A stretch of 60,991 bases of DNA, filler included, from Sanchytrium tribonematis (lineage: Eukaryota): the NCBI GenBank assembly GCA_018985235.1. It is 11 parts of 11 records of this genome, joined end to end, with 100 filler letters (N's around TTAATTAATTAA, not from the genome) between each part and the next. Parts side by side here need not be neighbours in the genome. Positions count along the whole stretch, not along the records: positions 1 to 5,512 come from JADGIG010000600.1; positions 5,613 to 11,123 come from JADGIG010000601.1; positions 11,224 to 16,711 come from JADGIG010000602.1; positions 16,812 to 22,261 come from JADGIG010000603.1; positions 22,362 to 27,809 come from JADGIG010000604.1; positions 27,910 to 33,355 come from JADGIG010000605.1; positions 33,456 to 38,897 come from JADGIG010000606.1; positions 38,998 to 44,430 come from JADGIG010000607.1; 3 more parts are not named here. The stretch is one strand, 5' to 3'. Positions 1-60,991 of this stretch are shown piece after piece. Both the position numbers and the translations under genes were made by a program. Positions within the stretch are counted from its first letter, which is position 1, and the number at the start of each line of letters is the position of its first letter. The notes under the pieces were generated by a model. That model searched no databases, had not been told where the DNA came from, and saw only the letters and a program-made list of their open reading frames with translations.

Positions 1-1901
1 TCGTGTAAATGGGAGACCAAATGAATTGATATGGTTGTACTTTCCATTGATATGCATGAATCACTGGTAAATCTGAAGAGATTTGGGCATTTGTGGCAAT
101 GATTTGAGATGTTAAAACAGTCATTTGAGTATTTTGACTATTAATACGAGTAGGACCTAAATAAATTGGAAATACGAGTAACTAGAGTAACATCTACTTG
201 TAATACTACAGTTTGAGTGTCTAATTGCGTCTCTGTTTGAGTTGTATTCTTCAAAGTGGTCCATTTTGAATCAGTCTTTTGCAATTTCGTGGTTGTTGGA
301 TTAAATGTTTTACTTGGAATGTAATAAGTGTGATTAAAATCCAATGGGACAATCCCACATGTCGTATTGCTACTTGAATACACATCATCCAAATTGCAAT
401 AATTGTAAAATGATTTACCAAACACTCCAGGTGACATTGGATTGTTGCTCAAATCACATGAAATTAAATATGTATCATCTTCAATAGACACATCAGAAAT
501 CAAATTATTTTGAATAAACAACTGGCTTGGTCTTTTAAACGATAAATTGCCACTCAAATAATTATTATTGAAAATAAAACTAAGCCCATTAAATTGGAAA
601 TTGATACATCCACTCAATTGATTGTACGATAAATCCAGAGAGTTTGTAGCTTGGAGTGATATTGGGATACTTCCAGTGAATAAATTATGAGTAATATTTA
701 AATATTCAAACGGGGAGATATTTGGAATATTGCCTGTTATAGAATTACCTGACAGATCCAACCAACTAATGGAAAGTGGAATGTTGATGGTTACATTTCC
801 GTTGATTAAATTACGAGCTAATCCAAAGGAAACAATATTTCGTGGCCATGAAATTGGCAAATTTGTAAATTGATTAAAACTCAAATACATATTATAGATC
901 ATAGCATAGCCCAAATCAATATCACCAGATAAATGATTATGAGATAAATCAACACTATCATAGTAAGTGCTATTAAATTTTGGTAAATTTCCAGTAAATA
1001 AATTCCACGATAAATCAAGAGAATAAATAAAATCGAATTCCACATTGGCAATACTGCCATCAAGTAAATTATGACTCAAATTAATACTTCCCAATGACTT
1101 TGGCCATCGATTCGGAACATTTCCACTTAGTTGGTTAAAATCCAGTTTTAGATAAATAAGACTTTCAGGCAAATTTACGATACTTCCATTCAGCTGATTA
1201 AAATTCATTGATAATTCAAATAAACCTAATGGTAAACTAGCTATAGGGCCATATATCATATTATTTGATGCTTCAATAATTGTCAAACTACTTGGAAATG
1301 TCTTTGGCAATTTATCAAAAATTAAATTATTATTAATGGTCAAAGTTCTTAGAGTCACGGTTAGAATAGGGAATGTAGTAAAGCGATTATTGTTTAACTG
1401 TAAAGAAGTAATCCCAGATGGAAAAGATTTGGGCATAACACTCAATAGATTGTCAAATAAACTTAATTCTCGTAATTGGTTTGGAAGTGTATCTGGGATG
1501 GAGCCATATAGTTTATTACTATAAAGATATAAGAATCGAATGGTATTTGGTAGATCATTCGGGATAGTCGTGCTTAATTTTGTATTGTAAATATACATTT
1601 CTCTTAAATTGGATGGGATAAATTGAGATTTCAAAACACCATTAATTTTCACATATCCAAGTTGAAATTTAGTCAGATATAAGTTTGAGCCAATTGTAGT
1701 ACACGTAAAGTAAATTTCACCAAAAGCTTTACCTAGATCAATCCCATAACCACAGCAATTAGCTGGAATACTTTGATATAAGTCTGGATTGGTCATGTGA
1801 AGATTTAAGCCCTGTAAAAAGTTCATGATGACTGGGCAATCTGGGGATATGTCATATAGACACGTCATCATCAGTAGATTGATTAAAATATGCTTTATCA
1901 T
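1..1901 (-). CDS. Secreted/surface leucine-rich repeat protein, 3' end cut by contig edge; one 19-nt intron at 157-175
   Basis: Hydrophobic N-terminus, Cys cap (SPDC...NCCG), many LxLxxNxLxGxIP repeats, C-cap CDLSNNP and a Thr-rich stalk. Removing 157-175 extends the frame (RPTRINSQNTQMTVL...) to the contig edge. Confidence 0.9.
157..175 (-). other. 19-nt spliceosomal intron (predicted)
   Basis: GTATTTCCAATTTATTTAG; removal bypasses the stop at 141-143 and opens a Ser/Thr-rich continuation. Confidence 0.7.
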
Positions 1902-2100
1902 TTCGAAACTTTTGATGGCCTAGTCATGTTTTTATATCAAGAGGCATATGCTGAGCATCGACTACTAACATCATTACTCTTCTCGTGCATATGTTGGATA
2001 ATTTGATTTACCTCTAAAATATCATGAAATTCGCAATATGGAGCAAGAGATCTCATTGGAAACATTCAAATGAAACGGAGACACTTTCTAAACTCTAAAA

Positions 2101-2421
2101 ATGTCAACCATCGCTTCATCAGATTATGCAGACACGATATCATTGACTTATTCTGATTATGACTTTGGGAATGTCTCAGAAATGAATGACGAATTGAGTT
2201 TATTTTATTCTAGTGTTGATTCTGACTTTACAGAAGTAGAATCAGTGAATACGGATACTGAAATTGATTCTAATGCTGATGAATGGCGAACCAATGCATC
2301 CCATATATCAGAATTGACAGAATACATCAACAGACTCAACCAAATTCATGTTTCTCAAAATAGTCATTCCCAGTGGATCAGCCAATGGAATAGTGCTAGT
2401 TCATTTTATAATTCCGTTTAA
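2101..2421 (+). CDS. Small acidic Ser/Asp-rich hypothetical protein
   Basis: 106-aa ATG ORF followed closely by AATAAA; no recognisable motif. Confidence 0.5.
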   Translation: MSTIASSDYADTISLTYSDYDFGNVSEMNDELSLFYSSVDSDFTEVESVNTDTEIDSNADEWRTNASHISELTEYINRLNQIHVSQNSHSQWISQWNSASSFYNSV

Positions 2422-2486
2422 TACTTAATAAATCTATTCACTTTTTAGATATCTGCACTGATCACCCCGTCGATACTCCCAGTTTG

Positions 2487-3809
2487 ATGACGGAAGAATC
2501 GTTATATTCAATCGCACGCACGCAGCTGTCTAAAAACCAGAAACGGATAGGCGACTATCTTATATTAAAAACAATAGGCAGTGGATCCATGGGTAAAGTC
2601 AAATTGGGTGTCCATTATAAATTGAATTATCAAGTTGCCATTAAATTAATGCCTCGTAAACAGGATTCTAGATGCATTAGAGAAATAGCCGTCATGAAAT
2701 ACTGTAATCATCCCAATATTATTAGATGTTTTGAGGCATTTCAATCCCCAAATTATTGGTATATCATTTCTGAATATGTCAATGGATATCAAGTGTTAGA
2801 CTGGGTAATTGCTCATATTAAAATAAAAGAAGATCAAGCTAGACCCATAATTAGAATGCTAGTCAGTGCTGTATCCTATTTACATCGACATTGCATCGCA
2901 CACAGAGATTTAAAAATTGAAAATTTATTAATTGATAAAAATGGCAATTTAAAATTAATTGATTTTGGATTATCTAATTTCAGTCATCATGAACTATTGA
3001 ATACATTCTGTGGATCCCTCTATTTCGCATCCCCTGAATTATTAAAAGCACAGCCATATAATCCATTTATTGCAGATTGCTGGTCATTGGGCATCATTAT
3101 TTATGTGATTTGTAGTGGAAAAGTGCCATTTGATGATCAAAATTTGAGTCAATTACATAATAAAATCAAAAATGGTGAAATACATTATCCAGATTATTTC
3201 TCATCTGATTTACTGCATTTATTAACTGAATTAATACAAGTAGATCCACATTTACGCATAGATATTGAACAAGTGAGGATGTCTAGATGGTTAAATATGG
3301 AATATTCTGATTTTGTGCATTGTCACGTCCCACTTAGAAATAAAACATGTGACAATCCAAAACATGCAGAGATATTGGAATTAATTGGGTTTAAAGATGT
3401 GCATCAAGTACCTGCTATTCAAATGCATCATTTAATTGATGAATATACACCCTATCAGCCCATTCAATCTATTTCTACAAAACAGAATGTATTTCAATTT
3501 ATGAGGTCTACCATCACAACACGACTATCTACAGACTTAATTATTGATAAATTGAGTATAATGAGTCAGAAACATGAATATATACTCCAGAAAGGACAGG
3601 ATAGCATCAAAATATCATCAGAAATCAGTCAACCTGTTTCAAACACATCCGAGAGTGTTTATAGTGATTTCGGACAAGAAATGTGCATTGAGATCATATT
3701 TGTAAAGATGTGGAAATGGATGGGGCTGAAAATATCGAGAATTGCAGGAGATTTATACGCGTATCAAAATATGGTCAATTTAATTAAAAAAAGTTTGAAA
3801 GAACCATAG
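2487..3809 (+). CDS. Ser/Thr protein kinase, KIN1/MARK (CAMKL)-like
   Basis: GSGSMGKVK, VAIK, HRDLKIEN, DFG and TFCGSLYFASPE motifs; possible KA1-like C-terminus. First ATG is at 2487 (the track starts at a TTG). Confidence 0.9.
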   Translation: MTEESLYSIARTQLSKNQKRIGDYLILKTIGSGSMGKVKLGVHYKLNYQVAIKLMPRKQDSRCIREIAVMKYCNHPNIIRCFEAFQSPNYWYIISEYVNGYQVLDWVIAHIKIKEDQARPIIRMLVSAVSYLHRHCIAHRDLKIENLLIDKNGNLKLIDFGLSNFSHHELLNTFCGSLYFASPELLKAQPYNPFIADCWSLGIIIYVICSGKVPFDDQNLSQLHNKIKNGEIHYPDYFSSDLLHLLTELIQVDPHLRIDIEQVRMSRWLNMEYSDFVHCHVPLRNKTCDNPKHAEILELIGFKDVHQVPAIQMHHLIDEYTPYQPIQSISTKQNVFQFMRSTITTRLSTDLIIDKLSIMSQKHEYILQKGQDSIKISSEISQPVSNTSESVYSDFGQEMCIEIIFVKMWKWMGLKISRIAGDLYAYQNMVNLIKKSLKEP

Positions 3810-3817
3810 TAAATAGT

Positions 3818-4117
3818 TTATTTAAAATGACTAGAGGGTGTTTTTGGGGAATGTTCTAGTTGGAATGGTTTGGCATCATTTGCAGCTGGTGTTTTGGGAC
3901 TAAATCCAAAAAATGCAGGAGTTAATGGTGTAAAATCCATCTTATATAGACTGAATTTACGACCTGTGTTGATTTCTACTGGTTTTTTGGATCTTTTAAA
4001 TGATTTCATTGTATTTCTCATTCTTGTATTTTTAAAATAAATGGCCCAAATCATGATGGATAATAATAATATCCCTAAACTCAAACAAATAATCGCTGCA
4101 ATAGTATATGGTTCCAT
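3818..4117 (-). CDS. Small single-pass membrane protein
   Basis: N-terminal hydrophobic helix, basic juxtamembrane segment, tail with TP/SP sites. Confidence 0.6.
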   Translation of the reverse strand: MEPYTIAAIICLSLGILLLSIMIWAIYFKNTRMRNTMKSFKRSKKPVEINTGRKFSLYKMDFTPLTPAFFGFSPKTPAANDAKPFQLEHSPKTPSSHFK

Positions 4118-4414
4118 TCAACGTGAAAATGGATCTGTTTTTCTCTTATACTTGCCAAAAATGAAATGGCGTCGTTTCATTGGATGCACAGGATTTTGTA
4201 ATATAACCAATTTAAAGCTGCATTTATTGATTCCATTAATCACCGACCTTGTGGTATGCTTTTAACAGAATCTGTGTATCCATCCAATTGATTACTTTGT
4301 TGATACATTTAAAGATGTTAAATCTTAAATCATTTCGACTTTGATTTTCAAATTCCAAATCCAATATAAATTTACAATGCTAGAAACCGCAGTTCTGCCA
4401 GAGTGTATCATATT

Positions 4415-5512
4415 TTATTGACTCTCCAAATAATCTGTTTGATGTGACAAATTCGTGCTTTCTCTATTCCTCTTAAAATACACCATCATTTTATCACTAA
4501 ATGGTTTCGATATCCATCCCAATATCAATGCAGATATCACCAATTTGATAATTGCAGTAATGTTTAAATAAAATAAATTGGATTTTGCTACTAAATTCGA
4601 ATCTAAAGTAGATAGGATAGTCGTAAAGGGAATTTCTGATACCATTGATGTTGCATAAGTTTTAAATGTACTAGATGCATCAGATGCTACTGAAATAGTG
4701 CTAGTTGACTTGATATTGTAGATATTCCGAGTTTGTATTTTTGCAGGAGATGTCGATAAAACAATGGTTTCTCCTTTTGAGATAGAATATTTGGATTCAA
4801 CAGTCGTTGTTTGACTGGGTGATTGAATGGTTAATTGCGTAGATGATGTGTATAATTGATTCATTGTCGATGTACTCGTTGATTCCCTATTCAAGGTAGT
4901 CTGAGCAGTAGTTGCAAATGTAAAACGAGTAGTCATTGGCATCGTTGTAAATATCCGACTAGCTGCCAATGTGCAATTATAATTCAAATCTATTATAGTA
5001 GGCACCCTTTGTTGATTCATGGTACATTTACCAGATGGATTATTGGTTAGTAAATTATTAGTCAAATTACATGATTTTAAATATTGATCACCAATTATGG
5101 CAACATTTGTGAAAGAATTGCCAATTAAAGATATTTTGGTGGGATTAGTAAATGAAATATTGCCAATAAACTGATTATTATCAATGATGAGTGAAGATAA
5201 AGTGAGTGGAATTGATAAACAGCCATAAAAATTATTATTACTAGCTTCTAATTCTTGCAACCAATTGGGGATTTCAATGGGACCATGAAATTGATTATTG
5301 CTAATATAAAGACGCATGATATTACCCGGTGGAATTATTGGCAATTTGCCAGAAAATTGATTATTTCTCACATCCAAGTGGGAAATTGAATTTGGTAAAT
5401 TGGGTAGTGCACCATAAAATTGATTATTTTGCAAGTTTAATTGTCTTATTACAGGTGGTAAATTGGAAATCATGCTGTTGAATTGATTGTTATTCAATGT
5501 GAGCGTATTTAG
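4415..5512 (-). CDS. LRR surface protein, 5' end cut by contig edge
   Basis: LxxxNNQFxG repeats, CNLTNN C-cap, Thr/Ser stalk, C-terminal TM helix; frame open to the contig edge. Confidence 0.9.
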   Translation of the reverse strand, partial: LNTLTLNNNQFNSMISNLPPVIRQLNLQNNQFYGALPNLPNSISHLDVRNNQFSGKLPIIPPGNIMRLYISNNQFHGPIEIPNWLQELEASNNNFYGCLSIPLTLSSLIIDNNQFIGNISFTNPTKISLIGNSFTNVAIIGDQYLKSCNLTNNLLTNNPSGKCTMNQQRVPTIIDLNYNCTLAASRIFTTMPMTTRFTFATTAQTTLNRESTSTSTMNQLYTSSTQLTIQSPSQTTTVESKYSISKGETIVLSTSPAKIQTRNIYNIKSTSTISVASDASSTFKTYATSMVSEIPFTTILSTLDSNLVAKSNLFYLNITAIIKLVISALILGWISKPFSDKMMVYFKRNRESTNLSHQTDYLESQ

Positions 5513-5612
5513 NNNNNNNNNNNNNNNNNNNNNNNNNNNNNNNNNNNNNNNNNNNNTTAATTAATTAANNNNNNNNNNNNNNNNNNNNNNNNNNNNNNNN
5601 NNNNNNNNNNNN
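5513..5612. other. Artificial contig spacer. Identical spacers at 11124-11223, 16712-16811, 22262-22361, 27810-27909, 33356-33455, 38898-38997, 44431-44530, 49962-50061, 55485-55584
   Basis: 44 N + TTAATTAATTAA (stops in all six frames) + 44 N; contig lengths decrease monotonically. Confidence 0.99.
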
Positions 5613-5790
5613 TGTTTTACAAAATATTCTTCAGCTCGATTTCCTAATGAATTTAATACGACAGGGACTGCTGTTTTCATATCCACGATAGAAGAAGGAC
5701 AATTTTCATTCCCATGCCATTTATATTTACCATAAATCAAATTGGATCTTTTACATTTGGAAATGCAGTCACGAATGACAACCAAATCAT
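5613..5790 (-). pseudogene. Frameshifted 5' part of a paralogue of the 9166-10767 gene
   Basis: ATG at 5790 reads MIWLSFVTAFPNVKDPI* versus MIWLPFIIAL at 10767, with shared upstream DNA; a second frame runs to the contig edge. Confidence 0.55.
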
Positions 5791-5809
5791 GTTTGACCCT
5801 ATTGTACAA
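5773..5809 (+). repeat. 37-nt direct repeat, copy 1 (copy 2 at 10750-10786)
   Basis: gaatg[a/g]caaccaaatcatgtttga[c/t]cctattgtacaa, 35/37 identical; spans the 5' leader, ATG and first codons of both genes. Confidence 0.95.
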
Positions 5810-5827
5810 CATCTCCGTTTAAAATAT

Positions 5828-6181
5828 TTATTCAATTCTTTGTCTTTTACTTGCAGGTTCTCCTTTGATTTCATTCAAAATACCATCCAAATTATATTGA
5901 TTAATGATGAGATTAATCCACTGTTCTCCAGTCATGGATCCATTTAATGGATTATTGATGCTATTTGGAGTAGTTGTGTAGATTTCATCTAGTCGCTGTT
6001 TCATATTTGTATCATGTGAATGACTCTTTAAGAATTCCATCATATATTCCCATACAGTTCTTGATGAATTATCATACGCATTTAAAGAATAATATTTGTA
6101 TAAATTGGCTAATGAGTTGATTTGTGATAATTCAGGGTCACCGGGAGGTTTTGAAAAGGTTGCAATTAATCTTGAATTCAT
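5828..6181 (-). CDS. Hypothetical protein or gene fragment with WEYM helical module and basic C-terminus
   Basis: 117-aa ORF; LYKYYSLNAYDNSSRTVWEYMMEFLKSH; ends PASKRQRIE (NLS-like). Upstream sequence looks like decayed coding DNA. Confidence 0.55.
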   Translation of the reverse strand: MNSRLIATFSKPPGDPELSQINSLANLYKYYSLNAYDNSSRTVWEYMMEFLKSHSHDTNMKQRLDEIYTTTPNSINNPLNGSMTGEQWINLIINQYNLDGILNEIKGEPASKRQRIE

Positions 6182-6278
6182 GGTTCTTTTTGTAGTTCTA
6201 TGATATATAATTGCTGTAACTTAGTATTTGAAGAGAGTTCTGATAAAGATGGCATGGAAACAGCAGCTCCATTTTGAG

Positions 6279-6302
6279 GAAGAAGAAGAAGAAGAATTTA
6301 TT
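6279..6302 (-). repeat. AATAAA immediately followed by (TTC)6; candidate retroelement 3' tail
   Basis: Plus strand (GAA)6 at 6279-6296 and TTTATT at 6297-6302, about 50 nt past the RT stop codon. Confidence 0.6.
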
Positions 6303-6350
6303 AAAGGGGTTTTTAAATGTCAATAACATTTAGGAAACACCTGATTAGGA

Positions 6351-8969
6351 TTAATGAAGTCTCATAATTCTCATAAATTCTCTTACCCTTGTATTTAATA
6401 TTAATTTATGTCTGGTATTTAATCTGTCCAAATTCAGACTATTTTGGAATAAAAATAAATTATTCTGCAACTTTTTTTTCATTGATGATACTGAATCAAA
6501 TGGTATAACAAAAGCATTGTGTGCATTTTTGCTTAACCAGTCTGCTCTATCATTTAAATAATTGCCATTATGCCCTTTACACCATATAATTTGTAGTGTA
6601 TTTTGAGAAATAAATTGATTGATATGTGGATATGCTTTATGTAAAGCATGTTTAGATGGATCATTACCTTTTAATAAATAATTAGCAACCTTTACGGATG
6701 CTTGATTATCACAATAAATCCGAAATTTTGATAAATGCAAATGATTGGCCAATTCCAAACATTTATCAATTCCAATACATTCTAATTCAGTGGATGAAGG
6801 AATGTTGTAATTGGATGTATTTTGCAATTTAAATTGATATTCATTAATTATATTAATTGAGTTTGGTGCAGATAAAGTGATTCCAATCCCCATATAATTG
6901 CCATTTAAACTGGCATCCGTCATAAATGTGTATCCATTGTAGTTACAATCAATTGTATTGGAATATTCGTGATCATTTTCATTATTTGAAGCTGGTGGCT
7001 GCATTTGTCGATTTGTGAGTGATGGCAAATAGTCAAAAAATCCCCTATTGTTTTGAAAACATTGCAACTTTTTTTGCACATATGGATGAAATTGTCGACA
7101 AATACGGCAAGTATTACGATCATTGGGTCTGAAATCCCATTTCAATAATTTTGATATTCCCGAATGTGGGTTTTCAATAATATACGGATGAAATTTGAAT
7201 AAACCACTTTCACGTGAAAATGATACGTTAGAATAATCTTTTCCAAATCTCCAACTGTAATGCACTTCTTGTTTCTTTCTCAAATACGTATTTCGTTTGA
7301 TTGTATTTGGATAAACGCAAATAGATTTTAATAAATTTGTGGGAATTGATTTTATAGAATGAAGAAGTGATTTCATATATTTTCGCACTTTTACTTGAAG
7401 ATTCTTGTGCTGTGTATCTTTAAACATGACATTCTGAAAACCGAAATCAATGCACGGCGTCAGGTGAGATGTCAATAATGTACTGCATATTTCTAGGGGT
7501 AAACCCAAACGAAAGACACCCAATTTGCGCAATTCGTGCATTTTACAATTCATTCTCTCTAATTTCTTATTAAACATCATTTTTCTATCTATTCCCGACA
7601 AATTTACCCAATATCCCAAATATCGTTGCGTATTTGAAGTGACTAAAATCCCTCTAATTGATGGCTCTAAACGATTATTTGAAGTAATGATGACACTTTT
7701 CTGAATACTAATACTTAATCCAATCACATTTGCACACTCAATGATTTGGTCTATGGCTTCTTCCAATGCTTCTTTGGAATAACAGAGTAGCGCAATATCA
7801 TCAGCATAGAAAATAGATCTGACTGATTCATTCTGCACCAAGTATAAGTCATTTAAACAGTAGGCAAAGATGGATGGTGACAAACTGGATCCCTGCGGGA
7901 TGCCAGATGTCGTATTTATTTTTTCACTCATTTTTTGTAATAACATCATAGATTGATTTGTGATTCGGACTATGTGCAAGGCTAATCTGACGAGGTATTT
8001 GTTATACTGCTGATACAAATTCAATAAATACGACCTATTGATATTGTCGTAGGCCTTCTTTAGGTCAATCAGACAAATGTATTTTACTCTTTCATGATTC
8101 CGATTTCTACTACTGATGATTCTTGAAAAGTGGGATAATGCATCATGTATGCTGGATTTACTAGCAAATCCAAATTGATTTGCTGGAAATCGGATATGTA
8201 TGGTATGGTAAATGTAGTACTCAAATAATTTTCGAATAGTGTATAAAAGGCTGATACCACGGTGTTGATCCATTCCGGCTGCATTTGTGACTTTAGGAAT
8301 TGGAATGAGTGTAGAATCACCAAATTGGGTTGGTACAAAACCAGTAGAGATCATTAATTGTAAAATATTTTTTAAAATATTTTTTAACATTTCTCCTCCA
8401 AACTTGATACTTTCATTTGGAATATCACGAAATCCATATGATTTATGATTTGGCAGCCATTTGATGCAATTGTTGAATACGACGTCATCGATTGTGTGAG
8501 TGTCCCCAAAAGGCACAATCTTTTCAATGGATTTTTTCAAAGCAATGATTTGTTGAGAATGCGATGCATCTGGAAAACGGTAGAGAAAATCAAGTCCAAA
8601 ATCTCTAATAATTTTTAAAAAATGCTTCATTTCGTGTTTTTTAATATGGCCAATTAATGCTTTAAACATATATTCCCAAATGGTAGTGGGATCATTTTCT
8701 AAATTAGCATTCTTAACAATTAAACTAAACAAATCAAATATGGGTGTATTTACAATGATGCCTGCATCTAAATGTAAAGCAGGAATGGTTTTCTCATAAG
8801 CTTCACTTCTGGGTGGTCGTTTTTGAATTGGTGGTTTTACATGTTTATCAGATCTTTCCCAAATATTTTTAATCCAGTTTTTAAATTCGGATTGACTCAA
8901 ACTCGATATCTGCAGAATAGAAGGAATTTCCATTTTGCTTTTTTGGTTTTCATCAATTATTTTCTTCAT
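6351..8969 (-). mobile_element. Non-LTR-type reverse transcriptase + RNase H ORF, no endonuclease seen
   Basis: RT motifs LIPIPK, HRGISLL, NQFGF, IDLKKAYD, GIPQGSSLSP, FYADD, RYLG; CRIC...H...C knuckle-like motif; RNase HI motifs TDAS, ELE, YCDN, WCKGHNGNYLNDRAD. 872 codons, uninterrupted. Confidence 0.92.
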
Positions 8970-9165
8970 TTAACTGATCTTCCGGTGATCTCATTAAAGA
9001 AAGGTCGTGCTCATTCACTTGCTGCATTGAATCTTTTATTCGCTTTAATAAAACAGACACTTTATCTTTCTTATCATTTTGTGACACCACCGTGATCCAT
9101 TCTGCAATTGATTGTTTGATACATTTTAGTTCTTCAAATCTGGTAATTTAATGTAAAATTTTTTA

Positions 9166-10767
9166 TTATAGATTAAGTATCTCCTTAGGTTTTCTTAGTC
9201 TTTTACTTGCATTTTCTGTTTCTCCTAAATTTCCTTTTTTTCGTCGTCTTTTCCCTGCATTTGCTGATACTCTTTCTCCTTTTCTTTTATTTTTCAAGTT
9301 TAATGGTTCTTTTATTTCCACCAATTCAGTATATTCATCAGTAATTGTAGACCAATATTGATAATATACAGCATTATCATAATTAATCAATAATGCCTCA
9401 TAATTTTCATTAATTAAATCCAACCAAGATTCATAAAAATATTCAGATTGGTATTTCATTACCAATAAAGACGGTAATTCATCAGTTGTACCTAGAAATT
9501 GTTCATGTAATATCAATCTAATAAGTAGCATGAATTGAATATCAAATGAATCAATTCTCTTCAATTTAATTAAATCAATGGCCATTTGTTCAATTTCTTG
9601 CAACATATTTTTCATTTTATTCTTGTGCACCACATCTTGTGGAATATGTCTCTTAAATTCATTAAATAATTGAATCCATGACTCAATTGGAAGATGGTCT
9701 GGTCGGCTAAGTGCATAATCATGAAATAACAAGTATATTTTAGTAGTTTGAATGTGAGTATCCAAGTCATATTTAATCATATCTATAGGTTTAGTCGCTC
9801 TTAATTCATCCCATAATGAAGAATTCAATCTTTTTGTCTTTTTCAATTCCGTATTCCCCTCACTTTTAAGAGCTTTTAATTTTCTGATTTTTAAAGCTGT
9901 AACACTAACTGGCAACATTTCCGTAATTTCCATATATTCTATTAGTTCATTAAAGAACCCATTCCATAAATAAGTGGGTGATTTATCGGAATTCTTGTGA
10001 AAATATTGGTTGTGCATCATCATTAATGACTCGTTTAAGATATTGACACCAAAATTTGAATCTATTTTCAATTTTTCAAGTGTTGTGGTTTTTAATTCAT
10101 TTAATAAATCATCAATTTCTCCTTTGCTTTTAAATTTAGAAATTCCTCTTTTTTGAAGATATTCCAAATTATTGATTATCTTGAAGGATTCACTCACTTG
10201 TGCATTTTTAACAAAAGTCATTAATTCATTTATAAATCCATTCCAAATAATAGAGGGTGGCGTATTTTGATTCAACATGAAATATTCATTGTGGAAAATA
10301 ATCAATTTTGTATGGAATAGATCCTTATCCTCTCTGTTTTGCAAATTCAAAACAGAATCAGGATGTGTTTGAAATGGCTCATTTGCTTTCTTTGCTCGTT
10401 GCTCAATGGTTTTTCTCCAATTTTGAGATACTTCTTTACTCATAAATGCAAATGAGGGCATATTTTCCATAGTACCATCAGCTTTATTCTGCTTTTGATT
10501 AATTAAACCAGTGATTATATCAAATTGTGACTTGAAAGATGGAATTCTTTGTATAAAAGTGGAACATTTAATGATTTTATCTACCAAATACTGTCCAGAA
10601 TCATTTTTCTGTGATTCATTGAGTAAATTATAGAATATTTCCCATGGCGATGAAAATGGTGATTGCTGGACACGTAGATGGAATTGTTGTAGAATTGGTA
10701 AGTCCTTTTGACTATCAGACGAGTCGTCTTTTATTAAAAGTGCAATGATGAATGGCAACCAAATCAT
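9166..10767 (-). CDS. Putative secreted repeat protein with basic NLS-like C-terminus
   Basis: First ATG at 10767 gives MIWLPFIIALLI; about 4 repeats of H...P-x0-4-W..F.N; ends KNKRKGE...GKRRRKK...KRLRKPK. Confidence 0.75.
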   Translation of the reverse strand: MIWLPFIIALLIKDDSSDSQKDLPILQQFHLRVQQSPFSSPWEIFYNLLNESQKNDSGQYLVDKIIKCSTFIQRIPSFKSQFDIITGLINQKQNKADGTMENMPSFAFMSKEVSQNWRKTIEQRAKKANEPFQTHPDSVLNLQNREDKDLFHTKLIIFHNEYFMLNQNTPPSIIWNGFINELMTFVKNAQVSESFKIINNLEYLQKRGISKFKSKGEIDDLLNELKTTTLEKLKIDSNFGVNILNESLMMMHNQYFHKNSDKSPTYLWNGFFNELIEYMEITEMLPVSVTALKIRKLKALKSEGNTELKKTKRLNSSLWDELRATKPIDMIKYDLDTHIQTTKIYLLFHDYALSRPDHLPIESWIQLFNEFKRHIPQDVVHKNKMKNMLQEIEQMAIDLIKLKRIDSFDIQFMLLIRLILHEQFLGTTDELPSLLVMKYQSEYFYESWLDLINENYEALLINYDNAVYYQYWSTITDEYTELVEIKEPLNLKNKRKGERVSANAGKRRRKKGNLGETENASKRLRKPKEILNL

Positions 10768-10867
10768 GTTTGATCCTATTGTACAAATAACTCCCAATTG
10801 TGGGGATGTTTGTGCGACTATTTGAGACAATTGGAAATGACAGATATAATCAATCAGTTTTGTTTAT

Positions 10868-11123
10868 TTAATGATGCTTCTTTTTTTGTTTCTTCTTTGG
10901 AGAAAATAGAATTTTTAATTCTTCCTCACTCAAATCAGTTATTTGTAAATTGGGAAGTCCATTAATGTGTTGATTAATAACAGACTCATCTGCTTCTGGA
11001 CCATCGAAGAGTTTTGCAAAAGTCATTCCTGTAGATGGGCTATTAATCTTTTTTTTCCTTTTACTTTTTTCTCCGTTTGCCTTTTGCTTGTATCTTGCAA
11101 CTCGTTGATAAATAGCATCTCGC
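10868..11123 (-). CDS. C-terminal fragment of an upstream gene with a basic tail (not in ORF track)
   Basis: Open from the contig edge: RDAIYQRVARYKQKANGEKSKRKKK...FSPKRRNKKKKHH*, followed by AATAAA. Confidence 0.6.
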
Positions 11124-11223
11124 NNNNNNNNNNNNNNNNNNNNNNNNNNNNNNNNNNNNNNNNNNNNTTAATTAATTAANNNNNNNNNNNNNNNNNNNNN
11201 NNNNNNNNNNNNNNNNNNNNNNN

Positions 11224-11419
11224 AATATTCTTGAACAAAATCATATCTATTCCAATTATGGCAAAATAAATTTGGGTGTATATTAACCATAGAATTTAGC
11301 ATATCTTGAGCTTTTCTTGCATACTGGTAGGAGTAGGAGTTCACAGGAGTTAGCCTTTTGTCTTTGTTTATGTCTTTGATGACTTCCAATTCCTCGTCTA
11401 TTGTCACACAATGACACAT
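11224..11419 (-). CDS. Hypothetical protein, 3' end cut by contig edge
   Basis: ATG ORF running into the spacer; no motif. Confidence 0.35.
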
Positions 11420-11466
11420 CAGGTGTCACACTTTCACCAATTTGAGCACAAAAAATCAAATTTATT

Positions 11467-12060
11467 TTACTTCTTTTTATTTCTATTTGGTGAAAAGGGA
11501 TTAGGCATCACTTTATCATTTAACTCACCTTGCACGCAATCTTGAGTCTCAATCTGATGAATAATTGGATTTGTCATTTGCATTCTAGGACGTGGAGCAT
11601 TTTCTAATTCATCTAATCCCAAATGCGGCATCACTTGAGACATGTAGCCCTGTGCTTCTAATCGTTGTAATTGCATATCAGATGATTGCATCAATTGTCT
11701 CATATTATTATTTTTAAGCATTTCGTACATCCCATTGATTTGTTCCGTGGTTAAATTTTTATGACTGGATTTTAAAAATGATTTAAATGTTTCTTTATCC
11801 ATTCCTTTAAGAAATGGTTGCATATTATCCATCATATCCATCATATTATCTTTATTTTGGGTAATAGTGACTTGTTTTTTAGTGCTGACATAAATGGTCG
11901 TATTTGGAATGGGATCTGACATTTGTAGAATTTTACCATTGCAAATGAATTGAGAATCTGGTGTGATTAATTGTTCATTTAATAAAAAGTCATAAATGTG
12001 CTGGATAGTATTACCAGGGATCTCTAAATCAAATTCTACAAAATCAATCACTAATTTCAT
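11467..12060 (-). CDS. Ubiquitin-like domain protein (ubiquilin/Dsk2-like, no UBA domain seen)
   Basis: N-terminal UBL-like fold (FICNGKILQ), Met/Gln-rich STI1-like middle, MPNPF motif. Confidence 0.6.
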   Translation of the reverse strand: MKLVIDFVEFDLEIPGNTIQHIYDFLLNEQLITPDSQFICNGKILQMSDPIPNTTIYVSTKKQVTITQNKDNMMDMMDNMQPFLKGMDKETFKSFLKSSHKNLTTEQINGMYEMLKNNNMRQLMQSSDMQLQRLEAQGYMSQVMPHLGLDELENAPRPRMQMTNPIIHQIETQDCVQGELNDKVMPNPFSPNRNKKK

Positions 12061-12223
12061 TGGGGTGTTTCAAAAAATGTGCACAAAATATATTGAAAAT
12101 TTATTGAGATTTTTAATGGCTATTTTAATCAATTTTGGTTGGTTCATTTTTAGATTATTCTAATTTTCAAACCAATCAAACTCGATATTTTCAAATATAA
12201 ATAGAAGCAACTCCCATTTACCC

Positions 12224-13412
12224 ATGATTGCTTTATTTTCTCATTTGATTGCAGCAGTATCACTTGATTGTCCAAAATTGATTCCATTTGCGCAGCAATT
12301 GAATATGCATATCGTGAATACCACTATTTGGAATCAAATGAATGTGGATTGTTGTTTAGCAGCAGGTGTGACTTGTAACAATAACAAGGTGATTGTAATT
12401 CATTGGGGTGATTTGAGATTAAATGGTACTTTAAATGGCAATTTGACAGGGTTATCAGCACTGTTTACGCTGGATTTGTCCAATAATTTGATAAATGGAT
12501 CCATTTCTACATTATTACCAAACAATTTAAACTCTCTACATGTAGAAGGTAATTATTTAAATGGCACATTGACAAATTGGACATTCCCTCCTAAATTACA
12601 GAGCTTATTTATCAATTCAAATCAATTTACAGGATCTTTACCATCTGGTATCTCTCAATTGACACAATTAAATGCCAATTACAATCAATTTAGTGGGATT
12701 GTACCCTATTTGCCACCGAATTTCAACGGACTCGCTGTGGGGAATAATTTGTTGACTGGGTTTGTGAATATTCCACCATTTTTAAAACAATTATATATGG
12801 GTCGCAATTTATTGACTGGTGAATTGCCAATCATGCCAGACTCATTAAGTGTCATATTTATAGGTGGAAATCAATTTACTGGGACAATTAGTGCCTATAA
12901 ACCTCAATATTTGTGGATCAGTGACAATTTATTTACTGGTTTGAATATTACAGATTATTCTGCAATACTTCCAAATCAATGTTCTATTGCTAATAATCCA
13001 TTATTAAGAGCATCTAATTTGCCACCACCAGGTCTTTGTTTTGAAACAGGTCTTTATTCTCTTCAAACGACTCAAGCATCTGGTATATTATATTCATTTA
13101 GTTGTCACTAGAATATTTTACAAGCAGAATACAAGTGCATTGCATCTAGAAACAACTTTATCTAAAATACTTGTTCAAAATAGTTTGTTTTTAAATAGCA
13201 CAAACACTTTGATTTCATATCATTTTGAGATGCACCAACCACCGTTTGAATGGAATATCTTTATGATGATTCGAATATTCATCAATTTACTGGTTATTTC
13301 ATTCAATATCAGATATCTTCCATTTAAAAGATTGAAAACACAATTGATTAAAGAGATTCCAACTCACAGCAAGGAATTTAGTACTCTACCAAGTGAGAAA
13401 CAATCTAAATGA
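12224..13412 (+). CDS. LRR receptor-like membrane protein; exons 12224-13082 and 13102-13412
   Basis: Signal-like N-terminus, SLDC...DCC cap, LRRs, CSIANNPL cap; a 19-nt intron joins the two track ORFs and adds a TM helix and short tail. Confidence 0.9.
13083..13101 (+). other. 19-nt spliceosomal intron (predicted)
   Basis: GTATATTATATTCATTTAG; removal fuses ORF 12224 in frame to ORF 13041-13412. Confidence 0.8.
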
Positions 13413-13563
13413 GAATCAATTAAAAATAAATCATTCTTTCAACTATTTCACGGTGGGACGGTCTAAATATATTTGTGATCAAACACAGAAACACATAAAC
13501 ACATGTTTATTTTAGACAGTCTAAAATTGTCTATATAAGGAACCCATATCCACATCATTATAA

Positions 13564-13863
13564 ATGCACGGAACTACTGGAACAACACAACCAACAATGG
13601 CAGATAAATTAAAAGTCAAAAAGGAAGAAGTGAAGGAGAAATTGGGAATGGGACATCACACTGCTCATCCAACTACAGGACACGCAACACATTCAACCAC
13701 GCATCCAACTGGACATGCTACTACTGGAAATGTATCTACTACTGAAAAGATTAAGGAGAAAATTGGATTGGGAAATGAACATCAGTATCCTCAACAACAA
13801 AATGCTGGAGTACAGCCGACTGGACATGGATTGGGTGGTAATACAACTACTACAAATTATTAA
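13564..13863 (+). CDS. Small hydrophilin, dehydrin/LEA-like
   Basis: Gly/Thr/His-rich; two K-segment-like motifs (EEVKEKLGMG, EKIKEKIGLG); TATATAAG about 30 nt upstream; stop overlaps AATAAA. Confidence 0.75.
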   Translation: MHGTTGTTQPTMADKLKVKKEEVKEKLGMGHHTAHPTTGHATHSTTHPTGHATTGNVSTTEKIKEKIGLGNEHQYPQQQNAGVQPTGHGLGGNTTTTNY

Positions 13864-14899
13864 TAAATTTATGAAGTTCTCAATATAACAACTTAGTTTC
13901 TTAAATTTGGTAAGGAAAAAATTAATTTCTTTTCAAAATAGTGGCAAATCATTAATTGAAATTGGTACTTAAAGATATGATTTAATTTAATTAATTGTCA
14001 AATCACTGTCGAAAATTGTAAAGTCACACGATGAGTCAAGTCTGTCTGATCAGAGACTGCCAATGATATTGATCAACGCCAATTAATATTTAGTGTAAAT
14101 TGTAAACCTGTCAACCTTCAGATTCTTTCATTTGAAATTTATATATTCTTGTTTAAATAATCATTCAAATGCAATGGAACCCAACATAACTTTATGGTTT
14201 CAAGAACAAAATTATCAAATTTAAAAGAGGAGTTCTAAAAGAAGAAAGATACCAGAAACATAGAAAAAAATGTAGTTAAACCAAAAAAGAGCTACATATT
14301 AACTACTTTAGTGAATTTTTAATATGATTTAATTGATATGATTTATGAATTGGGCACTAGATGGCATGAAGTGAGAACTTGAATTTGATATTGACTGGAT
14401 GCATAAAATCGGGGTATAGATTAATGAGACTCTTAGACATGGAAAGATCTCCACGGAACCTCCGTTATTGTATCTCTTTCACTGTATTTTGCGCATGTGG
14501 GTCACTTACAAAGTATGAAAAAAAACTAAAAAGCAAGCCTGTGAACGAGAGAAGAACCGCAGCCCGTCCAATTAAATAAAGCAGATCTGGTAGGGGTGAC
14601 CGGGGATGTTACCTTGTGGGTGCCTTTGGGTGAACTGTAGATGAAACCAGGTGGTATCGCTAAAACAACACCTGGTCAAACCTCAATTATGCTCTTCGAG
14701 TATTATTTCGTTAGGTAGCGCGACCAAGTGAACGCGTGATCCAAGGGGTAAAAAATAAGAAACAAAAATATGACTACAGGTCTAATTTTTTTTAGGGATT
14801 TGTTCTGGCAATAGAGATTAATTTTTGAAACGAATTGTCCTCAATTTTATAAAAAAAACAAAAAGTCATTTTTGACGTTGGGATTGGGCATATGCTAAA

Positions 14900-15960
14900 C
14901 AAGTGAAAGTCGAAACTTGTTCACCAATGCATCATAATTGAAGAGCTATCAATATATTTACTTAAAGGAATTGAAAAGTTTTCAGGCAATTGACGAGCCA
15001 ATAAATTCCAGATTTCATTATTATTTACAAAAGGCGTTCTGTAATTTTTATTTGAAATTGTTGCAGAATTGCCTACTTTTTGAATAGCATCAACTATCCC
15101 ATTTTGGTTAAAAATATCTAAAACCGATTCTCTCAACAAATCTGTCAACCCATCTCCAGTCACAATGTGATGCCTTTTCTAAAGCAAGAAGAATGTCCAC
15201 AATGCTGGTTTTTACAGATGTTATTTTTGATATTAGATAAACGTGCGGGGAAATTCTGGTGCCGTCATTTTATCAGTATCAATACCAATACGTCATTTTA
15301 CGAGTGCCTTGAGATTTGAAATGAGTAATATCATTTGAAAATACATTTTTGAGATACTCAGCATGATAAACAAATGATTGCAACATAAATTCATAGACAC
15401 GTTTCAAATTAAATGGAATATTCAAAAATAAATCATTAATGACATTGCTCACAGTTTCATTTCTAGTCTCAAAAAATGGTGGTATAATTCCAAATTTAGC
15501 AGAGTTACATGACCTACATACATATATTGTAAATATGTAACTAAAACACCGGGCATTGACAGTCCAGCACGCAGTCGATTTGCTGTAGAAGAAGGACAAG
15601 ATGTTGAACCTCTTCAGTAGCAGCATTTTTTCTAATAGAATGAGTACCGATATCTGCTGATTTTTGTCATCTATCTTCAAATTCATTTTTACCCTCATTT
15701 TTGATGAATATTTTATTAGTAACGTGGAAAATATCTGGTATTGCGAATCACCAGAAAATGTTTTTTTTGATTCGGGGGAAATGGAGATATTAAATAAACA
15801 CCAAAAGCAAGCACGGGGCAAATTTTCGGGGCAATTGGATTTGCATAAACATTACGCGGATCCCATTTACGATCTCCAGATCGATCGTTCTTCATGTGAC
15901 CAAAGTAGATGCATAATGTATTGTCATACCATTTTTGATGAATAAGGCAAATACTGTTGT
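14900..15960 (-). mobile_element. Degenerate Crypton-type tyrosine-recombinase transposon (multiple frameshifts)
   Basis: Manual translation across frames gives LCIYFGHMKNDRSGDRKWDPRNVYANPIAPKICPVLA, FSGDSQY, DIGTHSIRK (15628-15648), CPSSTANRLRAGLSMPGVLVTYLQY, FGIIPPFF, SFVYHAEYL, MTA/RISPHV. Confidence 0.75.
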
Positions 15961-16508
15961 AGCTGTATGGGTTTTACCGGCAATCCTACTAAACAATTGC
16001 AACTCTCGTAGAATGCTCCTTCAGCTTCTTCCGACCCTCTGACTAGGTGTCAAGTGTCTCATCAGTAGTAACTTTACTATTGAATTCATCAAAATCACAT
16101 ACTAGACTTCTATCACTATCAACGTATTTAATTAAGTCCATAAAAAAGATCATATTTGTAAAAATGTAAATTATCTCTTCAATGATAAATGTTTACCAGT
16201 TGTTAGAATTTTTCTTACTTTATTCTTTTCCTAGATTTGTAGATACCTGCCGATCATCTGAATTTACATTAAGTACATTAATTGGCTTCAAAAGCAGAAG
16301 TTATATACATCAATCTACAATGTCTACTTTATTGGGAATAAAAGAAAGCATTCATGATTTAAATGTATTTCATATTTATTTAGAAACAAAATACATTCAA
16401 GAAATTGGAAAGACCATTATTGCCACGTCAAACAACCATGTTTGAAAGACTAAATGCTTGAGGGAGTCATCTACTAAGTCTCCACTTGTAAAAGCCATTT
16501 CAAAACCC

Positions 16509-16530
16509 AATCAATCAATCAATCAATCAA
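16509..16530 (+). repeat. (AATC)5 microsatellite
   Basis: aatcaatcaatcaatcaatcaa. Confidence 0.9.
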
Positions 16531-16811
16531 GCTGCTCAATTTATCCTAAAAGAGTGCAAATCAGTTCATGATGCATTAGAGCAATGGTACAAAATGAGGG
16601 TATCATTCCTTTAATTCAATGGACACCAAAGCATAAAGTGGGATGTGAGCGAGGTTTTAGTCAAAGAAAAGCAGTGGCTGACTGCTACAACAGATATAAA
16701 TCAAGAGGGAANNNNNNNNNNNNNNNNNNNNNNNNNNNNNNNNNNNNNNNNNNNNTTAATTAATTAANNNNNNNNNNNNNNNNNNNNNNNNNNNNNNNNN
16801 NNNNNNNNNNN

Positions 16812-17375
16812 GGCATCATGATTAGTGATTTTTGTAGATATTTATTTGTATATGAGCATGGTGGTACTTATATTGACTCGGATGTGTCTTTTAAATATCC
16901 TCCAGATCAATGGATCAAACAAAATCCAAATCGACTTATAAATCCCAAATCTATCAAAATGATTGTCGGATTAGAAACTAAATATCCAGGATATGATCAA
17001 CCACAATTTATGAACAAGTATCAGACTGTGCAATGGTCATTTAGTGCCTTTCCAAAGCATCCCGTGTTGTTTCATGCAATTCATGAAATATATCTCAATT
17101 TTACAAAGAATCCCAGTTTATTTAATTCTAGTTCTGCAAATGTGATTGAATTGACTGGACCAGGTGTCATGACGCGTGCTGTTCAACAATATTTGATTGA
17201 AAATGGGGGAGTTATATCTGATTTGCAAGAAGCGCCAATTTTAGTGGGTGATTTGTTTATTGGGGATCCATTAATGTTGAATTGTTATGGATATTGTGAT
17301 TATATGGACTGTAATTCGGAATGTTTACAATTAGAAATGGTGCATCATTATTTTGAAGGGAGTTGGAAGCATTGA
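16812..17375 (+). CDS. GT32 (Och1/Sur1-type DxD) glycosyltransferase, 5' end cut by contig edge
   Basis: DFCRYL...GGTYIDSD, QWSF...HP, TGPG, HHYFEGSWK. Confidence 0.88.
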   Translation, partial: GIMISDFCRYLFVYEHGGTYIDSDVSFKYPPDQWIKQNPNRLINPKSIKMIVGLETKYPGYDQPQFMNKYQTVQWSFSAFPKHPVLFHAIHEIYLNFTKNPSLFNSSSANVIELTGPGVMTRAVQQYLIENGGVISDLQEAPILVGDLFIGDPLMLNCYGYCDYMDCNSECLQLEMVHHYFEGSWKH

Positions 17376-17513
17376 AATAAAAATTGATTTTTCCACCAAT
17401 CAATTTGCACAAATCAACTTGCAGCCAATTTCTCAAATGACAATCTATCCAATCAAGGGAAGCATCACAATATTCAAAGTAAACCAGATCGCATCAAACT
17501 AGTTGGGTATCAA

Positions 17514-18422
17514 ATGGATGATTATTTATTAAAAGACAAACCGGTGAATCGCTTCTCATTTAAACGTCAAAAATACTGGTATTGGATGATGAGACATAAA
17601 TGCCATGTATTTGCCATATTATTTGTTATTTGGTATGCGTGGTTGGCATTGAATACACGATTGAGTGTACCGAATAGAAATTCACGCTCCAATGCCGATA
17701 TTACTGAATTTTCATTTTATCCGCCTCAAAGCGTATTTATGCCATTTCTTGAGAAACCAACAAACCAACAAAAGAAAATAATGGGTCAAATGCCATCTAA
17801 TCATCAATTATCGAAATTTGATGGATTGAATTGTGAGAATTTGATTAAACGACATTATCCCAAATTATACAAAGTTTACATCAATTTCAATGAAGAAATG
17901 AGAAAGGATACATGTCAATATGCTGTAATCTATCATTTTGGAGGCACTTATACAGATACTGACTGGATCAAACAATCTCCAAGTGGATTTATCATTAAGA
18001 AACCTAATCGCATTTTTGCACATAAATCTATTCGTATGGTGATTGGGCTAGAAACCAAATATCCAGGATACGAACAGCCACAATTTTTGGATCCCTACCA
18101 AGTGGCGTCATGGGCATTCAGTGCTTACAGAAAACACAAGTTTCTAAATTATATTTTGATGGATATCATCAATAATGCACCCTATTTTGACTATGACAAT
18201 CATTCTTCACAGAATTCAACTGGTTCTGGTGCCATGACGCGTGCTATGAAGCAATATTTAAAAGATCACGGTGCCACAAATGATGATTTACAACAAGTTC
18301 CAATTCAAGTGGGTGATTTATATATTGGTGATCCACTATTATTTAATTGCTATGGATATTGTGATGACAAGGATTGCAATGATTTATGTCCCGCAAATGA
18401 AGTCGTCCATCATTTCTTTTAA
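17514..18422 (+). CDS. GT32 glycosyltransferase paralogue, type II membrane anchor, C-terminus shortened
   Basis: GGTYTDTD; shares IGLETKYPGY.QPQF and IGDPL..NCYGYCD with the upstream copy; stops at HHFF where the paralogue continues EGSWKH. Confidence 0.8.
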   Translation: MDDYLLKDKPVNRFSFKRQKYWYWMMRHKCHVFAILFVIWYAWLALNTRLSVPNRNSRSNADITEFSFYPPQSVFMPFLEKPTNQQKKIMGQMPSNHQLSKFDGLNCENLIKRHYPKLYKVYINFNEEMRKDTCQYAVIYHFGGTYTDTDWIKQSPSGFIIKKPNRIFAHKSIRMVIGLETKYPGYEQPQFLDPYQVASWAFSAYRKHKFLNYILMDIINNAPYFDYDNHSSQNSTGSGAMTRAMKQYLKDHGATNDDLQQVPIQVGDLYIGDPLLFNCYGYCDDKDCNDLCPANEVVHHFF

Positions 18423-18459
18423 GAAAAAAATAAATATATTTTGAAACACCCTAAGTAAA

Positions 18460-19923
18460 ATGTCCGATCTTCCAAAAAGATCCAGAAATGACATATTTCT
18501 ACAAAAACCAGAAAAGGTTTATCCATCTACTATCACTGAAGAACCCACTAAATCCATTATTATTGCCCAACCCATTGAAAATAACCATAAATTAATCAAA
18601 CGATCAGAAATCCGTAAAAAAGCTGAAGCATTAATAGAAAGAAGTGATTCAATTGGATTATTAGATCTCAATAAATCCACACCTACCTCTCTAAACAGAA
18701 ATAGATCCAAATCATCCTCAAATGTCCAATTAATTACAAATGAAGAAATGAGTCAATTACATGCCAATTTATTAAATGATCTAGTCTATTTTCCATTGAA
18801 TAAGAATTTATTAGGTCAAGGTAGACATGCATCTGTATATTTAGGTACTTTGAAGCAAAATAGATTTATAAATCATAAATTAATTCAAGGTCATGAAATC
18901 CAAGTAGCTGTTAAAATACTAAATAGTGAGCCTGATTCAGCATCGACTGGTTTAATGGAAGCTTATTGCTTAAATCTGTTAAAACATCACAATATTATCC
19001 ATTTATTATCATTTATGGAATTTCAAGATTCTCCTGGCAAGGGCACCCTTCACAAAGAAATTGATTTATCAGAATTCAATCAGATCAACCCACAAGTATT
19101 TATGCATCATTCCCAAGTCACAAATTCAAAAATGAAATTATTTGAAATCCCTGATGAATTTAATATTAATTTTAATCCCTCTCAAAATCGATTATTGGTG
19201 CTAGAATATGCTAAAAATGGATCATTATGGCATCATTGTCAACAGACACCCAGATTAATTAGTAAAAGACAGTTTATTAGATGGTCTAAAGAACTCGCAA
19301 GTGCCTTGATCGCAATGCAAGAACAATCTATTATTCACCACGATATTAAGCCATCCAATGTCTTGCTAAGTGAATTTAATGTGTGTAAATTGAGTGATTT
19401 TGGAAATGCATTAGTCGGGCAAGAGTTTCCATTAGAAATGGCAAGAGGGCGGGGCACGACTGTGTTTCAAGCACCAGAATTATTTACTAAATCAGATAGT
19501 TATACCAATGTAATTGACATGTACTCACTGGGGTGCACGCTGTGGTGTGTGGGGATATTGGGGAAAGAGCCATTTGGTAAAATACAATCAGTTGTTTTAT
19601 TACATCAAATTATTCAACGTGGATTGCTTCAAAGTGAATTAAATTGGCCACCAGAGATATTACATTCTGAATTAATGGATTCTGACTGTCAAGGAGTGTT
19701 TCCTGAAACAATTACAAATTTGGATGCTTCAAAAGGCGTTTATAATCCATTCAATGGGAGAATACTGAGATTTCTAAATGGGGAAGTCGTGCAATGTTGG
19801 ATCTATGAGTTATTAAGAGATTGTATGAGTACTAATAAAATAGAGAGACCGAGTCCAAAAGAATTTCTATATCGGATTAAATTACATGATGGGGGTTTAG
19901 ATACGACTGATTTCTTTTTATAA
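18460..19923 (+). CDS. Ser/Thr protein kinase with insertions
   Basis: LGQGRHASVY, VAVK, HHDIKPSN, DFG, GTTVFQAPE, D-x-YSLG. Confidence 0.9.
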   Translation: MSDLPKRSRNDIFLQKPEKVYPSTITEEPTKSIIIAQPIENNHKLIKRSEIRKKAEALIERSDSIGLLDLNKSTPTSLNRNRSKSSSNVQLITNEEMSQLHANLLNDLVYFPLNKNLLGQGRHASVYLGTLKQNRFINHKLIQGHEIQVAVKILNSEPDSASTGLMEAYCLNLLKHHNIIHLLSFMEFQDSPGKGTLHKEIDLSEFNQINPQVFMHHSQVTNSKMKLFEIPDEFNINFNPSQNRLLVLEYAKNGSLWHHCQQTPRLISKRQFIRWSKELASALIAMQEQSIIHHDIKPSNVLLSEFNVCKLSDFGNALVGQEFPLEMARGRGTTVFQAPELFTKSDSYTNVIDMYSLGCTLWCVGILGKEPFGKIQSVVLLHQIIQRGLLQSELNWPPEILHSELMDSDCQGVFPETITNLDASKGVYNPFNGRILRFLNGEVVQCWIYELLRDCMSTNKIERPSPKEFLYRIKLHDGGLDTTDFFL

Positions 19924-19973
19924 GCTTGTAAACTGAATAAAATAGTAAATTTTATTAATATATTTGAAATTTA

Positions 19974-20219
19974 TTAATCTTGCTTTGGAAAATCACGTTT
20001 TGTGACTGCGATGCCGTGGTCTTTGATACGTTTATGAGTATTTAAATGACTAATCATGCCATATCTACGATCACAGCCTTTAAAATTGCAAAAATAGGGT
20101 CTTTTAATGTCATTAAAAGGTCTACGATATCTCTTTTCGTCTTTATGCATTGGCTGCAATACTACTGCTAAATTGAAATATTCTGGATTAGTTGGAATGT
20201 AAATATATCTAGGAGGCAT
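19974..20219 (-). CDS. Single C2H2 zinc-finger microprotein, Con7-like (copy 5)
   Basis: KRYRRPFNDIKRPYFCNFKGCDRRYGMISHLNTHKRIKDHG. Confidence 0.85.
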   Translation of the reverse strand: MPPRYIYIPTNPEYFNLAVVLQPMHKDEKRYRRPFNDIKRPYFCNFKGCDRRYGMISHLNTHKRIKDHGIAVTKRDFPKQD

Positions 20220-20488
20220 TATGGATTAATGGAAATGTCACCTTTTATAACACGGATTAGTCACACCCGAATGAGTCCATTTGAATTTGCAAAACATCAC
20301 GGGCACTAGATCACCAATAAGAGCGTCTAAAGGGCATGTTTCCGATGCGACCATACAATTTCAGGTGATGAAACGTCTTTTTTGCATCCATGTCCGATCT
20401 CAAACGAGGGATTTGTTCTAGAAGAAATAGACATGGTTGTGAACTGATTGCTAGTACAATCATGTCGTAAATCAGTATAATAATAAAT

Positions 20489-20791
20489 TTATTTATTAGA
20501 TTCCGGGGACCTGACTTGTGGTAATATGCGTCTTTGCGTTAAAGTAGGCTGGAAATCCTTTGTACGCAACGGTTTGCCATGCTTTTTATCTTTACGATGT
20601 CTATTTAAGTGGGATATTAATCGGAATGCTTTGATACAGCCATCATAGTCGCATTTGAGGTTCCTTTCGACATCTCTAGCTAGTCGTCTCTTTCTCTTAG
20701 GGGATTGGGCTATTTGATTTAAATTGAAATTATTGGGGTTGTAGCAGCTATCGCAGTAATCGTATTGGAAGCACATGCAATTTGGTATCAT
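20489..20791 (-). CDS. Single C2H2 zinc-finger microprotein, Con7-like (copy 4)
   Basis: RKRRLARDVERNLKCDYDGCIKAFRLISHLNRHRKDKKHG; extra N-terminal CxC-x4-CxxC. Confidence 0.85.
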   Translation of the reverse strand: MIPNCMCFQYDYCDSCYNPNNFNLNQIAQSPKRKRRLARDVERNLKCDYDGCIKAFRLISHLNRHRKDKKHGKPLRTKDFQPTLTQRRILPQVRSPESNK

Positions 20792-21042
20792 CCATTTCTC
20801 CCAGATGTCTGATATTCAGTCGATCTTACCTGCTTCTATCGACCAATGAGAACATCGGATTCTGTCATGAAACATTAGAACCATGTAGCACCTGGTTATG
20901 CATGTGCCGAAGACATGTATTCTAAAGACGCCAACACCAAAAATGATTGGGATTCCGAAAATTAGATTCTTTTAGAGCCCTATTTGATACTTGCATTTAA
21001 AAGTAAAAAATTATATAAAATTGTCAATATCTCATTTATTTG

Positions 21043-21372
21043 TCATCTGATTTCAAAATCGGTCTTCTTTAGAGGTTTACCATGTGATTTGATCTTCCTA
21101 TGGTTATTTAAATGCCCAATTCTACTATATGCCTTCTCACATTTTGGAAAATTGCAGTTATACATCCTATTTACCTGATATGCGGATTTCCGTTGATCAT
21201 CATAGACTATCGGAGCTATATAATTTATGTTTGGTGACGCATATGGCAGTAAATGTGGCCGGGTGACACGATTTTCATCAATTTCACTAGTAGTCGCTTT
21301 TTGATCCATAATAGTGGTAGCAGCATTTATGTTAAATGTTTCTGGGTTAAATTCTTCGTGGTATATCGTCAT
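21043..21372 (-). CDS. Single C2H2 zinc-finger microprotein, Con7-like (copy 3)
   Basis: VNRMYNCNFPKCEKAYSRIGHLNNHRKIKSHG; start placed at ATG 21372 (or 21381) by the shared NPE.FN motif. Confidence 0.8.
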   Translation of the reverse strand: MTIYHEEFNPETFNINAATTIMDQKATTSEIDENRVTRPHLLPYASPNINYIAPIVYDDQRKSAYQVNRMYNCNFPKCEKAYSRIGHLNNHRKIKSHGKPLKKTDFEIR

Positions 21373-21473
21373 GAATTTCATTAGTAGATTCCAGTTTCGT
21401 TTGGGGGACGCCGCGATGACTCCAAACAATCTCCGTGAAATATCCGCTCTAAAATCAAATTTCAAATATTTTT

Positions 21474-21680
21474 TTACTGAAAATCTGCTTTACAAAGTGG
21501 TACACCATGTTGTGCATTTCTTCTGTGTGTATTTAAGTGACTGATTTGACCATAACTTTTATAGCAATTTATCTTGCTACACTCATAAACCCTATTAATT
21601 TCCGATGCCAGTCTCCTACTTCTAGTAAAAGGTGTATTTAGAACTTGTATTAGATTAAATGATTCAGGATTATAACTCAT
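21474..21680 (-). CDS. Single C2H2 zinc-finger microprotein, Con7-like (copy 2)
   Basis: RSRRLASEINRVYECSKINCYKSYGQISHLNTHRRNAQHG. Confidence 0.85.
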   Translation of the reverse strand: MSYNPESFNLIQVLNTPFTRSRRLASEINRVYECSKINCYKSYGQISHLNTHRRNAQHGVPLCKADFQ

Positions 21681-21784
21681 TTACTTGAAAAGATCTCTAT
21701 TTCTTTTAAGCATCTGTCTAGTGGCCCCTCTTTCAAAATTTCGGATTATGACGCCATTTTAAACAAAATGAAACCAAATTTTTA

Positions 21785-22009
21785 TTAAACTAATTTAAAG
21801 TCTTTCTTTCTAAGTGGCAATCCATGCTTCAAGTCTCTTCTGTGGGTATTTAAATGACTAATAGTCCCATAACTTCGGCAGCAATTTGGATAATTGCATC
21901 GATATCGTCGATTGATTTGATTCTTTAATCTTCTATATCTTTTAGGTGTCCCATCTCCCAATACAAATGATAAATTAAACATTTCCGGATTATATTCCAA
22001 GTAACCCAT
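21785..22009 (-). CDS. Single C2H2 zinc-finger microprotein, Con7-like (copy 1)
   Basis: KRYRRLKNQINRRYRCNYPNCCRSYGTISHLNTHRRDLKHG. Confidence 0.85.
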   Translation of the reverse strand: MGYLEYNPEMFNLSFVLGDGTPKRYRRLKNQINRRYRCNYPNCCRSYGTISHLNTHRRDLKHGLPLRKKDFKLV

Positions 22010-22361
22010 TTTTCAAATGTTTATTAGATTTTCATTTATAGTCCCTCTAAAGATTGCACATCGAATTAACATGCTTTGTCACACTGGACACAATATGAAA
22101 TGACATGCGTGCTATTTAAAATGTATACGTCTCTCTAAATCCTCAGAAGTATCAAATTTATTTTCCCTTTGTAATTCTCTTACTAAACATGATAATCATT
22201 AATACCCAACACACAATTAATGCCAAATGCATCCAAAATTCATAAACAGTCTCCAAAATAGNNNNNNNNNNNNNNNNNNNNNNNNNNNNNNNNNNNNNNN
22301 NNNNNTTAATTAATTAANNNNNNNNNNNNNNNNNNNNNNNNNNNNNNNNNNNNNNNNNNNN

Positions 22362-23417
22362 AATAGATGGTAGATTAACTACGTTTCTAGGTGGCGTATT
22401 TGCAAGTTGCTGAGCTGAAGATCGTCTACGGTGATTTGACTGAAAATGCGTCCTTGAGGGAGAGGTTTGATTGTAATTTAGAGTTGATTTCTGCAAATTA
22501 CTCAATTGGGACCCATGATTAGCTTGTCCGAATTTCAATTTGTCAATAGATGGCAGTTGATGGACACCTGGCAATTGAATTTGTTGATTTTTATGACTTT
22601 GAGCAGGTTCTAATCTTCTAGAGCTTAATTGAGGCACACCACTATAATCTATCTTTAATTTAGTGTCTGTAGATTTGATTAATCCGATAATAAATGTAGA
22701 TTTCTCAGATAATTTAAATTTACGACATCCCAATAAATGCTCAATAATATCGTATAAAATTGGTCCACAATTCTTTAAGCACCCACAATTAAAGTTGTTA
22801 TTCACAAATTGACCATAGTTCTTTAAAAATGTCTTGTAATTTGGTAAATTGTTGATTTCATCTCTGTTGATTGGTGTTTTCGCAAATGTTGCTGCTGCAC
22901 TAAATGGGACTATTCTCCCTTTTTCCATTCTCCACATATCATTCTTGAGATTATAATGTATCTTGAAAAGCGAGTGCATGTGCTCACATCTTCTTAAATG
23001 ACGCGTAATCGCAATACTCGATAAAGCATTCTCTGTAGCACAACATCCACAAATAAACACCTTTTTGTCCTCATCTACTTGTCCAAATTCCTGTAGTAGT
23101 TGATAATAGGTCGCATCTTCTTCCTCTGTATTGATTTTACTTGTTAAAAGAGATTGTAATTGTTTTAAATCCAAATCCAATTCTTCAACTGGTTTCTGCT
23201 GTGATTCGCGTAATTTATACTCTTCTTTAATATGTTGTAGTATATGCTCAATAATTACGCTCTTTTTAATGCCCAATTTCTTTTGACAAACACAAATATA
23301 CTTCTCTTCTTTATCCTGTCCCTGGAATTCACCATACTTCTTTGTTTTTATATAATCTTTCCAACTTAATTCCTCGTGTTCTTCTATATTTAATTTGTTT
23401 GGTTCTAATATCATCAT
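22362..23417 (-). CDS. Hypothetical protein with three CxC...HxxxC/H repeats, 3' end cut by contig edge
   Basis: YICVC...IEHILQH, FICGC...TRHLRRC, FNCGC...IEHLLGC; low-complexity Q/P/S tail. Confidence 0.75.
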
Positions 23418-23718
23418 ATTGAAGTCGCTGTTTAAAAGGGGCGTCTCCAGGAGATTTATATATATTTGATTGGTTGTAAATTAATGAGACCGATCATTGG
23501 TTGTTTAACTAGAGAACATTTATTGCTATATACAGAGTATTTCATCAAGTTTTATAGAAACATCTAGATTATGTAATGAAACTTGGAGATTTTCATGACG
23601 CGTTGAAACCTATTTAAAAAATCCCATTTAAGATATCAACCAGAAATGTTGTGAATGACCAGCACATGTAATTGACCTATATTGACAGTATAAAATACAC
23701 ACGAGCCCCCATTTTTAA

Positions 23719-24996
23719 ATGTTTTTGACCATTTTAAACGCTCTACAGGTCTCTATAGACTGTGAATCCGTGTATTATCTATCCATGTCACTCACAAACA
23801 ACAATAAAACCATTTCCAGTCCATATCTATCCAATTGCTGCATCAAAAATGTATTTTGCGTCAATAATCGCGTAGATACCATTTTATGGTACAATCTCAA
23901 GTATTCTGGTACCATCAATAGCACTGCATTATCAAAATTGACTCAATTAACCACATTGGATCTTCATGATAATCAAATTAAAGGACCCATCAATAATTTA
24001 CCCAGTTTACTGACAATTATTGATTTAAGCAATAACTTATTTACTGAATCACTCACATTGCCACCACTGACTCAGTATATTTATATCTCCAACAATGATT
24101 TCTCCAAATTGACTCTAAATGCAAAAATATTAGAAATCCACGCATCCAATAACAATTTAAATCAATCCATCTCCATTCCCAATACGTGTAATCAAATTTA
24201 TTTGGACAATAACCAATTGTATGGCTCATTGAATATCCCATCTATTGCTACAGATGTCTCCATTTTCAATAATTTATTAAATTCTTTGATGATTCCCTCT
24301 AATTCCCAATTACAATCCCTCTATGCGTCTCACAACCATCTCAACCAGGTCTTGAATAGTCAATCATTCCCTCCATCCCTCTCAAATGTTGATTTATCCT
24401 ATAATCAATTATCTGGATCCATCACATTAAATTCTGTAAATTCTGTATATTTACAATTTAATCAACTAAGTGGCATTACCATTAATGATACTAGTAATTT
24501 AATGTCTTATTTACCTGATAAATACTGTGATTTAAGCCATAATGTGTTTCAACATTTATATGAGAATATTTGTGAATATAACACACCATTTGAAGTGACA
24601 GTGGATGCGCCAATGACTCAAACACAAAAGAATCAAGCAATTAGTCCCTATACTAGTCTCACAGGACAGGCTATCCAAACTAAGCAGAATCAACCAAATG
24701 CAGCTAAGTCTGATTCAAACAATGTTTCAATTGATGCAAAATCAACCCATGTGGAAATGCAAGCATCTACACTCAGTGCAATTAGTTCAAGCAGTGATTT
24801 TAATAGTTTATATGTAGTAACATCACAAACAACAGCCACTACCACTACTAGTTTATCTAAAGCTGTAGCAACAACTACTAGCATTTCTTCACAGGTAACA
24901 TCGCATGGGGATCCATTGGCAACCAATACACCTTCTAGTGCTACAAACACAAACATTCAAGTTGTCATGTGCTTTATTTTAATAAATATGATGTGA
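23719..24996 (+). CDS. LRR surface protein with Ser/Thr stalk, possibly GPI-anchored
   Basis: SIDC...NCC cap, LRRs, CDLSHN cap, S/T-rich stalk, hydrophobic extreme C-terminus. Confidence 0.9.
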   Translation: MFLTILNALQVSIDCESVYYLSMSLTNNNKTISSPYLSNCCIKNVFCVNNRVDTILWYNLKYSGTINSTALSKLTQLTTLDLHDNQIKGPINNLPSLLTIIDLSNNLFTESLTLPPLTQYIYISNNDFSKLTLNAKILEIHASNNNLNQSISIPNTCNQIYLDNNQLYGSLNIPSIATDVSIFNNLLNSLMIPSNSQLQSLYASHNHLNQVLNSQSFPPSLSNVDLSYNQLSGSITLNSVNSVYLQFNQLSGITINDTSNLMSYLPDKYCDLSHNVFQHLYENICEYNTPFEVTVDAPMTQTQKNQAISPYTSLTGQAIQTKQNQPNAAKSDSNNVSIDAKSTHVEMQASTLSAISSSSDFNSLYVVTSQTTATTTTSLSKAVATTTSISSQVTSHGDPLATNTPSSATNTNIQVVMCFILINMM

Positions 24997-25622
24997 TATT
25001 AGCAATATACATTTGAAATTCATTCGCATATTTTGAGAATTGTGTTTGGTGGGTTTTATGCCATTCATCCATTTCCAGTGGATTTCGAGTTATTGAAGCA
25101 ATTATATTTGACAAATGTTTATGGTGTGGTATATGCTCAAGATGTGGTAATTGCTACAATTGGTGCCAATCCGTGTTTATGAAAATGTATCACCCATGCT
25201 GGCTTGGTTGCGTGACTTTATTGGTAAAAAGAGAATCCAACAATGCGGCATTTAGACAAGTTACGAGACCATTTGCATATACATTGCAACAGGGGAGATA
25301 TCTTTGATAAGAGATGTAAACAGAATAGAAATTTTGATAAAATGACCGTTGAGGACACTTTGTTTTAATACCGACTTGAAATAAATGGTACGTGTGACAT
25401 CTAGTTTTAGATTTAGATGGCCCAATCAGTTGATTTTCCTGATTTCCATTGTAAACAATGTCAGAGAATCTATTAATCAAAATGACCAAAATCAGTTCCA
25501 ATGACACGCCCAATGCACCAGTATTAGTAGAATATGAAGACAAGTCAAAGAGCGTGCAACATTCTTTGTATTACACTCTCTATCCACACTACTTACAACA
25601 ATAAATCAAATATTTCATTTAT

Positions 25623-26273
25623 TTACCATGGGATTGGATTTCCAAGGTGATCTACATATAAATAAGGAACAGTAGAGTCTATTATTTTGATGACATGTTG
25701 AATTGCTTCATTTGGTGTCATATCACCTTTAAAATCACTCATTTTGGTCTTTACGAGTCCAGGATCAATTATCTTGATTGGTATACTCAATTCTAATGAT
25801 AATGACTTGATCATGGCGTGTAACGCAGTTCTACTAGCAGGATATTCATATGTATTCTTTGTTAATAATGAAATAGATCCTTGTTTGGATGAAATAATGA
25901 TAATTTGAGGCTGTTTAGATTGATTTAGTAGTGGCAATAGTGTTTGAATGAGTAGAATAGGTCCAATTGCATTGATTTTGAAGTGATTCAACATGGAATC
26001 CTGTTTTAATTCATGAAATGGTATAATTGAATAAATAGCAGCATTAGAAATGAGCAGATCTAATGGTTCATCAATATAGTGAATAATTTGACGAATAGAT
26101 GCTTCACTAGTCAATTCTAATGGGATTATGGTCGCATAATTTGATAATTCTTCATTTTTGATGTTTGAAATGTTTCTCATGGTTCCATACACTTTATAAT
26201 TTAAACTGAAATAATATTTAGCATATTCCAATCCCATGCCTCTATTTGCACCTGTAATAAGCACGGTTGGCAT
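25623..26273 (-). CDS. Short-chain dehydrogenase/reductase (C-factor/CsgA-like)
   Basis: VLITGANRGMG, LISNAA, SSKQGS, YPASR, DPGLVKTKM; first ATG at 26273. Confidence 0.9.
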   Translation of the reverse strand: MPTVLITGANRGMGLEYAKYYFSLNYKVYGTMRNISNIKNEELSNYATIIPLELTSEASIRQIIHYIDEPLDLLISNAAIYSIIPFHELKQDSMLNHFKINAIGPILLIQTLLPLLNQSKQPQIIIISSKQGSISLLTKNTYEYPASRTALHAMIKSLSLELSIPIKIIDPGLVKTKMSDFKGDMTPNEAIQHVIKIIDSTVPYLYVDHLGNPIPW

Positions 26274-26655
26274 GACGGAGATATGCGTCAAAAAACATTT
26301 TCTCAAAAATCAGCACACTTTAGTATATGCGATCAATTATACACGAAGTCATTCAGAGTAGTTAAGTAGAAGCAATTAATTTCGAACAGAACAAACAAAT
26401 TCATCAAATCATTTAAATATGCGCATATTTGTGATTCTAAAGTCAGTAATTCCATTCATTTAGATTCATTATTTGTAGACTAAAAACATGCTATTATAAA
26501 AGAAGATTAATCTAAGATTGACTATTTACCCTCCTCATTTTCAGCCGCAATGTCTATTCTGTCGTGTTTTTAGAGAAAGTCTTATCAATCAGTCATTTAA
26601 ACTAAATTTATCATTCATCTTCACTGGTACGATGCTGGTATACGATCATCTGTTG

Positions 26656-27110
26656 TTAGAAATCACGATAAATGAGCACGCGGCGATCACAACTAAAATG
26701 TTGCTCAGAAAACGTGATTCCATTTTGAAGCATCCCCTTTTTCGATGGATTCGTCAAATAGTAGTTATTCAACTCGCTTAAAAGTAGAAAGAATGGAAGA
26801 TGTAGATAAGTGTCCCACGATGGTGTATTATAGAGGTACCTCCCATTCATGTAGGATCTATGAGTATTCAACATCCCATGGTTTTTAACATTTTCTGGCC
26901 CATTATCAATGAAGGCGTGCCTGTACCACCCTTGAAGCAGCAATAAACAATGGACTCTATGATTTTGAAGTGATATGGAGTGTATTTACGAGTATTAAAG
27001 TGATTTTTAGTAATTTTAGGGACTCAACTAGTCCGCATACCACGTTATTACCAGGCATGAATGTAGAAATTATGACTGATTTGAATAGTATTTGGATCTA
27101 ATCTACCCAA
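26656..27110 (-). pseudogene. Possible decayed DDE integrase-core/transposase fragment
   Basis: Broken frames LGRLDPNTIQISHNFYIHA and FIDNGPENV...RSYMNGRYLYN resemble W.IDG...F.IHG.IDG and D.G.EN...S.I.G.S.HN rve-type motifs. Confidence 0.35.
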
Positions 27111-27144
27111 TTCAATGACGCTGCATGTCATGTCAATTTACATT

Positions 27145-27169
27145 TTGAAAGGACTAAAACATTTCGAAA
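27145..27169 (+). repeat. 25-nt exact direct repeat (second copy 27785-27809, at contig end)
   Basis: ttgaaaggactaaaacatttcgaaa occurs twice, 640 nt apart. Confidence 0.95.
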
Positions 27170-27909
27170 AATATTTGAATTTTAAGCATGATGATTTCAT
27201 TCCGCAATCTCCTTTAGTTGATTCTGTCACTTGGTGACTTGAATCAATATCTAATCCCTGTATGACTAAAAATGCTAAAAATTATAAATTTTTGGAGAGA
27301 TCGGGCCAGCAGATCGTCAGTTTAAATTATATCTCCGTCCTCTTCAAACACGCGTTTGACTCTCAAATGCCGAATCCATTAAGCAGAAACTGTTCTAACT
27401 ACTCTATAGAATCCACTGAACAAATGAAGAATGTCAAGAATAAGCCTACGCTCGTAAGGCATCAAAACTCGAGCATGGCTATCAGGCACCCAATAATCCA
27501 TGTAATACGGGAAATGATGAAAGATGAGAGGTATCCAGACTTATAAGCAGCTGATAAGGGTCGAATAAATAGATTTTTGCACCCGATTTGCTTTTATTTG
27601 GAATCTCCGATGCCTTCGGGTCAGCAAATTCGAGCTCCAAATAGATCAAACCTCCTTTTAAAAGTCCATCATGGACGTTATTGGGACTAATCCTACCATG
27701 AGAGCACTCTTTAAGTATGATTGGGACTGTTAAAGTGCAACTTTACACATAAAATGTTTCAAGGCATTATTTATTGAAAAATAATTGAAAGGACTAAAAC
27801 ATTTCGAAANNNNNNNNNNNNNNNNNNNNNNNNNNNNNNNNNNNNNNNNNNNNTTAATTAATTAANNNNNNNNNNNNNNNNNNNNNNNNNNNNNNNNNNN
27901 NNNNNNNNN

Positions 27910-28801
27910 GAATCGAACCTTGTCGAATGGGTGCGAAACTATGATATCTGTGAAATTCCTTGTATATTGAGCTATCCATAATCGAATTCATATGACTATA
28001 CATTATATCAGCGTCTATTTTTCTCAATTTAATTCGCAGTTGTAGGAATTGATTTTTTAGGATTAGCTGCTTGTCAGCAGACAATTTTCTGATTTTTTCA
28101 AATCTGAATGAAAAATTTTGGTCGAAAGATATCACCATAAGAATATTACTAGACCAACGATGTTCGTACAATACAACTGCTGAATCAAAAACAACACAGT
28201 AAATCGTGTTATAGCCACTCCAATGCAACGCTTGAATTAATTTCGATTTTTTCACAAGATGGAAAGCTTTAAGCTGTAATTCAAGCGGTTTGTATGACAT
28301 ACTGAATGAATTTGCTGATATGTTTAAAAAAGCTAGAATCTCACACTCTAATGAGGTAAATGTAAAATTGGCAAGCAGTCTTTCTAAATAATTCTGTAGT
28401 CTACCCGCTTGGTCTTCACCGGCTGAGTCTTTGATGTCTAAGGGAAAATCAGGAAGAGACGGAAGATCCCTTTTTCCAAATTTTTTCGACTTCAATTCGG
28501 CGTGCAACTTATATATAGATCCAACTTTTCTTTTCACACTCCATTCAATATCTCCATATTTACAATGTATAATAAAATGGTTGGCTTCTCTGTCGACTCT
28601 CAAAAGAATGTAGCAAGACATTACGATTGTATTTCTCAATTGACATGGAACTAACATCGCCAATCTCAAAGTCCAGAAATAATGATCGTCACAAACAATG
28701 TTCTTTCTATTAAATGCTCGCTTTGCAGACTGCTTGACTTTTGCGACTGTCTTGGCCAAAACTGCAAATGATATCTTTCGCTGCTGTTGCTCTGTCTGCA
28801 T
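27910..28801 (-). CDS. Phospholipase D1/Spo14-type N-terminal PX-PH region, 3' end cut by contig edge
   Basis: PX-like KYG..EWSVKR...LH...LPDFP...LQNYL...FL, then a PH-like region and HRYHSFAPIR. Confidence 0.8.
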
Positions 28802-28917
28802 GTGCGAGTATGGAAAATTATTTTAGTCCATAAAGCTTCCAATTCCACGAAATTTGAAATGAAAGCGACAGTTTACGACTTCTCAATCAGTTTATTGGTT
28901 TTAATCTGAAATTGACT

Positions 28918-29190
28918 TCAGTCTAAATTTATTGGATTTAATGGTTTGTGTACAGGAACTTCATTTTCTTGCAGCTTAATGCCTTTCTTTTCCAACTCAG
29001 TCAACATGAGGTCGTATTGCATTCTCAGTCGCTCGATGGTATCTAATATGGCTTTTGTATCTGGAATTATTGTTGAGACTACTTGTGGATTGTGCAATGG
29101 CTTTCCCAAACTATTACATAATGAAATAAGTTGCTCCACTGCAATAATAATGTTCTGATCTATTAGATGCAATTCTTCAATTAAATCCAT
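28918..29190 (-). CDS. Small helical hypothetical protein
   Basis: Coiled-coil-like ORF; probable start MDLIEEL at 29190; AATAAA downstream. Confidence 0.5.
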   Translation of the reverse strand: MDLIEELHLIDQNIIIAVEQLISLCNSLGKPLHNPQVVSTIIPDTKAILDTIERLRMQYDLMLTELEKKGIKLQENEVPVHKPLNPINLD

Positions 29191-29196
29191 TTCGAA

Positions 29197-29940
29197 ATGA
29201 CTCCTCAAAACTTGATGAAAAGTATACACTTGAAGCCAGGGACAATGAAAGCTGTTTTGAGAAAATTCGCAGACAATAGTCCCTTAAGCCTCATAGACGT
29301 TCCCACCAAAATATTTTGCCTGCCCCCGAGAAGAGATGTTGTGTGGTCATGTTTAGAATGGCAAAGATCATTGATGCGACAAGGTACTGCTAGTGTGAAA
29401 GGCAGAGGTGAAGTCAAGGGTTCAGGAAGGAAAATGAGACCACAAAAGAAAAGTGGTAGAGCTAGGGCGGGTAACAAACGGGTTCCTCATTGGAAGGGAG
29501 GTTCTGTTGCTTTTGGTCCGAAGCCTCGATCATACGCGCAAAGACTTCCTCTGAAAATTAGAGAGCTAGGACTGAAAGTATTACTATCTGACAAATTGAA
29601 CAACGATGAATTACGATTTATAGACGGCTTTGAGCCAAAATTAGTCGGTAATGTTTTGAGACAACATTACACTCCGATTACAAAAGACGCCGCTTTAGGT
29701 GCCTTAAAAAATAATGGAAATTACGCCAGTGCTCTTCTTATAACAGGGGAGGATTCTGAGATATCACTACATCCTGAATTGCCTAGCAATGGAAAATTAG
29801 CTCGCATTTGCAATACTTTACGAAATGTTAAGAGTTTACACGTAAAAAATATAAATATTGCGGATGTTCTTGATCACCACTACATTATTATGGACACTCT
29901 CGCCAGAGAAAAACTTGAACATAGACTTTCGAGCAAGTAA
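29197..29940 (+). CDS. Mitochondrial ribosomal protein uL4m
   Basis: RQGTASVKGRGEVKGSGRKMRPQKKSGRARAG...WKGGSVAFGPKPR. Confidence 0.93.
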   Translation: MTPQNLMKSIHLKPGTMKAVLRKFADNSPLSLIDVPTKIFCLPPRRDVVWSCLEWQRSLMRQGTASVKGRGEVKGSGRKMRPQKKSGRARAGNKRVPHWKGGSVAFGPKPRSYAQRLPLKIRELGLKVLLSDKLNNDELRFIDGFEPKLVGNVLRQHYTPITKDAALGALKNNGNYASALLITGEDSEISLHPELPSNGKLARICNTLRNVKSLHVKNINIADVLDHHYIIMDTLAREKLEHRLSSK

Positions 29941-29945
29941 ATGTT

Positions 29946-31709
29946 TTATTTTATTAACGACAGAAATGAATTGGAGTCTAAACCCGAATTAAATGTCTTA
30001 AACATAGATGGAGATATAACCGTGGTACCTTTTTTTCTATTCGCAGTGTCGATATTAAAACTTAATAGGTCTTTCAGCTGTTTTTTCATATTTCGTCCAA
30101 CAGCCTTCCCGGCAACTTTTTCGAATTCAAGTTCATCTCCAAATTGATCGTCGTATTTCATTTGCTGAGACAAGTTTGCATTCTTGATTCTCTTCTCGTG
30201 ATCGGCTTTCTCAATTTGCTTTGCCAATAAGAGCCTAGGTTTCAAGTGTGAGCAAATTGAATTTTCAAGAGATAATAACTTAGAATTTGAAATTTCAACT
30301 GCTTTTAAAAATGTCCTATACTTTTGAAATTCTTCAGGCATCGAAAGTGCAATAGAAACACCTTTTCTATCGTAACGAGCTGTTCTGCCACTTCGATGAA
30401 TAAATATATCTACATCTCTCGGAATATCATAATGCACTACGCACTCAGTATCTTCAATATCGAGACCTCTAGCAGCAACATCGCTAGCTATCAAAATGCA
30501 GTTTGGAATGCTTTTAAAATCTTGCAATACTTTTAAACGCTGTCCCATCTTCATGTCACCTCTAATAGTCTTTATACTTCGATCAGGCAAAAGAAGCCGT
30601 AGTGTTCCAGCTAATCTTCTAACACCGTCAAGCGAATTGAGAAAAACCGCCGTTTTTCCAAGATAAGTGTGAGATAAATAATATAATGACAAATCCTTTT
30701 CAACCAACGTGACGCAGTCCATGTGAAAATGAGAAATGTTAGAATTTTTTTTCATATTGATTGTGCAAATTGATGGATTGAACGGAACGGTACCCAATAT
30801 TAATTTAGATTCAAGATTTGGAGTGGCAGAGGCACAACTTATAAAAAAGCTTTTTGACCAATTGGAAGTATCAGAACTAGTTTTCACCCTACGGAGAGCT
30901 AACCCAATTTTGTCAATTCCTTCAAGTCCTTTAAGTTTTTCGAATTCATCTAATATAAGCCATTCACAGTTCAAGTAGACTTTGTATAATAACTTGATTT
31001 CGCCTTCCTCAATTTTGTCGATTTCGTCTACAGAAATAACAGGCAAACTTTCGCTCAATTCTCCAAGCCGTCCAGGGGAAGATACAAGAACAACTTTTTC
31101 ACTTCTCAAGGCGTTAGCCAACATTCTGTCTTGCTTGTCTTGAGACATACCGCCTTGAATTTTTACGACTGACCAATTATCATATTGTGCTGTTAACTCT
31201 TTTAAGATAGTAGTAATTTGATTAACTAATTCTCTAGTTGGCGCCAAAATTAATGCAGACTTGAATCCAATTTGGGAAGTTAGTCTATGAATCATAGGAA
31301 GTAGAAATGACAAAGTTTTACCGCTTCCGGTTTGTGCTCCGATAAGCAGGTGACAAGGGCTTCTTTTGTTTTTACTGTACCATTTGAAAACTTGCTTTTG
31401 AATTTCAGATGGTTCAAAATTAAGCATATTTTGAGGAAGTGGACAGCACCAGCCGGGAAAAGAATGATTCAGTTGCCACTTTCCAAGCAGCACCTGATTT
31501 ATATCCTCGGCGAACGGGTCATCGTCGAAAATATAATTTGTAGGATTCTTATCATCTCCCACTGAGCTGACAGATTGACTATCAGAATTTTCCAAATGTG
31601 CCGGGCTGTAATTTTCAACCACTTCGAGACTTAATAACCCTTCATATCCAAAACCCGTCTCCACTGGTTTCCAATTTAAATCATCCAACTTCTGTCTTTT
31701 TAGTTTCAT
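29946..31709 (-). CDS. DEAD-box RNA helicase, DDX24/Mak5-like
   Basis: EGLLSLEVV N-terminal motif, AQTGSGKT, PTREL, DEFE (variant motif II), SAT, ARGLD, HRSGRTAR. Confidence 0.88.
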   Translation of the reverse strand: MKLKRQKLDDLNWKPVETGFGYEGLLSLEVVENYSPAHLENSDSQSVSSVGDDKNPTNYIFDDDPFAEDINQVLLGKWQLNHSFPGWCCPLPQNMLNFEPSEIQKQVFKWYSKNKRSPCHLLIGAQTGSGKTLSFLLPMIHRLTSQIGFKSALILAPTRELVNQITTILKELTAQYDNWSVVKIQGGMSQDKQDRMLANALRSEKVVLVSSPGRLGELSESLPVISVDEIDKIEEGEIKLLYKVYLNCEWLILDEFEKLKGLEGIDKIGLALRRVKTSSDTSNWSKSFFISCASATPNLESKLILGTVPFNPSICTINMKKNSNISHFHMDCVTLVEKDLSLYYLSHTYLGKTAVFLNSLDGVRRLAGTLRLLLPDRSIKTIRGDMKMGQRLKVLQDFKSIPNCILIASDVAARGLDIEDTECVVHYDIPRDVDIFIHRSGRTARYDRKGVSIALSMPEEFQKYRTFLKAVEISNSKLLSLENSICSHLKPRLLLAKQIEKADHEKRIKNANLSQQMKYDDQFGDELEFEKVAGKAVGRNMKKQLKDLLSFNIDTANRKKGTTVISPSMFKTFNSGLDSNSFLSLIK

Positions 31710-31748
31710 CCTATTTCCGTTGTTTACTTTCTTCAAACCAAAAATTGT

Positions 31749-32750
31749 TTATTTTTCAATTATTTTGCTATCATAAATTAATCCGGTGTCGATGTTTAAT
31801 TGAGACTTCCACTCTTCTAGCTGTTTGTCGTCTAAAATGCTCTCTAATTTTTCATTTTCCCATTTATCGTATTCAATTTTGTGCTCCCATCTTTCTACCG
31901 GATCTTCGTTCTCCGTTTGAATGTAGTTCTGACCTTCAAAGAGAAAATCAACTCCTGATATTCTTAGGATTTGTAGCACAATGTACTGAATTGAGATTGG
32001 TGATTTTATGGAATATGGTATATAATTCAACAAGCCGTAATTTTCTATCACATTGCATATTTCGTTGGTCAAATTTTCAAAATCTTTAAAAAATTTTATC
32101 TTAGGCGTGCATGAATTATGTAATAGAGATAGATCTTGCGGAAAAAGATATTCCCTTAATTTTCCTGGAAGCCTTTCGGACTCCAGCATATCCATTTTAC
32201 TCAGTACATTTAGAGCAGGACAACCAATGTGCAGCATCGAACTCAAAGAAGACAAACACATCGCAATGTAATGGTGAAAATCCGGTAGATAAGTACTATC
32301 ACTTACTGACACAACAACTAACCTTAATAGCTTTTCCAATTTTTGGAATAATTTGTTGGTAGAGCTGTCATGCATGTATAATTCTATTTGACCTGGAAAA
32401 TCGAATATGACAAAAATGACAGATTCGCTCGATTCTTTTGTATGAAATGTTTCAATTTTTGATTCAATACTGCTGCTTAGCCATTGGAAATTTTCACAAA
32501 TTGAATCCATACACTTCAATATTGCTCCATTTGGACCGAGATTGTCAATCCTTTCCGACATAATAAATTCTCGAATATTTATTGCACAATTTTCACTTTC
32601 ATATGGATTACCTGGATCCATATTGATTAAGAAATGAGGAATATTTGTATGCTCAAAGTAAACATTTAGCGCTTCACACAAGCTGGATTTTCCGGATCCA
32701 GGTTGCCCAATGCAAGCAATACCAACAACATGCAATTTATTTTCCTTCAT
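31749..32750 (-). CDS. GPN-loop GTPase (GPN2/GPN3-like)
   Basis: GQPGSGKS, NMDPG, LGPNG, DFPGQIELY, NVLSKMD. Confidence 0.92.
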   Translation of the reverse strand: MKENKLHVVGIACIGQPGSGKSSLCEALNVYFEHTNIPHFLINMDPGNPYESENCAINIREFIMSERIDNLGPNGAILKCMDSICENFQWLSSSIESKIETFHTKESSESVIFVIFDFPGQIELYMHDSSTNKLFQKLEKLLRLVVVSVSDSTYLPDFHHYIAMCLSSLSSMLHIGCPALNVLSKMDMLESERLPGKLREYLFPQDLSLLHNSCTPKIKFFKDFENLTNEICNVIENYGLLNYIPYSIKSPISIQYIVLQILRISGVDFLFEGQNYIQTENEDPVERWEHKIEYDKWENEKLESILDDKQLEEWKSQLNIDTGLIYDSKIIEK

Positions 32751-32785
32751 TGTACCTGTTTCAGAAAACTCCTGTAATTTGAAAT

Positions 32786-33355
32786 TCAAATATATTGATT
32801 ACAACATACCATCATTCGTTTGTCTCCAGAAATGTGCTCAATTTCACCGAAAGATTTGAATCTTTTCCCAACGACAAGCACGTCCTTGATTCCGCATGCT
32901 TGAACCAGCTCAATGCTCTTTTGGATCTGTTTTGTGCCTTGTATGAGACCGATAGTGAAATCTTTGTCCATGTCAAAGGATTTTTTAATTATACTCAAGC
33001 AATCTGGTACGCCGTTTACCAAATCAATGATTACATAATCGAGAGGGCTAACTGAATTTGGAAAAAAACGAGAATTCAATCCTAGAACAGAAGCAAGTCT
33101 TGACACACCTATACCGTAGCACCCCATGATCATATCTTTACCCAACACTTTTGATGAAAAAATCTTGGTAAAATGGTCTCCCAACAAAAAGGTGTGAGCA
33201 ATCTCGATTGCATTAACTTTTTCAGCGCCTTTCGATACGAATTCCGATTCCCCAAGTTCATTGAAAATGAGATATTCATGACTCAATAGTCCTTTCATGT
33301 CGTCTGGATTAGCTTGAGAAATATGGTAATCAATTTCTAAAGAGCGAAAAATATT
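32786..33355 (-). CDS. Prolyl-tRNA synthetase, bacterial/mitochondrial type, 5' end cut by contig edge
   Basis: SHEY, IEIAHTFLLG, MGCYGIGVSRL and an anticodon-binding domain; almost no sequence where the INS editing domain would lie. Confidence 0.85.
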   Translation of the reverse strand, partial: NIFRSLEIDYHISQANPDDMKGLLSHEYLIFNELGESEFVSKGAEKVNAIEIAHTFLLGDHFTKIFSSKVLGKDMIMGCYGIGVSRLASVLGLNSRFFPNSVSPLDYVIIDLVNGVPDCLSIIKKSFDMDKDFTIGLIQGTKQIQKSIELVQACGIKDVLVVGKRFKSFGEIEHISGDKRMMVCCNQYI

Positions 33356-33455
33356 NNNNNNNNNNNNNNNNNNNNNNNNNNNNNNNNNNNNNNNNNNNNT
33401 TAATTAATTAANNNNNNNNNNNNNNNNNNNNNNNNNNNNNNNNNNNNNNNNNNNN

Positions 33456-35638
33456 AAATATTCCATATACCTGGAGTAGTAGAGGTCCGACAGCAGATGG
33501 TGATTATGGTGTAAATGTGTATGCACCAGGTTCCGCAATCACGTCTATCCCAAAATATAATTTATTTCCCTCTCAATTAATGAATGGGACCTCCATGAGC
33601 TCTCCTAATATGGCTGGTTGTACAGCATTGTTAAAATGTGCCTTTCCTAAATTAAATAGCTATAGATTGCTGAATTGTATTCAAGGCACCCCAGTGGAAC
33701 AAGATCCTCATTTGCAACCATTTATTCAGGTAGTTAAGACATACGAATATTTGCAGAAAACTGAATCAATTAATTTGGATATACTGTTTCAAATCAAAAC
33801 CTCAAAAGGCAGAGGCATTTATGTGCGAAACGTAAATGAACTTGAAAATTTTTCGGATACCATTAGCATTAGATGCATATTTTTAAATGAATATGATCCA
33901 GAGTTTTGTGAAGTTAATGAGAAGAAACTAAATTTTAATGTTAATTTGAAACTAGTCACTAATTGTAGTTTCTTGAATATACCAAAATATTTGCAGTTAA
34001 ATAACATGGGGCGTTCGTTTGGTATCACTATCAATAAGGATTTAGTCCCTACAGGATTAAATACTGGTGATATCTATGCATATGATGGAGACATCTTGCT
34101 GTTTAAGATTCCAGTAACTGTAATCAATCCAATTATTGGTCTTCCAGATATGACTTTGGAAAAATCTCTATTCCAAGGAGGCACTGTGAAAAGATGGTTT
34201 ATTCAAGTACCGGAGGCAAACTCTATGCATTTAAAATTTAGCTTCAATGAAGGTTTAAATAGTCGATACTATGTTCATTGCCAACAACTTGTGAAAGATT
34301 TCAGACATTCTAAATTTGAAGAGCTTTTTGTAATGGATTGTCAATTCAATACATTGAAGAAGATGAATGTTCTACCAAATACAATTATAGAAGTATTATA
34401 TTTTAATGTAGATTTGTGTCGCTCAATTTTGGAGCTCAATTGGATCGCATGAAATTCAATTGCAATTAGAGTTCCATGGTGTTTTTTCGGAACCAATATG
34501 CTCTACCAACCAAGATTTGAATTTGCTTTTAAGAGCACCGTTGAAGAACGAACATGTCACATTGAGCAGTAATTTGACTCACGAACGACTCATTCTTCAA
34601 CCCACCAAGACTTTAATTAATCCAATGAATGATAGAGATCTGGTGTATCAGGCAGACAATGAGCTTTTATTGACTTACAGTCAGAAATTCGATAAGGAAT
34701 CTACTATTATTGTCAAGACAGCTTTGGATAATTTTCTGTATGACAGTGATTTTACACTTTTGTTGCTATTTTTTAAAGACAAAAAGCTAATTCGAACTCA
34801 AGATGTTTACCCAAAATCCTTCAAATTCCAAGGAGAATTGACAATCAAAGTGCAAATTAGACACAATGATGTTTCCAAATTAAAAGAAGTTAATACGGCT
34901 CTAAACATTGATGTGGAAATTGAAAAACAGAAGATTGAATGGCATGAGGCTTTACAATCCAACAAATCTAAATTTTTAATTAAAAAAGGAAAGGATTTAC
35001 GTTTGTATCAGACCCTGTCATGGAATAAACAAGGTACATTTGTCGGTGTTGTAGAGGCAAATGATTTAAAAATTCCGATTCTTGTGCTCTTGAAATCTAA
35101 ACAAGAAGATAAAAAAGAGACTAAACAAGATACAAAATTGATGGGCTTGGTAGATCAATTGGTCAAGACAGACCATACCTTGAAAATTGATTCTTATTAC
35201 TATGATTCACAAATGATTTTAAATGACAAGGCTGACAAATTTACTAAAAAAGTTGATTTTAAAGAATTACTACTCTCTGTTAGTGGTGTTGACAATGAGT
35301 ATTCAATTTACCAAAATGTGATTGTGAAAGCTTATTGTAAGATGCTTCTGAAAGATCTTAATCAAGAAAAATTTGAGCAAATTTGTCAATTGCAAAAGAA
35401 AAAAGATTGGGTACCGGAAAATGAGAAAGATTTATTGCAATTGATAAAAATGCTGGTTGACAAGCAGCTTTATGGAACTGCAATTAAACATATCGTAGCT
35501 TTTAACAAACAGAAATTGAGTGCTGAATTGTATGCCGAATGGATAAAAATTCTTCAACTTTTAAAATGGGATGAATGGGCAAAGCGTGTGGAACAATTAC
35601 TTGTGCTAGATTGCACTATTGACGCATGCTTATTTTAA
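33456..35638 (+). CDS. TPP2: Tripeptidyl-peptidase II, 5' end cut by contig edge; intron at 34393-34411
   Basis: YTWSSRGPTADG, QLMNGTSMSSPN (catalytic Ser), GRGIYVR; spliced junction gives IIE|ICVAQFWSSIG...LEFHG. Confidence 0.93.
34393..34411 (+). other. 19-nt spliceosomal intron (predicted)
   Basis: GTATTATATTTTAATGTAG; removal restores the conserved TPP2 E.C.AQFWSS.G segment and joins two track ORFs. Confidence 0.9.
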
Positions 35639-36604
35639 ATAAATCGTGCTTAGCATATACCGCGCCAAGTATCTGACCACAGTCACATTTACCGAATTTC
35701 CGATTAATTTTAATTTTTGAGATTCAGTTAATTCACAATCTATTTTATAGGTCTTAGGGAATCCAAATAGAATTAGCAGCTCTTTATGGCTCATAAATCT
35801 GGGCTTTATGCTAATAACATCAGTGGCAGAAAATTCTCTTTGAGATTTACAAAGAAAGGTGCAAATATCTGAATCTGTTAGTAAAGAGCCACAACCTATC
35901 AAATTTTTGGAGCCATATGATTTTGTTATTGTGGAAGAGTGATTGCAGCTTAAAGAAACGACGTCATATTTATAAGTTGGAAACTTTGCAATTCTTTCTG
36001 ATGGCACCAGATTGCCTTTTTGATTAACGCCTTCCAAATATTTCCGCAGAGATACTGGTACTACCACCACATCCTCGAAGGGACAAGTGACAAGCTCGAT
36101 TTTTCGAGGATTGTTGTCTTTCCAGGCCAAACAATAAAACCGTTTTCTATAATTAGGAACTCCGATTTGGTGGGGACTCAGTATTGTTGGCTGAATAGAA
36201 TACACTTTTTCAATAAGTATCTGCTCTAGCAATGCGTACGTTTTAGAATCGAAAAACGGTGCTACATTTTCAAGAAATATGAACGATGGTAACCTTTCGA
36301 TTTCCATATCATTTATCAACTTCATTACATGCAGTAATGGCTTGGTTCTTTCATCTTCATTATCCAATCCCTTTCCGCCTTGTGTAAAAGGTTGGCAATT
36401 TGGTGATAATAAAATAATGTCAAAATTTTCAATATCTGCTAATTTTAGGCAAGATATACTCCTATTGCGAGGCTTCTCTTTGAAGTTTGATTTGTACACG
36501 ATGTTGGCATTTTCATTCATATCATAAGATATACATTCGGAGATATATTCTGAAAATCCTTCTCTCAATCCCCCGATTCCAGAAAATAACTCACAACACT
36601 TCAT
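35630..36604 (-). CDS. DNMT2/TRDMT1-family cytosine-5 methyltransferase
   Basis: ELFSGIGG, SPNCQPFT, LENV, LSPHQIGVPNYRKRFY, LIGNSVNV; first matching ATG at 36604. Confidence 0.88.
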   Translation of the reverse strand: MKCCELFSGIGGLREGFSEYISECISYDMNENANIVYKSNFKEKPRNRSISCLKLADIENFDIILLSPNCQPFTQGGKGLDNEDERTKPLLHVMKLINDMEIERLPSFIFLENVAPFFDSKTYALLEQILIEKVYSIQPTILSPHQIGVPNYRKRFYCLAWKDNNPRKIELVTCPFEDVVVVPVSLRKYLEGVNQKGNLVPSERIAKFPTYKYDVVSLSCNHSSTITKSYGSKNLIGCGSLLTDSDICTFLCKSQREFSATDVISIKPRFMSHKELLILFGFPKTYKIDCELTESQKLKLIGNSVNVTVVRYLARYMLSTIYLK

Positions 36605-36642
36605 TCTAACTTGTTTCCACGGAGTTAATACAAACTGGAAAG

Positions 36643-37524
36643 ATGATTGCGCTACTAGGTACTCCATCAAGTGGTATTACCACAATCAAAAGGCTTTTGA
36701 TTGAGTTATATAATTTAAAGATAGTAGATGGGCATGAATTTGAAAATTCGGCCCAATTATTAGAATTTTTGACCCCGCAATGGGATCAGCCATTTTGCAT
36801 AATCAATATTGAAATGCACTGGAAAGCTGTGCAAAAAAGGCCATTTATATGCTTTTGTTTTGTAGACGCTCCGGTGATGACAAGGCTAGAGCGGTTTAGA
36901 TCAAAATTTGGCCATGATCAAGGCTTCCATACAGAAGGAATTCAGCCTGGTAGTCAAATTTATTACGAAATAATCCAAATTTCGCATTTGAAAATAGTGA
37001 ATAACTTTGAATCAATTGATAAGCTAAAAATATATTTAAAGGAGCTTAATCCTGTTCAAGATTCTCTAATTAGACCAGACTGGGACACTTATTTTATTCG
37101 TTTAGCAAGGTTGGGCTCGAAACGTTCGAATTGTATGAAAAGGCAAGTTGGTTGTGTCATTGTGCATAACAATAGAATAGTTTCAACTGGTTATAATGGA
37201 ACTCCTCAAGGAATCAAAAATTGTAGAGACGGTTCTTGTCCTAGATGTAATGGCGGGGCTCCTGCTGGTGTAAATCTAGATACTTGTCTTTGTATCCATG
37301 CTGAAGACAATGCAATTATTGAAGCTGGACGTGTCAGAATTCAACACCCAACCAAATTGTATTGCACACTATTTCCTTGTGTTTCTTGTTCTAAAAAGAT
37401 CGTACAAGTCGGAATATCTGAAGTAATATATGATCATGATTATAACGAGGATTTAAAATCTGTTTGTATGAGCCTCTTTAACGAGGCAAACATTCTTGTT
37501 AGAAAGCATTGTCCAATAAATTGA
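36643..37524 (+). CDS. DCD1: dCMP deaminase
   Basis: RPDWDTYF, RSNCMKRQVG, GYNG, CIHAEDNA, PCVSC; fungal-type N-terminal P-loop-like extension. Confidence 0.93.
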   Translation: MIALLGTPSSGITTIKRLLIELYNLKIVDGHEFENSAQLLEFLTPQWDQPFCIINIEMHWKAVQKRPFICFCFVDAPVMTRLERFRSKFGHDQGFHTEGIQPGSQIYYEIIQISHLKIVNNFESIDKLKIYLKELNPVQDSLIRPDWDTYFIRLARLGSKRSNCMKRQVGCVIVHNNRIVSTGYNGTPQGIKNCRDGSCPRCNGGAPAGVNLDTCLCIHAEDNAIIEAGRVRIQHPTKLYCTLFPCVSCSKKIVQVGISEVIYDHDYNEDLKSVCMSLFNEANILVRKHCPIN

Positions 37525-37537
37525 ATATTTATTAATG

Positions 37538-37846
37538 TTAATATATAAAAGATTTCATTTTATGTACAGACTGCCTAAATTCAAAAGTTAGGCTGGGTCT
37601 TCTTGGTATTTTTAGCAAGCTTCGTTGTACATATGGAATGGCCCTGTAGGACAATTGACCCAAATCTATTGAAGGATTTCTCTGCCTAAAAAGGCTTGGC
37701 TTCTTTTGGAGTTTCTGTCGTTTAAGTTTTAAAACTACTGCTGCTGCTATTAATAAAAAAATCAAAATCAAACCAACAAAATTTAAAATAGAATTAGTTG
37801 GTGAATCATTTAAGGGTAAGGCATAGATAGACATAGTTAATATCAT
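37538..37846 (-). CDS. Small single-pass membrane protein
   Basis: One TM helix followed by a basic tail. Confidence 0.55.
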   Translation of the reverse strand: MILTMSIYALPLNDSPTNSILNFVGLILIFLLIAAAVVLKLKRQKLQKKPSLFRQRNPSIDLGQLSYRAIPYVQRSLLKIPRRPSLTFEFRQSVHKMKSFIY

Positions 37847-38082
37847 TTGATCAACGCAATATGAGTAAGTAGCCTATAAAGTGAATACATTTTCGCCTAT
37901 TGTTCTAAAATCACACCTGGCTGAAAATTTGCCCGTTTTCGAACGAATAAAATCTTGTCTTCGCACCTCAAAAGAAAATCTAAAAACGATGTTTTCAGGG
38001 CTCAAAAATCGAAAGCAGTCTTTGACTTAGAGCATTCGGTTGTCTTGAGAGACAATTTGTATAGGATCAATAGTTCCCCTTT

Positions 38083-38835
38083 ATGACAAATCAGAAATTC
38101 ACAATCGGCGCTGTAGGTACCAATTTGGTAAAATCTGAGTTTGAGTGCGTTGTTAGTTTTACTGGTGATGGAACTTTAAATCTTAACGTAGAAGATTTAG
38201 AATATTCAAATATAATAGACCTATTCAACTCAACAAATGAATATGTAAGACAACATAAATCAATTTTATACAAATGTCAAGCCGGGATGTCTAGATCTTG
38301 TGCATTTCTAGTAGCTTATTTTATTGGAGAAAAAATATATAACTTGTGCGAGGCTTTGAAAGAATGTAAAAGAATACGTCCAGAAATGTCGATAAATAAG
38401 GGCTTCATATACCAGCTGCAACTTTATGAAAAAATGGGTGGAGTAATAGACATATGGAATCCAGAATATAGAAAATTTAAAGCTTGGTCGAACTTAAAAA
38501 TGAGAGAAACTGGCACGGATTTTGAAAATGATTTTAATGAAGATCCTGAGGTTTTGGACGTTTTACCTCCACTTCCTTTGATAAGATGCAAAAATTGCAG
38601 ACGCAAATTAGCAATGTATTTTTCAGAAAACGATCACCAAAATTGTGACGGTACTATTTCTATTGAACCTCTAAAATGGATGGACATTGCCCAAAAATTA
38701 CAAGGCAAACTCAATTGTCCTAGATGCAAGTCTAAAGTGGGCTCATTTATATGGCAAGGAAGAAGATGTTCTTGTGGTGTATATGTTGCACCTCATTTGA
38801 CTCTTTCATCTAAAAAAATTGACTTGATCAAATGA
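38083..38835 (+). CDS. YVH1: Dual-specificity phosphatase YVH1/DUSP12
   Basis: CQAGMSRS, NKGFIYQLQLY, C-terminal zinc domain CKNCRR...EPLKWM...GKLNCPRC...GSFIWQGRRCSCG. Confidence 0.9.
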   Translation: MTNQKFTIGAVGTNLVKSEFECVVSFTGDGTLNLNVEDLEYSNIIDLFNSTNEYVRQHKSILYKCQAGMSRSCAFLVAYFIGEKIYNLCEALKECKRIRPEMSINKGFIYQLQLYEKMGGVIDIWNPEYRKFKAWSNLKMRETGTDFENDFNEDPEVLDVLPPLPLIRCKNCRRKLAMYFSENDHQNCDGTISIEPLKWMDIAQKLQGKLNCPRCKSKVGSFIWQGRRCSCGVYVAPHLTLSSKKIDLIK

Positions 38836-38897
38836 TATTAACTATGTCTATCTATGCCTTACCCTTAAATGATTCACCAACTAATTCTATTTTAAAT
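38824..38897 (+). repeat. 74-nt perfect inverted copy of 37781-37854 at contig end
   Basis: Exact reverse complement, beginning at the palindrome TTGATCAA. Confidence 0.95.
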
Positions 38898-39122
38898 NNN
38901 NNNNNNNNNNNNNNNNNNNNNNNNNNNNNNNNNNNNNNNNNTTAATTAATTAANNNNNNNNNNNNNNNNNNNNNNNNNNNNNNNNNNNNNNNNNNNNACA
39001 TGTGCCTGGGTGTATTTATAGCAAGTAATTTGTATTCCAATTATTGTTTAAATAAAGATTTTTCATTCTTAGGCGGTCAAAATTTTGCTTTGTGATGGGT
39101 TGTTTAATTTGAAACAATTTCA

Positions 39123-40280
39123 ATGGACGAAAAATTATCTTTTAAATACCACTTACTTACATTTACAGCATTAATATTTACGGTGTCAATTTACTCGTTT
39201 TTAATGATTCCAGAAACCTTCTTGCCGCCAAACCTTACTCAAATTTCTCAATTTGAAAAACTCAATTCGAAAATGATATCGAAAGAAACTTCTTTTCAAA
39301 AACCCAAAATAGTCGCCGGCCCCGAACCAGCACCTGCTCTTGCCGAATCAGAGGATGATGTAATATGGGGGCCTAGAAAATTGAAAGGCAAATGTGATCC
39401 TGTATTGTGTCGAGCATTAGCTGGAAATTGCGACCCTGAGGAAGGCTGCGTTTCGGATAGTGGATGGGCTTTAAAGACTGATCAATTTAATGTGCCTCGA
39501 CCACTTTCGAAATATTCTTGGGAAAATGACAATATAACAAGCCGTGCTCTGGAGAAATTACCAGCCAATTCAATTCCATTTATTTTTCACAGAACCTGGA
39601 AAAACACCAAGATACCCAAAGATTATAATCCTTTTTTGAAAGACTGTCTCGATACACATCCAACCTGGAAAAACGTGCTTTGGACAGACAAGGATAATTA
39701 TGAATTAGTTAGAAGAGAATTTCCACAATATTTATACATATATCAAAGGTTTCAAAGGAACATTGAACGTGCGGATTTTATTAGGTATCTTTACATGTAT
39801 CATTATGGAGGACTCTATGTCGATTTGGATGTAGATTGCTTAAAGAATTCAGAGGAATTAATCAAAGACAAAATCATCGTTTTGGGAGCAATGGGTGAAG
39901 ATTTTCCTCACAACGTGCCTAATGCTATTATGTATTCTCGTAAGAAGCATCCATTTTGGCTTTTTGTCGTAAATTTAATCACAACTAAAATGCATCATAA
40001 TATGGGTGTTGAATCCACTACAGGCCCTGTAATTCTAAAAGATGCGTATGAGCTTTTTAGAAAAATCGAGGGTATCGGTGATGATATATATGTAACCAAG
40101 CCTGGATTATTGTATGGAGTTGATTGGAGAAAGCGACCAACAGATTATCCGGAATGCGGAAGTCGATCGCCCACTAGTTTAGAAGTCGATAATTGCAGAG
40201 CTCACTTTCCAGATGTTTATCTGATTACTTATTGGTATCATAGCTGGGAAGATAAATTTACCGTTAGTCATCCAGAATAA
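39123..40280 (+). CDS. GT32 mannosyltransferase (Sur1/Csg1-like MIPC synthase type)
   Basis: Signal anchor, IPFIFHRTWK, LWTD, IERADFIRY, GGLYVDLDV, HPFW, TGP, YWYHSW. Confidence 0.9.
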   Translation: MDEKLSFKYHLLTFTALIFTVSIYSFLMIPETFLPPNLTQISQFEKLNSKMISKETSFQKPKIVAGPEPAPALAESEDDVIWGPRKLKGKCDPVLCRALAGNCDPEEGCVSDSGWALKTDQFNVPRPLSKYSWENDNITSRALEKLPANSIPFIFHRTWKNTKIPKDYNPFLKDCLDTHPTWKNVLWTDKDNYELVRREFPQYLYIYQRFQRNIERADFIRYLYMYHYGGLYVDLDVDCLKNSEELIKDKIIVLGAMGEDFPHNVPNAIMYSRKKHPFWLFVVNLITTKMHHNMGVESTTGPVILKDAYELFRKIEGIGDDIYVTKPGLLYGVDWRKRPTDYPECGSRSPTSLEVDNCRAHFPDVYLITYWYHSWEDKFTVSHPE

Positions 40281-40301
40281 ATATTTTTCAAAACAAAAAA
40301 C

Positions 40302-40805
40302 ATGTCTGATTATTTCAAGAAATTTAAACGGTATGAAATTTTATTGGAATACAAATTACTTGCTATAAATACACCCAGGCACATGTACATTTATCCAAAA
40401 GATGATTATCATTGGAGTGGAATGCTTTATATTCATGCAGGAGTGTACAAAAATGCTGTGATTCAATTTACAATTGTCTTTGAAAATTTTCCAGAGCAGG
40501 GACCTCAAATTTATGTTCATAATTCTACTCACCACCCGCTGGTAGATAGGTCAGGATTATTTGACGCATCATACCAATTTGCTACCTGGAAATCAGATAA
40601 AGACCATGTCTTTCATTTACTCCACTTCTTCAACAATACTTTTCGAGAAGATGTTTTGTTAATGATTAGTTCGAAGCACGTCGATCAAGCCAAAATCTAT
40701 GAAAGTCTAAGGAGACAACAAATTGGAATATTTGGGAATGCTTCTGTCGATGAAATTGACGAGGACACCTACCAAAAGATGAGACAAATTATGTTCGACT
40801 CATAA
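40302..40805 (+). CDS. AKTIP/Fts-like catalytically inactive E2 (UEV)
   Basis: YEILLEY, WSGMLYIHAGVYKNA.IQF, HPLVD..G.FD with no active-site Cys, HVFHLLHF. Confidence 0.8.
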   Translation: MSDYFKKFKRYEILLEYKLLAINTPRHMYIYPKDDYHWSGMLYIHAGVYKNAVIQFTIVFENFPEQGPQIYVHNSTHHPLVDRSGLFDASYQFATWKSDKDHVFHLLHFFNNTFREDVLLMISSKHVDQAKIYESLRRQQIGIFGNASVDEIDEDTYQKMRQIMFDS

Positions 40806-41216
40806 AGTGTGAAAAATATCTACAAGCAATTTTTATTTGATTTCAAATTAAGCTCAAATTAAATAAACGTCAACAATTGTTTAACTTTCCAGACTGAAAT
40901 CAACTTTCACAGTATTAATACAACAAATTTGACTCGAATTGCCAATATACAATTACATTAATAATAGCCAATTGTATAATTATTGAGAGTTTGTGTCACC
41001 TAAGATCTATTAAAGATAATGAATCCCCAAATACAACATGAATTTCGAGGCTTTGGTATCAAGAGTTATGCCAGATGATTTCTTTTGCGGGTATGATCAA
41101 GATAAAGCATTGATCAAATTAGAATAAATAATGAAACAAAACTCCATTTTTGCCTTCCCCATTAGATTTCACGTGTTTTTAAATTGTGTTTTGATTGATC
41201 CAAATGATGAAATACA

Positions 41217-41411
41217 ATGGATCAAATCAAACTAGCCAGAGTTGAAAAGCTTCTTGGTAGAACTGGATCACGAGGTGGTGTTACTCAAGTTAGAGTTGAA
41301 TTTATGGATGAATCTCGTCGATCAATTATCCGTAATGTTATTGGACCTGTTCGTGAAGGTGATATCTTAACATTATTGGAGTCTGAACGTGAAGCAAGAC
41401 GTCTTAGATAA
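41217..41411 (+). CDS. RPS28: 40S ribosomal protein eS28
   Basis: [17 protein letters not shown]...[27 protein letters not shown]. Confidence 0.98.
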
Positions 41412-41446
41412 TTCACTAATAAAATTGTTTTATTAAATTATCAAAA

Positions 41447-42367
41447 TTAATGAAGAACTATGGAATTCAAGGCCGGAAAGGGGTTATTTGGATCAAAAGC
41501 TATGCAATCTTCTTTTAAATATATGTTGCTTCTAAGATATCCTTTTTCTATCAAGTTACTGAGCCATGTGAAATATTGTACATCAGTCAACTCTACTTTT
41601 AAAGAAAATTGAATCATTTTCTTGAAGACATCTATCTTCACCTGAGCATTCGAACTCAGCCCTAGGTATACTTGTTTTAGCAAAGTTCTGTAAACCACAA
41701 ACTCAATTTTTTCAAACGCATATAAAGTATCTTGTTCCATTAAAGATTGCTCATTTGATAATATAAACTTTTTAAAACCCACCAAATTCCCGGTCCTAAC
41801 GGCTTGGAGCAAATCTTTGTAAGTTGAGTCTTCAATAATTGATTCTTTAGGTAAAAAACCTTTCAAAATTTTAAGCGGTAGAAGTTTATAAAGGATTTTC
41901 TGACCCAGACTGTGCTTTATATTTACAAAATTGAAAGCTTTCGTTAAAGACGAATAAGCTTCTTCCAGGTGATCTTCAGATAAATAATATAATCCGCTAT
42001 AATAATAAAACATTAATCGGTCCTCAGACGGATAGCTATCTATAGGTGGTAATTCACGAGAGTCGAGTACCTTTAAAATATTCTTACAGAGTTGCCGGGT
42101 ATTGCTCAAAAAGTATGAACACATTTGCAAGTTTGCAATTAGATATACAGAATAAATTTTGCTCGATTTTGGTACGTATTGCCCATTGTAGTCCAACAAG
42201 CAAGTTGAAAATGCTTTCGAATATGCCCTCAGCGGAACTTCCATTGTACCATTTCGAATGCCTTGTCTTCCAATTTCCTTCAAATAGAGCCGAATCTTGC
42301 TGTTGAAGCTTTTATGAGTGGACTCGCCTTCAATAAAACGAATAGTGTCATCAAACAATTTGTTCAT
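41447..42367 (-). CDS. PCI-domain protein, PCID2/CSN12-like
   Basis: YF..NT.QLCKNI, FYYYSG...A...L..AF, L.QAVR.GN, NLI.KG.....Y, C-terminal NPFP. Confidence 0.8.
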   Translation of the reverse strand: MNKLFDDTIRFIEGESTHKSFNSKIRLYLKEIGRQGIRNGTMEVPLRAYSKAFSTCLLDYNGQYVPKSSKIYSVYLIANLQMCSYFLSNTRQLCKNILKVLDSRELPPIDSYPSEDRLMFYYYSGLYYLSEDHLEEAYSSLTKAFNFVNIKHSLGQKILYKLLPLKILKGFLPKESIIEDSTYKDLLQAVRTGNLVGFKKFILSNEQSLMEQDTLYAFEKIEFVVYRTLLKQVYLGLSSNAQVKIDVFKKMIQFSLKVELTDVQYFTWLSNLIEKGYLRSNIYLKEDCIAFDPNNPFPALNSIVLH

Positions 42368-42392
42368 TACAAAAGGAGAATATCAAAATTTA

Positions 42393-43749
42393 CTATTGCT
42401 CTGTTCCAATAACAAGGACTTCATAATAGTGATCAAATGCGAAAACTTTTGTAAATGTAGACCAAAATCCAGGTTCAAGCGGGGACAATGCAGGTATATT
42501 ATTCTCCATACGCAGATAATATTCATCGCAATAAAACAATAAAAGTAGACCATAACCAATCATGAGAACAAACCACATGAAAATGTTAAATGGTAGATAG
42601 AACATGCCTTGTGGGTCTGGTTTTTTGAAAAAAAAGAACAAAACACCAGGCCCGGCATACATGAACATCAAAACTGGGTAAAAAAATCCAAATGCCACGG
42701 AAAGTATAATTTCGTGAATCACTGCAGATATCCAAATAACTGTAACTGCTGCAATATTTTTTGCAAAAGAAAAAGACAAATACTGTTGTAAATAAGCGAC
42801 GCAAGGACAAAATAAATAAGCATATAGCCAGTCGTAAATAACAGCATTCTATGTGAATTGTAAATACCCATCGTCTATAATATTCCGAATATGAAGATGC
42901 CGTCCACCATTCAGAATAAAATCTCCTGTCTCCAAATCTCAATATTTCAGACATGAAATTTAACCAAGAGTGCAAAAATCCATAAAAAACTAAAAATGAT
43001 ATCATTGTGCCTGGTATGATTAAATTAAAATAGTGTATGAAAAAGTTGGTAGTGTACCTTTTTCGGTGCAATTCCAAATAAGAAGTATTAATCCAAATCA
43101 TTGATAGAAAAAACACGCAACACAAAGCATCTACTAAATATCGAATTGCTTTTTTCCACCGAATTTTATCCCTCAAAGGATATTCGTTTCGAAACACCAT
43201 CGAAGGGCACAGTAGGAAATATATATAATGGTGAAAGCCGGTGTAATGGTAGTTTGTTTCTAAAGGCTTATCGTCATTCTTTTTCTCTAGACTGAGGTCG
43301 CCATCGTTCATGACTCTCGCATAAATAAAGGCATATGTTTTCATTACTAATCTAATAGATTCTGCCATAATTATCATGGCACTTCCTAATGGCAGTTTGA
43401 AATGTAAAGTAAAAACTGCAGATGATAAAAAAACTATAAACATATAAAACCAACCAAAAATTAGCCAGATTTTTCCACTTTTAGGATTCAAAAAATAAAT
43501 AGTTAACGTCAAAAATACATTAATGCACCAGCCAATAATAGTAATATGCCATTTCTCAAAGGCCCACAGTATCAAATCAAGGTCAAATATTCTGTTTTGC
43601 ATGATGTAATTTTGTGCACCTAAATTTATCAAGAAAATAAGATATATGGCGAAAGCAATTGAATAAATGCTCTTCACATGCTTGTCTTGCTCAAATAATT
43701 GATCTAATAAGGAATCCTCAACTTTAAATTCCCTACGTCGCAAAAGCAT
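42393..43749 (-). CDS. Sterol O-acyltransferase (SOAT/ACAT/ARE, MBOAT family); intron at 42849-42867
   Basis: LHSWLNF.SE.LRFGDRRFYSEWW, spliced YYRRW|NAVIYDWLY, SAVIHE (catalytic His), FGFFYPVL. Confidence 0.92.
42849..42867 (-). other. 19-nt spliceosomal intron (predicted)
   Basis: GTATTTACAATTCACATAG; removal restores the MBOAT R.WN..V..W motif and joins two track ORFs. Confidence 0.9.
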
Positions 43750-43851
43750 TAATTGTCTCAATCAACCCCCTATCAAAATATTAATTAGGCGTGCCGGTGC
43801 CATACTAAACAAGATTTTCGAGTTTATATTTAAAATCAAAGATAATTTTAT

Positions 43852-44043
43852 TCATTTACCTATACCCCGTTGAGCTTTCTTGATAGTCGAGGAAGATTCC
43901 TGAGAACTATCATGATATCTGGGCTTATGGTTAAAACTTTTCGGCTGCGATACGTGTTTAAATTTTCTGACATTCTCTGATTTCGCATGATGAGGCAAAG
44001 GATGTTCCAAATGATTCATTATAAGTTGGGGAGACTTGGTCAT
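43852..44043 (-). CDS. Small basic hypothetical protein
   Basis: Short ATG ORF whose stop overlaps AATAAA. Confidence 0.35.
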   Translation of the reverse strand: MTKSPQLIMNHLEHPLPHHAKSENVRKFKHVSQPKSFNHKPRYHDSSQESSSTIKKAQRGIGK

Positions 44044-44266
44044 TATATTCAAATGACTAAAATTTTAGAGGAAAAAATAGCGAAACAATTGCGTGAAAAA
44101 AGAATATTCAAAACACCACTTATAACTCAGAGCTTGTCACTTTAAATGCATCCAGATAAGGATCTGTCCTGCAATAATAAATTGAATGCATATTAGAATT
44201 ACTAGCATAAAGAATCTTTATTGTTATCAGTTTTGGGTTTGACATATTGTATTAAAATTTCAGGAG

Positions 44267-44430
44267 ATGACACAACCTATCGAGTGTACTGCAGCTATTT
44301 GCTGGGGACCAAATCAATCTCTTAAACTTGAGAAGATCATCGTTGATCCTCCTAAATCAGGAGAAGTTCGCATCAAATGCATCAATACTGCTCTGTGTCA
44401 CACTGATACCTACACAAAAGAAGGTCACGA
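44267..44430 (+). CDS. Class III alcohol/formaldehyde dehydrogenase, N-terminal fragment
   Basis: IECTAAICW...PPKSGEVRIK....LCHTD.YT..G. Confidence 0.88.
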
Positions 44431-44530
44431 NNNNNNNNNNNNNNNNNNNNNNNNNNNNNNNNNNNNNNNNNNNNTTAATTAATTAANNNNNNNNNNNNNN
44501 NNNNNNNNNNNNNNNNNNNNNNNNNNNNNN

Positions 44531-44862
44531 TTTTTGCAGTTGATTTGAAAACTGAAGGTGATAAATTTCACGATTCTATTCAATCAAATCCATCTGATGC
44601 AGTGAATGCCCAAAAGCAATTCAGCGACTCCCAAAAACAATGGGCAGATGATTTTGCGAATGGAAACCACCAAGATGAGGCAAATCATTGGTTAAGTGTC
44701 ACCAATGGTACTTGGAATGGAACTGGTACGCCAGATACTTCCTCAGATTCCACAGACTCCAATTCTACTGATACGAATTCTGACAACAAAGATTCCAACT
44801 CATCTTCGTCTGCTGCAAACAAATATCCTTATTTGATTACTTTATGGTTGGCAATTCAATAA
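44531..44862 (+). CDS. Small surface protein, GPI-like tail, 5' end cut by contig edge
   Basis: IQSNPSDAVNAQKQF helix, S/D/N-rich stalk, hydrophobic end. Confidence 0.6.
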
Positions 44863-44976
44863 ATCGAATCATTCATTCAAAACTGTATGCTCCTAGGAAT
44901 CCAAGGATTACAAGGGCTTTTTCCCAATTTTGATTGGCTTGCAGACCTTTTTCAATGCGATTCTCCCGAATCACAA

Positions 44977-45261
44977 ATGATTTGGATAATTACCTTGAAT
45001 GCATTATCTTTCAACGAGCTTCTTCAAAAGTATCAAAATGCAATCCAATCTGCTTCCAATCCCTCTGAAGTCACTCAAGCACAGAATGATTTTCAAAAGG
45101 AATTAAAATCTTTTGCAGATTCAATTGCGAGTGATGCATCAGGCAATAATTCACTAGATTTCAATATCACTAGACCTGATGTATTGCCCAAGGCAGCTAA
45201 AAAGAGCTCATCAATGCCAATATTATTTAATTTGAGTTATTTATTGCTCTTTTGGCTTTAA
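44977..45261 (+). CDS. Small secreted/GPI-like paralogue of the upstream gene
   Basis: MIWIITLNALS start; IQSASNPSEVTQAQNDF matches the neighbour; hydrophobic C-terminus. Confidence 0.6.
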   Translation: MIWIITLNALSFNELLQKYQNAIQSASNPSEVTQAQNDFQKELKSFADSIASDASGNNSLDFNITRPDVLPKAAKKSSSMPILFNLSYLLLFWL

Positions 45262-45434
45262 TCATTGGTAATTGGACTGGATACTGGTGCTCTCGCCATA
45301 CAAATAATTCGTCGACAATGCCGTAGAAAGACTCGAGAATCCCGCGTGTCCTCCTATAATAAATGACGTCATTTGTCAGAACAATGATTTGATTTTACCC
45401 CAAATATATAGGAGAACTGCTTCAAACACCTACC

Positions 45435-45569
45435 ATGGCGCCAAAAGAAGAGTTCAAAGCAAAACCTAGCAGTAAAAGTGAAAAGAATAAACCAAAGGGT
45501 GGTAAAGCGAAGGATGAGCAACGTGCAAAACGTAAAGCTGCCAAAGAAGCTAAAGCGGCTACTAGATAG
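45435..45569 (+). CDS. 44-aa Lys/Ala-rich microprotein (below ORF-track cutoff)
   Basis: MAPKEEFKAKPSSKSEKNKPKGGKAKDEQRAKRKAAKEAKAATR*; TATATA about 30 nt upstream, ACCATGG context, AATAAA 5 nt after the stop. Confidence 0.65.
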   Translation: MAPKEEFKAKPSSKSEKNKPKGGKAKDEQRAKRKAAKEAKAATR

Positions 45570-45860
45570 AGTGAATAAATGATTTGGGATATAAACTACA
45601 TCCATTTTAAACCGAATGATCTACTTTTCATTGGTAGACGTGCTGTTTTGGGTAGGCATCATGCCAATCAAATGCTGTCTCATCTGGATTTCTCTCTAAA
45701 AATGTTGGAATTTTGAATAAATTTTGAAATAAATTAGATGTGGCTCGTTAAATATCATCCTCAACCAAATCTTTCTTTATCAAATGTCATGGGTCATCAA
45801 AAGCATCAATTTTAATACGTCGCAGGCCAATTTGTTTCTGAATTCATTTTAGAAATTAAA

Positions 45861-47589
45861 ATGATTTTCTCATGTTGTAAATCTACCATTAGATGTCCTA
45901 TATGTACCCACAAATTATCAAAATCAACCAAATGTAAAGTATGTGACTCACTTAAGACCACCAGAAGTTTAAATCAATGTTTTTCTTTCCAAGAAATGCT
46001 CAAATTCTATTCTACAGACACATACTCTTACTGGCTCTTTGAAAACATTCAATCTGGTCAATTTTATGATTATTTATTGTATCTACACCATATCACATAC
46101 ACATCTGTCCCAATTGAAAATGCAGCCAGAATTTTGAATATTTTTGGAAGAAATCCATTAAAAACAATGCATATCCCAAATCATTGGTTATCAGACTATG
46201 TCCAATTTATAGTCAAATTTATTAATCAGATATCCAATCGATCTAAATATGAATATGCTTTACAGGGTGCGATTTTATCACTTGATAAATTATATTGCTT
46301 AAATATGAGTCAAAATGCAGTAGATTCGACTTATTTTATATGTCAGATGCTAGAATACTCTCTAGATGTGAAATCGGACTTTAAAAGATACAAATCCAAG
46401 AAATTTAGTGTTTTAAATCATGTATTTGTGCTTCCTGTTAATTTAAAGTTGAAATATTTAGAATTATTGACAGATCATACTCATAAAATCAAGTTTTTTG
46501 ACCCTAGACATCTCTATATCAATAGAAATACCCTGGTGAGTGATTCAAAAATCCAATTGAAATCTATTAAAACAAATAGGAAATTGAGGGTTGAATTTGA
46601 AGGTGAAGAAGGGATTGATGCGGGTGGAATGGTGAGAGAATGGTCTGTTTTGATGAGTGATTATTTGGCCAGATTCTGTTTCAAAAATGATTGGATTTCT
46701 GAGGATGCTGATGATGAAAATATGTATATTCTAGGATTAATTTATGCTTTATCACTTTTTAATGGGACAGTATTGAATATAAATCTGCCAGTTTATTGGT
46801 TTAAAATGCTATTTGATGAATATTTGACAAATGCTGATTTTAATGCTTTATTCCCTACAGAATGTAAACATTTGAACACTTTACTAAACGAACAAGATAA
46901 TGAGGCATTTGATGATTTATTTGGTGTATTAACATTCTCTAGAATCCTTGAAAATGGCAGAGTTCATGAATTTACTAGAAATGGGTCCTATTTATCACTT
47001 TCTAAATCTAATCTACATGAATATATCCATTTATATAAACAATCCTTGTTGTATTCTGGTAATCAACAGGGATTTAGATCATTTTACGATGGATTTTGGA
47101 GTATTTTACCAAAACAATCTCAAGTTTCAAATTTATTCCGTCCTAAAGATTTACATTGGATTATACAGGGTGATGCCATTATTGATTTGAGACCACTACG
47201 GGATATTTGCATTTATGATTATTCACTTTATCCAATTAAACAAATGAATCCAAAATATCCCCTTCAAAAATTCATTAGAGATTTTTGGGATATTTTGATT
47301 AATGAAATGGATACGCAACAAAAACAAAAGTTTTTAAGATTCTCCACTGGCTGTGATAAAATTAGCACACCTCGTTTTTGTACTACAAAAGAATTTGATA
47401 GACGCGGTCTATATTTTAGAATTAGCATTAGTGGATTAGATTCTGATCATTTGCCAATTGCGCATACTTGTAAATATCATTTATTTAGGTTTTCATGAGA
47501 TTAATTTACGACATTATGCGAATAAACAGAAGTTACGTGAGAAATTGTTTTATGCGATAAATGAATGCTCACAATTTAATATTCAGTAA
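45861..47589 (+). CDS. HECT E3 ubiquitin ligase; intron at 47470-47488
   Basis: LRVEFEGEEGIDAGG..REW, FLRFSTG; spliced end LPIAHTCFHEINLRHYANKQKLREKLFYAINECSQF. Confidence 0.93.
47470..47488 (+). other. 19-nt spliceosomal intron (predicted)
   Basis: GTAAATATCATTTATTTAG; interrupts the catalytic Cys codon; removal restores the HECT C-terminal helix and terminal Phe. Confidence 0.92.
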
Positions 47590-47936
47590 ATATCATTGTA
47601 TTTTGAATGTGAAATGTAGTTTTCGACTGCAATAGTTGTTCAATTTGTTACTTTTTCATAATATATCTAAAAGTTGCAACCTCAAGGTTGTACCACTTCA
47701 AGTTTCTGTGCAACATTTCCAACATGTAAGAAAACGATCAGAACAAGATTTGCAACAACCAAAATACAAGCAAAATATGTTATTGAAGATACGCCATGAA
47801 CAACCGTCTAATGTAACTTGTACTTAATCGGAATTCAAATCGTTTCATAAAAAGCAAAGATCACTGGGTAATTTAGGAGTCAAAGGAGTAGAAAGGAGCG
47901 TACAAAAAGCAGACAGTCGCCCCCAAAGTGATTCAA

Positions 47937-48683
47937 ATGAAATGTTCGGCTACATTCCTTGCAGCACTATCTGTTCTCCCCAGAATTGGACAGCATGTAC
48001 CATCGTCCCCTCCTGTACCACACACTTTACCAGTTTGTGCTGTTTCTCGTGAATCTGTGTGCAGAATTCCAGACCCTATAGACCATGCTGAAGTTTGTCA
48101 ATTTATTGGAACTTCCTCATCTTCATATGCACTTCCTACTGTTCCATTGAATACACTGCAAAACGGTGGTTTCTATAAATTGTCTCTAGAAATTTTAAAA
48201 GCCATTGAAATACTGCATCAAGCTCACAGACCGCATGGAAATGTAAGAGCTGAAAATGTGATGCGATGCGGTGATCAATTCAAATTGACCGAACCTCGAG
48301 AAGGTATTTTAGAATATTCTGGTGAAAAAAACATTGATACTATCCAAATTCTTTATTTTCCTCATGATAGCCATAGAAATCGCAGGTATGAAACCTCATA
48401 TTTGGATATTGTTGCGTATGCTAAAATGCTGTATCATGTTTTATACGGAGAAAAATATAACTGTGCCCTGTATGAATTGCATTACGATGAGGATGATTTG
48501 CGTTTTTCTAAAATATTCCAGTATAATGAAAGAGTTTCACAGATTTTGACTAGTGAAGAATTTGAATCGTTAAAATTATTGTGGAAAAAGACAATTCCAA
48601 AATACATTGGAGTATATCCTACTGTGGAGGGTGTATTGAATGGACCATGGTTTACCTCAAAAGCAAGTCAATTAAGCGATTGA
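47937..48683 (+). CDS. Putative secreted pseudokinase
   Basis: Hydrophobic N-terminus; AIEILH..HRPHGNVRAENVM..G..FKLTEP (HRD to HGN, DFG to EPR); D..AY.KMLY. Confidence 0.7.
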   Translation: MKCSATFLAALSVLPRIGQHVPSSPPVPHTLPVCAVSRESVCRIPDPIDHAEVCQFIGTSSSSYALPTVPLNTLQNGGFYKLSLEILKAIEILHQAHRPHGNVRAENVMRCGDQFKLTEPREGILEYSGEKNIDTIQILYFPHDSHRNRRYETSYLDIVAYAKMLYHVLYGEKYNCALYELHYDEDDLRFSKIFQYNERVSQILTSEEFESLKLLWKKTIPKYIGVYPTVEGVLNGPWFTSKASQLSD

Positions 48684-48936
48684 TTGAATCAACTTAAGCA
48701 AAAGAACAATAAATAATGCAACTTAGATTGTTTATCCAAGTATTTCACAAATGCTTGCCACACGCCCACACCCGATTGAATTTGTGCGTCAAGGTTACAA
48801 TCAATTGTTAATAAGCTTGCACTAATAACAGATTCACAAATGTGTTTAATGGGAATGAGGGTCCACAATTTAAATGTTGATTGCAGTTTCTTTGATTACC
48901 GCACAAGGAATCCAGTTCTTCTGACCGCGCTTCACA

Positions 48937-49187
48937 TGTTGACTCAAAAGAATCCATCCAACTCAACTCAAAATTATACGCATGATCAAGTCCAACAAAA
49001 ACCACCAAAGAATCTTGCACATGCAACACATTCCAATCCTGGTGACGAAAGTAAATATGCAACTGCACCTAACAATTCTTCATCTGCTCAAGAAACACAA
49101 TCTACAGATTCATCTGAGAAAGAATCGTATGCTTACATCTTCTACCATCTCATTGACCGTATTGGGTGCTGTTTTATTGGGATTTAA
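48937..49187 (+). CDS. Small low-complexity hypothetical protein
   Basis: S/T/Q/N-rich ORF followed by AATAAA; start uncertain. Confidence 0.35.
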
Positions 49188-49257
49188 ATAAAATCAATTC
49201 AACGGGGAAATCATTTGATGTCATTTATGATGTCATATTACAAATAAAACATCTCAC

Positions 49258-49961
49258 ATGTTTTATCTCTTTTGCATTACATTCTCACTCGTCAATCCAT
49301 CCACAGAATACACGAAATCCATTTACAAATATCCAAATGACGCATTGCAATCACTTTATCAATATTACGAGTCTGATCCATCTAATTACTTAATCCGTCT
49401 ATTAAATACACAATATACCCATTCCAATATCATCTGGTATACCGAGCAATGTGAAAACATTTATAATTTATATTTTACAACAAAATCACACATATCTCAT
49501 GAATTATTACATCAAATCACATTAAATAGTCTTCAAGGTATCCAATATCTACACAATCATGGATTATACCATTTAAATATACATTTACATGCCATTGTGA
49601 AATGTGGCAATATTTACAAATTAACTGATTTTCAATATTTATCAAAACAATTGACAATTCATGATATATCATATTCTATGATATACGTACCAGTGCAGTG
49701 GATGATGAGTGATGATATTACGACCACTCATTGGGATTTAGTGAGTTGGTCAAAAATGATTTATCATTTATTGTATTTTAAAGAATTTGATAAATTAATT
49801 GAAATATGCTATGATTCATCTCATTTACACTATTTTGCATATGAACCAGTCAAGAAAGTATTAACTAGACAACAATTTAAGAGGTTATTGGGTGTCTTTG
49901 AATTTGCCATGAATTGCGAATTGGAAAAGAATCAAAATGCAAATGAATTATTGAAATTGGA
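49258..49961 (+). CDS. Putative secreted pseudokinase paralogue, 3' end cut by contig edge
   Basis: MFYLFCITFSL; GIQYLHNHGLYHLNIHLHAIVKCGNIYKLTDFQ; D..SW.KMIYHLLY. Confidence 0.7.
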
Positions 49962-50061
49962 NNNNNNNNNNNNNNNNNNNNNNNNNNNNNNNNNNNNNNN
50001 NNNNNTTAATTAATTAANNNNNNNNNNNNNNNNNNNNNNNNNNNNNNNNNNNNNNNNNNNN

Positions 50062-50517
50062 AAATCTGTAAGTACTAAAATTGACTATATTTTAAAAATT
50101 TGCCTATACTATGGGGAATCCAAAATACTAATCTATAGTTCTTTCACTAGCATATTGCAGGACATTCATGAAAGTTTGAAGGCTGTCACCATAACAAGTG
50201 GGTTTTCTTCTTCAGTGGATCAATTCAAAAAAGGGTCATCCATTAGGGTGTTATTACTAAATACAAAGTTGGAAAATTCTGGTTTATCATTACAGTGCGC
50301 AAATCATATTATTTTTGTGGAACCATTTTCAGATAATAAAATTCATCAGCAAGCATTGGGAAGGATAAGCAGAATTGGCCAAACGAGAGAAACGTTTATT
50401 CATTATGTTTATATGAAAGGCACCTTGGAAGAAGCAATCATGAATAATAAGCAAGTCACAAGTCACGTTAGTTTGAGCCATGGCTTGAATATTGCAGATG
50501 TGATAAACTTTCTTTAA
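50062..50517 (+). CDS. SNF2-family helicase C-terminal domain (Rad5/SHPRH-like), 5' end cut by contig edge
   Basis: STKID, KILIYSSF, VLLL...SGLSLQCANHIIFVEP, QALGRISRIGQTRET. Confidence 0.88.
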   Translation, partial: KSVSTKIDYILKICLYYGESKILIYSSFTSILQDIHESLKAVTITSGFSSSVDQFKKGSSIRVLLLNTKLENSGLSLQCANHIIFVEPFSDNKIHQQALGRISRIGQTRETFIHYVYMKGTLEEAIMNNKQVTSHVSLSHGLNIADVINFL

Positions 50518-51407
50518 ATTAGAGCCAAAAAGGACACATTATTGTTTAATCGTTTGTCGATTGGCATCAGCAACATGTTAGATCGAAATATGTATAAAAT
50601 TTGACTATAAATATCTTCGTCCAACGGCAAGTCAACATCCTTTGTCTCAGTGGGATAAAATAGAAATTTAATGCTTCTTTGAGAATTCACATTAGAAAAT
50701 ATATTAATAATTTGAATTGCAGTACATTTTGAAGCAGTGGCCATGCATACAGTGAAGTCTCCTCGCTGTGATGCACTATGTAAATATTCAGCCATACAAT
50801 CAGATAGTGAATAATTCAAACTATCTGTAAGCGAAACTTTCCATTTCCAAAGCATAGAAAAAGAGTTGTGGACGTGGCCTAAATCCAATTTACATTGAGG
50901 ACAAGATGTAATATTTCCTGGAAGCCAAATATCGAAATCACTTAATAGTAGCTTATTTCTATCCATCAAATCCTCATTGGATAAAGCTGGATTTTTCCAG
51001 GGTGTCTTATGGCAGAAACATTCTGACAAACTTTCATAAAACCCGTCCCATGGTTTTTTGCTCGTAAGTAAATGAGACGTGTCTGCTAATAAATAATCAC
51101 AAAATTTGCATTTAATAGACGCGACGTTGTTGACTCTTTGCCGCTTAATATATTTTGGCTTTGCTAAAACAGGCTCATAGAATACAATAAGTCGTAAACC
51201 ACCTTTCACACCAGTTAATTTACATGAATCTAAATTAAGTCTTTTTGTCTCTATAATTCTGTCATCAATTATAATAGAGTCTTTGAGAACTTTTAAATTG
51301 CATGCTTCTACAAAGTCAAGTTCTAAATGGTCTTTGAATTCTTCCAAGAACATTCCTTTTGTTACAACCCACTTTCTCCACTTACAACTTAATACTTGTA
51401 ATGCCAT
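50514..51407 (-). CDS. HECT-like E2-binding protein (UBE3D/Ipa1-like)
   Basis: IKCKFC, P...E.....CH, CPQC...LG, L.KW pattern. Confidence 0.6.
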   Translation of the reverse strand: MALQVLSCKWRKWVVTKGMFLEEFKDHLELDFVEACNLKVLKDSIIIDDRIIETKRLNLDSCKLTGVKGGLRLIVFYEPVLAKPKYIKRQRVNNVASIKCKFCDYLLADTSHLLTSKKPWDGFYESLSECFCHKTPWKNPALSNEDLMDRNKLLLSDFDIWLPGNITSCPQCKLDLGHVHNSFSMLWKWKVSLTDSLNYSLSDCMAEYLHSASQRGDFTVCMATASKCTAIQIINIFSNVNSQRSIKFLFYPTETKDVDLPLDEDIYSQILYIFRSNMLLMPIDKRLNNNVSFLALI

Positions 51408-51508
51408 GTGTTACATCAAAAAACCAACAATTGATTTAATTTTCGAGAATATATACCAATTATTTATTAGGGTATTTAGAAAAACTTAATAATTATTCAT
51501 ACTGGCCC

Positions 51509-51937
51509 CTAAATCAATGTAATGTACCTCAGTCTTCGAACAAGGTCTAAATCTCTCTTCATTAATGTGACTCGCTTGGAATGTATTGCGCAAAGCATGC
51601 TGTCTTCAAATAAAGTAACCAAATATGCCTCTGCCGATTCTTGCAGTGCCATCAAAGCACCAGCTTGCCATCTATATTCTTGTGCTTGAAAAACATGATC
51701 CCTCTGCAAACTCCCTACTATTTGTCTACAAAGCCTTCCAAAGGGAGCTTTGCGTATCAATAAATTTGTAGACTTTTGATATTTCCGAATTTCTTGAAGT
51801 GCACGGGTCCCAGGCTTAAAACGATGCTGTTTCTTAGGAACGGTTTTACCAACTTGTTTAACGCTTTTTCTTGGAGATACACGCTTCGTAGACATGAATT
51901 TCATTCTATCTTGGAGTGAAGGTACCTTGCCCGACAT
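51509..51937 (-). CDS. Centromeric histone H3 variant (CENP-A/Cse4)
   Basis: H3 fold ([20 protein letters not shown]) with divergent N-tail, extended loop 1, RWQ, and no Gln at the canonical PFQR position. Confidence 0.88.
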
Positions 51938-52237
51938 CGAAATTTAGAATGTTTCAGAGGACTAAAAACCCCAAATTTTTTGCAATCAATTGAAGTCGAG
52001 TTCGAAAGTTATTAACGAGTTGCTACTAGCAATTTTTATAAAAGTAAAATCAAAATCCCGCTACCCAGTTGCGAGACCACAGGAACTTGGAGATAGCCGG
52101 ATTAAATAATTTAAGTTATATAAATTTTATCATCAGGATGGATCCAGCAGGCACACACAATTACAGATTGAATCTTCAGCCTTGAATTAAATCCTTCTAT
52201 AAAATTATAAAACGTTACGTCCATAGTTTCAAAGATA

Positions 52238-55200
52238 ATGAATTTTGGATACTTTGGTGATTCTAGTTTAACAAATTTGTATATAAATTATACTGCTATC
52301 CAAAATGGCTATGCCTTAATATATGGTTCTCAAGCTACTATCAAAGATGGCGGATATGGTTATTCGGATTATATAAAAATTTCTACCCCTAAAAATATTG
52401 CGGCTCAAATTTCTCCATCTGGTTCGGTAACATGGCTGGCGGTATGTGAAGATGGATACTACCCCGAGAATGGATTGTTTCCGGCTTCAAGTTGTAAAAA
52501 ATGTCCATTGCATTCAAGTTCTTCCTTATTAATGAATTATTGTGCTTGTTTGGACGGTTACTACAGCTTACTAAATACCAATAGTACTACTTATTATTCT
52601 GATCTACAATTAAATTACAATAATCCCGAAAATATCTGTTCTCCCTGCTTACATGGAACTTCTTGTGAAAGTGGGTACGGACGTCTAAATGCGCAAACAT
52701 TATTATATAAAGATTCAAATCTAATATGCGAAGAGGGTTGCGAAAGCGGAAAATGTGTTGAGCCTTACACTGGAGAGTTTTGTTCGGATTGCACTTCGGG
52801 TCATTATCAGTACAATAGAACTTGCTTAAGTTGTAAAAGCAGTGCATTTTATGTTGTCCTATTATTTCTGGCACTTTTGATGTTCCCTGTGGGATTTATT
52901 GTCTTGCAAAAAGGATGGAAAAAATTTCTTTCAATTAGCATATCATATTTTTTCATTCAAGAGTTGGCTTTGATAATTTTCACCGATGTATTTTGGTCTA
53001 CCACGCAATCTCATTGGAGGTATCTCGGACTAGCTCTTTTCGATGTTTCCTGGTCAAATTTGGGATGTTATTCTGGAAATGATTTAGTGAGAGGATTTGC
53101 TATTGTTATCTTGCCTATAGTTCTATTTGCTGAATTACTCTGGAAATTTTTGTTCTTCGGAATAAGTCGAGTTGCAAAATGGAAATCAGAATTACCCATT
53201 ACATCTTTTCTGCTTTTCACGCAGCCTCAAAGTGCTTTAATTTTAATGGAAGTGCTTTATTTTCCGATTCTTATTGGTCTTGCTAGAATTGGCTCATGTA
53301 AATCAGACAAAACTGCTGACTCTCCATTTTTCGTTTGGAATTGCAAAAATTTTAGTGTCGCTTTCCCGTTATTTCTCGCATTCGGTCTAATTATCCCATT
53401 AATTCATATTTTGACGCGGGTGTATTTAAAGAAACGAAAAAATTTGAGATTGCAAGAGAAAACCAATGAAAAGAGAAGCCAGCAGCAAACAGTAGCTTGG
53501 CCAAGAAGCACTACAGCTGTTAATATAGGTACTGGACTGCAATACAAAACAAGTGCCAAAAATCCATATATATTATTTTTCCAGTATTTAAAACGCTTTT
53601 TTATTGCAGCGTTTTGGTTCGGTGGCTCTAGTTGGGGCTCCTTCACGCAAATATGGACAGTAGCAATGGTTGAATCATTCGCAGCCTTAATTTTAAGTGT
53701 TGGTATGATAAAAACATATCGTGGTAAAATTGGAGGAATAGTGTTATTTTTTCAGGGCTCGGCTTTGGTTCTAACTGCTTCATTTTACCTAACTGCTGCA
53801 ATTCAACCTCCAATTTATCAGCCATTTGACCACAACAATCCAATTGACCAAAATATATACGACATGACTCCATTTTTGGTTGGGCTGATTATAGTTGCAC
53901 TTTTAATGCCAATATTTGAAATAACTTATTACTTTTTAAACAGAGCAGATCCTGAACTGTACAGAAAGCTGCCCAAGAAAAACAAAAAATCTGCTAGTGT
54001 TCAAATCTTAGGTGTACGGAGTTCACAATTAAATAAAGATGTACAAAAAGTTGTTCAAGTCAAGTATGACGAAGAAGGAAACAAAAAGAAAGTAGTATAT
54101 TTGACTAAAAAGGCACTAGATACACTCCATAGAGGTTCTATAAAAGAATCAGCATCTGAAGAGGAATTATTAGAAAAAGATGAAAATCCAGAAGCCCCAA
54201 AATTAAAAGGAAATATAATTGTTGAAATACCACAAACTGAAGTAGAAAAAAGGGACACATTAATGAGAATGGTTCAAAAAATGGAGAATGTGAGAGATGA
54301 GGCTGTACTATCACCTGAGTCTGATTCAAGTAAAGAGAGTATTCAACCTCCCAAGCATCATGAACCCACCGTGAAGAGATCAGTCCTAGATGAAGATGAG
54401 ATTAATGGTGTAAAAATGTCGATGACAAGGGTTGAGTTTGAAGATGAGACTAGAGAAAGACCTCCAGTAGGAAAAAGTTTGCCAAAATTTGAGTCATCGG
54501 ACGAAGATTCTCAAATTAAAAAAAGTTTTCCTCTGCTACAGAATTCTATGAAGCGAAATTTGTCAAAAAATATTAGCAAAAGTACCTCCAATAATAATTC
54601 GTTTCAAAACTCCAGGGAAATTACAGTATTGCAGTCGAAACCAAACAACCCCGAGGAGGACGAATTAATGAAGGAGGCATTAATGGATGCTTCTAATGCT
54701 TACAAAAATTCGCAACCAAAAGTAGTGAGGGAGAGTATCGTAAGTGAAGTCAGTTTTGCAACAGATAAAAGGACCGATATGACGAAAGCAAATTCAAAAA
54801 GTGATCTCAATCAAGAATTTTCGAGGACGAATAGTAATGCTGGTAAGACGGACGTATCTGAAAAAAAATCCTTTTTTACGAGGATGAGAGCAAATTCTTC
54901 CGAAACTAAAAAGAAGTCACCTAAAACTATTGAAGGCCCAACAAATTTTAAACACACTGGCCATCTTGATGCAAGCCATATCATGATAACAACACTCCCT
55001 GGTGAATACAAAGATATTATTGAAAAAGCAGGTGTTTCTGAAGAAGATTTGAAAGATCCAGAAACATTTAAATTTATTATTGAATTTATAGTCAAAAAGT
55101 CAGCTGGCACAGTCAAAAAACCTAAAGTTAAATCTTCAGAATCTGGTAAAAAACAGCTATATATTGAGCCAGAAATTGCTAGTCAATTTGATGACGATGA

Positions 55201-55484
55201 AGTAAAACCATCAGACACAAAGCCAAGGTTCTCAGTTACTGAGTCAACATTACCAAGAGACAATTTTTCGAACATTGTGAAATCAGAAGAGAAGGTTGAC
55301 AATGTTTCAAAGTCTGCTCAATCTATTCAATCTGTTCCATCCAACATCAATCATTCATCAGACAACGTTGTAAGTACCTCATCTATACCACCACCACCGC
55401 CACCTATGCTTCAAAGTAGCACTCCAAACTTGAATATACCCGCACCACCTCCACCGATGCAGACACAGTCGAGTTTCTCTTCTG
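52238..55484 (+). CDS. Cys-rich multi-pass membrane protein with WASP-type CRIB/GBD and polyproline, 3' end cut by contig edge
   Basis: EGF/laminin-like Cys repeats, about 9 hydrophobic segments, long disordered linker, IEGPTNFKHTGH, AGVSEEDLKDPETFKFIIEFI, PPPPPP. Confidence 0.85.
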
Positions 55485-55792
55485 NNNNNNNNNNNNNNNN
55501 NNNNNNNNNNNNNNNNNNNNNNNNNNNNTTAATTAATTAANNNNNNNNNNNNNNNNNNNNNNNNNNNNNNNNNNNNNNNNNNNNAAATTTATTTGCGCTG
55601 TCATTTCTTGATAATATAAATGATACAATCGCTTGTTCTTCTCAGCAAGTCTTGGATTATCGGTCAAAAATTAAAATTATGATTCAAAAAACGGCTGCTG
55701 TGAACTTAAATAAACTAAACTATTATGAAGCAAAAAACAGCTCATGCTCCACAATAGGCAATTGAATAGAGAAATTCTGGGGATTGAGGGGA

Positions 55793-56338
55793 ATGTTTTC
55801 CTGTTGTACTATGGAAGATCTCATTTTTATAAAGCCAGAAAACTTCGGAAAGGATGTAACTGAGCAGCTGGTAATATCAATCAAACATAAATACGTCAAC
55901 AAAATTATACCTAAGATCGGTTGTTGCATGGCTTTTTGTGATCTTTTAGAATTTGATAAGGGATTCATTTTACACAATGACGGGAGCAGTTATCATAATT
56001 CAAAATTCCGACTAATTATATTTCGACCATTGATCGGTGAGGTAATGACTGGGAGTATTGCCAGAAGTACAACCAGTGGTATATTTGTTGAACACACGAA
56101 ATTCGCAGATATATTCATTCCACCGAGGTGCATGCCTGAAAATATGGAATTCTTAGAGGACGAGCAAGTGTGGGTGTGGAATATAAATGGAGAGAAAAGC
56201 TGGCTTGATATTGGAGAAAAAATTCGATTTAAAGTAGATAAAGAAGAATTCAGTGGGGCAAATAAAAAGTCTGGATATCTTATAGTAGGATCAATAAATG
56301 GAGATGGCCTAGGGCTTGTGACCTGGTGGGAAGACTAA
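55793..56338 (+). CDS. RPC25: RNA polymerase III subunit RPC25/RPC8
   Basis: D.I.I.P..FG, KY.NKII..IG, DG, FRL.IFRP..GEV, QVWVW, C-terminal GLGLVTWW. Confidence 0.92.
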   Translation: MFSCCTMEDLIFIKPENFGKDVTEQLVISIKHKYVNKIIPKIGCCMAFCDLLEFDKGFILHNDGSSYHNSKFRLIIFRPLIGEVMTGSIARSTTSGIFVEHTKFADIFIPPRCMPENMEFLEDEQVWVWNINGEKSWLDIGEKIRFKVDKEEFSGANKKSGYLIVGSINGDGLGLVTWWED

Positions 56339-56371
56339 ATAAAGTTATAACAATTTATTTGAATAGCTTAC

Positions 56372-57748
56372 TTATTTCTTTGTGGCTTTTTGAGCAGATT
56401 TAGTTGCTTTTCCTGAGCTTTCTCCCTTGGTAACGCCCTTGATAACACCAACAGCAACAGTCTGTCTCATGTCACGGACAGCAAATCTTCCAAGAGGTGG
56501 GAAGTCACTGAAACTTTCTACACACATTGGCTTTTGTGGAATCATCTTAACAATAGCAGCATCTCCAGACTTGACAAACTTTGGGTTGTCTTCCATCTTC
56601 TTACCACTACGTCTGTCAATCTTTTCCAACAATTGGTCAAATCGACAAGCAATGTGCGCAGTGTGGCAATCCAAAACTGGGGAATATCCCGGTCCAATCT
56701 GTCCTGGGTGGTTCAATACAATAACTTGTGCGGTAAAGTCTGCAGCTTCCTTTGCCGGGTCGTTCTTACTATCACTAGCAACAAATCCTCTCTTCAATTC
56801 TTTAACACTCACATTCTTAACATTGAATCCAACATTGTCACCTGGGTTACCTTGTGGCAATTGCTCGTGATGCATTTCAACAGATTTGACTTCAGTAGTC
56901 AATCCACTTGGTGCAAATTGAACAACCATACCTGGCTTGATAACTCCGGTCTCAACACGTCCGACTGGCACAGTTCCAATACCTCCGATCTTGTAAACAT
57001 CTTGCAATGGCAATCTCAATGGCTTGTCTGTTGGTCTTTGTGGTGGGTCAATCGCATCAATGGCATCCAATAATGTCATACCACTGATTTCTTTTCCTTT
57101 GATTTCTTTCTTCCATCCCTTGTACCATGACATGTTGGTGCTTGCTTCCAACATGTTATCTCCATGCCATCCACTGATAGGAACCATGGCTACGGTCTTT
57201 GGATTGTATCCAACCTTTTTGATGAATCCGGAGACTTCGCTCACAATTTCATTAAATCTATCTTGACTGTATTGACAACTGTCCATCTTGTTAATAGCAA
57301 CAATCAATTGTTTGACTCCAAGAGTGTACGCCAACAATGCGTGCTCTCTGGTTTGTCCATCCTTGGAGATACCTGCTTCGAATTCTCCGGTTCCGCTAGC
57401 AATAATTAAGATAGCGCAATCTGCTTGAGATGTTCCCGTGATCATGTTCTTGATGAAATCTCTGTGACCTGGCGCATCAATAACGGTGACATAATATTTT
57501 GGGGTCTCGAATTTCCAAAGAGCAATATCAATGGTGATACCTCTTTCTCTCTCTGCCTTTAACTTGTCCAATACCCAAGCATATTTAAATGATCCTTTTC
57601 CCATATCTGCAGCTTCCTTTTCGTACTTTTCAATGGTTCTCTTGTCAATTCCACCACACTTGTAAATCAAGTGTCCTGTGGTTGTAGATTTTCCTGAGTC
57701 CACGTGTCCAATAACGACAACATTAATATGATCCTTTTCTTTTCCCAT
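56372..57748 (-). CDS. TEF1: Translation elongation factor 1-alpha
   Basis: Canonical sequence ([19 protein letters not shown]); opisthokont insertion [12 protein letters not shown] after WYKG. Confidence 0.99.
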
Positions 57749-57884
57749 TTGTCAGAAAAAGGTGTCCCTGAATTAATATATTAGAGTGTGGCAAAATACT
57801 TTGCGGTGTGTAAAATATTATCCAATCAAGTCTATTTGAGATAGAAGTTGGAAATCGGAGGGAGCTATACAACAACATTATTAA

Positions 57885-58499
57885 ATGCTTTTTGGAATAA
57901 AGAAAGGAATGACTGCAATATTTAAAAACGAGAAAAGGTATCCTGTGACATGTATATTGATACCGCAACATCTTATAATCAAGGAAGTAAAAGATACCAA
58001 TCGTTTACTTGTTGGAATTCCTGGTAAAAACAACTATCAGCAAAACAAAATGTGTGAAAATATGAGCATACCTTGGTGTGGCGAGATGATGGAAGTAGAA
58101 TCTTCATATAAAGAATTTTTAACCTCTCCGAAATTTAAAGAAGGTCAGTTTTTAGATATAAGAGGAAAGTCTAAAGGCAAGGGTTTCCAAGGAGTCATGA
58201 AAAGATGGGGCTTTAAAGGCCAACCAGCTTCCCATGGTAATTCCAAAACTCATAGGCATATGGGAAGTACTGGTCAAAATACAACTCCATCAAAGGTCTT
58301 TAAAGGCAAAAAAATGCCTGGAAATATGGGAAATGATTTAGTTTGGCAATGCAATCTTCAGGTGGTTGAATATTCTCAGAATTATCTATTTGTCAAAGGA
58401 AGTATTCCTGGCGCTGATAATGCAATAATGCTTATAAAAGATTCATATCAACGAAATGGTCTAATCAAAAAATTTCAGAGTAATCCCGTTCTCCAATAG
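57885..58499 (+). CDS. Mitochondrial ribosomal protein uL3m
   Basis: KKGMT, SKGKGFQGVMKRWGF.GQPASHG.SK.HR..GS, GKKMPG.MG. Confidence 0.93.
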   Translation: MLFGIKKGMTAIFKNEKRYPVTCILIPQHLIIKEVKDTNRLLVGIPGKNNYQQNKMCENMSIPWCGEMMEVESSYKEFLTSPKFKEGQFLDIRGKSKGKGFQGVMKRWGFKGQPASHGNSKTHRHMGSTGQNTTPSKVFKGKKMPGNMGNDLVWQCNLQVVEYSQNYLFVKGSIPGADNAIMLIKDSYQRNGLIKKFQSNPVLQ

Positions 58500-58575
58500 C
58501 GTGATCTATATTCCTGAATGGATGTAAGTAATAAATAATTACTCCAATTTTTATTTTCCCCGTCAAAACTGCACA

Positions 58576-60816
58576 ATGCAGCATATATTTAACAAAGTAG
58601 GACCATACATCAACCCCATCAGGTACACACTCAATAGTGTGTCTTTTCACAACTCAAAAAAACAGTTTGGGACGGTAATAAACAGCCGTCAAACTAAACT
58701 ATTGAATGGCGATTTTGTCCAGAATGATAAATGCATTCAAATTCCGTATCGCTGTGATATTGATGCAGTTCAACACCATTTTGATAACCTGGACGCCTCA
58801 AGACTAGATGAAGACTTGCAGCGAAATTCTATACTCATTCAAAAGTATGCCAATCAATATATAACTCCATTTCATCTACTAAGGAGTTCTTTTGGGATAG
58901 AAAATTTTTCCAAGATGAATCAAATGGACTGGATATGTAAGCTAGCATATACAAGCGCATTCATGAGTTTTAAAAAATTAATTTTTGCAAAAACCTTTGA
59001 GGGAAAAGTTTATAATGGTGTCACATTTCCGCTATACCTAATTATTGACAAAAGCGTCGCTGAAACTAGCAAAAAAATCAACCAGATAAGTGACAGTGAC
59101 AAATTTTCAAAAATAATTAATTCAATCAAGGATGTCATTGCGAGCGGCTACGAAGTAAATCCAAACTTAAGGTCAAAAATCGTTCCTTTACCAATAATAC
59201 ACAAATCAGAACCCAGGTACGACTTAAAAGAAATGGATAAAATCTTAGGTTACTTACATGATCATTTATTTGGAATATTACAAATCAATCATTTTGTGAA
59301 TTTATTATGTAAGGAATTGTCTCCAAATTTGGATCCTAAGGATATGAGCAAATCTGATCGCATTTCCGTTGAAAATGAAATAATCATGCAAATCCTGCGA
59401 GATTATAGCTTGCGGTATCCCATTACAGAGAGAATGACTATATCACCATTATTTCGAAAGTCTGACACTCTCGACATATCTGGAAATACAAAACACCCTG
59501 TAAATAATCAGCTTGAAGCTAATTTAAATTCTTTAATGGAAAATTATCCCTCAAATATTTCCAACGATTTTGACAAATTTGATAATTACGGTTTGTTCAG
59601 TTATGACCAAGTGGACACTGAAAGAGTGGAGATTGAACAAAAAGCCTATATTATCGACCCTGAAACAGTACATGAATCAGACGATGCAATAAGTTTTCAG
59701 AAAGTTAAGGATGGTCACAATATTACAGTACACATTGCAGATCCGGCAATGCTAATTACAAAAGAACATCCACTGATGATTATGGCATCTAGAAAAGTGA
59801 GCAGTTTATATCTAGTCGATAAAGCTTATCCAATATTCCACGAAAATGTTCTGAAAAATCGGTTGAGCCTAATTTCTCCTGATAATATAGTTGGACATTC
59901 GTGGAGTTCTCCTCAAAGGCACATTAATGCGCTGTCATTTCAATTTCATATATCAGAGTCAGGGGTTGCTAGTAATCTGAAAATATTTCCGTCTATCCTG
60001 AAAAATGTAGTGAAATTAAGTTATAGTCAGCTAGACAAAATTTTTGATGTCAAGTATAATATAAATAGAGTTAAAAAAATCTGGACTGCATCTAAACCAC
60101 AATCTTATGTGCCATCTAAATTGGCTACATTTTCGGAAGATGAGTTTAATATCAATGACATATTTCAGCTCGAGGAAATATCAAAAGTATTAGTTAGAAG
60201 ACTAAATTTGAGGTTGAATGACTCTATTGAGGTCAGTACTGATAAAATTTTATTGTCTAGTGGCTCGCATGCAATGTTAATGGTTCAAGCATTTATGGTG
60301 CAATGTAATTTACTTGCTGCTGAGTTTGCCGAAAAAAATCGATTGCCAATATTGTTCTCGAAGACAGACAAAAATCATTCTATGGGTGCAACTGAATTAA
60401 GCTTACAGCCAGGAATTCATAATGCATTTCAAAATGTCTATACAAGCGTAAGTTCTCCTCTTCGCAAGTTTTCCGATGTCATATTTCACTTTCAGTATTA
60501 TGCTAAGAAGCATAATATTTATGCCTTTGAATTCGAAGAGGAGTGGTTAGAAAAATATGCAGTTTATGCAAATTCCCAATTGAGAAGGATCAAATCCGCC
60601 ACGAGAAAAAACTCAGATTTTTGGAAAAGGTTGATACTTTCTCAAAACCATCCACAAAGATTTAAATTTAGCAAATTATCAAATGAAGGGATCAATTATT
60701 ACAGAATACCAGAACTGGAACTTAGCGTTAAACTGAAAGATGACGTTAAAGATCTGGAATTTGAAGCACTGTATCTGCCGCAACCATTTGATAATTACGA
60801 CCAAATACAGCCATAA
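58576..60816 (+). CDS. RNase II/RNB exoribonuclease (mitochondrial Dss1-like)
   Basis: IIDPETVHESDDAIS, VHIADP, SSLYL, FMV..N, YTSVSSPLRKFSD. Confidence 0.8.
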   Translation: MQHIFNKVGPYINPIRYTLNSVSFHNSKKQFGTVINSRQTKLLNGDFVQNDKCIQIPYRCDIDAVQHHFDNLDASRLDEDLQRNSILIQKYANQYITPFHLLRSSFGIENFSKMNQMDWICKLAYTSAFMSFKKLIFAKTFEGKVYNGVTFPLYLIIDKSVAETSKKINQISDSDKFSKIINSIKDVIASGYEVNPNLRSKIVPLPIIHKSEPRYDLKEMDKILGYLHDHLFGILQINHFVNLLCKELSPNLDPKDMSKSDRISVENEIIMQILRDYSLRYPITERMTISPLFRKSDTLDISGNTKHPVNNQLEANLNSLMENYPSNISNDFDKFDNYGLFSYDQVDTERVEIEQKAYIIDPETVHESDDAISFQKVKDGHNITVHIADPAMLITKEHPLMIMASRKVSSLYLVDKAYPIFHENVLKNRLSLISPDNIVGHSWSSPQRHINALSFQFHISESGVASNLKIFPSILKNVVKLSYSQLDKIFDVKYNINRVKKIWTASKPQSYVPSKLATFSEDEFNINDIFQLEEISKVLVRRLNLRLNDSIEVSTDKILLSSGSHAMLMVQAFMVQCNLLAAEFAEKNRLPILFSKTDKNHSMGATELSLQPGIHNAFQNVYTSVSSPLRKFSDVIFHFQYYAKKHNIYAFEFEEEWLEKYAVYANSQLRRIKSATRKNSDFWKRLILSQNHPQRFKFSKLSNEGINYYRIPELELSVKLKDDVKDLEFEALYLPQPFDNYDQIQP

Positions 60817-60911
60817 AAGAAAAAAATAATTGTTTTTCAAGAATAAATCTGATTGGTCATAACACGTGTTTTAATGTTCAAGCTTTAGAATTCTAAAAAT
60901 GATTCTACAAA

Positions 60912-60991
60912 ATGGGAAAAGAAAAGGATCATATTAATGTTGTCGTTATTGGACACGTGGACTCAGGAAAATCTACAACCACAGGACACTT
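60912..60991 (+). CDS. TEF1: Second EF-1alpha copy, 5' 80 nt, cut by window end
   Basis: 60910-60991 is the exact reverse complement of 57669-57750; upstream sequence differs. Confidence 0.7.
   Translation, partial: MGKEKDHINVVVIGHVDSGKSTTTGH

What the first reader, a model, noticed from the sequence alone, without database searches (positions are those of the whole stretch)
157..47488. Uniform 19-nt spliceosomal introns with a fixed branch-point A in an opisthokont
Seen: each split gene I could repair is fixed by removing exactly 19 nt. The five introns are 157-175(-) GTATTTCCAATTTATTTAG, 13083-13101 GTATATTATATTCATTTAG, 34393-34411 GTATTATATTTTAATGTAG, 42849-42867(-) GTATTTACAATTCACATAG and 47470-47488 GTAAATATCATTTATTTAG. 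All five share GTA at 1-3, TT at 11-12, A at 14 (-6 from the 3' end), a pyrimidine at 15 and TAG at 17-19. Three restore conserved motifs (TPP2 AQFWSS, SOAT RWN, HECT HTCF plus terminal helix), on separate contigs. I found no intron of any other length. Known: introns this small occur in chlorarachniophyte nucleomorphs (about 18-21 nt) and heterotrich ciliates (15-16 nt, A at -6); typical fungal introns are much longer. Inference: an independent origin of fixed-length ultra-short introns in a fungus-like lineage, implying a remodelled spliceosome. Standard gene callers would split these genes, as the ORF track does. I cannot confirm this is unreported for the taxon.
Basis: partly seen in the sequence, partly recalled or inferred. 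Interest (0 to 1): 0.93.

Follow-up and report, generated by a model that had tools for sequence, protein, structure and literature searches.

The report
Nineteen-base introns in sanchytrid fungi
Six genes in this DNA, from a fungus that groups with the algae-parasitising sanchytrids, are interrupted by 19-base stretches that are likely real spliceosomal introns; they would be the shortest typical introns I could find reported for a fungus, and public protein models read straight through them.

Summary
Confirmed and extended. All five 19-mers are present, and a sixth (51509-51527, minus) repairs the end of a CENP-A-like histone. For SOAT, TPP2 and HECT, a homology-only scan of 1,911 deletions per gene ranked 19 nt best, with the GT..AG cut among the tied top registers. 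EF-1alpha places the window with Amoeboradix gromovi (Sanchytriomycota, 100/100). Five orthologs from relatives break at the same codons; one is continuous across the exact junction. A. gromovi's SOAT read-through implies 19 nt with A at -6. Two unnamed relatives imply 20 and 27 nt with A still at -6, so the branch-to-AG distance looks more fixed than the length. No RNA evidence was reachable. 'Remodelled spliceosome' is only partly supported: A. gromovi's annotation lists U1, U2AF, SF1, SF3B1 and PRP8 but not SLU7 or PRP18. Tiny introns are known (heterotrichs, mikrocytids, nucleomorphs, myxozoans). I found no report for sanchytrids, whose published genomes were annotated intron-blind. The scan has no earlier sanchytrid note; it noted longer tiny introns in Rozella and Neolecta. 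Verdict: new variant of a known kind.

The parts
157..175 (-). 19-nt intron, phase 1, near the 3' end of an LRR-protein gene (CDS from 1901 to the contig end)
   Evidence: Motif; removal extends the frame from 11 to at least 52 codons, open to the contig end. Not pinned by homology.
13083..13101 (+). 19-nt intron, phase 1, in an LRR-protein gene (exon 1 12224-13082, exon 2 13102-13412)
   Evidence: Motif; removal adds 103 codons with a hydrophobic segment (best 19-residue KD mean 1.85 vs 1.28 unspliced). Similarity of the new tail to a paralog was not significant (56 of 500 shuffles).
34393..34411 (+). 19-nt intron, phase 0, in tripeptidyl-peptidase II (exon 1 33457-34392, open at the contig start; exon 2 34412-35638)
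   Evidence: Tied best of 1,911 deletions against 10 homologs; 132 of 150 homologs align without a gap across the junction; X1 contig spans it with no indel at depth 139.5.
42849..42867 (-). 19-nt intron, phase 0, in sterol O-acyltransferase (exon 1 42868-43749, exon 2 42393-42848)
   Evidence: Tied best of 1,911 deletions; ortholog P0126/P0129 is continuous across the junction; three orthologs break at the same codon; X1 contig spans it with no indel at depth 121.9.
47470..47488 (+). 19-nt intron, phase 1, splitting the catalytic Cys codon of a HECT E3 ligase (exon 1 45861-47469, exon 2 47489-47589)
   Evidence: Tied best of 1,911 deletions against 7 homologs; two orthologs break at the same codon.
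51509..51527 (-).
   Evidence: Out-of-sample hit of the strict pattern. PDB H3 matches stop four residues before the chain end at this site; splicing supplies four residues beginning with Gly; the H3 ending RG is recalled.
16365..16383 (+). Unresolved 19-nt motif match (differs from the 157-175 intron at 2 of 19 positions) in a fragmented region
   Evidence: no homolog pins it.
57768..57799 (-). 32-nt GTA..YTNAY.CAG candidate ending 20 nt upstream of the EF-1alpha start; possible 5'-UTR intron, or chance
   Evidence: untested.
56375..57748 (-). Intronless EF-1alpha, used as the phylogenetic marker
   Evidence: 92% identical to Amoeboradix gromovi; clade of 6 rows with support 100/100.

Best explanation
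Six genes in this sanchytrid-lineage DNA carry a 19-base GTA...YTNAY-N-TAG interruption that is likely a major-class (U2) spliceosomal intron, predicted to branch at the A six bases from its end. Shown: the sequences, the restored reading frames, the shared break points in relatives and the phylogenetic placement. Inferred: U1 and then U6 would bind the minimal GUA donor (about positions 1-6). U2 GUAGUA would pair with positions 9-15, leaving A14 bulged, which gives a 14-nt lariat loop and a 5-nt tail. The AG directly behind the branch site would be used, with no room for a polypyrimidine tract or for scanning. The branch-plus-acceptor block (A at -6) appears fixed across the lineage, while the 5' part varies (19, about 20 and about 27 nt). 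Nineteen is near the shortest length at which the donor and branch helices would not overlap. With so short a branch-to-AG distance Slu7 would be dispensable, which fits its absence (and that of Prp18) from the A. gromovi annotation.
For: Homology-only deletion scan: 19 nt ranked best in 3 of 3 genes, with the GT..AG register among the 2-3 tied top cuts; the rough chance of that coincidence is 2e-7. 132 of 150 TPP2 homologs are ungapped across the junction. Of 6 sanchytrid-like ortholog clusters (4 SOAT, 2 HECT), 5 break at the window's codon and 1 is continuous. The A. gromovi SOAT read-through runs six codons and then the same shifted frame as the window (ECC), which fixes 19 nt; it back-translates to ...Y ACN AAY YTN G, the TACTAAC register with A at -6. 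P0125 and P0132 end YTN-AYN-stop, which 201 of 6,512 stops in the window do (3.1%). Columns 1-3, 11-12, 14 and 17-19 are invariant in 6 of 6 (the sixth was found with that pattern). A14 gives 4-5 of 6 U2 pairs and is best or joint best in 5 of 6. X1 contigs at depth 122-140 carry both tested inserts with no indel or joint. Two X1 differences in SOAT exon 2 are silent in the spliced frame and change residues in the read-through frame (n=2). Core spliceosome genes and DBR1 are listed for A. gromovi.
Against: There is no RNA evidence: splicing and the branch A are inferred. Only six introns come from 60 kb, two of them not pinned by homology. The relatives' introns were seen only as read-through peptides, so 20 and 27 nt assume that the stop is the TAG acceptor; P0123 is uninformative on length. 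In SOAT, A7 pairs with U2 better than A14 (5 vs 4). Two of the four extra strict hits appear to be chance, more than the 0.22 expected. The absence of SLU7 and PRP18 rests on an eggNOG table covering 3,757 of 7,220 proteins of a 92% complete, intron-blind proteome of a relative, searched with recalled identifiers. X1 may be the window's own source run.
Confidence: 0.9

Rival explanations
1. The introns are real, but 19 nt is only the mode of a broader distribution, and the spliceosome is essentially ordinary.
For: Relatives imply 20 and 27 nt; there is a 32-nt candidate upstream of EF-1alpha; most recognition factors are retained. Heterotrichs with 15-nt introns show no appreciable spliceosome reduction (PMC13685798, passages).
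Against: 6 of 6 coding-region introns on six contigs are 19 nt. Sense-strand GTA..YTNAY.YAG matches of other lengths fall inside uninterrupted ORFs or share the 157-175 acceptor. A. gromovi, 49-68% identical at these proteins, also gives 19 at SOAT.
Confidence: 0.3
2. The genes are decoded by +1 ribosomal frameshifting, or the inserts are simply retained and the read-through proteins are used.
For: 19 is 3n+1. Short microsporidian introns are spliced at under 20% on average (PMC6349667, passages), so partial retention is possible.
Against: One-base deletions score far below 19-nt removal (275 vs 314, 101 vs 117, 91 vs 107). The +1 frame holds a stop inside the insert in SOAT, TPP2 and CENP-A. 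Read-through would remove 408 residues of TPP2 and the HECT terminal helix.
Confidence: 0.03
3. The breaks are assembly errors or pseudogene insertions.
For: Published sanchytrid genomes come from whole-genome amplification (PMC8371127), and decayed elements with frameshifts occur in the window.
Against: The same length and signal occur at six sites; X1 contigs agree letter for letter at both tested sites; orthologs from other assemblies break at the same codons with different interior sequence.
Confidence: 0.02
4. The inserts are removed by a protein endonuclease (IRE1/HAC1-type or tRNA-endonuclease-type), not by the spliceosome.
For: Recalled: such introns can be about 20-26 nt long.
Against: There is no shared or stable structure around the junctions (z-scores -0.09 to +1.43 in 6 of 6). 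The ends are GT-AG with a YTNAY site.
Confidence: 0.02

Closest known systems
Heterotrich ciliate tiny introns (Stentor coeruleus, Blepharisma; PMC9505925 and PMC13685798, passages)
   Same: GTA start, AT-rich interior, invariant A six bases from the end, TAG acceptor, intron-poor genes, recognition factors largely retained.
   Different: 15-16 nt and mostly 3n there; 19 nt (3n+1) here, with a recognisable YTNAY branch site. An unrelated lineage, so convergent.
Yarrowia lipolytica introns with fixed branch-to-AG distance (PMC2483917, passages)
   Same: Two bases between the branch motif and AG, which puts the branch A at -6; no polypyrimidine tract; a fungus.
   Different: Yarrowia introns are long (204 and 269 nt in that paper's table row) with strong ACTAAC; here the whole intron is 19 nt and the motif is degenerate.
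Mikrocytid introns (Mikrocytos mackini; PMC10245619, passages)
   Same: Reduced parasite with uniform ultra-short introns in housekeeping genes.
   Different: 16-17 nt, and only 17-19 spliceosomal proteins were identified; A. gromovi's annotation lists U1 proteins, U2AF and SF1.
Chlorarachniophyte nucleomorph introns (Bigelowiella natans; PMC6009652, passages)
   Same: Length range 18-21 nt; GT-AG ends.
   Different: No discernible branch A and 3.1 introns per gene there; an invariant A and about 0.12 per gene here.
Microsporidian short introns (about 25 nt; PMC6349667, passages) and myxobolid/dicyemid introns (lowest median 22 nt; PMC13644364, parts 1-2 of 3)
   Same: Opisthokont parasites with very short introns; donor reduced to GTa in myxozoans.
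   Different: Those are longer. The first E. cuniculi set is 5'-biased, and in myxozoans the putative branch A moves away from AG as length grows. Here the A seems to stay at -6, and the introns found lie mid-gene or 3'.

Membership tests
U2-type spliceosomal intron | GT...AG ends | tested here: met
   6 of 6 GTA...TAG.
U2-type spliceosomal intron | Precise removal restores the conserved protein | tested here: met
   3 of 3 genes with homologs in hand; CENP-A by length; the two LRR genes are not pinned.
U2-type spliceosomal intron | Branch-site sequence able to pair with U2 GUAGUA around a bulged A | tested here: met
   YTNAY at 11-15 in 6 of 6; 4-5 of 6 pairs including G-U; TACTAAC-compatible in relatives. 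U2 motif from PMC13685798; the organism's own U2 was not seen.
U2-type spliceosomal intron | Removed from the mRNA through a lariat at that A | not testable with these tools
   No RNA run could be laid on the window.
U2-type spliceosomal intron | Genome encodes a major spliceosome | tested here: inconclusive
   Core proteins are listed for the relative A. gromovi. The window's own genome is not held, and no Rfam family matched in the window.
Heterotrich-type tiny intron | Length 15-16 nt | tested here: not met
   19 nt in 6 of 6.
Heterotrich-type tiny intron | Invariant A at -6 and GTA start | tested here: met
Chlorarachniophyte nucleomorph-type intron | 18-21 nt, no discernible branch A, several per gene | tested here: not met
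   The length fits, but the A is invariant and the density is 6 per 51 gene models.
Mikrocytid/microsporidian-type strongly reduced spliceosome | Loss of most spliceosomal proteins | tested here: not met
   14 of the 17 factors looked up are listed for A. gromovi; SLU7, PRP18 and U1-C are not. Tested on the relative only.
Endonuclease-cleaved (IRE1 or tRNA-type) intron | Conserved stem-loop or bulge-helix-bulge at the junctions (recalled definition) | tested here: not met
   No fold better than shuffles in 6 of 6.
Sanchytriomycota | Groups with Amoeboradix gromovi | tested here: met
   EF-1alpha clade 100/100 in a 44-row tree; best named hits for SOAT and HECT are also A. gromovi. One-gene tree; genus not determined.

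The most novel reading that the evidence does not exclude
Sanchytrids have independently evolved the shortest modal intron among opisthokonts (about 19 nt, on the order of a thousand per genome). Their spliceosome keeps U1, U2AF and SF1 but has shed Slu7/Prp18, and it sets the acceptor purely by a fixed five-base reach from the branch A, while intron length differs between species.
Probability: 0.4. Interest if true: 0.8.

Novelty: new variant of a known kind. Interest (0 to 1): 0.66.

Why it matters
It would add a fungal phylum to the short list of lineages that splice near the physical minimum, below microsporidia (about 25 nt) and myxozoans (lowest median 22 nt), and without losing U1 or U2AF. 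Ciliates, Yarrowia and sanchytrids would have converged on a branch A at -6, which points to a geometric floor for the second step. Relatives at 19, about 20 and about 27 nt with the same 3' block would form a natural series for asking what limits lariat size. In practice, the public sanchytrid proteomes hold truncated read-through proteins (shown for SOAT and HECT), so roughly one gene in ten may be mis-modelled, which bears on gene-loss claims for this phylum.

Tried and rejected
No whole genome is held, so there was no genome-wide length plot or snRNA search. No RNA holder listed. No relative's DNA was found: the SOAT alignment in viral and metagenome contigs gave none confirmed, and a sanchytrid-specific EF-1alpha pattern gave 0 matches in metagenome, viral and GTDB contigs (it matched the window as a control). 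A 3-periodic coding model trained on the window did not separate true from false junctions and was dropped. The LRR tail comparison was not significant. The protein atlas gave no answer for the LRR exon-2 peptide. The 6-row SOAT tree had no supported branch, so gain versus loss and the order of length change are open. Rejected as introns: 30790-30808 (antisense to a DEAD-box gene); a 39/42-nt candidate after the LRR gene at 23719-24993 (no GTA donor, no A at -6); the 7-residue loop insertion in the H3 variant (the GT..AG candidates I read by eye there are not multiples of three; longer loop 1 is a recalled CENP-A trait); the early stop of the glycosyltransferase at 17388-18419 (a stop where the paralog has Glu). 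tRNA and Rfam scans were empty. The large supplementary PDF and one spreadsheet of PMC8371127 could not be read and might mention introns.
Full report
Observation. The window is 11 contigs of 5.4-5.5 kb, 33% GC, joined by N spacers; no whole genome is held. All five 19-mers are present as quoted. One is a sixth intron, 51509-51527 (minus), at the end of a histone H3 variant. PDB H3 alignments stop four residues before the chain end at this point, and splicing supplies four residues starting with Gly; the H3/Cse4 ending is recalled. One hit is antisense to a DEAD-box gene, one overlaps a minus-strand ORF with no Pfam hit, and one (16365) is unresolved. With a looser pattern 19 nt is the top length among 14-30 (13 vs 4.4), but 15 and 22 nt also ran high (11 each) without yielding gene-extending candidates.

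Are the junctions real? I tested them without splice signals. For SOAT, TPP2 and HECT, 1,911 frame-restoring deletions per gene (1-61 nt, within 45 nt of the site) were scored against 3, 10 and 7 homologs. In all three, 19 nt scored best and the GT..AG cut was among the 2-3 tied top registers. One-base deletions scored 275 vs 314, 101 vs 117 and 91 vs 107. GT..AG 19-mers are 279 of 119,584 positions, so the coincidence is roughly 2e-7. One of the SOAT references (P0126) is a close relative; the two insect-like references also align without a gap. 132 of 150 TPP2 homologs align ungapped across the junction. Pfam places the pieces consecutively: MBOAT 42-238 then 234-336, TPPII_GBD ending at 81 of 91, HECT ending at 278 of 306. 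Contigs of run X1 span the SOAT and TPP2 inserts at depth 122 and 140 with no indel or joint; X1 may be the source run. Two X1 differences in SOAT exon 2 are silent in the spliced frame only. The two LRR introns rest on the motif and frame extension.

Organism. EF-1alpha is 92% identical to Amoeboradix gromovi. In a 44-row tree chosen from the 120 listed hits plus one cluster member, it forms a 100/100 clade with A. gromovi and four unnamed sequences. The best named SOAT (68%) and HECT (49%) hits are also A. gromovi. The window is therefore from the sanchytrid lineage; I did not determine the genus. The paper describing the sanchytrid genomes predicted proteins with TransDecoder on contigs; 'intron' occurs only in a reference title and 'splic' not at all (PMC8371127, passages). 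Accordingly, the collection's models of the window's SOAT and of A. gromovi SOAT and HECT run into the insert and end in junk.

Relatives. Those read-through tails expose the relatives' introns. Of four SOAT ortholog clusters, three break directly after YYRRW with Val (GT) and one (P0126/P0129) is continuous across the exact junction. Both HECT ortholog clusters break after the catalytic Cys. A. gromovi SOAT reads six codons and then the same shifted frame as the window, which fixes 19 nt; its codons give Y ACN AAY YTN G, the TACTAAC register with A at -6. A. gromovi HECT has a stop at positions 12-14, compatible with T12 and A14. P0132 and P0125 end YTN-ACN-stop and YTN-ATG-stop; if the stop is the TAG acceptor, they are 20 and 27 nt with A at -6. 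Such endings precede 201 of 6,512 stops in the window. P0123 is uninformative. A distant TPP2 (P0158, 38% identity) also breaks at the same codon with Val, a single hint that this position is old. No relative's DNA could be fetched.

Mechanism. Shown: consensus GTA, seven mostly A/T bases with A at position 10 in 5 of 6 (post hoc, p about 0.01 uncorrected), TT-N-A-Y, N, TAG; no RNA structure; a stop in the +1 frame inside three inserts. Inferred: ordinary two-step U2-type splicing. U2 GUAGUA would pair with positions 9-15 (4-5 of 6 pairs including G-U; A14 best or joint best in 5 of 6, beaten by A7 in SOAT), giving a 14-nt loop, and the adjacent AG would be used by reach rather than by scanning. 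The A. gromovi eggNOG table (supplementary file 4, whose stored text runs past that sheet) lists PRP8, SF3B1, U2AF35, U2AF65, SF1/BBP, DBR1, U1-70K, U1A/U2B'', PRP40, LUC7, PRP16/PRP22-type helicases, CWC25 and ISY1. It gives no hit for SLU7, PRP18 or U1-C by name or by recalled identifier. Slu7 is unnecessary when the branch-to-3' site distance is 9 nt or less (PMC10158995, passages), so the absence fits. However, only 3,757 of 7,220 proteins are annotated and the proteome is intron-blind, so the loss is a lead, not a result.

Uniformity. In 51 hand-listed gene models (48.5 kb), sense-strand GTA..YTNAY.YAG matches number six at 19 nt. The others, at single or double counts per length, lie in uninterrupted ORFs or share the 157-175 acceptor. 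Ortholog alignments of SOAT, HECT and TPP2 showed no 5-8 residue insertion in the window's proteins; one 10-residue insertion lies in a divergent TPP2 region. Density is about 0.12 per gene. All six introns lie mid-gene or 3', but short first exons would be missed. A 32-nt candidate sits upstream of EF-1alpha.

Comparison. It works like heterotrich tiny introns (15-16 nt, A at -6; PMC9505925 and PMC13685798, passages) and shares the 3' geometry of Yarrowia (PMC2483917, passages). In length it matches chlorarachniophyte nucleomorphs (18-21 nt, no visible branch A; PMC6009652, passages) and lies just above mikrocytids (16-17 nt; PMC10245619, passages). Among opisthokonts, microsporidian introns are about 25 nt (PMC6349667, passages) and myxobolids reach a median of 22, with length classes from 20 (PMC13644364, parts 1-2 of 3). 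A survey of fungal intron evolution showed no sanchytrid clade in the table passage seen (PMC8476143, passages). It files as a U2-type intron by sequence criteria and not as a member of those lineage-specific types.

Novelty. Searches for sanchytrid+intron (2 papers), Amoeboradix+splicing (6, listing only), Sanchytriomycota+intron (4), short-intron phrases with fungal or chytrid terms (1, on ciliates), tiny introns and Sanchytrium+gene prediction gave no report. In the two sanchytrid papers checked, the only 'intron' is a reference title; PMC12225711 and PMC9730499 were seen as listings only. The library lacks most subscription papers, and the large supplementary PDF of PMC8371127 was unreadable. 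The scan holds no sanchytrid note; unchecked notes describe 25-32-nt introns in Rozella and 30-45-nt introns in Neolecta.

Verdict. Real introns, about 0.9. Genome-wide near-uniform 19 nt in this species, about 0.7. Loss of SLU7/PRP18, about 0.5. New variant of a known kind; interest 0.66.

Noticed in passing
window 57768-57799 (-): 32-nt GTA..TTAAT.CAG stretch ending 20 nt before the EF-1alpha start; a possible 5'-UTR intron that would break strict uniformity.
   Followed up: no
window 6354-8969 (-): Intact 872-codon reverse transcriptase plus RNase H ORF (Pfam RVT_1, RNase_H), likely a retroelement.
   Followed up: no
window 14900-16711 and 26300-27800: Fragmented, frameshifted ORFs with no Pfam hit; recalled resemblance to Ndc10/Crypton-like and integrase-like remnants. 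They hold the unresolved motif matches at 16365 and 26836.
   Followed up: partly
window 144-1919, 4418-5512, 12164-13412, 23719-24993: Four members of an LRR protein family with hydrophobic N-termini and Ser/Thr-rich linkers on three of the 11 contigs; likely an expanded surface-protein family.
   Followed up: partly
window 19977-22012 (-): Tandem array of short, divergent C2H2-type zinc-finger genes sharing a C-terminal HG.P motif.
   Followed up: no
window 33756-33930 and 38053-38673: Run X1 shows two alleles in short blocks at about half depth, consistent with heterozygosity or a mixed population.
   Followed up: no
protein P0158 (TPP2 homolog, 38% identity): Truncated at the same phase-0 codon with a Val-starting tail, which hints that the TPP2 intron position is shared with a distant lineage.
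   Followed up: partly
window 16812-18419, 39108-40277: Three glycosyltransferase family 32-like genes (Pfam PF04488); the copy at 17388-18419 stops earlier than its paralog.
   Followed up: no

Follow-up and report, generated by a model that had tools for sequence, protein, structure and literature searches.

An endonuclease-less RT–RNase H reading frame in Sanchytrium tribonematis as a probable 5'-truncated LINE inserted in frame into an orphan-array gene

RNase H domains are known in several clades of non-LTR elements (PMC4640811, PMC5348765), and the available portion of the former names the I group, plant L1, Proto1, Dualen and the oomycete Utopia. These clades share with the reading frame described here a non-LTR RT and an RNase H of its own, with a His-type site as against the Arg of the archaeal-like RNase H. 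Truncation of the 5' end, microhomology and short duplications are ordinary for LINEs according to the accessible text of PMC2666801, where insertions such as ZfL2-2 have lost the 5' half, retain an intact 3' end and carry a short duplication or microhomology. The present locus likewise lacks the 5' half and retains the 3' end, with a candidate short duplication; here, however, the presumed truncation point keeps to the frame of a host ORF and leaves the RT complete. An RT ORF lacking an endonuclease is also described for Athena PLEs (available sections of PMC3846280), but these are multi-copy lineages of another RT class, while the loss reported here is specific to one copy in an APE-bearing family.

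The window (the whole stretch of DNA analysed, 60,991 nucleotides) joins 11 unrelated contigs of ~5.4–5.5 kb each, longest first, with 100-nt spacers (44 N, 12 bases, 44 N) across which features cannot be read, and the locus is confined to one 5,511-bp contig (5613–11123). The three ATG ORFs of at least 100 aa on this contig all lie on the minus strand; the original prediction that all genes on the contig are co-oriented holds there and does not carry beyond it, the window being 11 joined contigs. Rfam gave no matches on the contig at E ≤ 1, and therefore no small-RNA target site there.

The other contigs carry eukaryotic housekeeping genes and LRR proteins (Pfam), as well as an eEF1A that scores best against the 458- and 466-aa chains 1f60 and 5o8w. 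Four LRR proteins (141–1901, 4415–5473, 12224–13111 and 23719–24996) lie at the ends or in the interiors of 4 of the 11 contigs, which suggests a large LRR family in the genome. Three ORFs for DXD-type glycosyltransferases (PF04488; 16818–18422 and 39123–40280) include two in tandem with DNA similarity. Genes for a C-5 cytosine methylase and a cytidine/dCMP deaminase overlap head to head (35630–37524), beside a tripeptidyl peptidase II gene in two ORFs (33580–34452 and 34625–35638). Three inverted duplications (57669–57757/60903–60991, 37781–37860/38818–38897 and 38998–39041/40343–40386), nearly exact and each placed with an arm at the end of a contig, look like amplification or assembly fold-backs.

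The ORF under study (6351–8969, minus strand) is uninterrupted and encodes 872 aa. It had been described as intact, with an RT (YADD), a CxxC..H..C motif and an RNase H, and this description was confirmed by ORF calling, Pfam and motif positions: RVT_1 matches residues 224–454 (E 3.8e-29) with YADD at residues 388–391, CX2CX3HX8C occupies residues 621–637, and RNase_H matches residues 680–816 (E 4.6e-06) (Table 1). The best PDB matches of the RT are R2 retrotransposon proteins (E 3.4e-10), and its single-sequence fold (pLDDT 34) was unusable. A CX2CX3HX7-9C motif is also present in the related proteins P0015 and P0165 and in 10 of 12 further relatives tested. The order of RT, zinc motif and RNase H is, we presume, reminiscent of plant L1 and Proto1. 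Roles of the RNase H motif residues D685, E730, D754, H800 and D810 were assigned by motif, from the alignment and the D-E-D-H-D pattern as given in the accessible part of PMC4640811.

Table 1. Features of the locus, in order along the minus strand.
Feature	Position	Strand	Remark
49-bp repeat over start of upstream gene	10738..10786	-	second copy 5761–5809, 88% alike; marks tandem gene array
Upstream orphan gene, 533 aa: hydrophobic N-terminus, three helical W repeats, basic C-terminal tail	9166..10767	-	
64-codon stop-to-stop frame, 17-base overlap with start of RT ORF; possibly same host gene	8953..9147	-	
Host-like segment, codons 1–152, likely 5' part of interrupted gene; holds W98 helix	8511..8969	-	no family likeness
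Haplotype-difference patch over module	8586..8753	.	12 substitutions and one frame-neutral indel pair; flanks invariant
Probable 5'-truncated LINE copy, ~2.23 kb: RT, zinc motif, RNase H, short 3' UTR, tail	6280..8511	-	family identity and branch point at 8511
RT core (Pfam RVT_1)	7608..8300	-	YADD at 7797–7808
CX2CX3HX8C zinc motif	7059..7109	-	between RT and RNase H
RNase H, D-E-D-H-D residues	6522..6932	-	His type, not archaeal Arg type
AATAAA	6297..6302	-	after 48-base 3' UTR
(TTC)6 tail, likely 3' end of element	6279..6296	-	sole run of at least 5 TTC/GAA in the 61-kb window
CCT, candidate 3-bp target-site duplication	6277..6279	-	partner 8511–8513, also end of 5' flank
33 open codons continuing the frame of the 5' host segment; likely 3' remainder of interrupted gene	6178..6279	-	stop overlaps next ATG
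Downstream orphan ORF, 117 aa, one W helix and basic C-terminal tail	5828..6181	-	

Pfam found no APE, RLE or gag match on the contig, an APE profile derived from members of the family itself gave no match at E ≤ 1 in 474 window frames, and two APE-bearing relatives used as tblastn queries aligned with the contig only from the RT start onward. The claim that the RT is preceded by no APE, followed by no restriction-like endonuclease and accompanied by no gag-like ORF was thus upheld; the 872-codon ORF lacks the APE or RLE endonuclease of its own that an autonomous LINE encodes. A profile of the six long relatives matches solved L1 endonuclease domains (E 1e-13), and Pfam Exo_endo_phos matches five of the six with a best E of 0.0014, below its curated cut-off.

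These relatives were obtained from a protein search of 1.84 billion representatives, in which P0015 (1,599 aa; 50% identity, E 4.6e-218) was the best of 20,857 hits and aligned from query residue 154 to the end. The second long family member is P0165 (1,584 aa, 50% identity). Both are from EukProt EP00834 (P002881 and P006013, respectively) and are named Sanchytrium tribonematis. Together with P0029, P0030, P0069 and P0131 they form a distinct LINE lineage with the order APE–RT–CX2CX3HX8C–RNase H; one of the six has a weak ubiquitin match (E 0.073). P0015 and P0165 consist of a single ORF of ~1,590 aa, with an extension of ~470 aa that ends in a hydrophobic stretch just before the APE.

A FastTree phylogeny was constructed for the RT domains of 141 of 166 proteins, 25 being left out with <200 aligned residues. 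The window RT is sister to P0015 (support 98), then to P0165 (96), inside a clade of 13 rows (99) that includes several long branches and six rows flagged for APE, the flags of five of these coming from the APE profile's own members. In this set, which contained no named reference RTs, the clade stands apart from the other 128 hits. The non-LTR-type RT is nested among APE-bearing elements, and the loss of the endonuclease is therefore specific to the copy in the window, where it is likely the result of truncation and not the sign of a new kind of element. The ORF does not count as a novel endonuclease-less element; its nearest RT relatives all belong to the APE-bearing LINE family.

No protein of 479–4,360 aa with >50% identity to the RT was found, and a longer sister copy was thus not seen as a whole protein. 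A word-index search of proteins of 479–1,526 aa returned only the query and four distant LINE RTs, missing the 1,599-aa relative, and no related loci for the RT were found in viral or metagenome contigs. A literature search, with most subscription journals and Repbase outside its coverage, yielded no description of this LINE family or of the fusion, which leaves absence unproven; in the main text of PMC8371127, as far as it was available, the terms transposable and retrotranspos do not occur.

The window copy agrees with P0015 and P0165 in the order of its parts (RT, CX2CX3HX8C, RNase H, C-terminal tail), at ~50% identity and with the same end residue. Upstream of these parts the two proteins have ~870–890 residues (the ~470-aa extension, APE and linker), in place of which the window copy has 152 codons unrelated to them. 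Identity to both proteins is 49–50% between codon 154 and the stop, which coincides with the family's own C-terminus. In blocks of 30 residues, identity to P0015 is 10–20% up to residue 150 and 47–70% over the next 240, and the alignments of P0021 and P0025 likewise start at query residue 154. Residues 1–153 score 22–30 against five family linkers, the same as shuffles; the three closest family linkers score 135–254 among themselves, and a family-linker HMM does not list the frame of codons 1–152. Given the shuffle-level linker scores and the jump in identity at ~150, the N-terminus is therefore a replacement and not a decayed linker. An assignment of the W helix to a LINE linker or tower was rejected by the linker scores and by the linker and module HMMs. 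Atlas features of residues 1–230, a stretch that includes the RT start, point to RT-like clusters (0.94), which we treat as a lead only.

The prediction that the ORF is chimeric was borne out by a sharp breakpoint at codon 153/154, marked both by the jump in identity and by a branch among assembled contigs. The contig is contained in one public sequencing run (share 0.72), which may be its source and not independent biology; the contigs of the run are a separate assembly. They were compared over 8400–9190 only, where eight match; 8400–8481 is without cover, and the gap there is uninformative. The run contigs branch exactly at 8511/8512. Record 1 (depth 45.6), fed by two haplotype contigs (depth 21 and 19.5), spans 8482–8585 across the junction; its RT-side overlap of 30 letters misses the 31-letter bridging rule by one. 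Record 2 (3,039 nt, depth 30.7) is identical to the window over 8482–8511 and then diverges. Its 30 loose letters, read by hand, contain no stop in the RT frame, and 6 of 9 whole codons equal residues 10–18 of P0025, ungapped and including QINE, which window codons 143–151 match at 0 of 9. The length of record 2 fits the 2.6–2.7 kb of ORF upstream of the breakpoint in P0015 and P0165. Over these 30 shared and 30 loose letters, the branch at 8511 and the linker-like continuation of record 2 suggest that a longer, closely similar sister copy with a family linker is likely present in the same run; it would presumably carry an APE.

At the other end, the ORF stop is followed by a 48-base 3' UTR, AATAAA and the (TTC)6 tail. 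The last two lie within 72 bases of the stop, and the tail lies 55 bases past it. A LINE copy is expected to end in poly(A) or a short tandem repeat close behind its ORF, and the window copy does so. Duplication or microhomology at both junctions amounts to the 3-bp CCT only, a match that is weak alone because its chance is ~0.05 for this register given the last C of the tail. The three frames after the tail are open for 19, 33 and 26 codons, and the 33-codon frame is the one that continues the 5' segment. Together, CCT and frame continuity would fit an insert of 2.23 kb that divided a host gene and removed little or none of it.

The N-terminal segment had been interpreted as a module common to the flanking genes. 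With 2,000 shuffles, residues 91–118 of the RT ORF resemble the downstream ORF at p = 0.002 and residues 4–131 resemble the upstream ORF at p = 0.005 (2 of 15 pairs were under 0.05), and these two ORFs rank first and second among 63 other window frames in likeness to the RT ORF N-terminus. An HMM of the three upstream repeats ranked residues 90–120 of the RT ORF first among non-self frames, in the right register (E 0.006), and gave E 2.4 for the downstream ORF; the reverse HMM missed the upstream protein and produced a spurious antisense-frame match at E 0.003. The interpretation is thus favoured by the shuffle tests (p 0.002–0.005) and less so by the profiles, in which E 0.006 stands against a spurious 0.003 and no reciprocal match was obtained. 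The likeness to the neighbours is borderline, and the 'shared module' is best read as the interrupted host gene. A module HMM applied to 164 other fetched proteins found none carrying it (best non-self E 0.066), and the proposed co-occurrence with RT had no second example among them.

Just upstream of the junction, the two haplotypes differ by ~8% over 168 bases, and the window sequence is a mosaic of them across this patch. Codons 73–128 show nine replacement and three silent differences between haplotypes (pN/pS 0.69, p = 0.48 against a neutral share of 0.19; a small sample), and the indel pair over codons 99–101 alters the WEYM letters in one of them. There is no stop and no net frameshift among the 14 haplotype differences. 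For a sample this small, the sequences suggest no significant constraint on the N-terminal segment and exclude none. The patch could represent gene conversion from a paralogue or diversifying change. The presence of the junction on both haplotypes despite the ~8% local difference could mean that some time has passed since the fusion, yet the 719 codons of the LINE part contain no stop.

For the upstream 533-aa protein, neither a homologue nor related loci were found, and its repeats, modelled as all-helical with low confidence (pLDDT 54), had no PDB fold match at E ≤ 0.001. The 3' ends of the downstream ORF and the upstream gene are identical at 23 of 26 bases. The two copies of the 49-bp repeat differ in their open frame: at the second copy the open frame runs on to the contig end (5818–5613), and the frame matching the start of the upstream gene stops after 17 codons. 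Membership of a shared gene family is better shown by this DNA similarity between the neighbours (the 49-bp repeat and the 23/26 bases) than by the module. A basic C-terminal tail occurs in the upstream protein, the downstream ORF and a cut ORF (10868–11123). The 64-codon frame overlapping the RT ORF start showed no significant likeness to the neighbours (p 0.42–0.84). The contig is very densely filled with co-oriented orphan frames, with overlapping stop and start at 6178–6181 and 8953–8969, for which short introns and decay of array genes are both possible. The term 'effector-like' for the neighbours reflects resemblance (hydrophobic N-terminus, basic tail) and, with no homologue or fold match, appears not supported. 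An orphan tandem gene family is one by-product of this analysis.

The locus combines a sharp breakpoint, an RT that belongs to an APE-bearing family, a second sequence joining the same RT start, and an end marked by AATAAA and (TTC)6. The ORF is a chimera, a host-like 152-codon segment joined to the RT–zinc–RNase H half of an APE-type LINE, and we regard it as probable that it arose from a 5'-truncated copy inserted by chance in frame into an orphan-array gene. A longer LINE might instead have inserted first, a later deletion or recombination removing its 5' half and part of the host gene and leaving an in-frame junction. The shortness of the duplication and a junction common to both haplotypes agree with this route, but the same three bases at both ends and the continuity of the 33-codon frame are what is expected if no host DNA was lost, and we consider the route improbable. 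It also seems rather improbable that the structure is an assembly effect, with an RT body that merges two near-identical copies and an 872-codon frame, or a pairing of 5' and 3' flanks, that does not exist on one molecule. Two contigs do converge at 8482–8511, the window is a haplotype mosaic nearby and elsewhere in it contig ends carry three inverted duplications; against this, the junction is present in an independent assembly at the full depth of 45.6, which is close to that of the haplotype contigs (21 and 19.5) taken together. The two flanks, moreover, fit each other in frame as well as in target bases, and both have likeness to one gene family.

Retention by selection is a further alternative, in which a young domesticated chimera with a host-family N-terminus and an active RT/RNase H would be transcribed from the host promoter. 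All catalytic motifs are intact, the fusion is in frame and in sense, and it occurs on both haplotypes free of stops and net frameshifts; however, the N-terminal segment is without significant constraint in its small sample, the likely closely similar longer copy would account for the intactness, and the other fetched proteins offer no second example. This alternative strikes us as rather doubtful, and domestication of the RT appears unsupported by the sequence comparisons. The least probable reading, to which we give hardly any weight, is a retroelement lineage without an endonuclease, to which capture of the module would have given a new 5' end and which would spread or shuffle the gene family; retroposition of that family drew no support from the analysis. 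Replacement of the 5' end is known in LINEs, for UTRs (available part of 10.1101/2022.11.04.512097), and Penelope elements can spread host genes (PMC3846280, likewise in part), yet the contigs, which show presence only, have no branch or loose end on the module side over 8512–9190, the module is absent from all relatives, and the likeness among the neighbours, <30% in protein, goes back much further than the exact match of 30 bases with the sister LINE. Several copies or relatives with module plus RT were not encountered among the proteins found and the run contigs, an incomplete copy count. The suggestion that an element captured the module has the direction reversed, as indicated by the APE-bearing relatives, the module-free proteins, the likely sister copy with a normal linker and the LINE tail 55 bases past the stop.

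If the ORF arose by truncated insertion, a full-length sister element would have supplied the endonuclease and RT for target-primed reverse transcription, nicking the site and priming on the nick, as LINE biology suggests. cDNA synthesis, starting at the 3' end, would have ended after ~2.2 kb at a point directly upstream of the RT domain. Joining would have left a 3-bp duplication or microhomology (CCT) and divided the host gene, with its 5' segment on one side of the insert and 33 codons behind the tail on the other. Sense orientation and correct frame together have a 1-in-6 chance. Without a nicking domain, the window copy could not move unaided. Its open frame needs no selection if the insertion is young or if the assembly merged the copy with its sister. 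A newborn chimeric gene, in which truncation of the LINE ahead of the RT gave a host promoter an endonuclease-free RT–RNase H to express, with a nuclear-targeted orphan-family N-terminus, retained on both haplotypes and able to reverse-transcribe the family's RNAs, would be an unlikely outcome.

As it stands, the finding is one of ordinary LINE biology, and it cautions that a truncated insertion which happens to be in frame can pass for an intact RT ORF that lacks an endonuclease and starts with a host-like N-terminus. It also brings to light a distinct APE–RT–zinc–RNase H LINE lineage with a long single ORF, present in Sanchytrium tribonematis and in unnamed metagenome contigs. Should the fusion turn out to be expressed and under constraint, it would offer a rare view of the first step in RT domestication.

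Follow-up and report, generated by a model that had tools for sequence, protein, structure and literature searches.

A single open reading frame of Sanchytrium tribonematis encodes one polypeptide which, from its domain content, is a single-gene fusion of a receptor-like multi-pass membrane protein and a WASP-type tail. We favour, with a probability of roughly 0.6, its interpretation as an integral-membrane, Rho-GTPase-gated (Cdc42/Rac) activator of Arp2/3, in which a multi-pass receptor-like protein carries a WASP tail and stands in the place of WH1. The gene looks to have been overlooked so far. A membrane-integral WASP had been proposed in a first-pass annotation, and the fusion itself proved real, since the same layout was found in three independent relatives; the C-A end needed for Arp2/3 activation is unseen.

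Results

The open reading frame

The window, that is, the whole stretch of 60,991 nucleotides analysed here, consists of 11 contigs of 5.4-5.5 kb each, joined by N44, a 12-nt six-frame-stop linker and N44. The fusion gene lies on contig 50062-55484 (Table 1) as a single stop-free frame of 1082 codons that runs into N, and the 3' end of the ORF is absent because the contig stops at such an artificial joint. The first-pass annotation had described one continuous ORF open to the contig end, which agrees with our analysis, and all of the motifs it quoted were located: CPLHS at aa 89, CLDGYY at aa 104, YTGEFCSDC at aa 177, KKKSPK at aa 891, IEGPTNFKHTGH at aa 898, LPGEYKDII at aa 920 and the polyprolines at aa 1051 and 1070. 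Between TM9 and the basic region lie 945 nt without a stop; none of 20,000 shuffled versions remained open, and the other two plus-strand frames contain 27 and 35 stops. One contig of run X1 continues 541 nt beyond 55484; the 30 letters that follow this position encode the first WH2 helix in frame, reading DMLSSI, a motif also present in the relative P0010, and WH2 starts about 5 codons beyond 55484. The genes adjoining the fusion are present in EukProt, from which the fusion protein itself was not retrieved.

Table 1. Features of the fusion gene and of the adjoining contig joint (positions along the window; aa, residues of the predicted protein)
Feature	Position	Strand	Basis or remark
Whole ORF: Cys-rich domain, multi-pass membrane domain, linker, WASP GBD, polyproline	52238..55484	+	Layout also in P0002, P0003, P0010
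N-terminal region, aa 12-67, predicted beta-strands, without signal peptide or family match	52271..52438	+	Model, Pfam
Cys-rich domain, aa 70-199: ephrin-receptor-like/GCC repeats and DUF7630-like juxtamembrane module	52445..52834	+	Predicted extracellular or luminal
Multi-pass membrane domain, aa 204-567, 8 clear and 1 weaker helices, predicted N-out/C-in	52847..53938	+	Hydropathy, charge
Conserved cytosolic juxtamembrane region, aa 568-692, amphipathic helix ~aa 667-684	53939..54313	+	65/45% identity; helix in model
Variable charged linker, aa 693-875, frame kept, length varies among relatives	54314..54862	+	Alignment of relatives
Basic-aromatic motif KKxFFx[K/R], candidate membrane-binding basic region	54863..54883	+	Conserved
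CRIB motif, aa 898-910	54929..54967	+	Pfam PBD, N-WASP alignment
WASP autoinhibitory domain helices, aa 919-956	54992..55105	+	Alignment to N-WASP/WASP GBD chains 8s5t, 6uhc, 2k42, 1ej5
Clade-specific motif after GBD: basic stretch, then KKxLYIEP	55106..55174	+	77/77% identity; common to P0011, P0012
Two polyproline runs	55388..55456	+	Sequence
Artificial contig joint (N44, stop linker, N44)	55485..55584	.	Assembly of stretch

The membrane half

None of the four fusion proteins has a signal peptide or hydrophobic N-terminus, in agreement with the first-pass annotation, and no 19-nt candidate intron was found upstream, leaving 200 residues that must be translocated in the absence of such a signal. 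Three of the four proteins begin with M[N/S]FGY. Two AlphaFold models of the protein are poor (pLDDT 35 and 38), with the N-terminal beta-strands present in one and absent from the other, and a Foldseek search with these models gave no fold match at E 0.001. Thirteen of the 15 cysteines of the Cys-rich domain are common to the protein studied here (P0001), P0002 and P0003, a sequon at aa 193 is kept in all four fusion proteins, and the domain's own Pfam matches are sub-threshold only. About nine hydrophobic segments had been counted previously; eight are clear hydropathy peaks, and the ninth (~aa 444-463) is weaker and under the threshold, yet helical in both low-confidence models. Lysine and arginine residues close to the membrane number 25 on the predicted inside versus 6 outside, and this charge bias, together with the conserved cysteines and the sequon, favours an N-out orientation, with the Cys-rich part predicted to face the outside or the lumen and the tail the cytosol.

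By profile comparison, the membrane half belongs to a widespread ephrin-like/DUF7630 multi-pass family, namely protist proteins with Ephrin_rec_like (PF07699) or DUF7630 (PF24633) and a PF06011-like membrane domain, with which the Cys module and the membrane domain can be aligned over aa 131-561. Among the 150 matches listed in a profile search, 38 align to the membrane half, and CRIB was found in none of these 38. A family HMM built from the 24 of the 38 that have at least six TM peaks covers aa 131-561 with 104 bits (hhalign 99.7%, 322 columns), a score that is partly circular because the query itself had drawn in the matches; taken alone, the late helices scored 11.0, 9.5, 8.7 and 2.0 bits versus at most 5.7 in 200 shuffles. 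DUF7630 was detected in 11 and Ephrin_rec_like in 5 of the 16 family matches scanned, and the fusion has the arrangement that characterizes the family, a Cys module directly before the homologous multi-pass domain. The family proteins scanned mostly carry long ectodomains (LRR, Sushi, Ig, propeller), whereas the N-terminal domain of the fusion is short.

The juxtamembrane region and the linker

The charged linker of about 330 aa described in the first-pass annotation is only in part a free linker: the first 125 aa past TM9 are conserved, also in P0010, while aa 701-885 vary freely (identity 25/10%). The conserved juxtamembrane region gave no Pfam match. Its amphipathic helix did not fit the C-domain pattern. 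A degenerate WH1 after TM9 was rejected, pieces between TM9 and CRIB giving no PF00568 match. The basic patch KKKSPK is present as noted earlier, but only in P0001; the element conserved in all four fusions is KKxFFx[K/R], approximately 15 residues upstream.

The WASP-type tail

The segment following CRIB had been identified with the WASP/N-WASP GBD, and this was upheld beyond chance (E 8.3e-7 versus N-WASP 8s5t, as against only 0.12 versus the PAK GBD). A profile of the fusion family also matched full-length N-WASP at both GBD and WH2 (E 7.8e-11). The CRIB is divergent as judged by Pfam PBD (cut-off 21.3): the isolated piece scored 22.4 bits and the whole ORF 18.5 bits, and the cut-off was exceeded in P0002 (23.2) and P0010 (24.9) while P0003, like whole P0001, fell below it. 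In the relatives, few parts of the protein are conserved as well as the autoinhibitory helices, and the high identity of the GBD (68/76%) and the membrane domain (60/54%) versus the low identity of the linker indicates that both halves are under selection. The clade-specific motif stands where animal N-WASP has its last GBD helix, and autoinhibition may therefore differ. A tandem WH2 pattern is found in all three complete relatives (P0002, P0003 and P0010), with Pfam WH2 over cut-off in P0003. WH1 (PF00568) gave no match on P0001-P0005 or P0010 in scans that detected it in P0014, P0021 and P0082, and an NCBIfam scan gave no match. Thus the basic region, CRIB and autoinhibitory domain of the WASP subfamily and the proline-rich region and WH2 of the WASP family are present, which is the WASP organisation without WH1 that defines WAWH (PMC3298513), its C-A end being unseen.

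Relatives and phylogeny

The three relatives are about 52% identical (52% over 711 aa for P0010), and P0002 and P0003 are encoded on ENA contigs of up to 50,949 and 22,343 nt. In a CRIB-WAID tree of 90 rows and 71 columns, whose bootstrap is unsettled, the four fusions form a clade with P0011 and P0012 (99/97), sister (99/90) to P0082, a canonical WASP with the order WH1-GBD-PRD-WH2-WH2-C-A. The ORF of P0012 lacks a membrane domain, and the tail of this protein continues to a C-pattern helix and an acidic-Trp end. By this placement the fusion GBD is of WASP origin, and the WH1-bearing sister row points to an independent replacement of WH1, separate from the amoebozoan/apusozoan WAWH. No other full fusion was found among the matches listed in a length-free profile search, nor among the 3,490 and 2,290 candidates of a word-based search of shorter proteins. 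Related DNA was confirmed in 0 of 598 JGI metagenome, 0 of 22 viral and 0 of 46 GTDB stretches, and none of the 37 loci from a motif scan reached tblastn E <0.1.

The C-terminal end

A WH2-C-A end had been predicted past the break. The first WH2 helix was found there and tandem WH2 in the relatives, but C-A in no fusion: the three complete fusion ORFs as called stop 5-13 residues past the valine of the second WH2, with no acidic stretch or Trp, and a search of the other contigs of the window for the lacking end gave neither a WH2 nor a C motif. What follows LKSV is not conserved and looks like intron sequence of this genome in translation. Four of the six frame-joining GT-AG intron candidates in the window are 19 nt long; they come from a stricter scan tuned after two examples had been seen, in which the two LRR-gene introns are candidates only, and a looser scan was discarded as too noisy. 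When the 19-nt candidate of the ACAT gene is removed, the flanking pieces abut at SOAT1 residues 355/356. Two 19-nt introns translate as VLYFNVD and VFTIHIE, and the fusion tails read VLFINVE (P0010) and VFYIHLG (P0003). A 19-nt intron fits three of five truncated tails versus 36 of 274 background valines (P 0.018), or two of three tails among the fusions alone (P only 0.047); the fit fails for P0002 and P0011, and the coding tail of P0012 passes as a false positive. In human WAS a splice donor lies at c.1338, which we take to be the end of its WH2. The fusion ORF ends thus look like read-through of a tiny intron of about 19 nt after the second WH2, as judged from protein tails rather than DNA, and the next exon would hold C and A.

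Discussion

Comparison with known systems

Membrane-fixed actin assembly is familiar from plant class I formins, Listeria ActA and EPEC Tir, in which the protein's own transmembrane segment fixes actin assembly to the membrane; these have one or two membrane segments and act as a formin, a VCA mimic or an adaptor recruiter. None of them, to our knowledge, combines a multi-pass receptor with the CRIB-autoinhibitory switch of WASP. WASP and N-WASP have the domain order WH1, basic, CRIB, WAID, PPR and VCA (Kollmar 2012, PMC3298513), and the fusion shares with them (PDB 8s5t, 6uhc, 1ej5) the succession of basic motif, CRIB, autoinhibitory helices, polyproline and tandem WH2. It differs in having a Cys-rich multi-pass domain and a 300-aa cytosolic region in the place of WH1, in its short polyprolines, in the replaced last GBD helix, in an Ile at the Tyr of N-WASP IYDF and in the unseen C-A. 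The WAWH proteins likewise have a WASP tail without WH1, and in the IMD-fused WAML the N-terminal module is exchanged for a membrane-acting one, as in the fusion; both were reported from amoebae, Apusozoa and one lizard, and the main text of Kollmar 2012 (PMC3298513) describes no membrane-spanning form, the word 'transmembrane' occurring 0 times. No such architecture was found in the papers searched on transmembrane WASP. Oomycete GPCR-bigrams similarly join a multi-pass receptor-like domain to their own cytosolic effector; they combine 7TM with the catalytic domains PIPK, INPP, AC, PDE and TKL, and no actin regulator is named in the available text of PMC6033456.

Alternative explanations

It is unlikely, though the strongest of the alternatives, that the protein truly ends past the second WH2 and would be a membrane-bound, GTPase-binding recruiter of actin monomers or a filament tether or elongator instead of an Arp2/3 activator. 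All complete fusion ORFs stop there, and a C-A-less S-WASP is known from fish (Kollmar 2012, PMC3298513); however, the unconserved, intron-like residues after LKSV argue otherwise, the strong conservation of the autoinhibitory helices is difficult to account for if they have no C helix as a partner, and P0012, from the same clade, possesses both C and A. A TRP-like (Pkd2/Flc, PF06011) identity of the membrane half, acting as a stretch or calcium channel, is in our view rather improbable; the tail would in that case couple the channel's activity to actin assembly nearby. In fission yeast, Pkd2 carries its N-terminal domain outside and its tail inside and becomes permeable to calcium upon stretch, according to the available text of PMC9727806, one of the 16 family matches has a weak PF06011 match (E 3e-4), and neighbour clusters of the membrane region in the atlas carry PF06011 on 12-25% of their members at scores of 0.85-0.89, which, being under 0.9, are leads only. 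PF06011 matched no fusion protein, though, and neither an ML-like domain nor fold support was found.

With a similarly low probability, the tail may mainly serve, fixed at the membrane, as a sink for active Rac/Cdc42 or as a landmark for them, or act in trafficking on an internal membrane (endosome, Golgi or vacuole), the Cys-rich part being structural and non-sensing. Such a role would suit the lack of a signal peptide, the short N-terminal domain and the restriction of active Rac by Dictyostelium WASP (as cited in the available text of PMC8847673), but all relatives retain the tandem WH2 and the polyprolines, and the difference from our preferred reading is mainly one of location and emphasis. 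An assembly chimera, or read-through of two adjoining genes, is scarcely credible. The assembly has short contigs, and the listed X1 contigs, perhaps from the source sample, leave 53422 and 54751-54763 unbridged, one of them in the linker; yet the frame is open beyond all shuffles, five X1 differences create no stop, and the explanation is refuted in practice because independent relatives carry the same fusion, with in-frame linkers of differing length.

Proposed mechanism and significance

If the fusion is indeed a Rho-GTPase-gated Arp2/3 activator, C would fold back onto the autoinhibitory helices, as in WASP, until a GTP-bound Rho GTPase occupies CRIB, and this occupancy would release WH2-WH2-C-A, which could then take up actin and Arp2/3. 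In place of recruitment by WH1-WIP and adaptors, the membrane domain would anchor and cluster the nucleator at any site to which the receptor is sorted or at which it is engaged, the long linker serving as a tether, and branched actin would likely be built at the protein's own membrane site. More tentatively, the protein may be a one-chain receptor-to-Arp2/3 device, in which the Cys-rich multi-pass domain would sense contact with a host surface or a ligand, and this contact would cluster or directly unlock the WASP tail with no adaptor, perhaps via the conserved helix at aa 667-684, which might pack on the GBD.

WASP-family proteins in the surveys examined are soluble and reach membranes via WIP, adaptors, lipids and GTPases, and a central question is by what means receptors place and cluster them. 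A hard-wired WASP switch kept in four diverged lineages is a minimal system for asking whether tethering or ligand-driven clustering suffices for Arp2/3 control, and a large orphan protist multi-pass family may gain an assayable cytosolic output, actin polymerisation. As WASP and Arp2/3 drive pseudopods in chytrid zoospores, according to the available text of PMC5461030, the fusion is a candidate for crawling or host entry. Should the one-chain device be correct, an early-branching fungus-like cell would be extending actin with a WASP-family protein that is natively multi-pass, the first of its kind, and the orphan ephrin-like/DUF7630 receptors would gain their first functional handle.

Integrity of the fusion

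The region 52238-55484 holds 1082 codons in a single frame, ended by the end of the contig, and every motif quoted in the first-pass annotation was found in it; of the roughly nine hydrophobic segments described there, eight are clear peaks and the ninth helix is weaker. The stretch from TM9 to the basic region was open in 0 of 20,000 shuffles. A word search of 6,995 candidates yielded two relatives, P0002 and P0003, whose ENA contigs reach up to 51 and 22 kb, and 182 matches at E 0.001 or better came from 1.84 billion representatives searched with a profile. Among the 150 of these that were listed, sorted three ways by ourselves, 3 were full fusions of the same architecture (P0002, P0003 and, newly, P0010), 38 had the Cys/membrane half only and 109 the GBD side only; within P0010-P0157, only P0010 combined a CRIB with at least two membrane peaks. 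For the Cys region, identity to the relatives was 51/50%; the corresponding values are 60/54% for the membrane domain, 65/45% for the stretch directly behind it, 25/10% for the linker and 68/76% for the GBD.

Contigs of the sequencing run X1 tile the gene, yet positions 53422 and 54751-54763 were unbridged among those listed (8 of 15 records in one listing, 5 of 5 in another). X1 may be the source sample and is therefore not independent support; it differs from the ORF at five sites, two silent and three missense. The single-gene fusion of the membrane half with the WASP tail is genuine.

The WASP half

The CRIB and following helices do resemble a WASP-type GBD, with N-WASP matched at E 8.3e-7, well ahead of PAK at E 0.12. 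Complete relatives (n=3) share KKxFF, the CRIB, the autoinhibitory helices, the clade-specific motif KKxLYIEP, short polyprolines and two WH2 motifs, and the tail of P0003 aligns with the tandem WH2 of N-WASP. A WH2-C-A end had been predicted past the break at 55484. An X1 contig continues 541 nt beyond it, and its first 30 letters there are in frame and encode the WH2 helix motif DMLSSI, the same as in P0010; the WH2 part of the prediction thus stood, with tandem WH2 in the relatives, but C-A is not seen in the three complete fusion ORFs as called.

Phylogenetic analysis of 90 CRIB-WAID segments (71 columns; P0020 and other CRIB-less matches excluded; bootstrap not fully settled) grouped the four fusions with two tail-only proteins in one clade (99/97), whose sister (99/90) is a canonical WASP with WH1 and tandem WH2. 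Most simply, a membrane protein would have taken the place of WH1 in a copy of WASP. P0011, P0012 and P0020, from other genomes, carry the GBD and post-GBD motif of the fusion clade as tails only; they could be WAWH-like paralogues that are soluble, or else downstream exons of additional fusion genes.

The C-terminal end and tiny introns

The ORFs of three fusions end 5, 8 and 13 residues past the last WH2 valine and those of two tail-only relatives 6 and 12 residues past it; P0012, of the same clade, continues to a C-pattern helix and an acidic-Trp end, a complete WH2-C-A. Introns of 19 nt are unusually short for a fungus-like organism, and no paper on them was found in the literature searched. 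Four of the six stricter intron candidates were 19 nt long. When one 19-nt GT-AG stretch is cut out, two ACAT fragments meet at SOAT1 355/356, and homology supports this intron well; a second joins TPPII fragments roughly, and two in LRR genes are candidates. Translated in frame, the ACAT and TPPII introns read VLYFNVD and VFTIHIE, and the tails of P0010 and P0003 start with VLFINVE and VFYIHLG. Of five truncated tails, three fitted a 19-nt intron, where the background rate is 13% (P 0.018; fusions alone, P 0.047), in a test that falsely passes the coding tail of P0012. The P0002 tail would need 21 nt with a TAG stop at the end, and that of P0011 did not fit. In human WAS, c.1338 is presumably the end of WH2. 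A splice donor site lies at c.1338 (PMC9304939), and A domains often occupy their own exon and are overlooked by gene callers (Kollmar 2012, PMC3298513). A spliced C-A exon probably exists behind the second WH2.

The membrane half

Assuming nine helices and an outside N-terminus, K+R near the membrane summed to 25 inside versus 6 outside, which would place the tail in the cytosol. Pfam gave no named family for this half, and its protein atlas neighbours were protist ephrin-like/DUF7630/TRP-like clusters (scores 0.83-0.91). In the 16 of 38 family matches scanned, DUF7630 occurred in 11, Ephrin_rec_like in 5 and a weak PF06011 in 1, the domains mostly preceded by long LRR, Sushi, Ig or propeller ectodomains. 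A family HMM made from the 24 of 38 matches with at least six membrane peaks spans aa 131-561 (hhalign 99.7%, 322 columns, a partly circular test); the later helices alone scored 8.7-11 bits in three of four proteins, and 200 shuffles did not exceed 5.7. A CRIB was absent from all 38 Cys/membrane-half matches. The lack of a signal peptide noted at first pass extends to all fusion proteins; three of them share the N-terminus M[N/S]FGY, and no 19-nt intron candidate was found upstream of the gene in the window. For reading the protein as a receptor, the missing signal peptide is the most awkward point.

Genomic surroundings

The 11 contigs (5.4-5.5 kb each, mostly in falling order of length) are separate and their joints artificial (N44, six-frame stop linker, N44), so gene order across joints is meaningless. 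Genes are dense and intron-poor (GC 31-36%), and EukProt contains four window proteins, one of them from the contig of the fusion gene. EF1-alpha, on the following contig, matched yeast best (872 bits versus 846 for mammals). The source is placed among fungus-like opisthokonts, at no finer level. The H3 variant has a divergent N-terminal tail and an altered loop region, and by eye is CENH3-like (centromeric type); another H3 gene is the probable source of the loose ends at 51618-51658. X1 contigs over 50062-55484 occur in pairs of similar depth with single-base differences, as would fit a heterozygous sample or a mixture of strains. Several window genes encode LRR proteins, and most of these have a hydrophobic N-terminus, suggesting an LRR family that has expanded and is secreted or displayed at the surface.

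Coordinates of features in the window
Feature	Position	Strand	Remarks
Contig with the fusion gene	50062-55484
Histone H3 variant	51509-51934	-	head to head with (divergent from) the fusion gene, ~300 nt apart
RVT_1 + RNase H frame	6354-8969	-	intact-looking, 872 aa; probably a retroelement
LRR protein	144-1919	-
LRR protein	4418-5512	-	no Pfam match
LRR protein	12164-13108	+
LRR protein	23719-24993	+
DXD-type glycosyltransferases (PF04488), two or more	16812-19920; 39108-40277	+	different contigs
Degenerate kinase-like frames, two, adjacent	47892-48683; 49231-49961	+	one under the Pkinase cut-off, the other without any match
19-nt GT-AG introns and intron candidates, AT-rich, GTAT start, TAG end	42867-42849; 175-157	-
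19-nt GT-AG introns and intron candidates, as above	34393-34411; 13083-13101	+

Classification and mechanism

No transmembrane WASP was found in the literature searched, outside which lie most subscription papers, and cases that went unremarked may exist in Kollmar's sequence files. The word 'transmembrane' does not occur in the main text of PMC3298513 or in what was covered of PMC8847673 and PMC5461030, its three uses in PMC10330494 concern no WASP protein, and a term search of PMC12716839 gave no WASP, WH2, CRIB or actin; parts of PMC6033456, PMC9727806 and bioRxiv 316380 were also covered. The nearest precedents for WH1 swapping are WAWH and WAML (PMC3298513). The protein is predicted to work like members of the WASP subfamily, yet lacks their defining WH1. 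Its best provisional placement, until the C-A exon is seen, is as a new variant of the WASP family with a multi-pass domain.

The architecture, its conservation, the WASP ancestry of the switch and the WH2 are observed. What was first noted in 52238-55484 is borne out, and its interpretation supported in part. Were C-A truly missing, as in the fusion ORFs, the protein would be a WH2-only tether, an unlikely reading beside the probable spliced exon. A channel-coupled protein, with the membrane half as channel, is less likely still, and a GTPase sink or internal trafficking role is about equally doubtful; an artefact is far more improbable than any of these.

In WASP, C holds the autoinhibitory domain and VCA is freed when a GTPase binds CRIB (PMC3298513). 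By analogy, C of the fusion protein would bind the autoinhibitory domain and a GTPase on CRIB would release VCA. The outer domain may sense a ligand, with the signal passed on directly or through clustering alone; rigid allostery is disfavoured because linker length varies. The membrane domain would fix, and maybe cluster, the WASP unit in place of WH1-WIP targeting.
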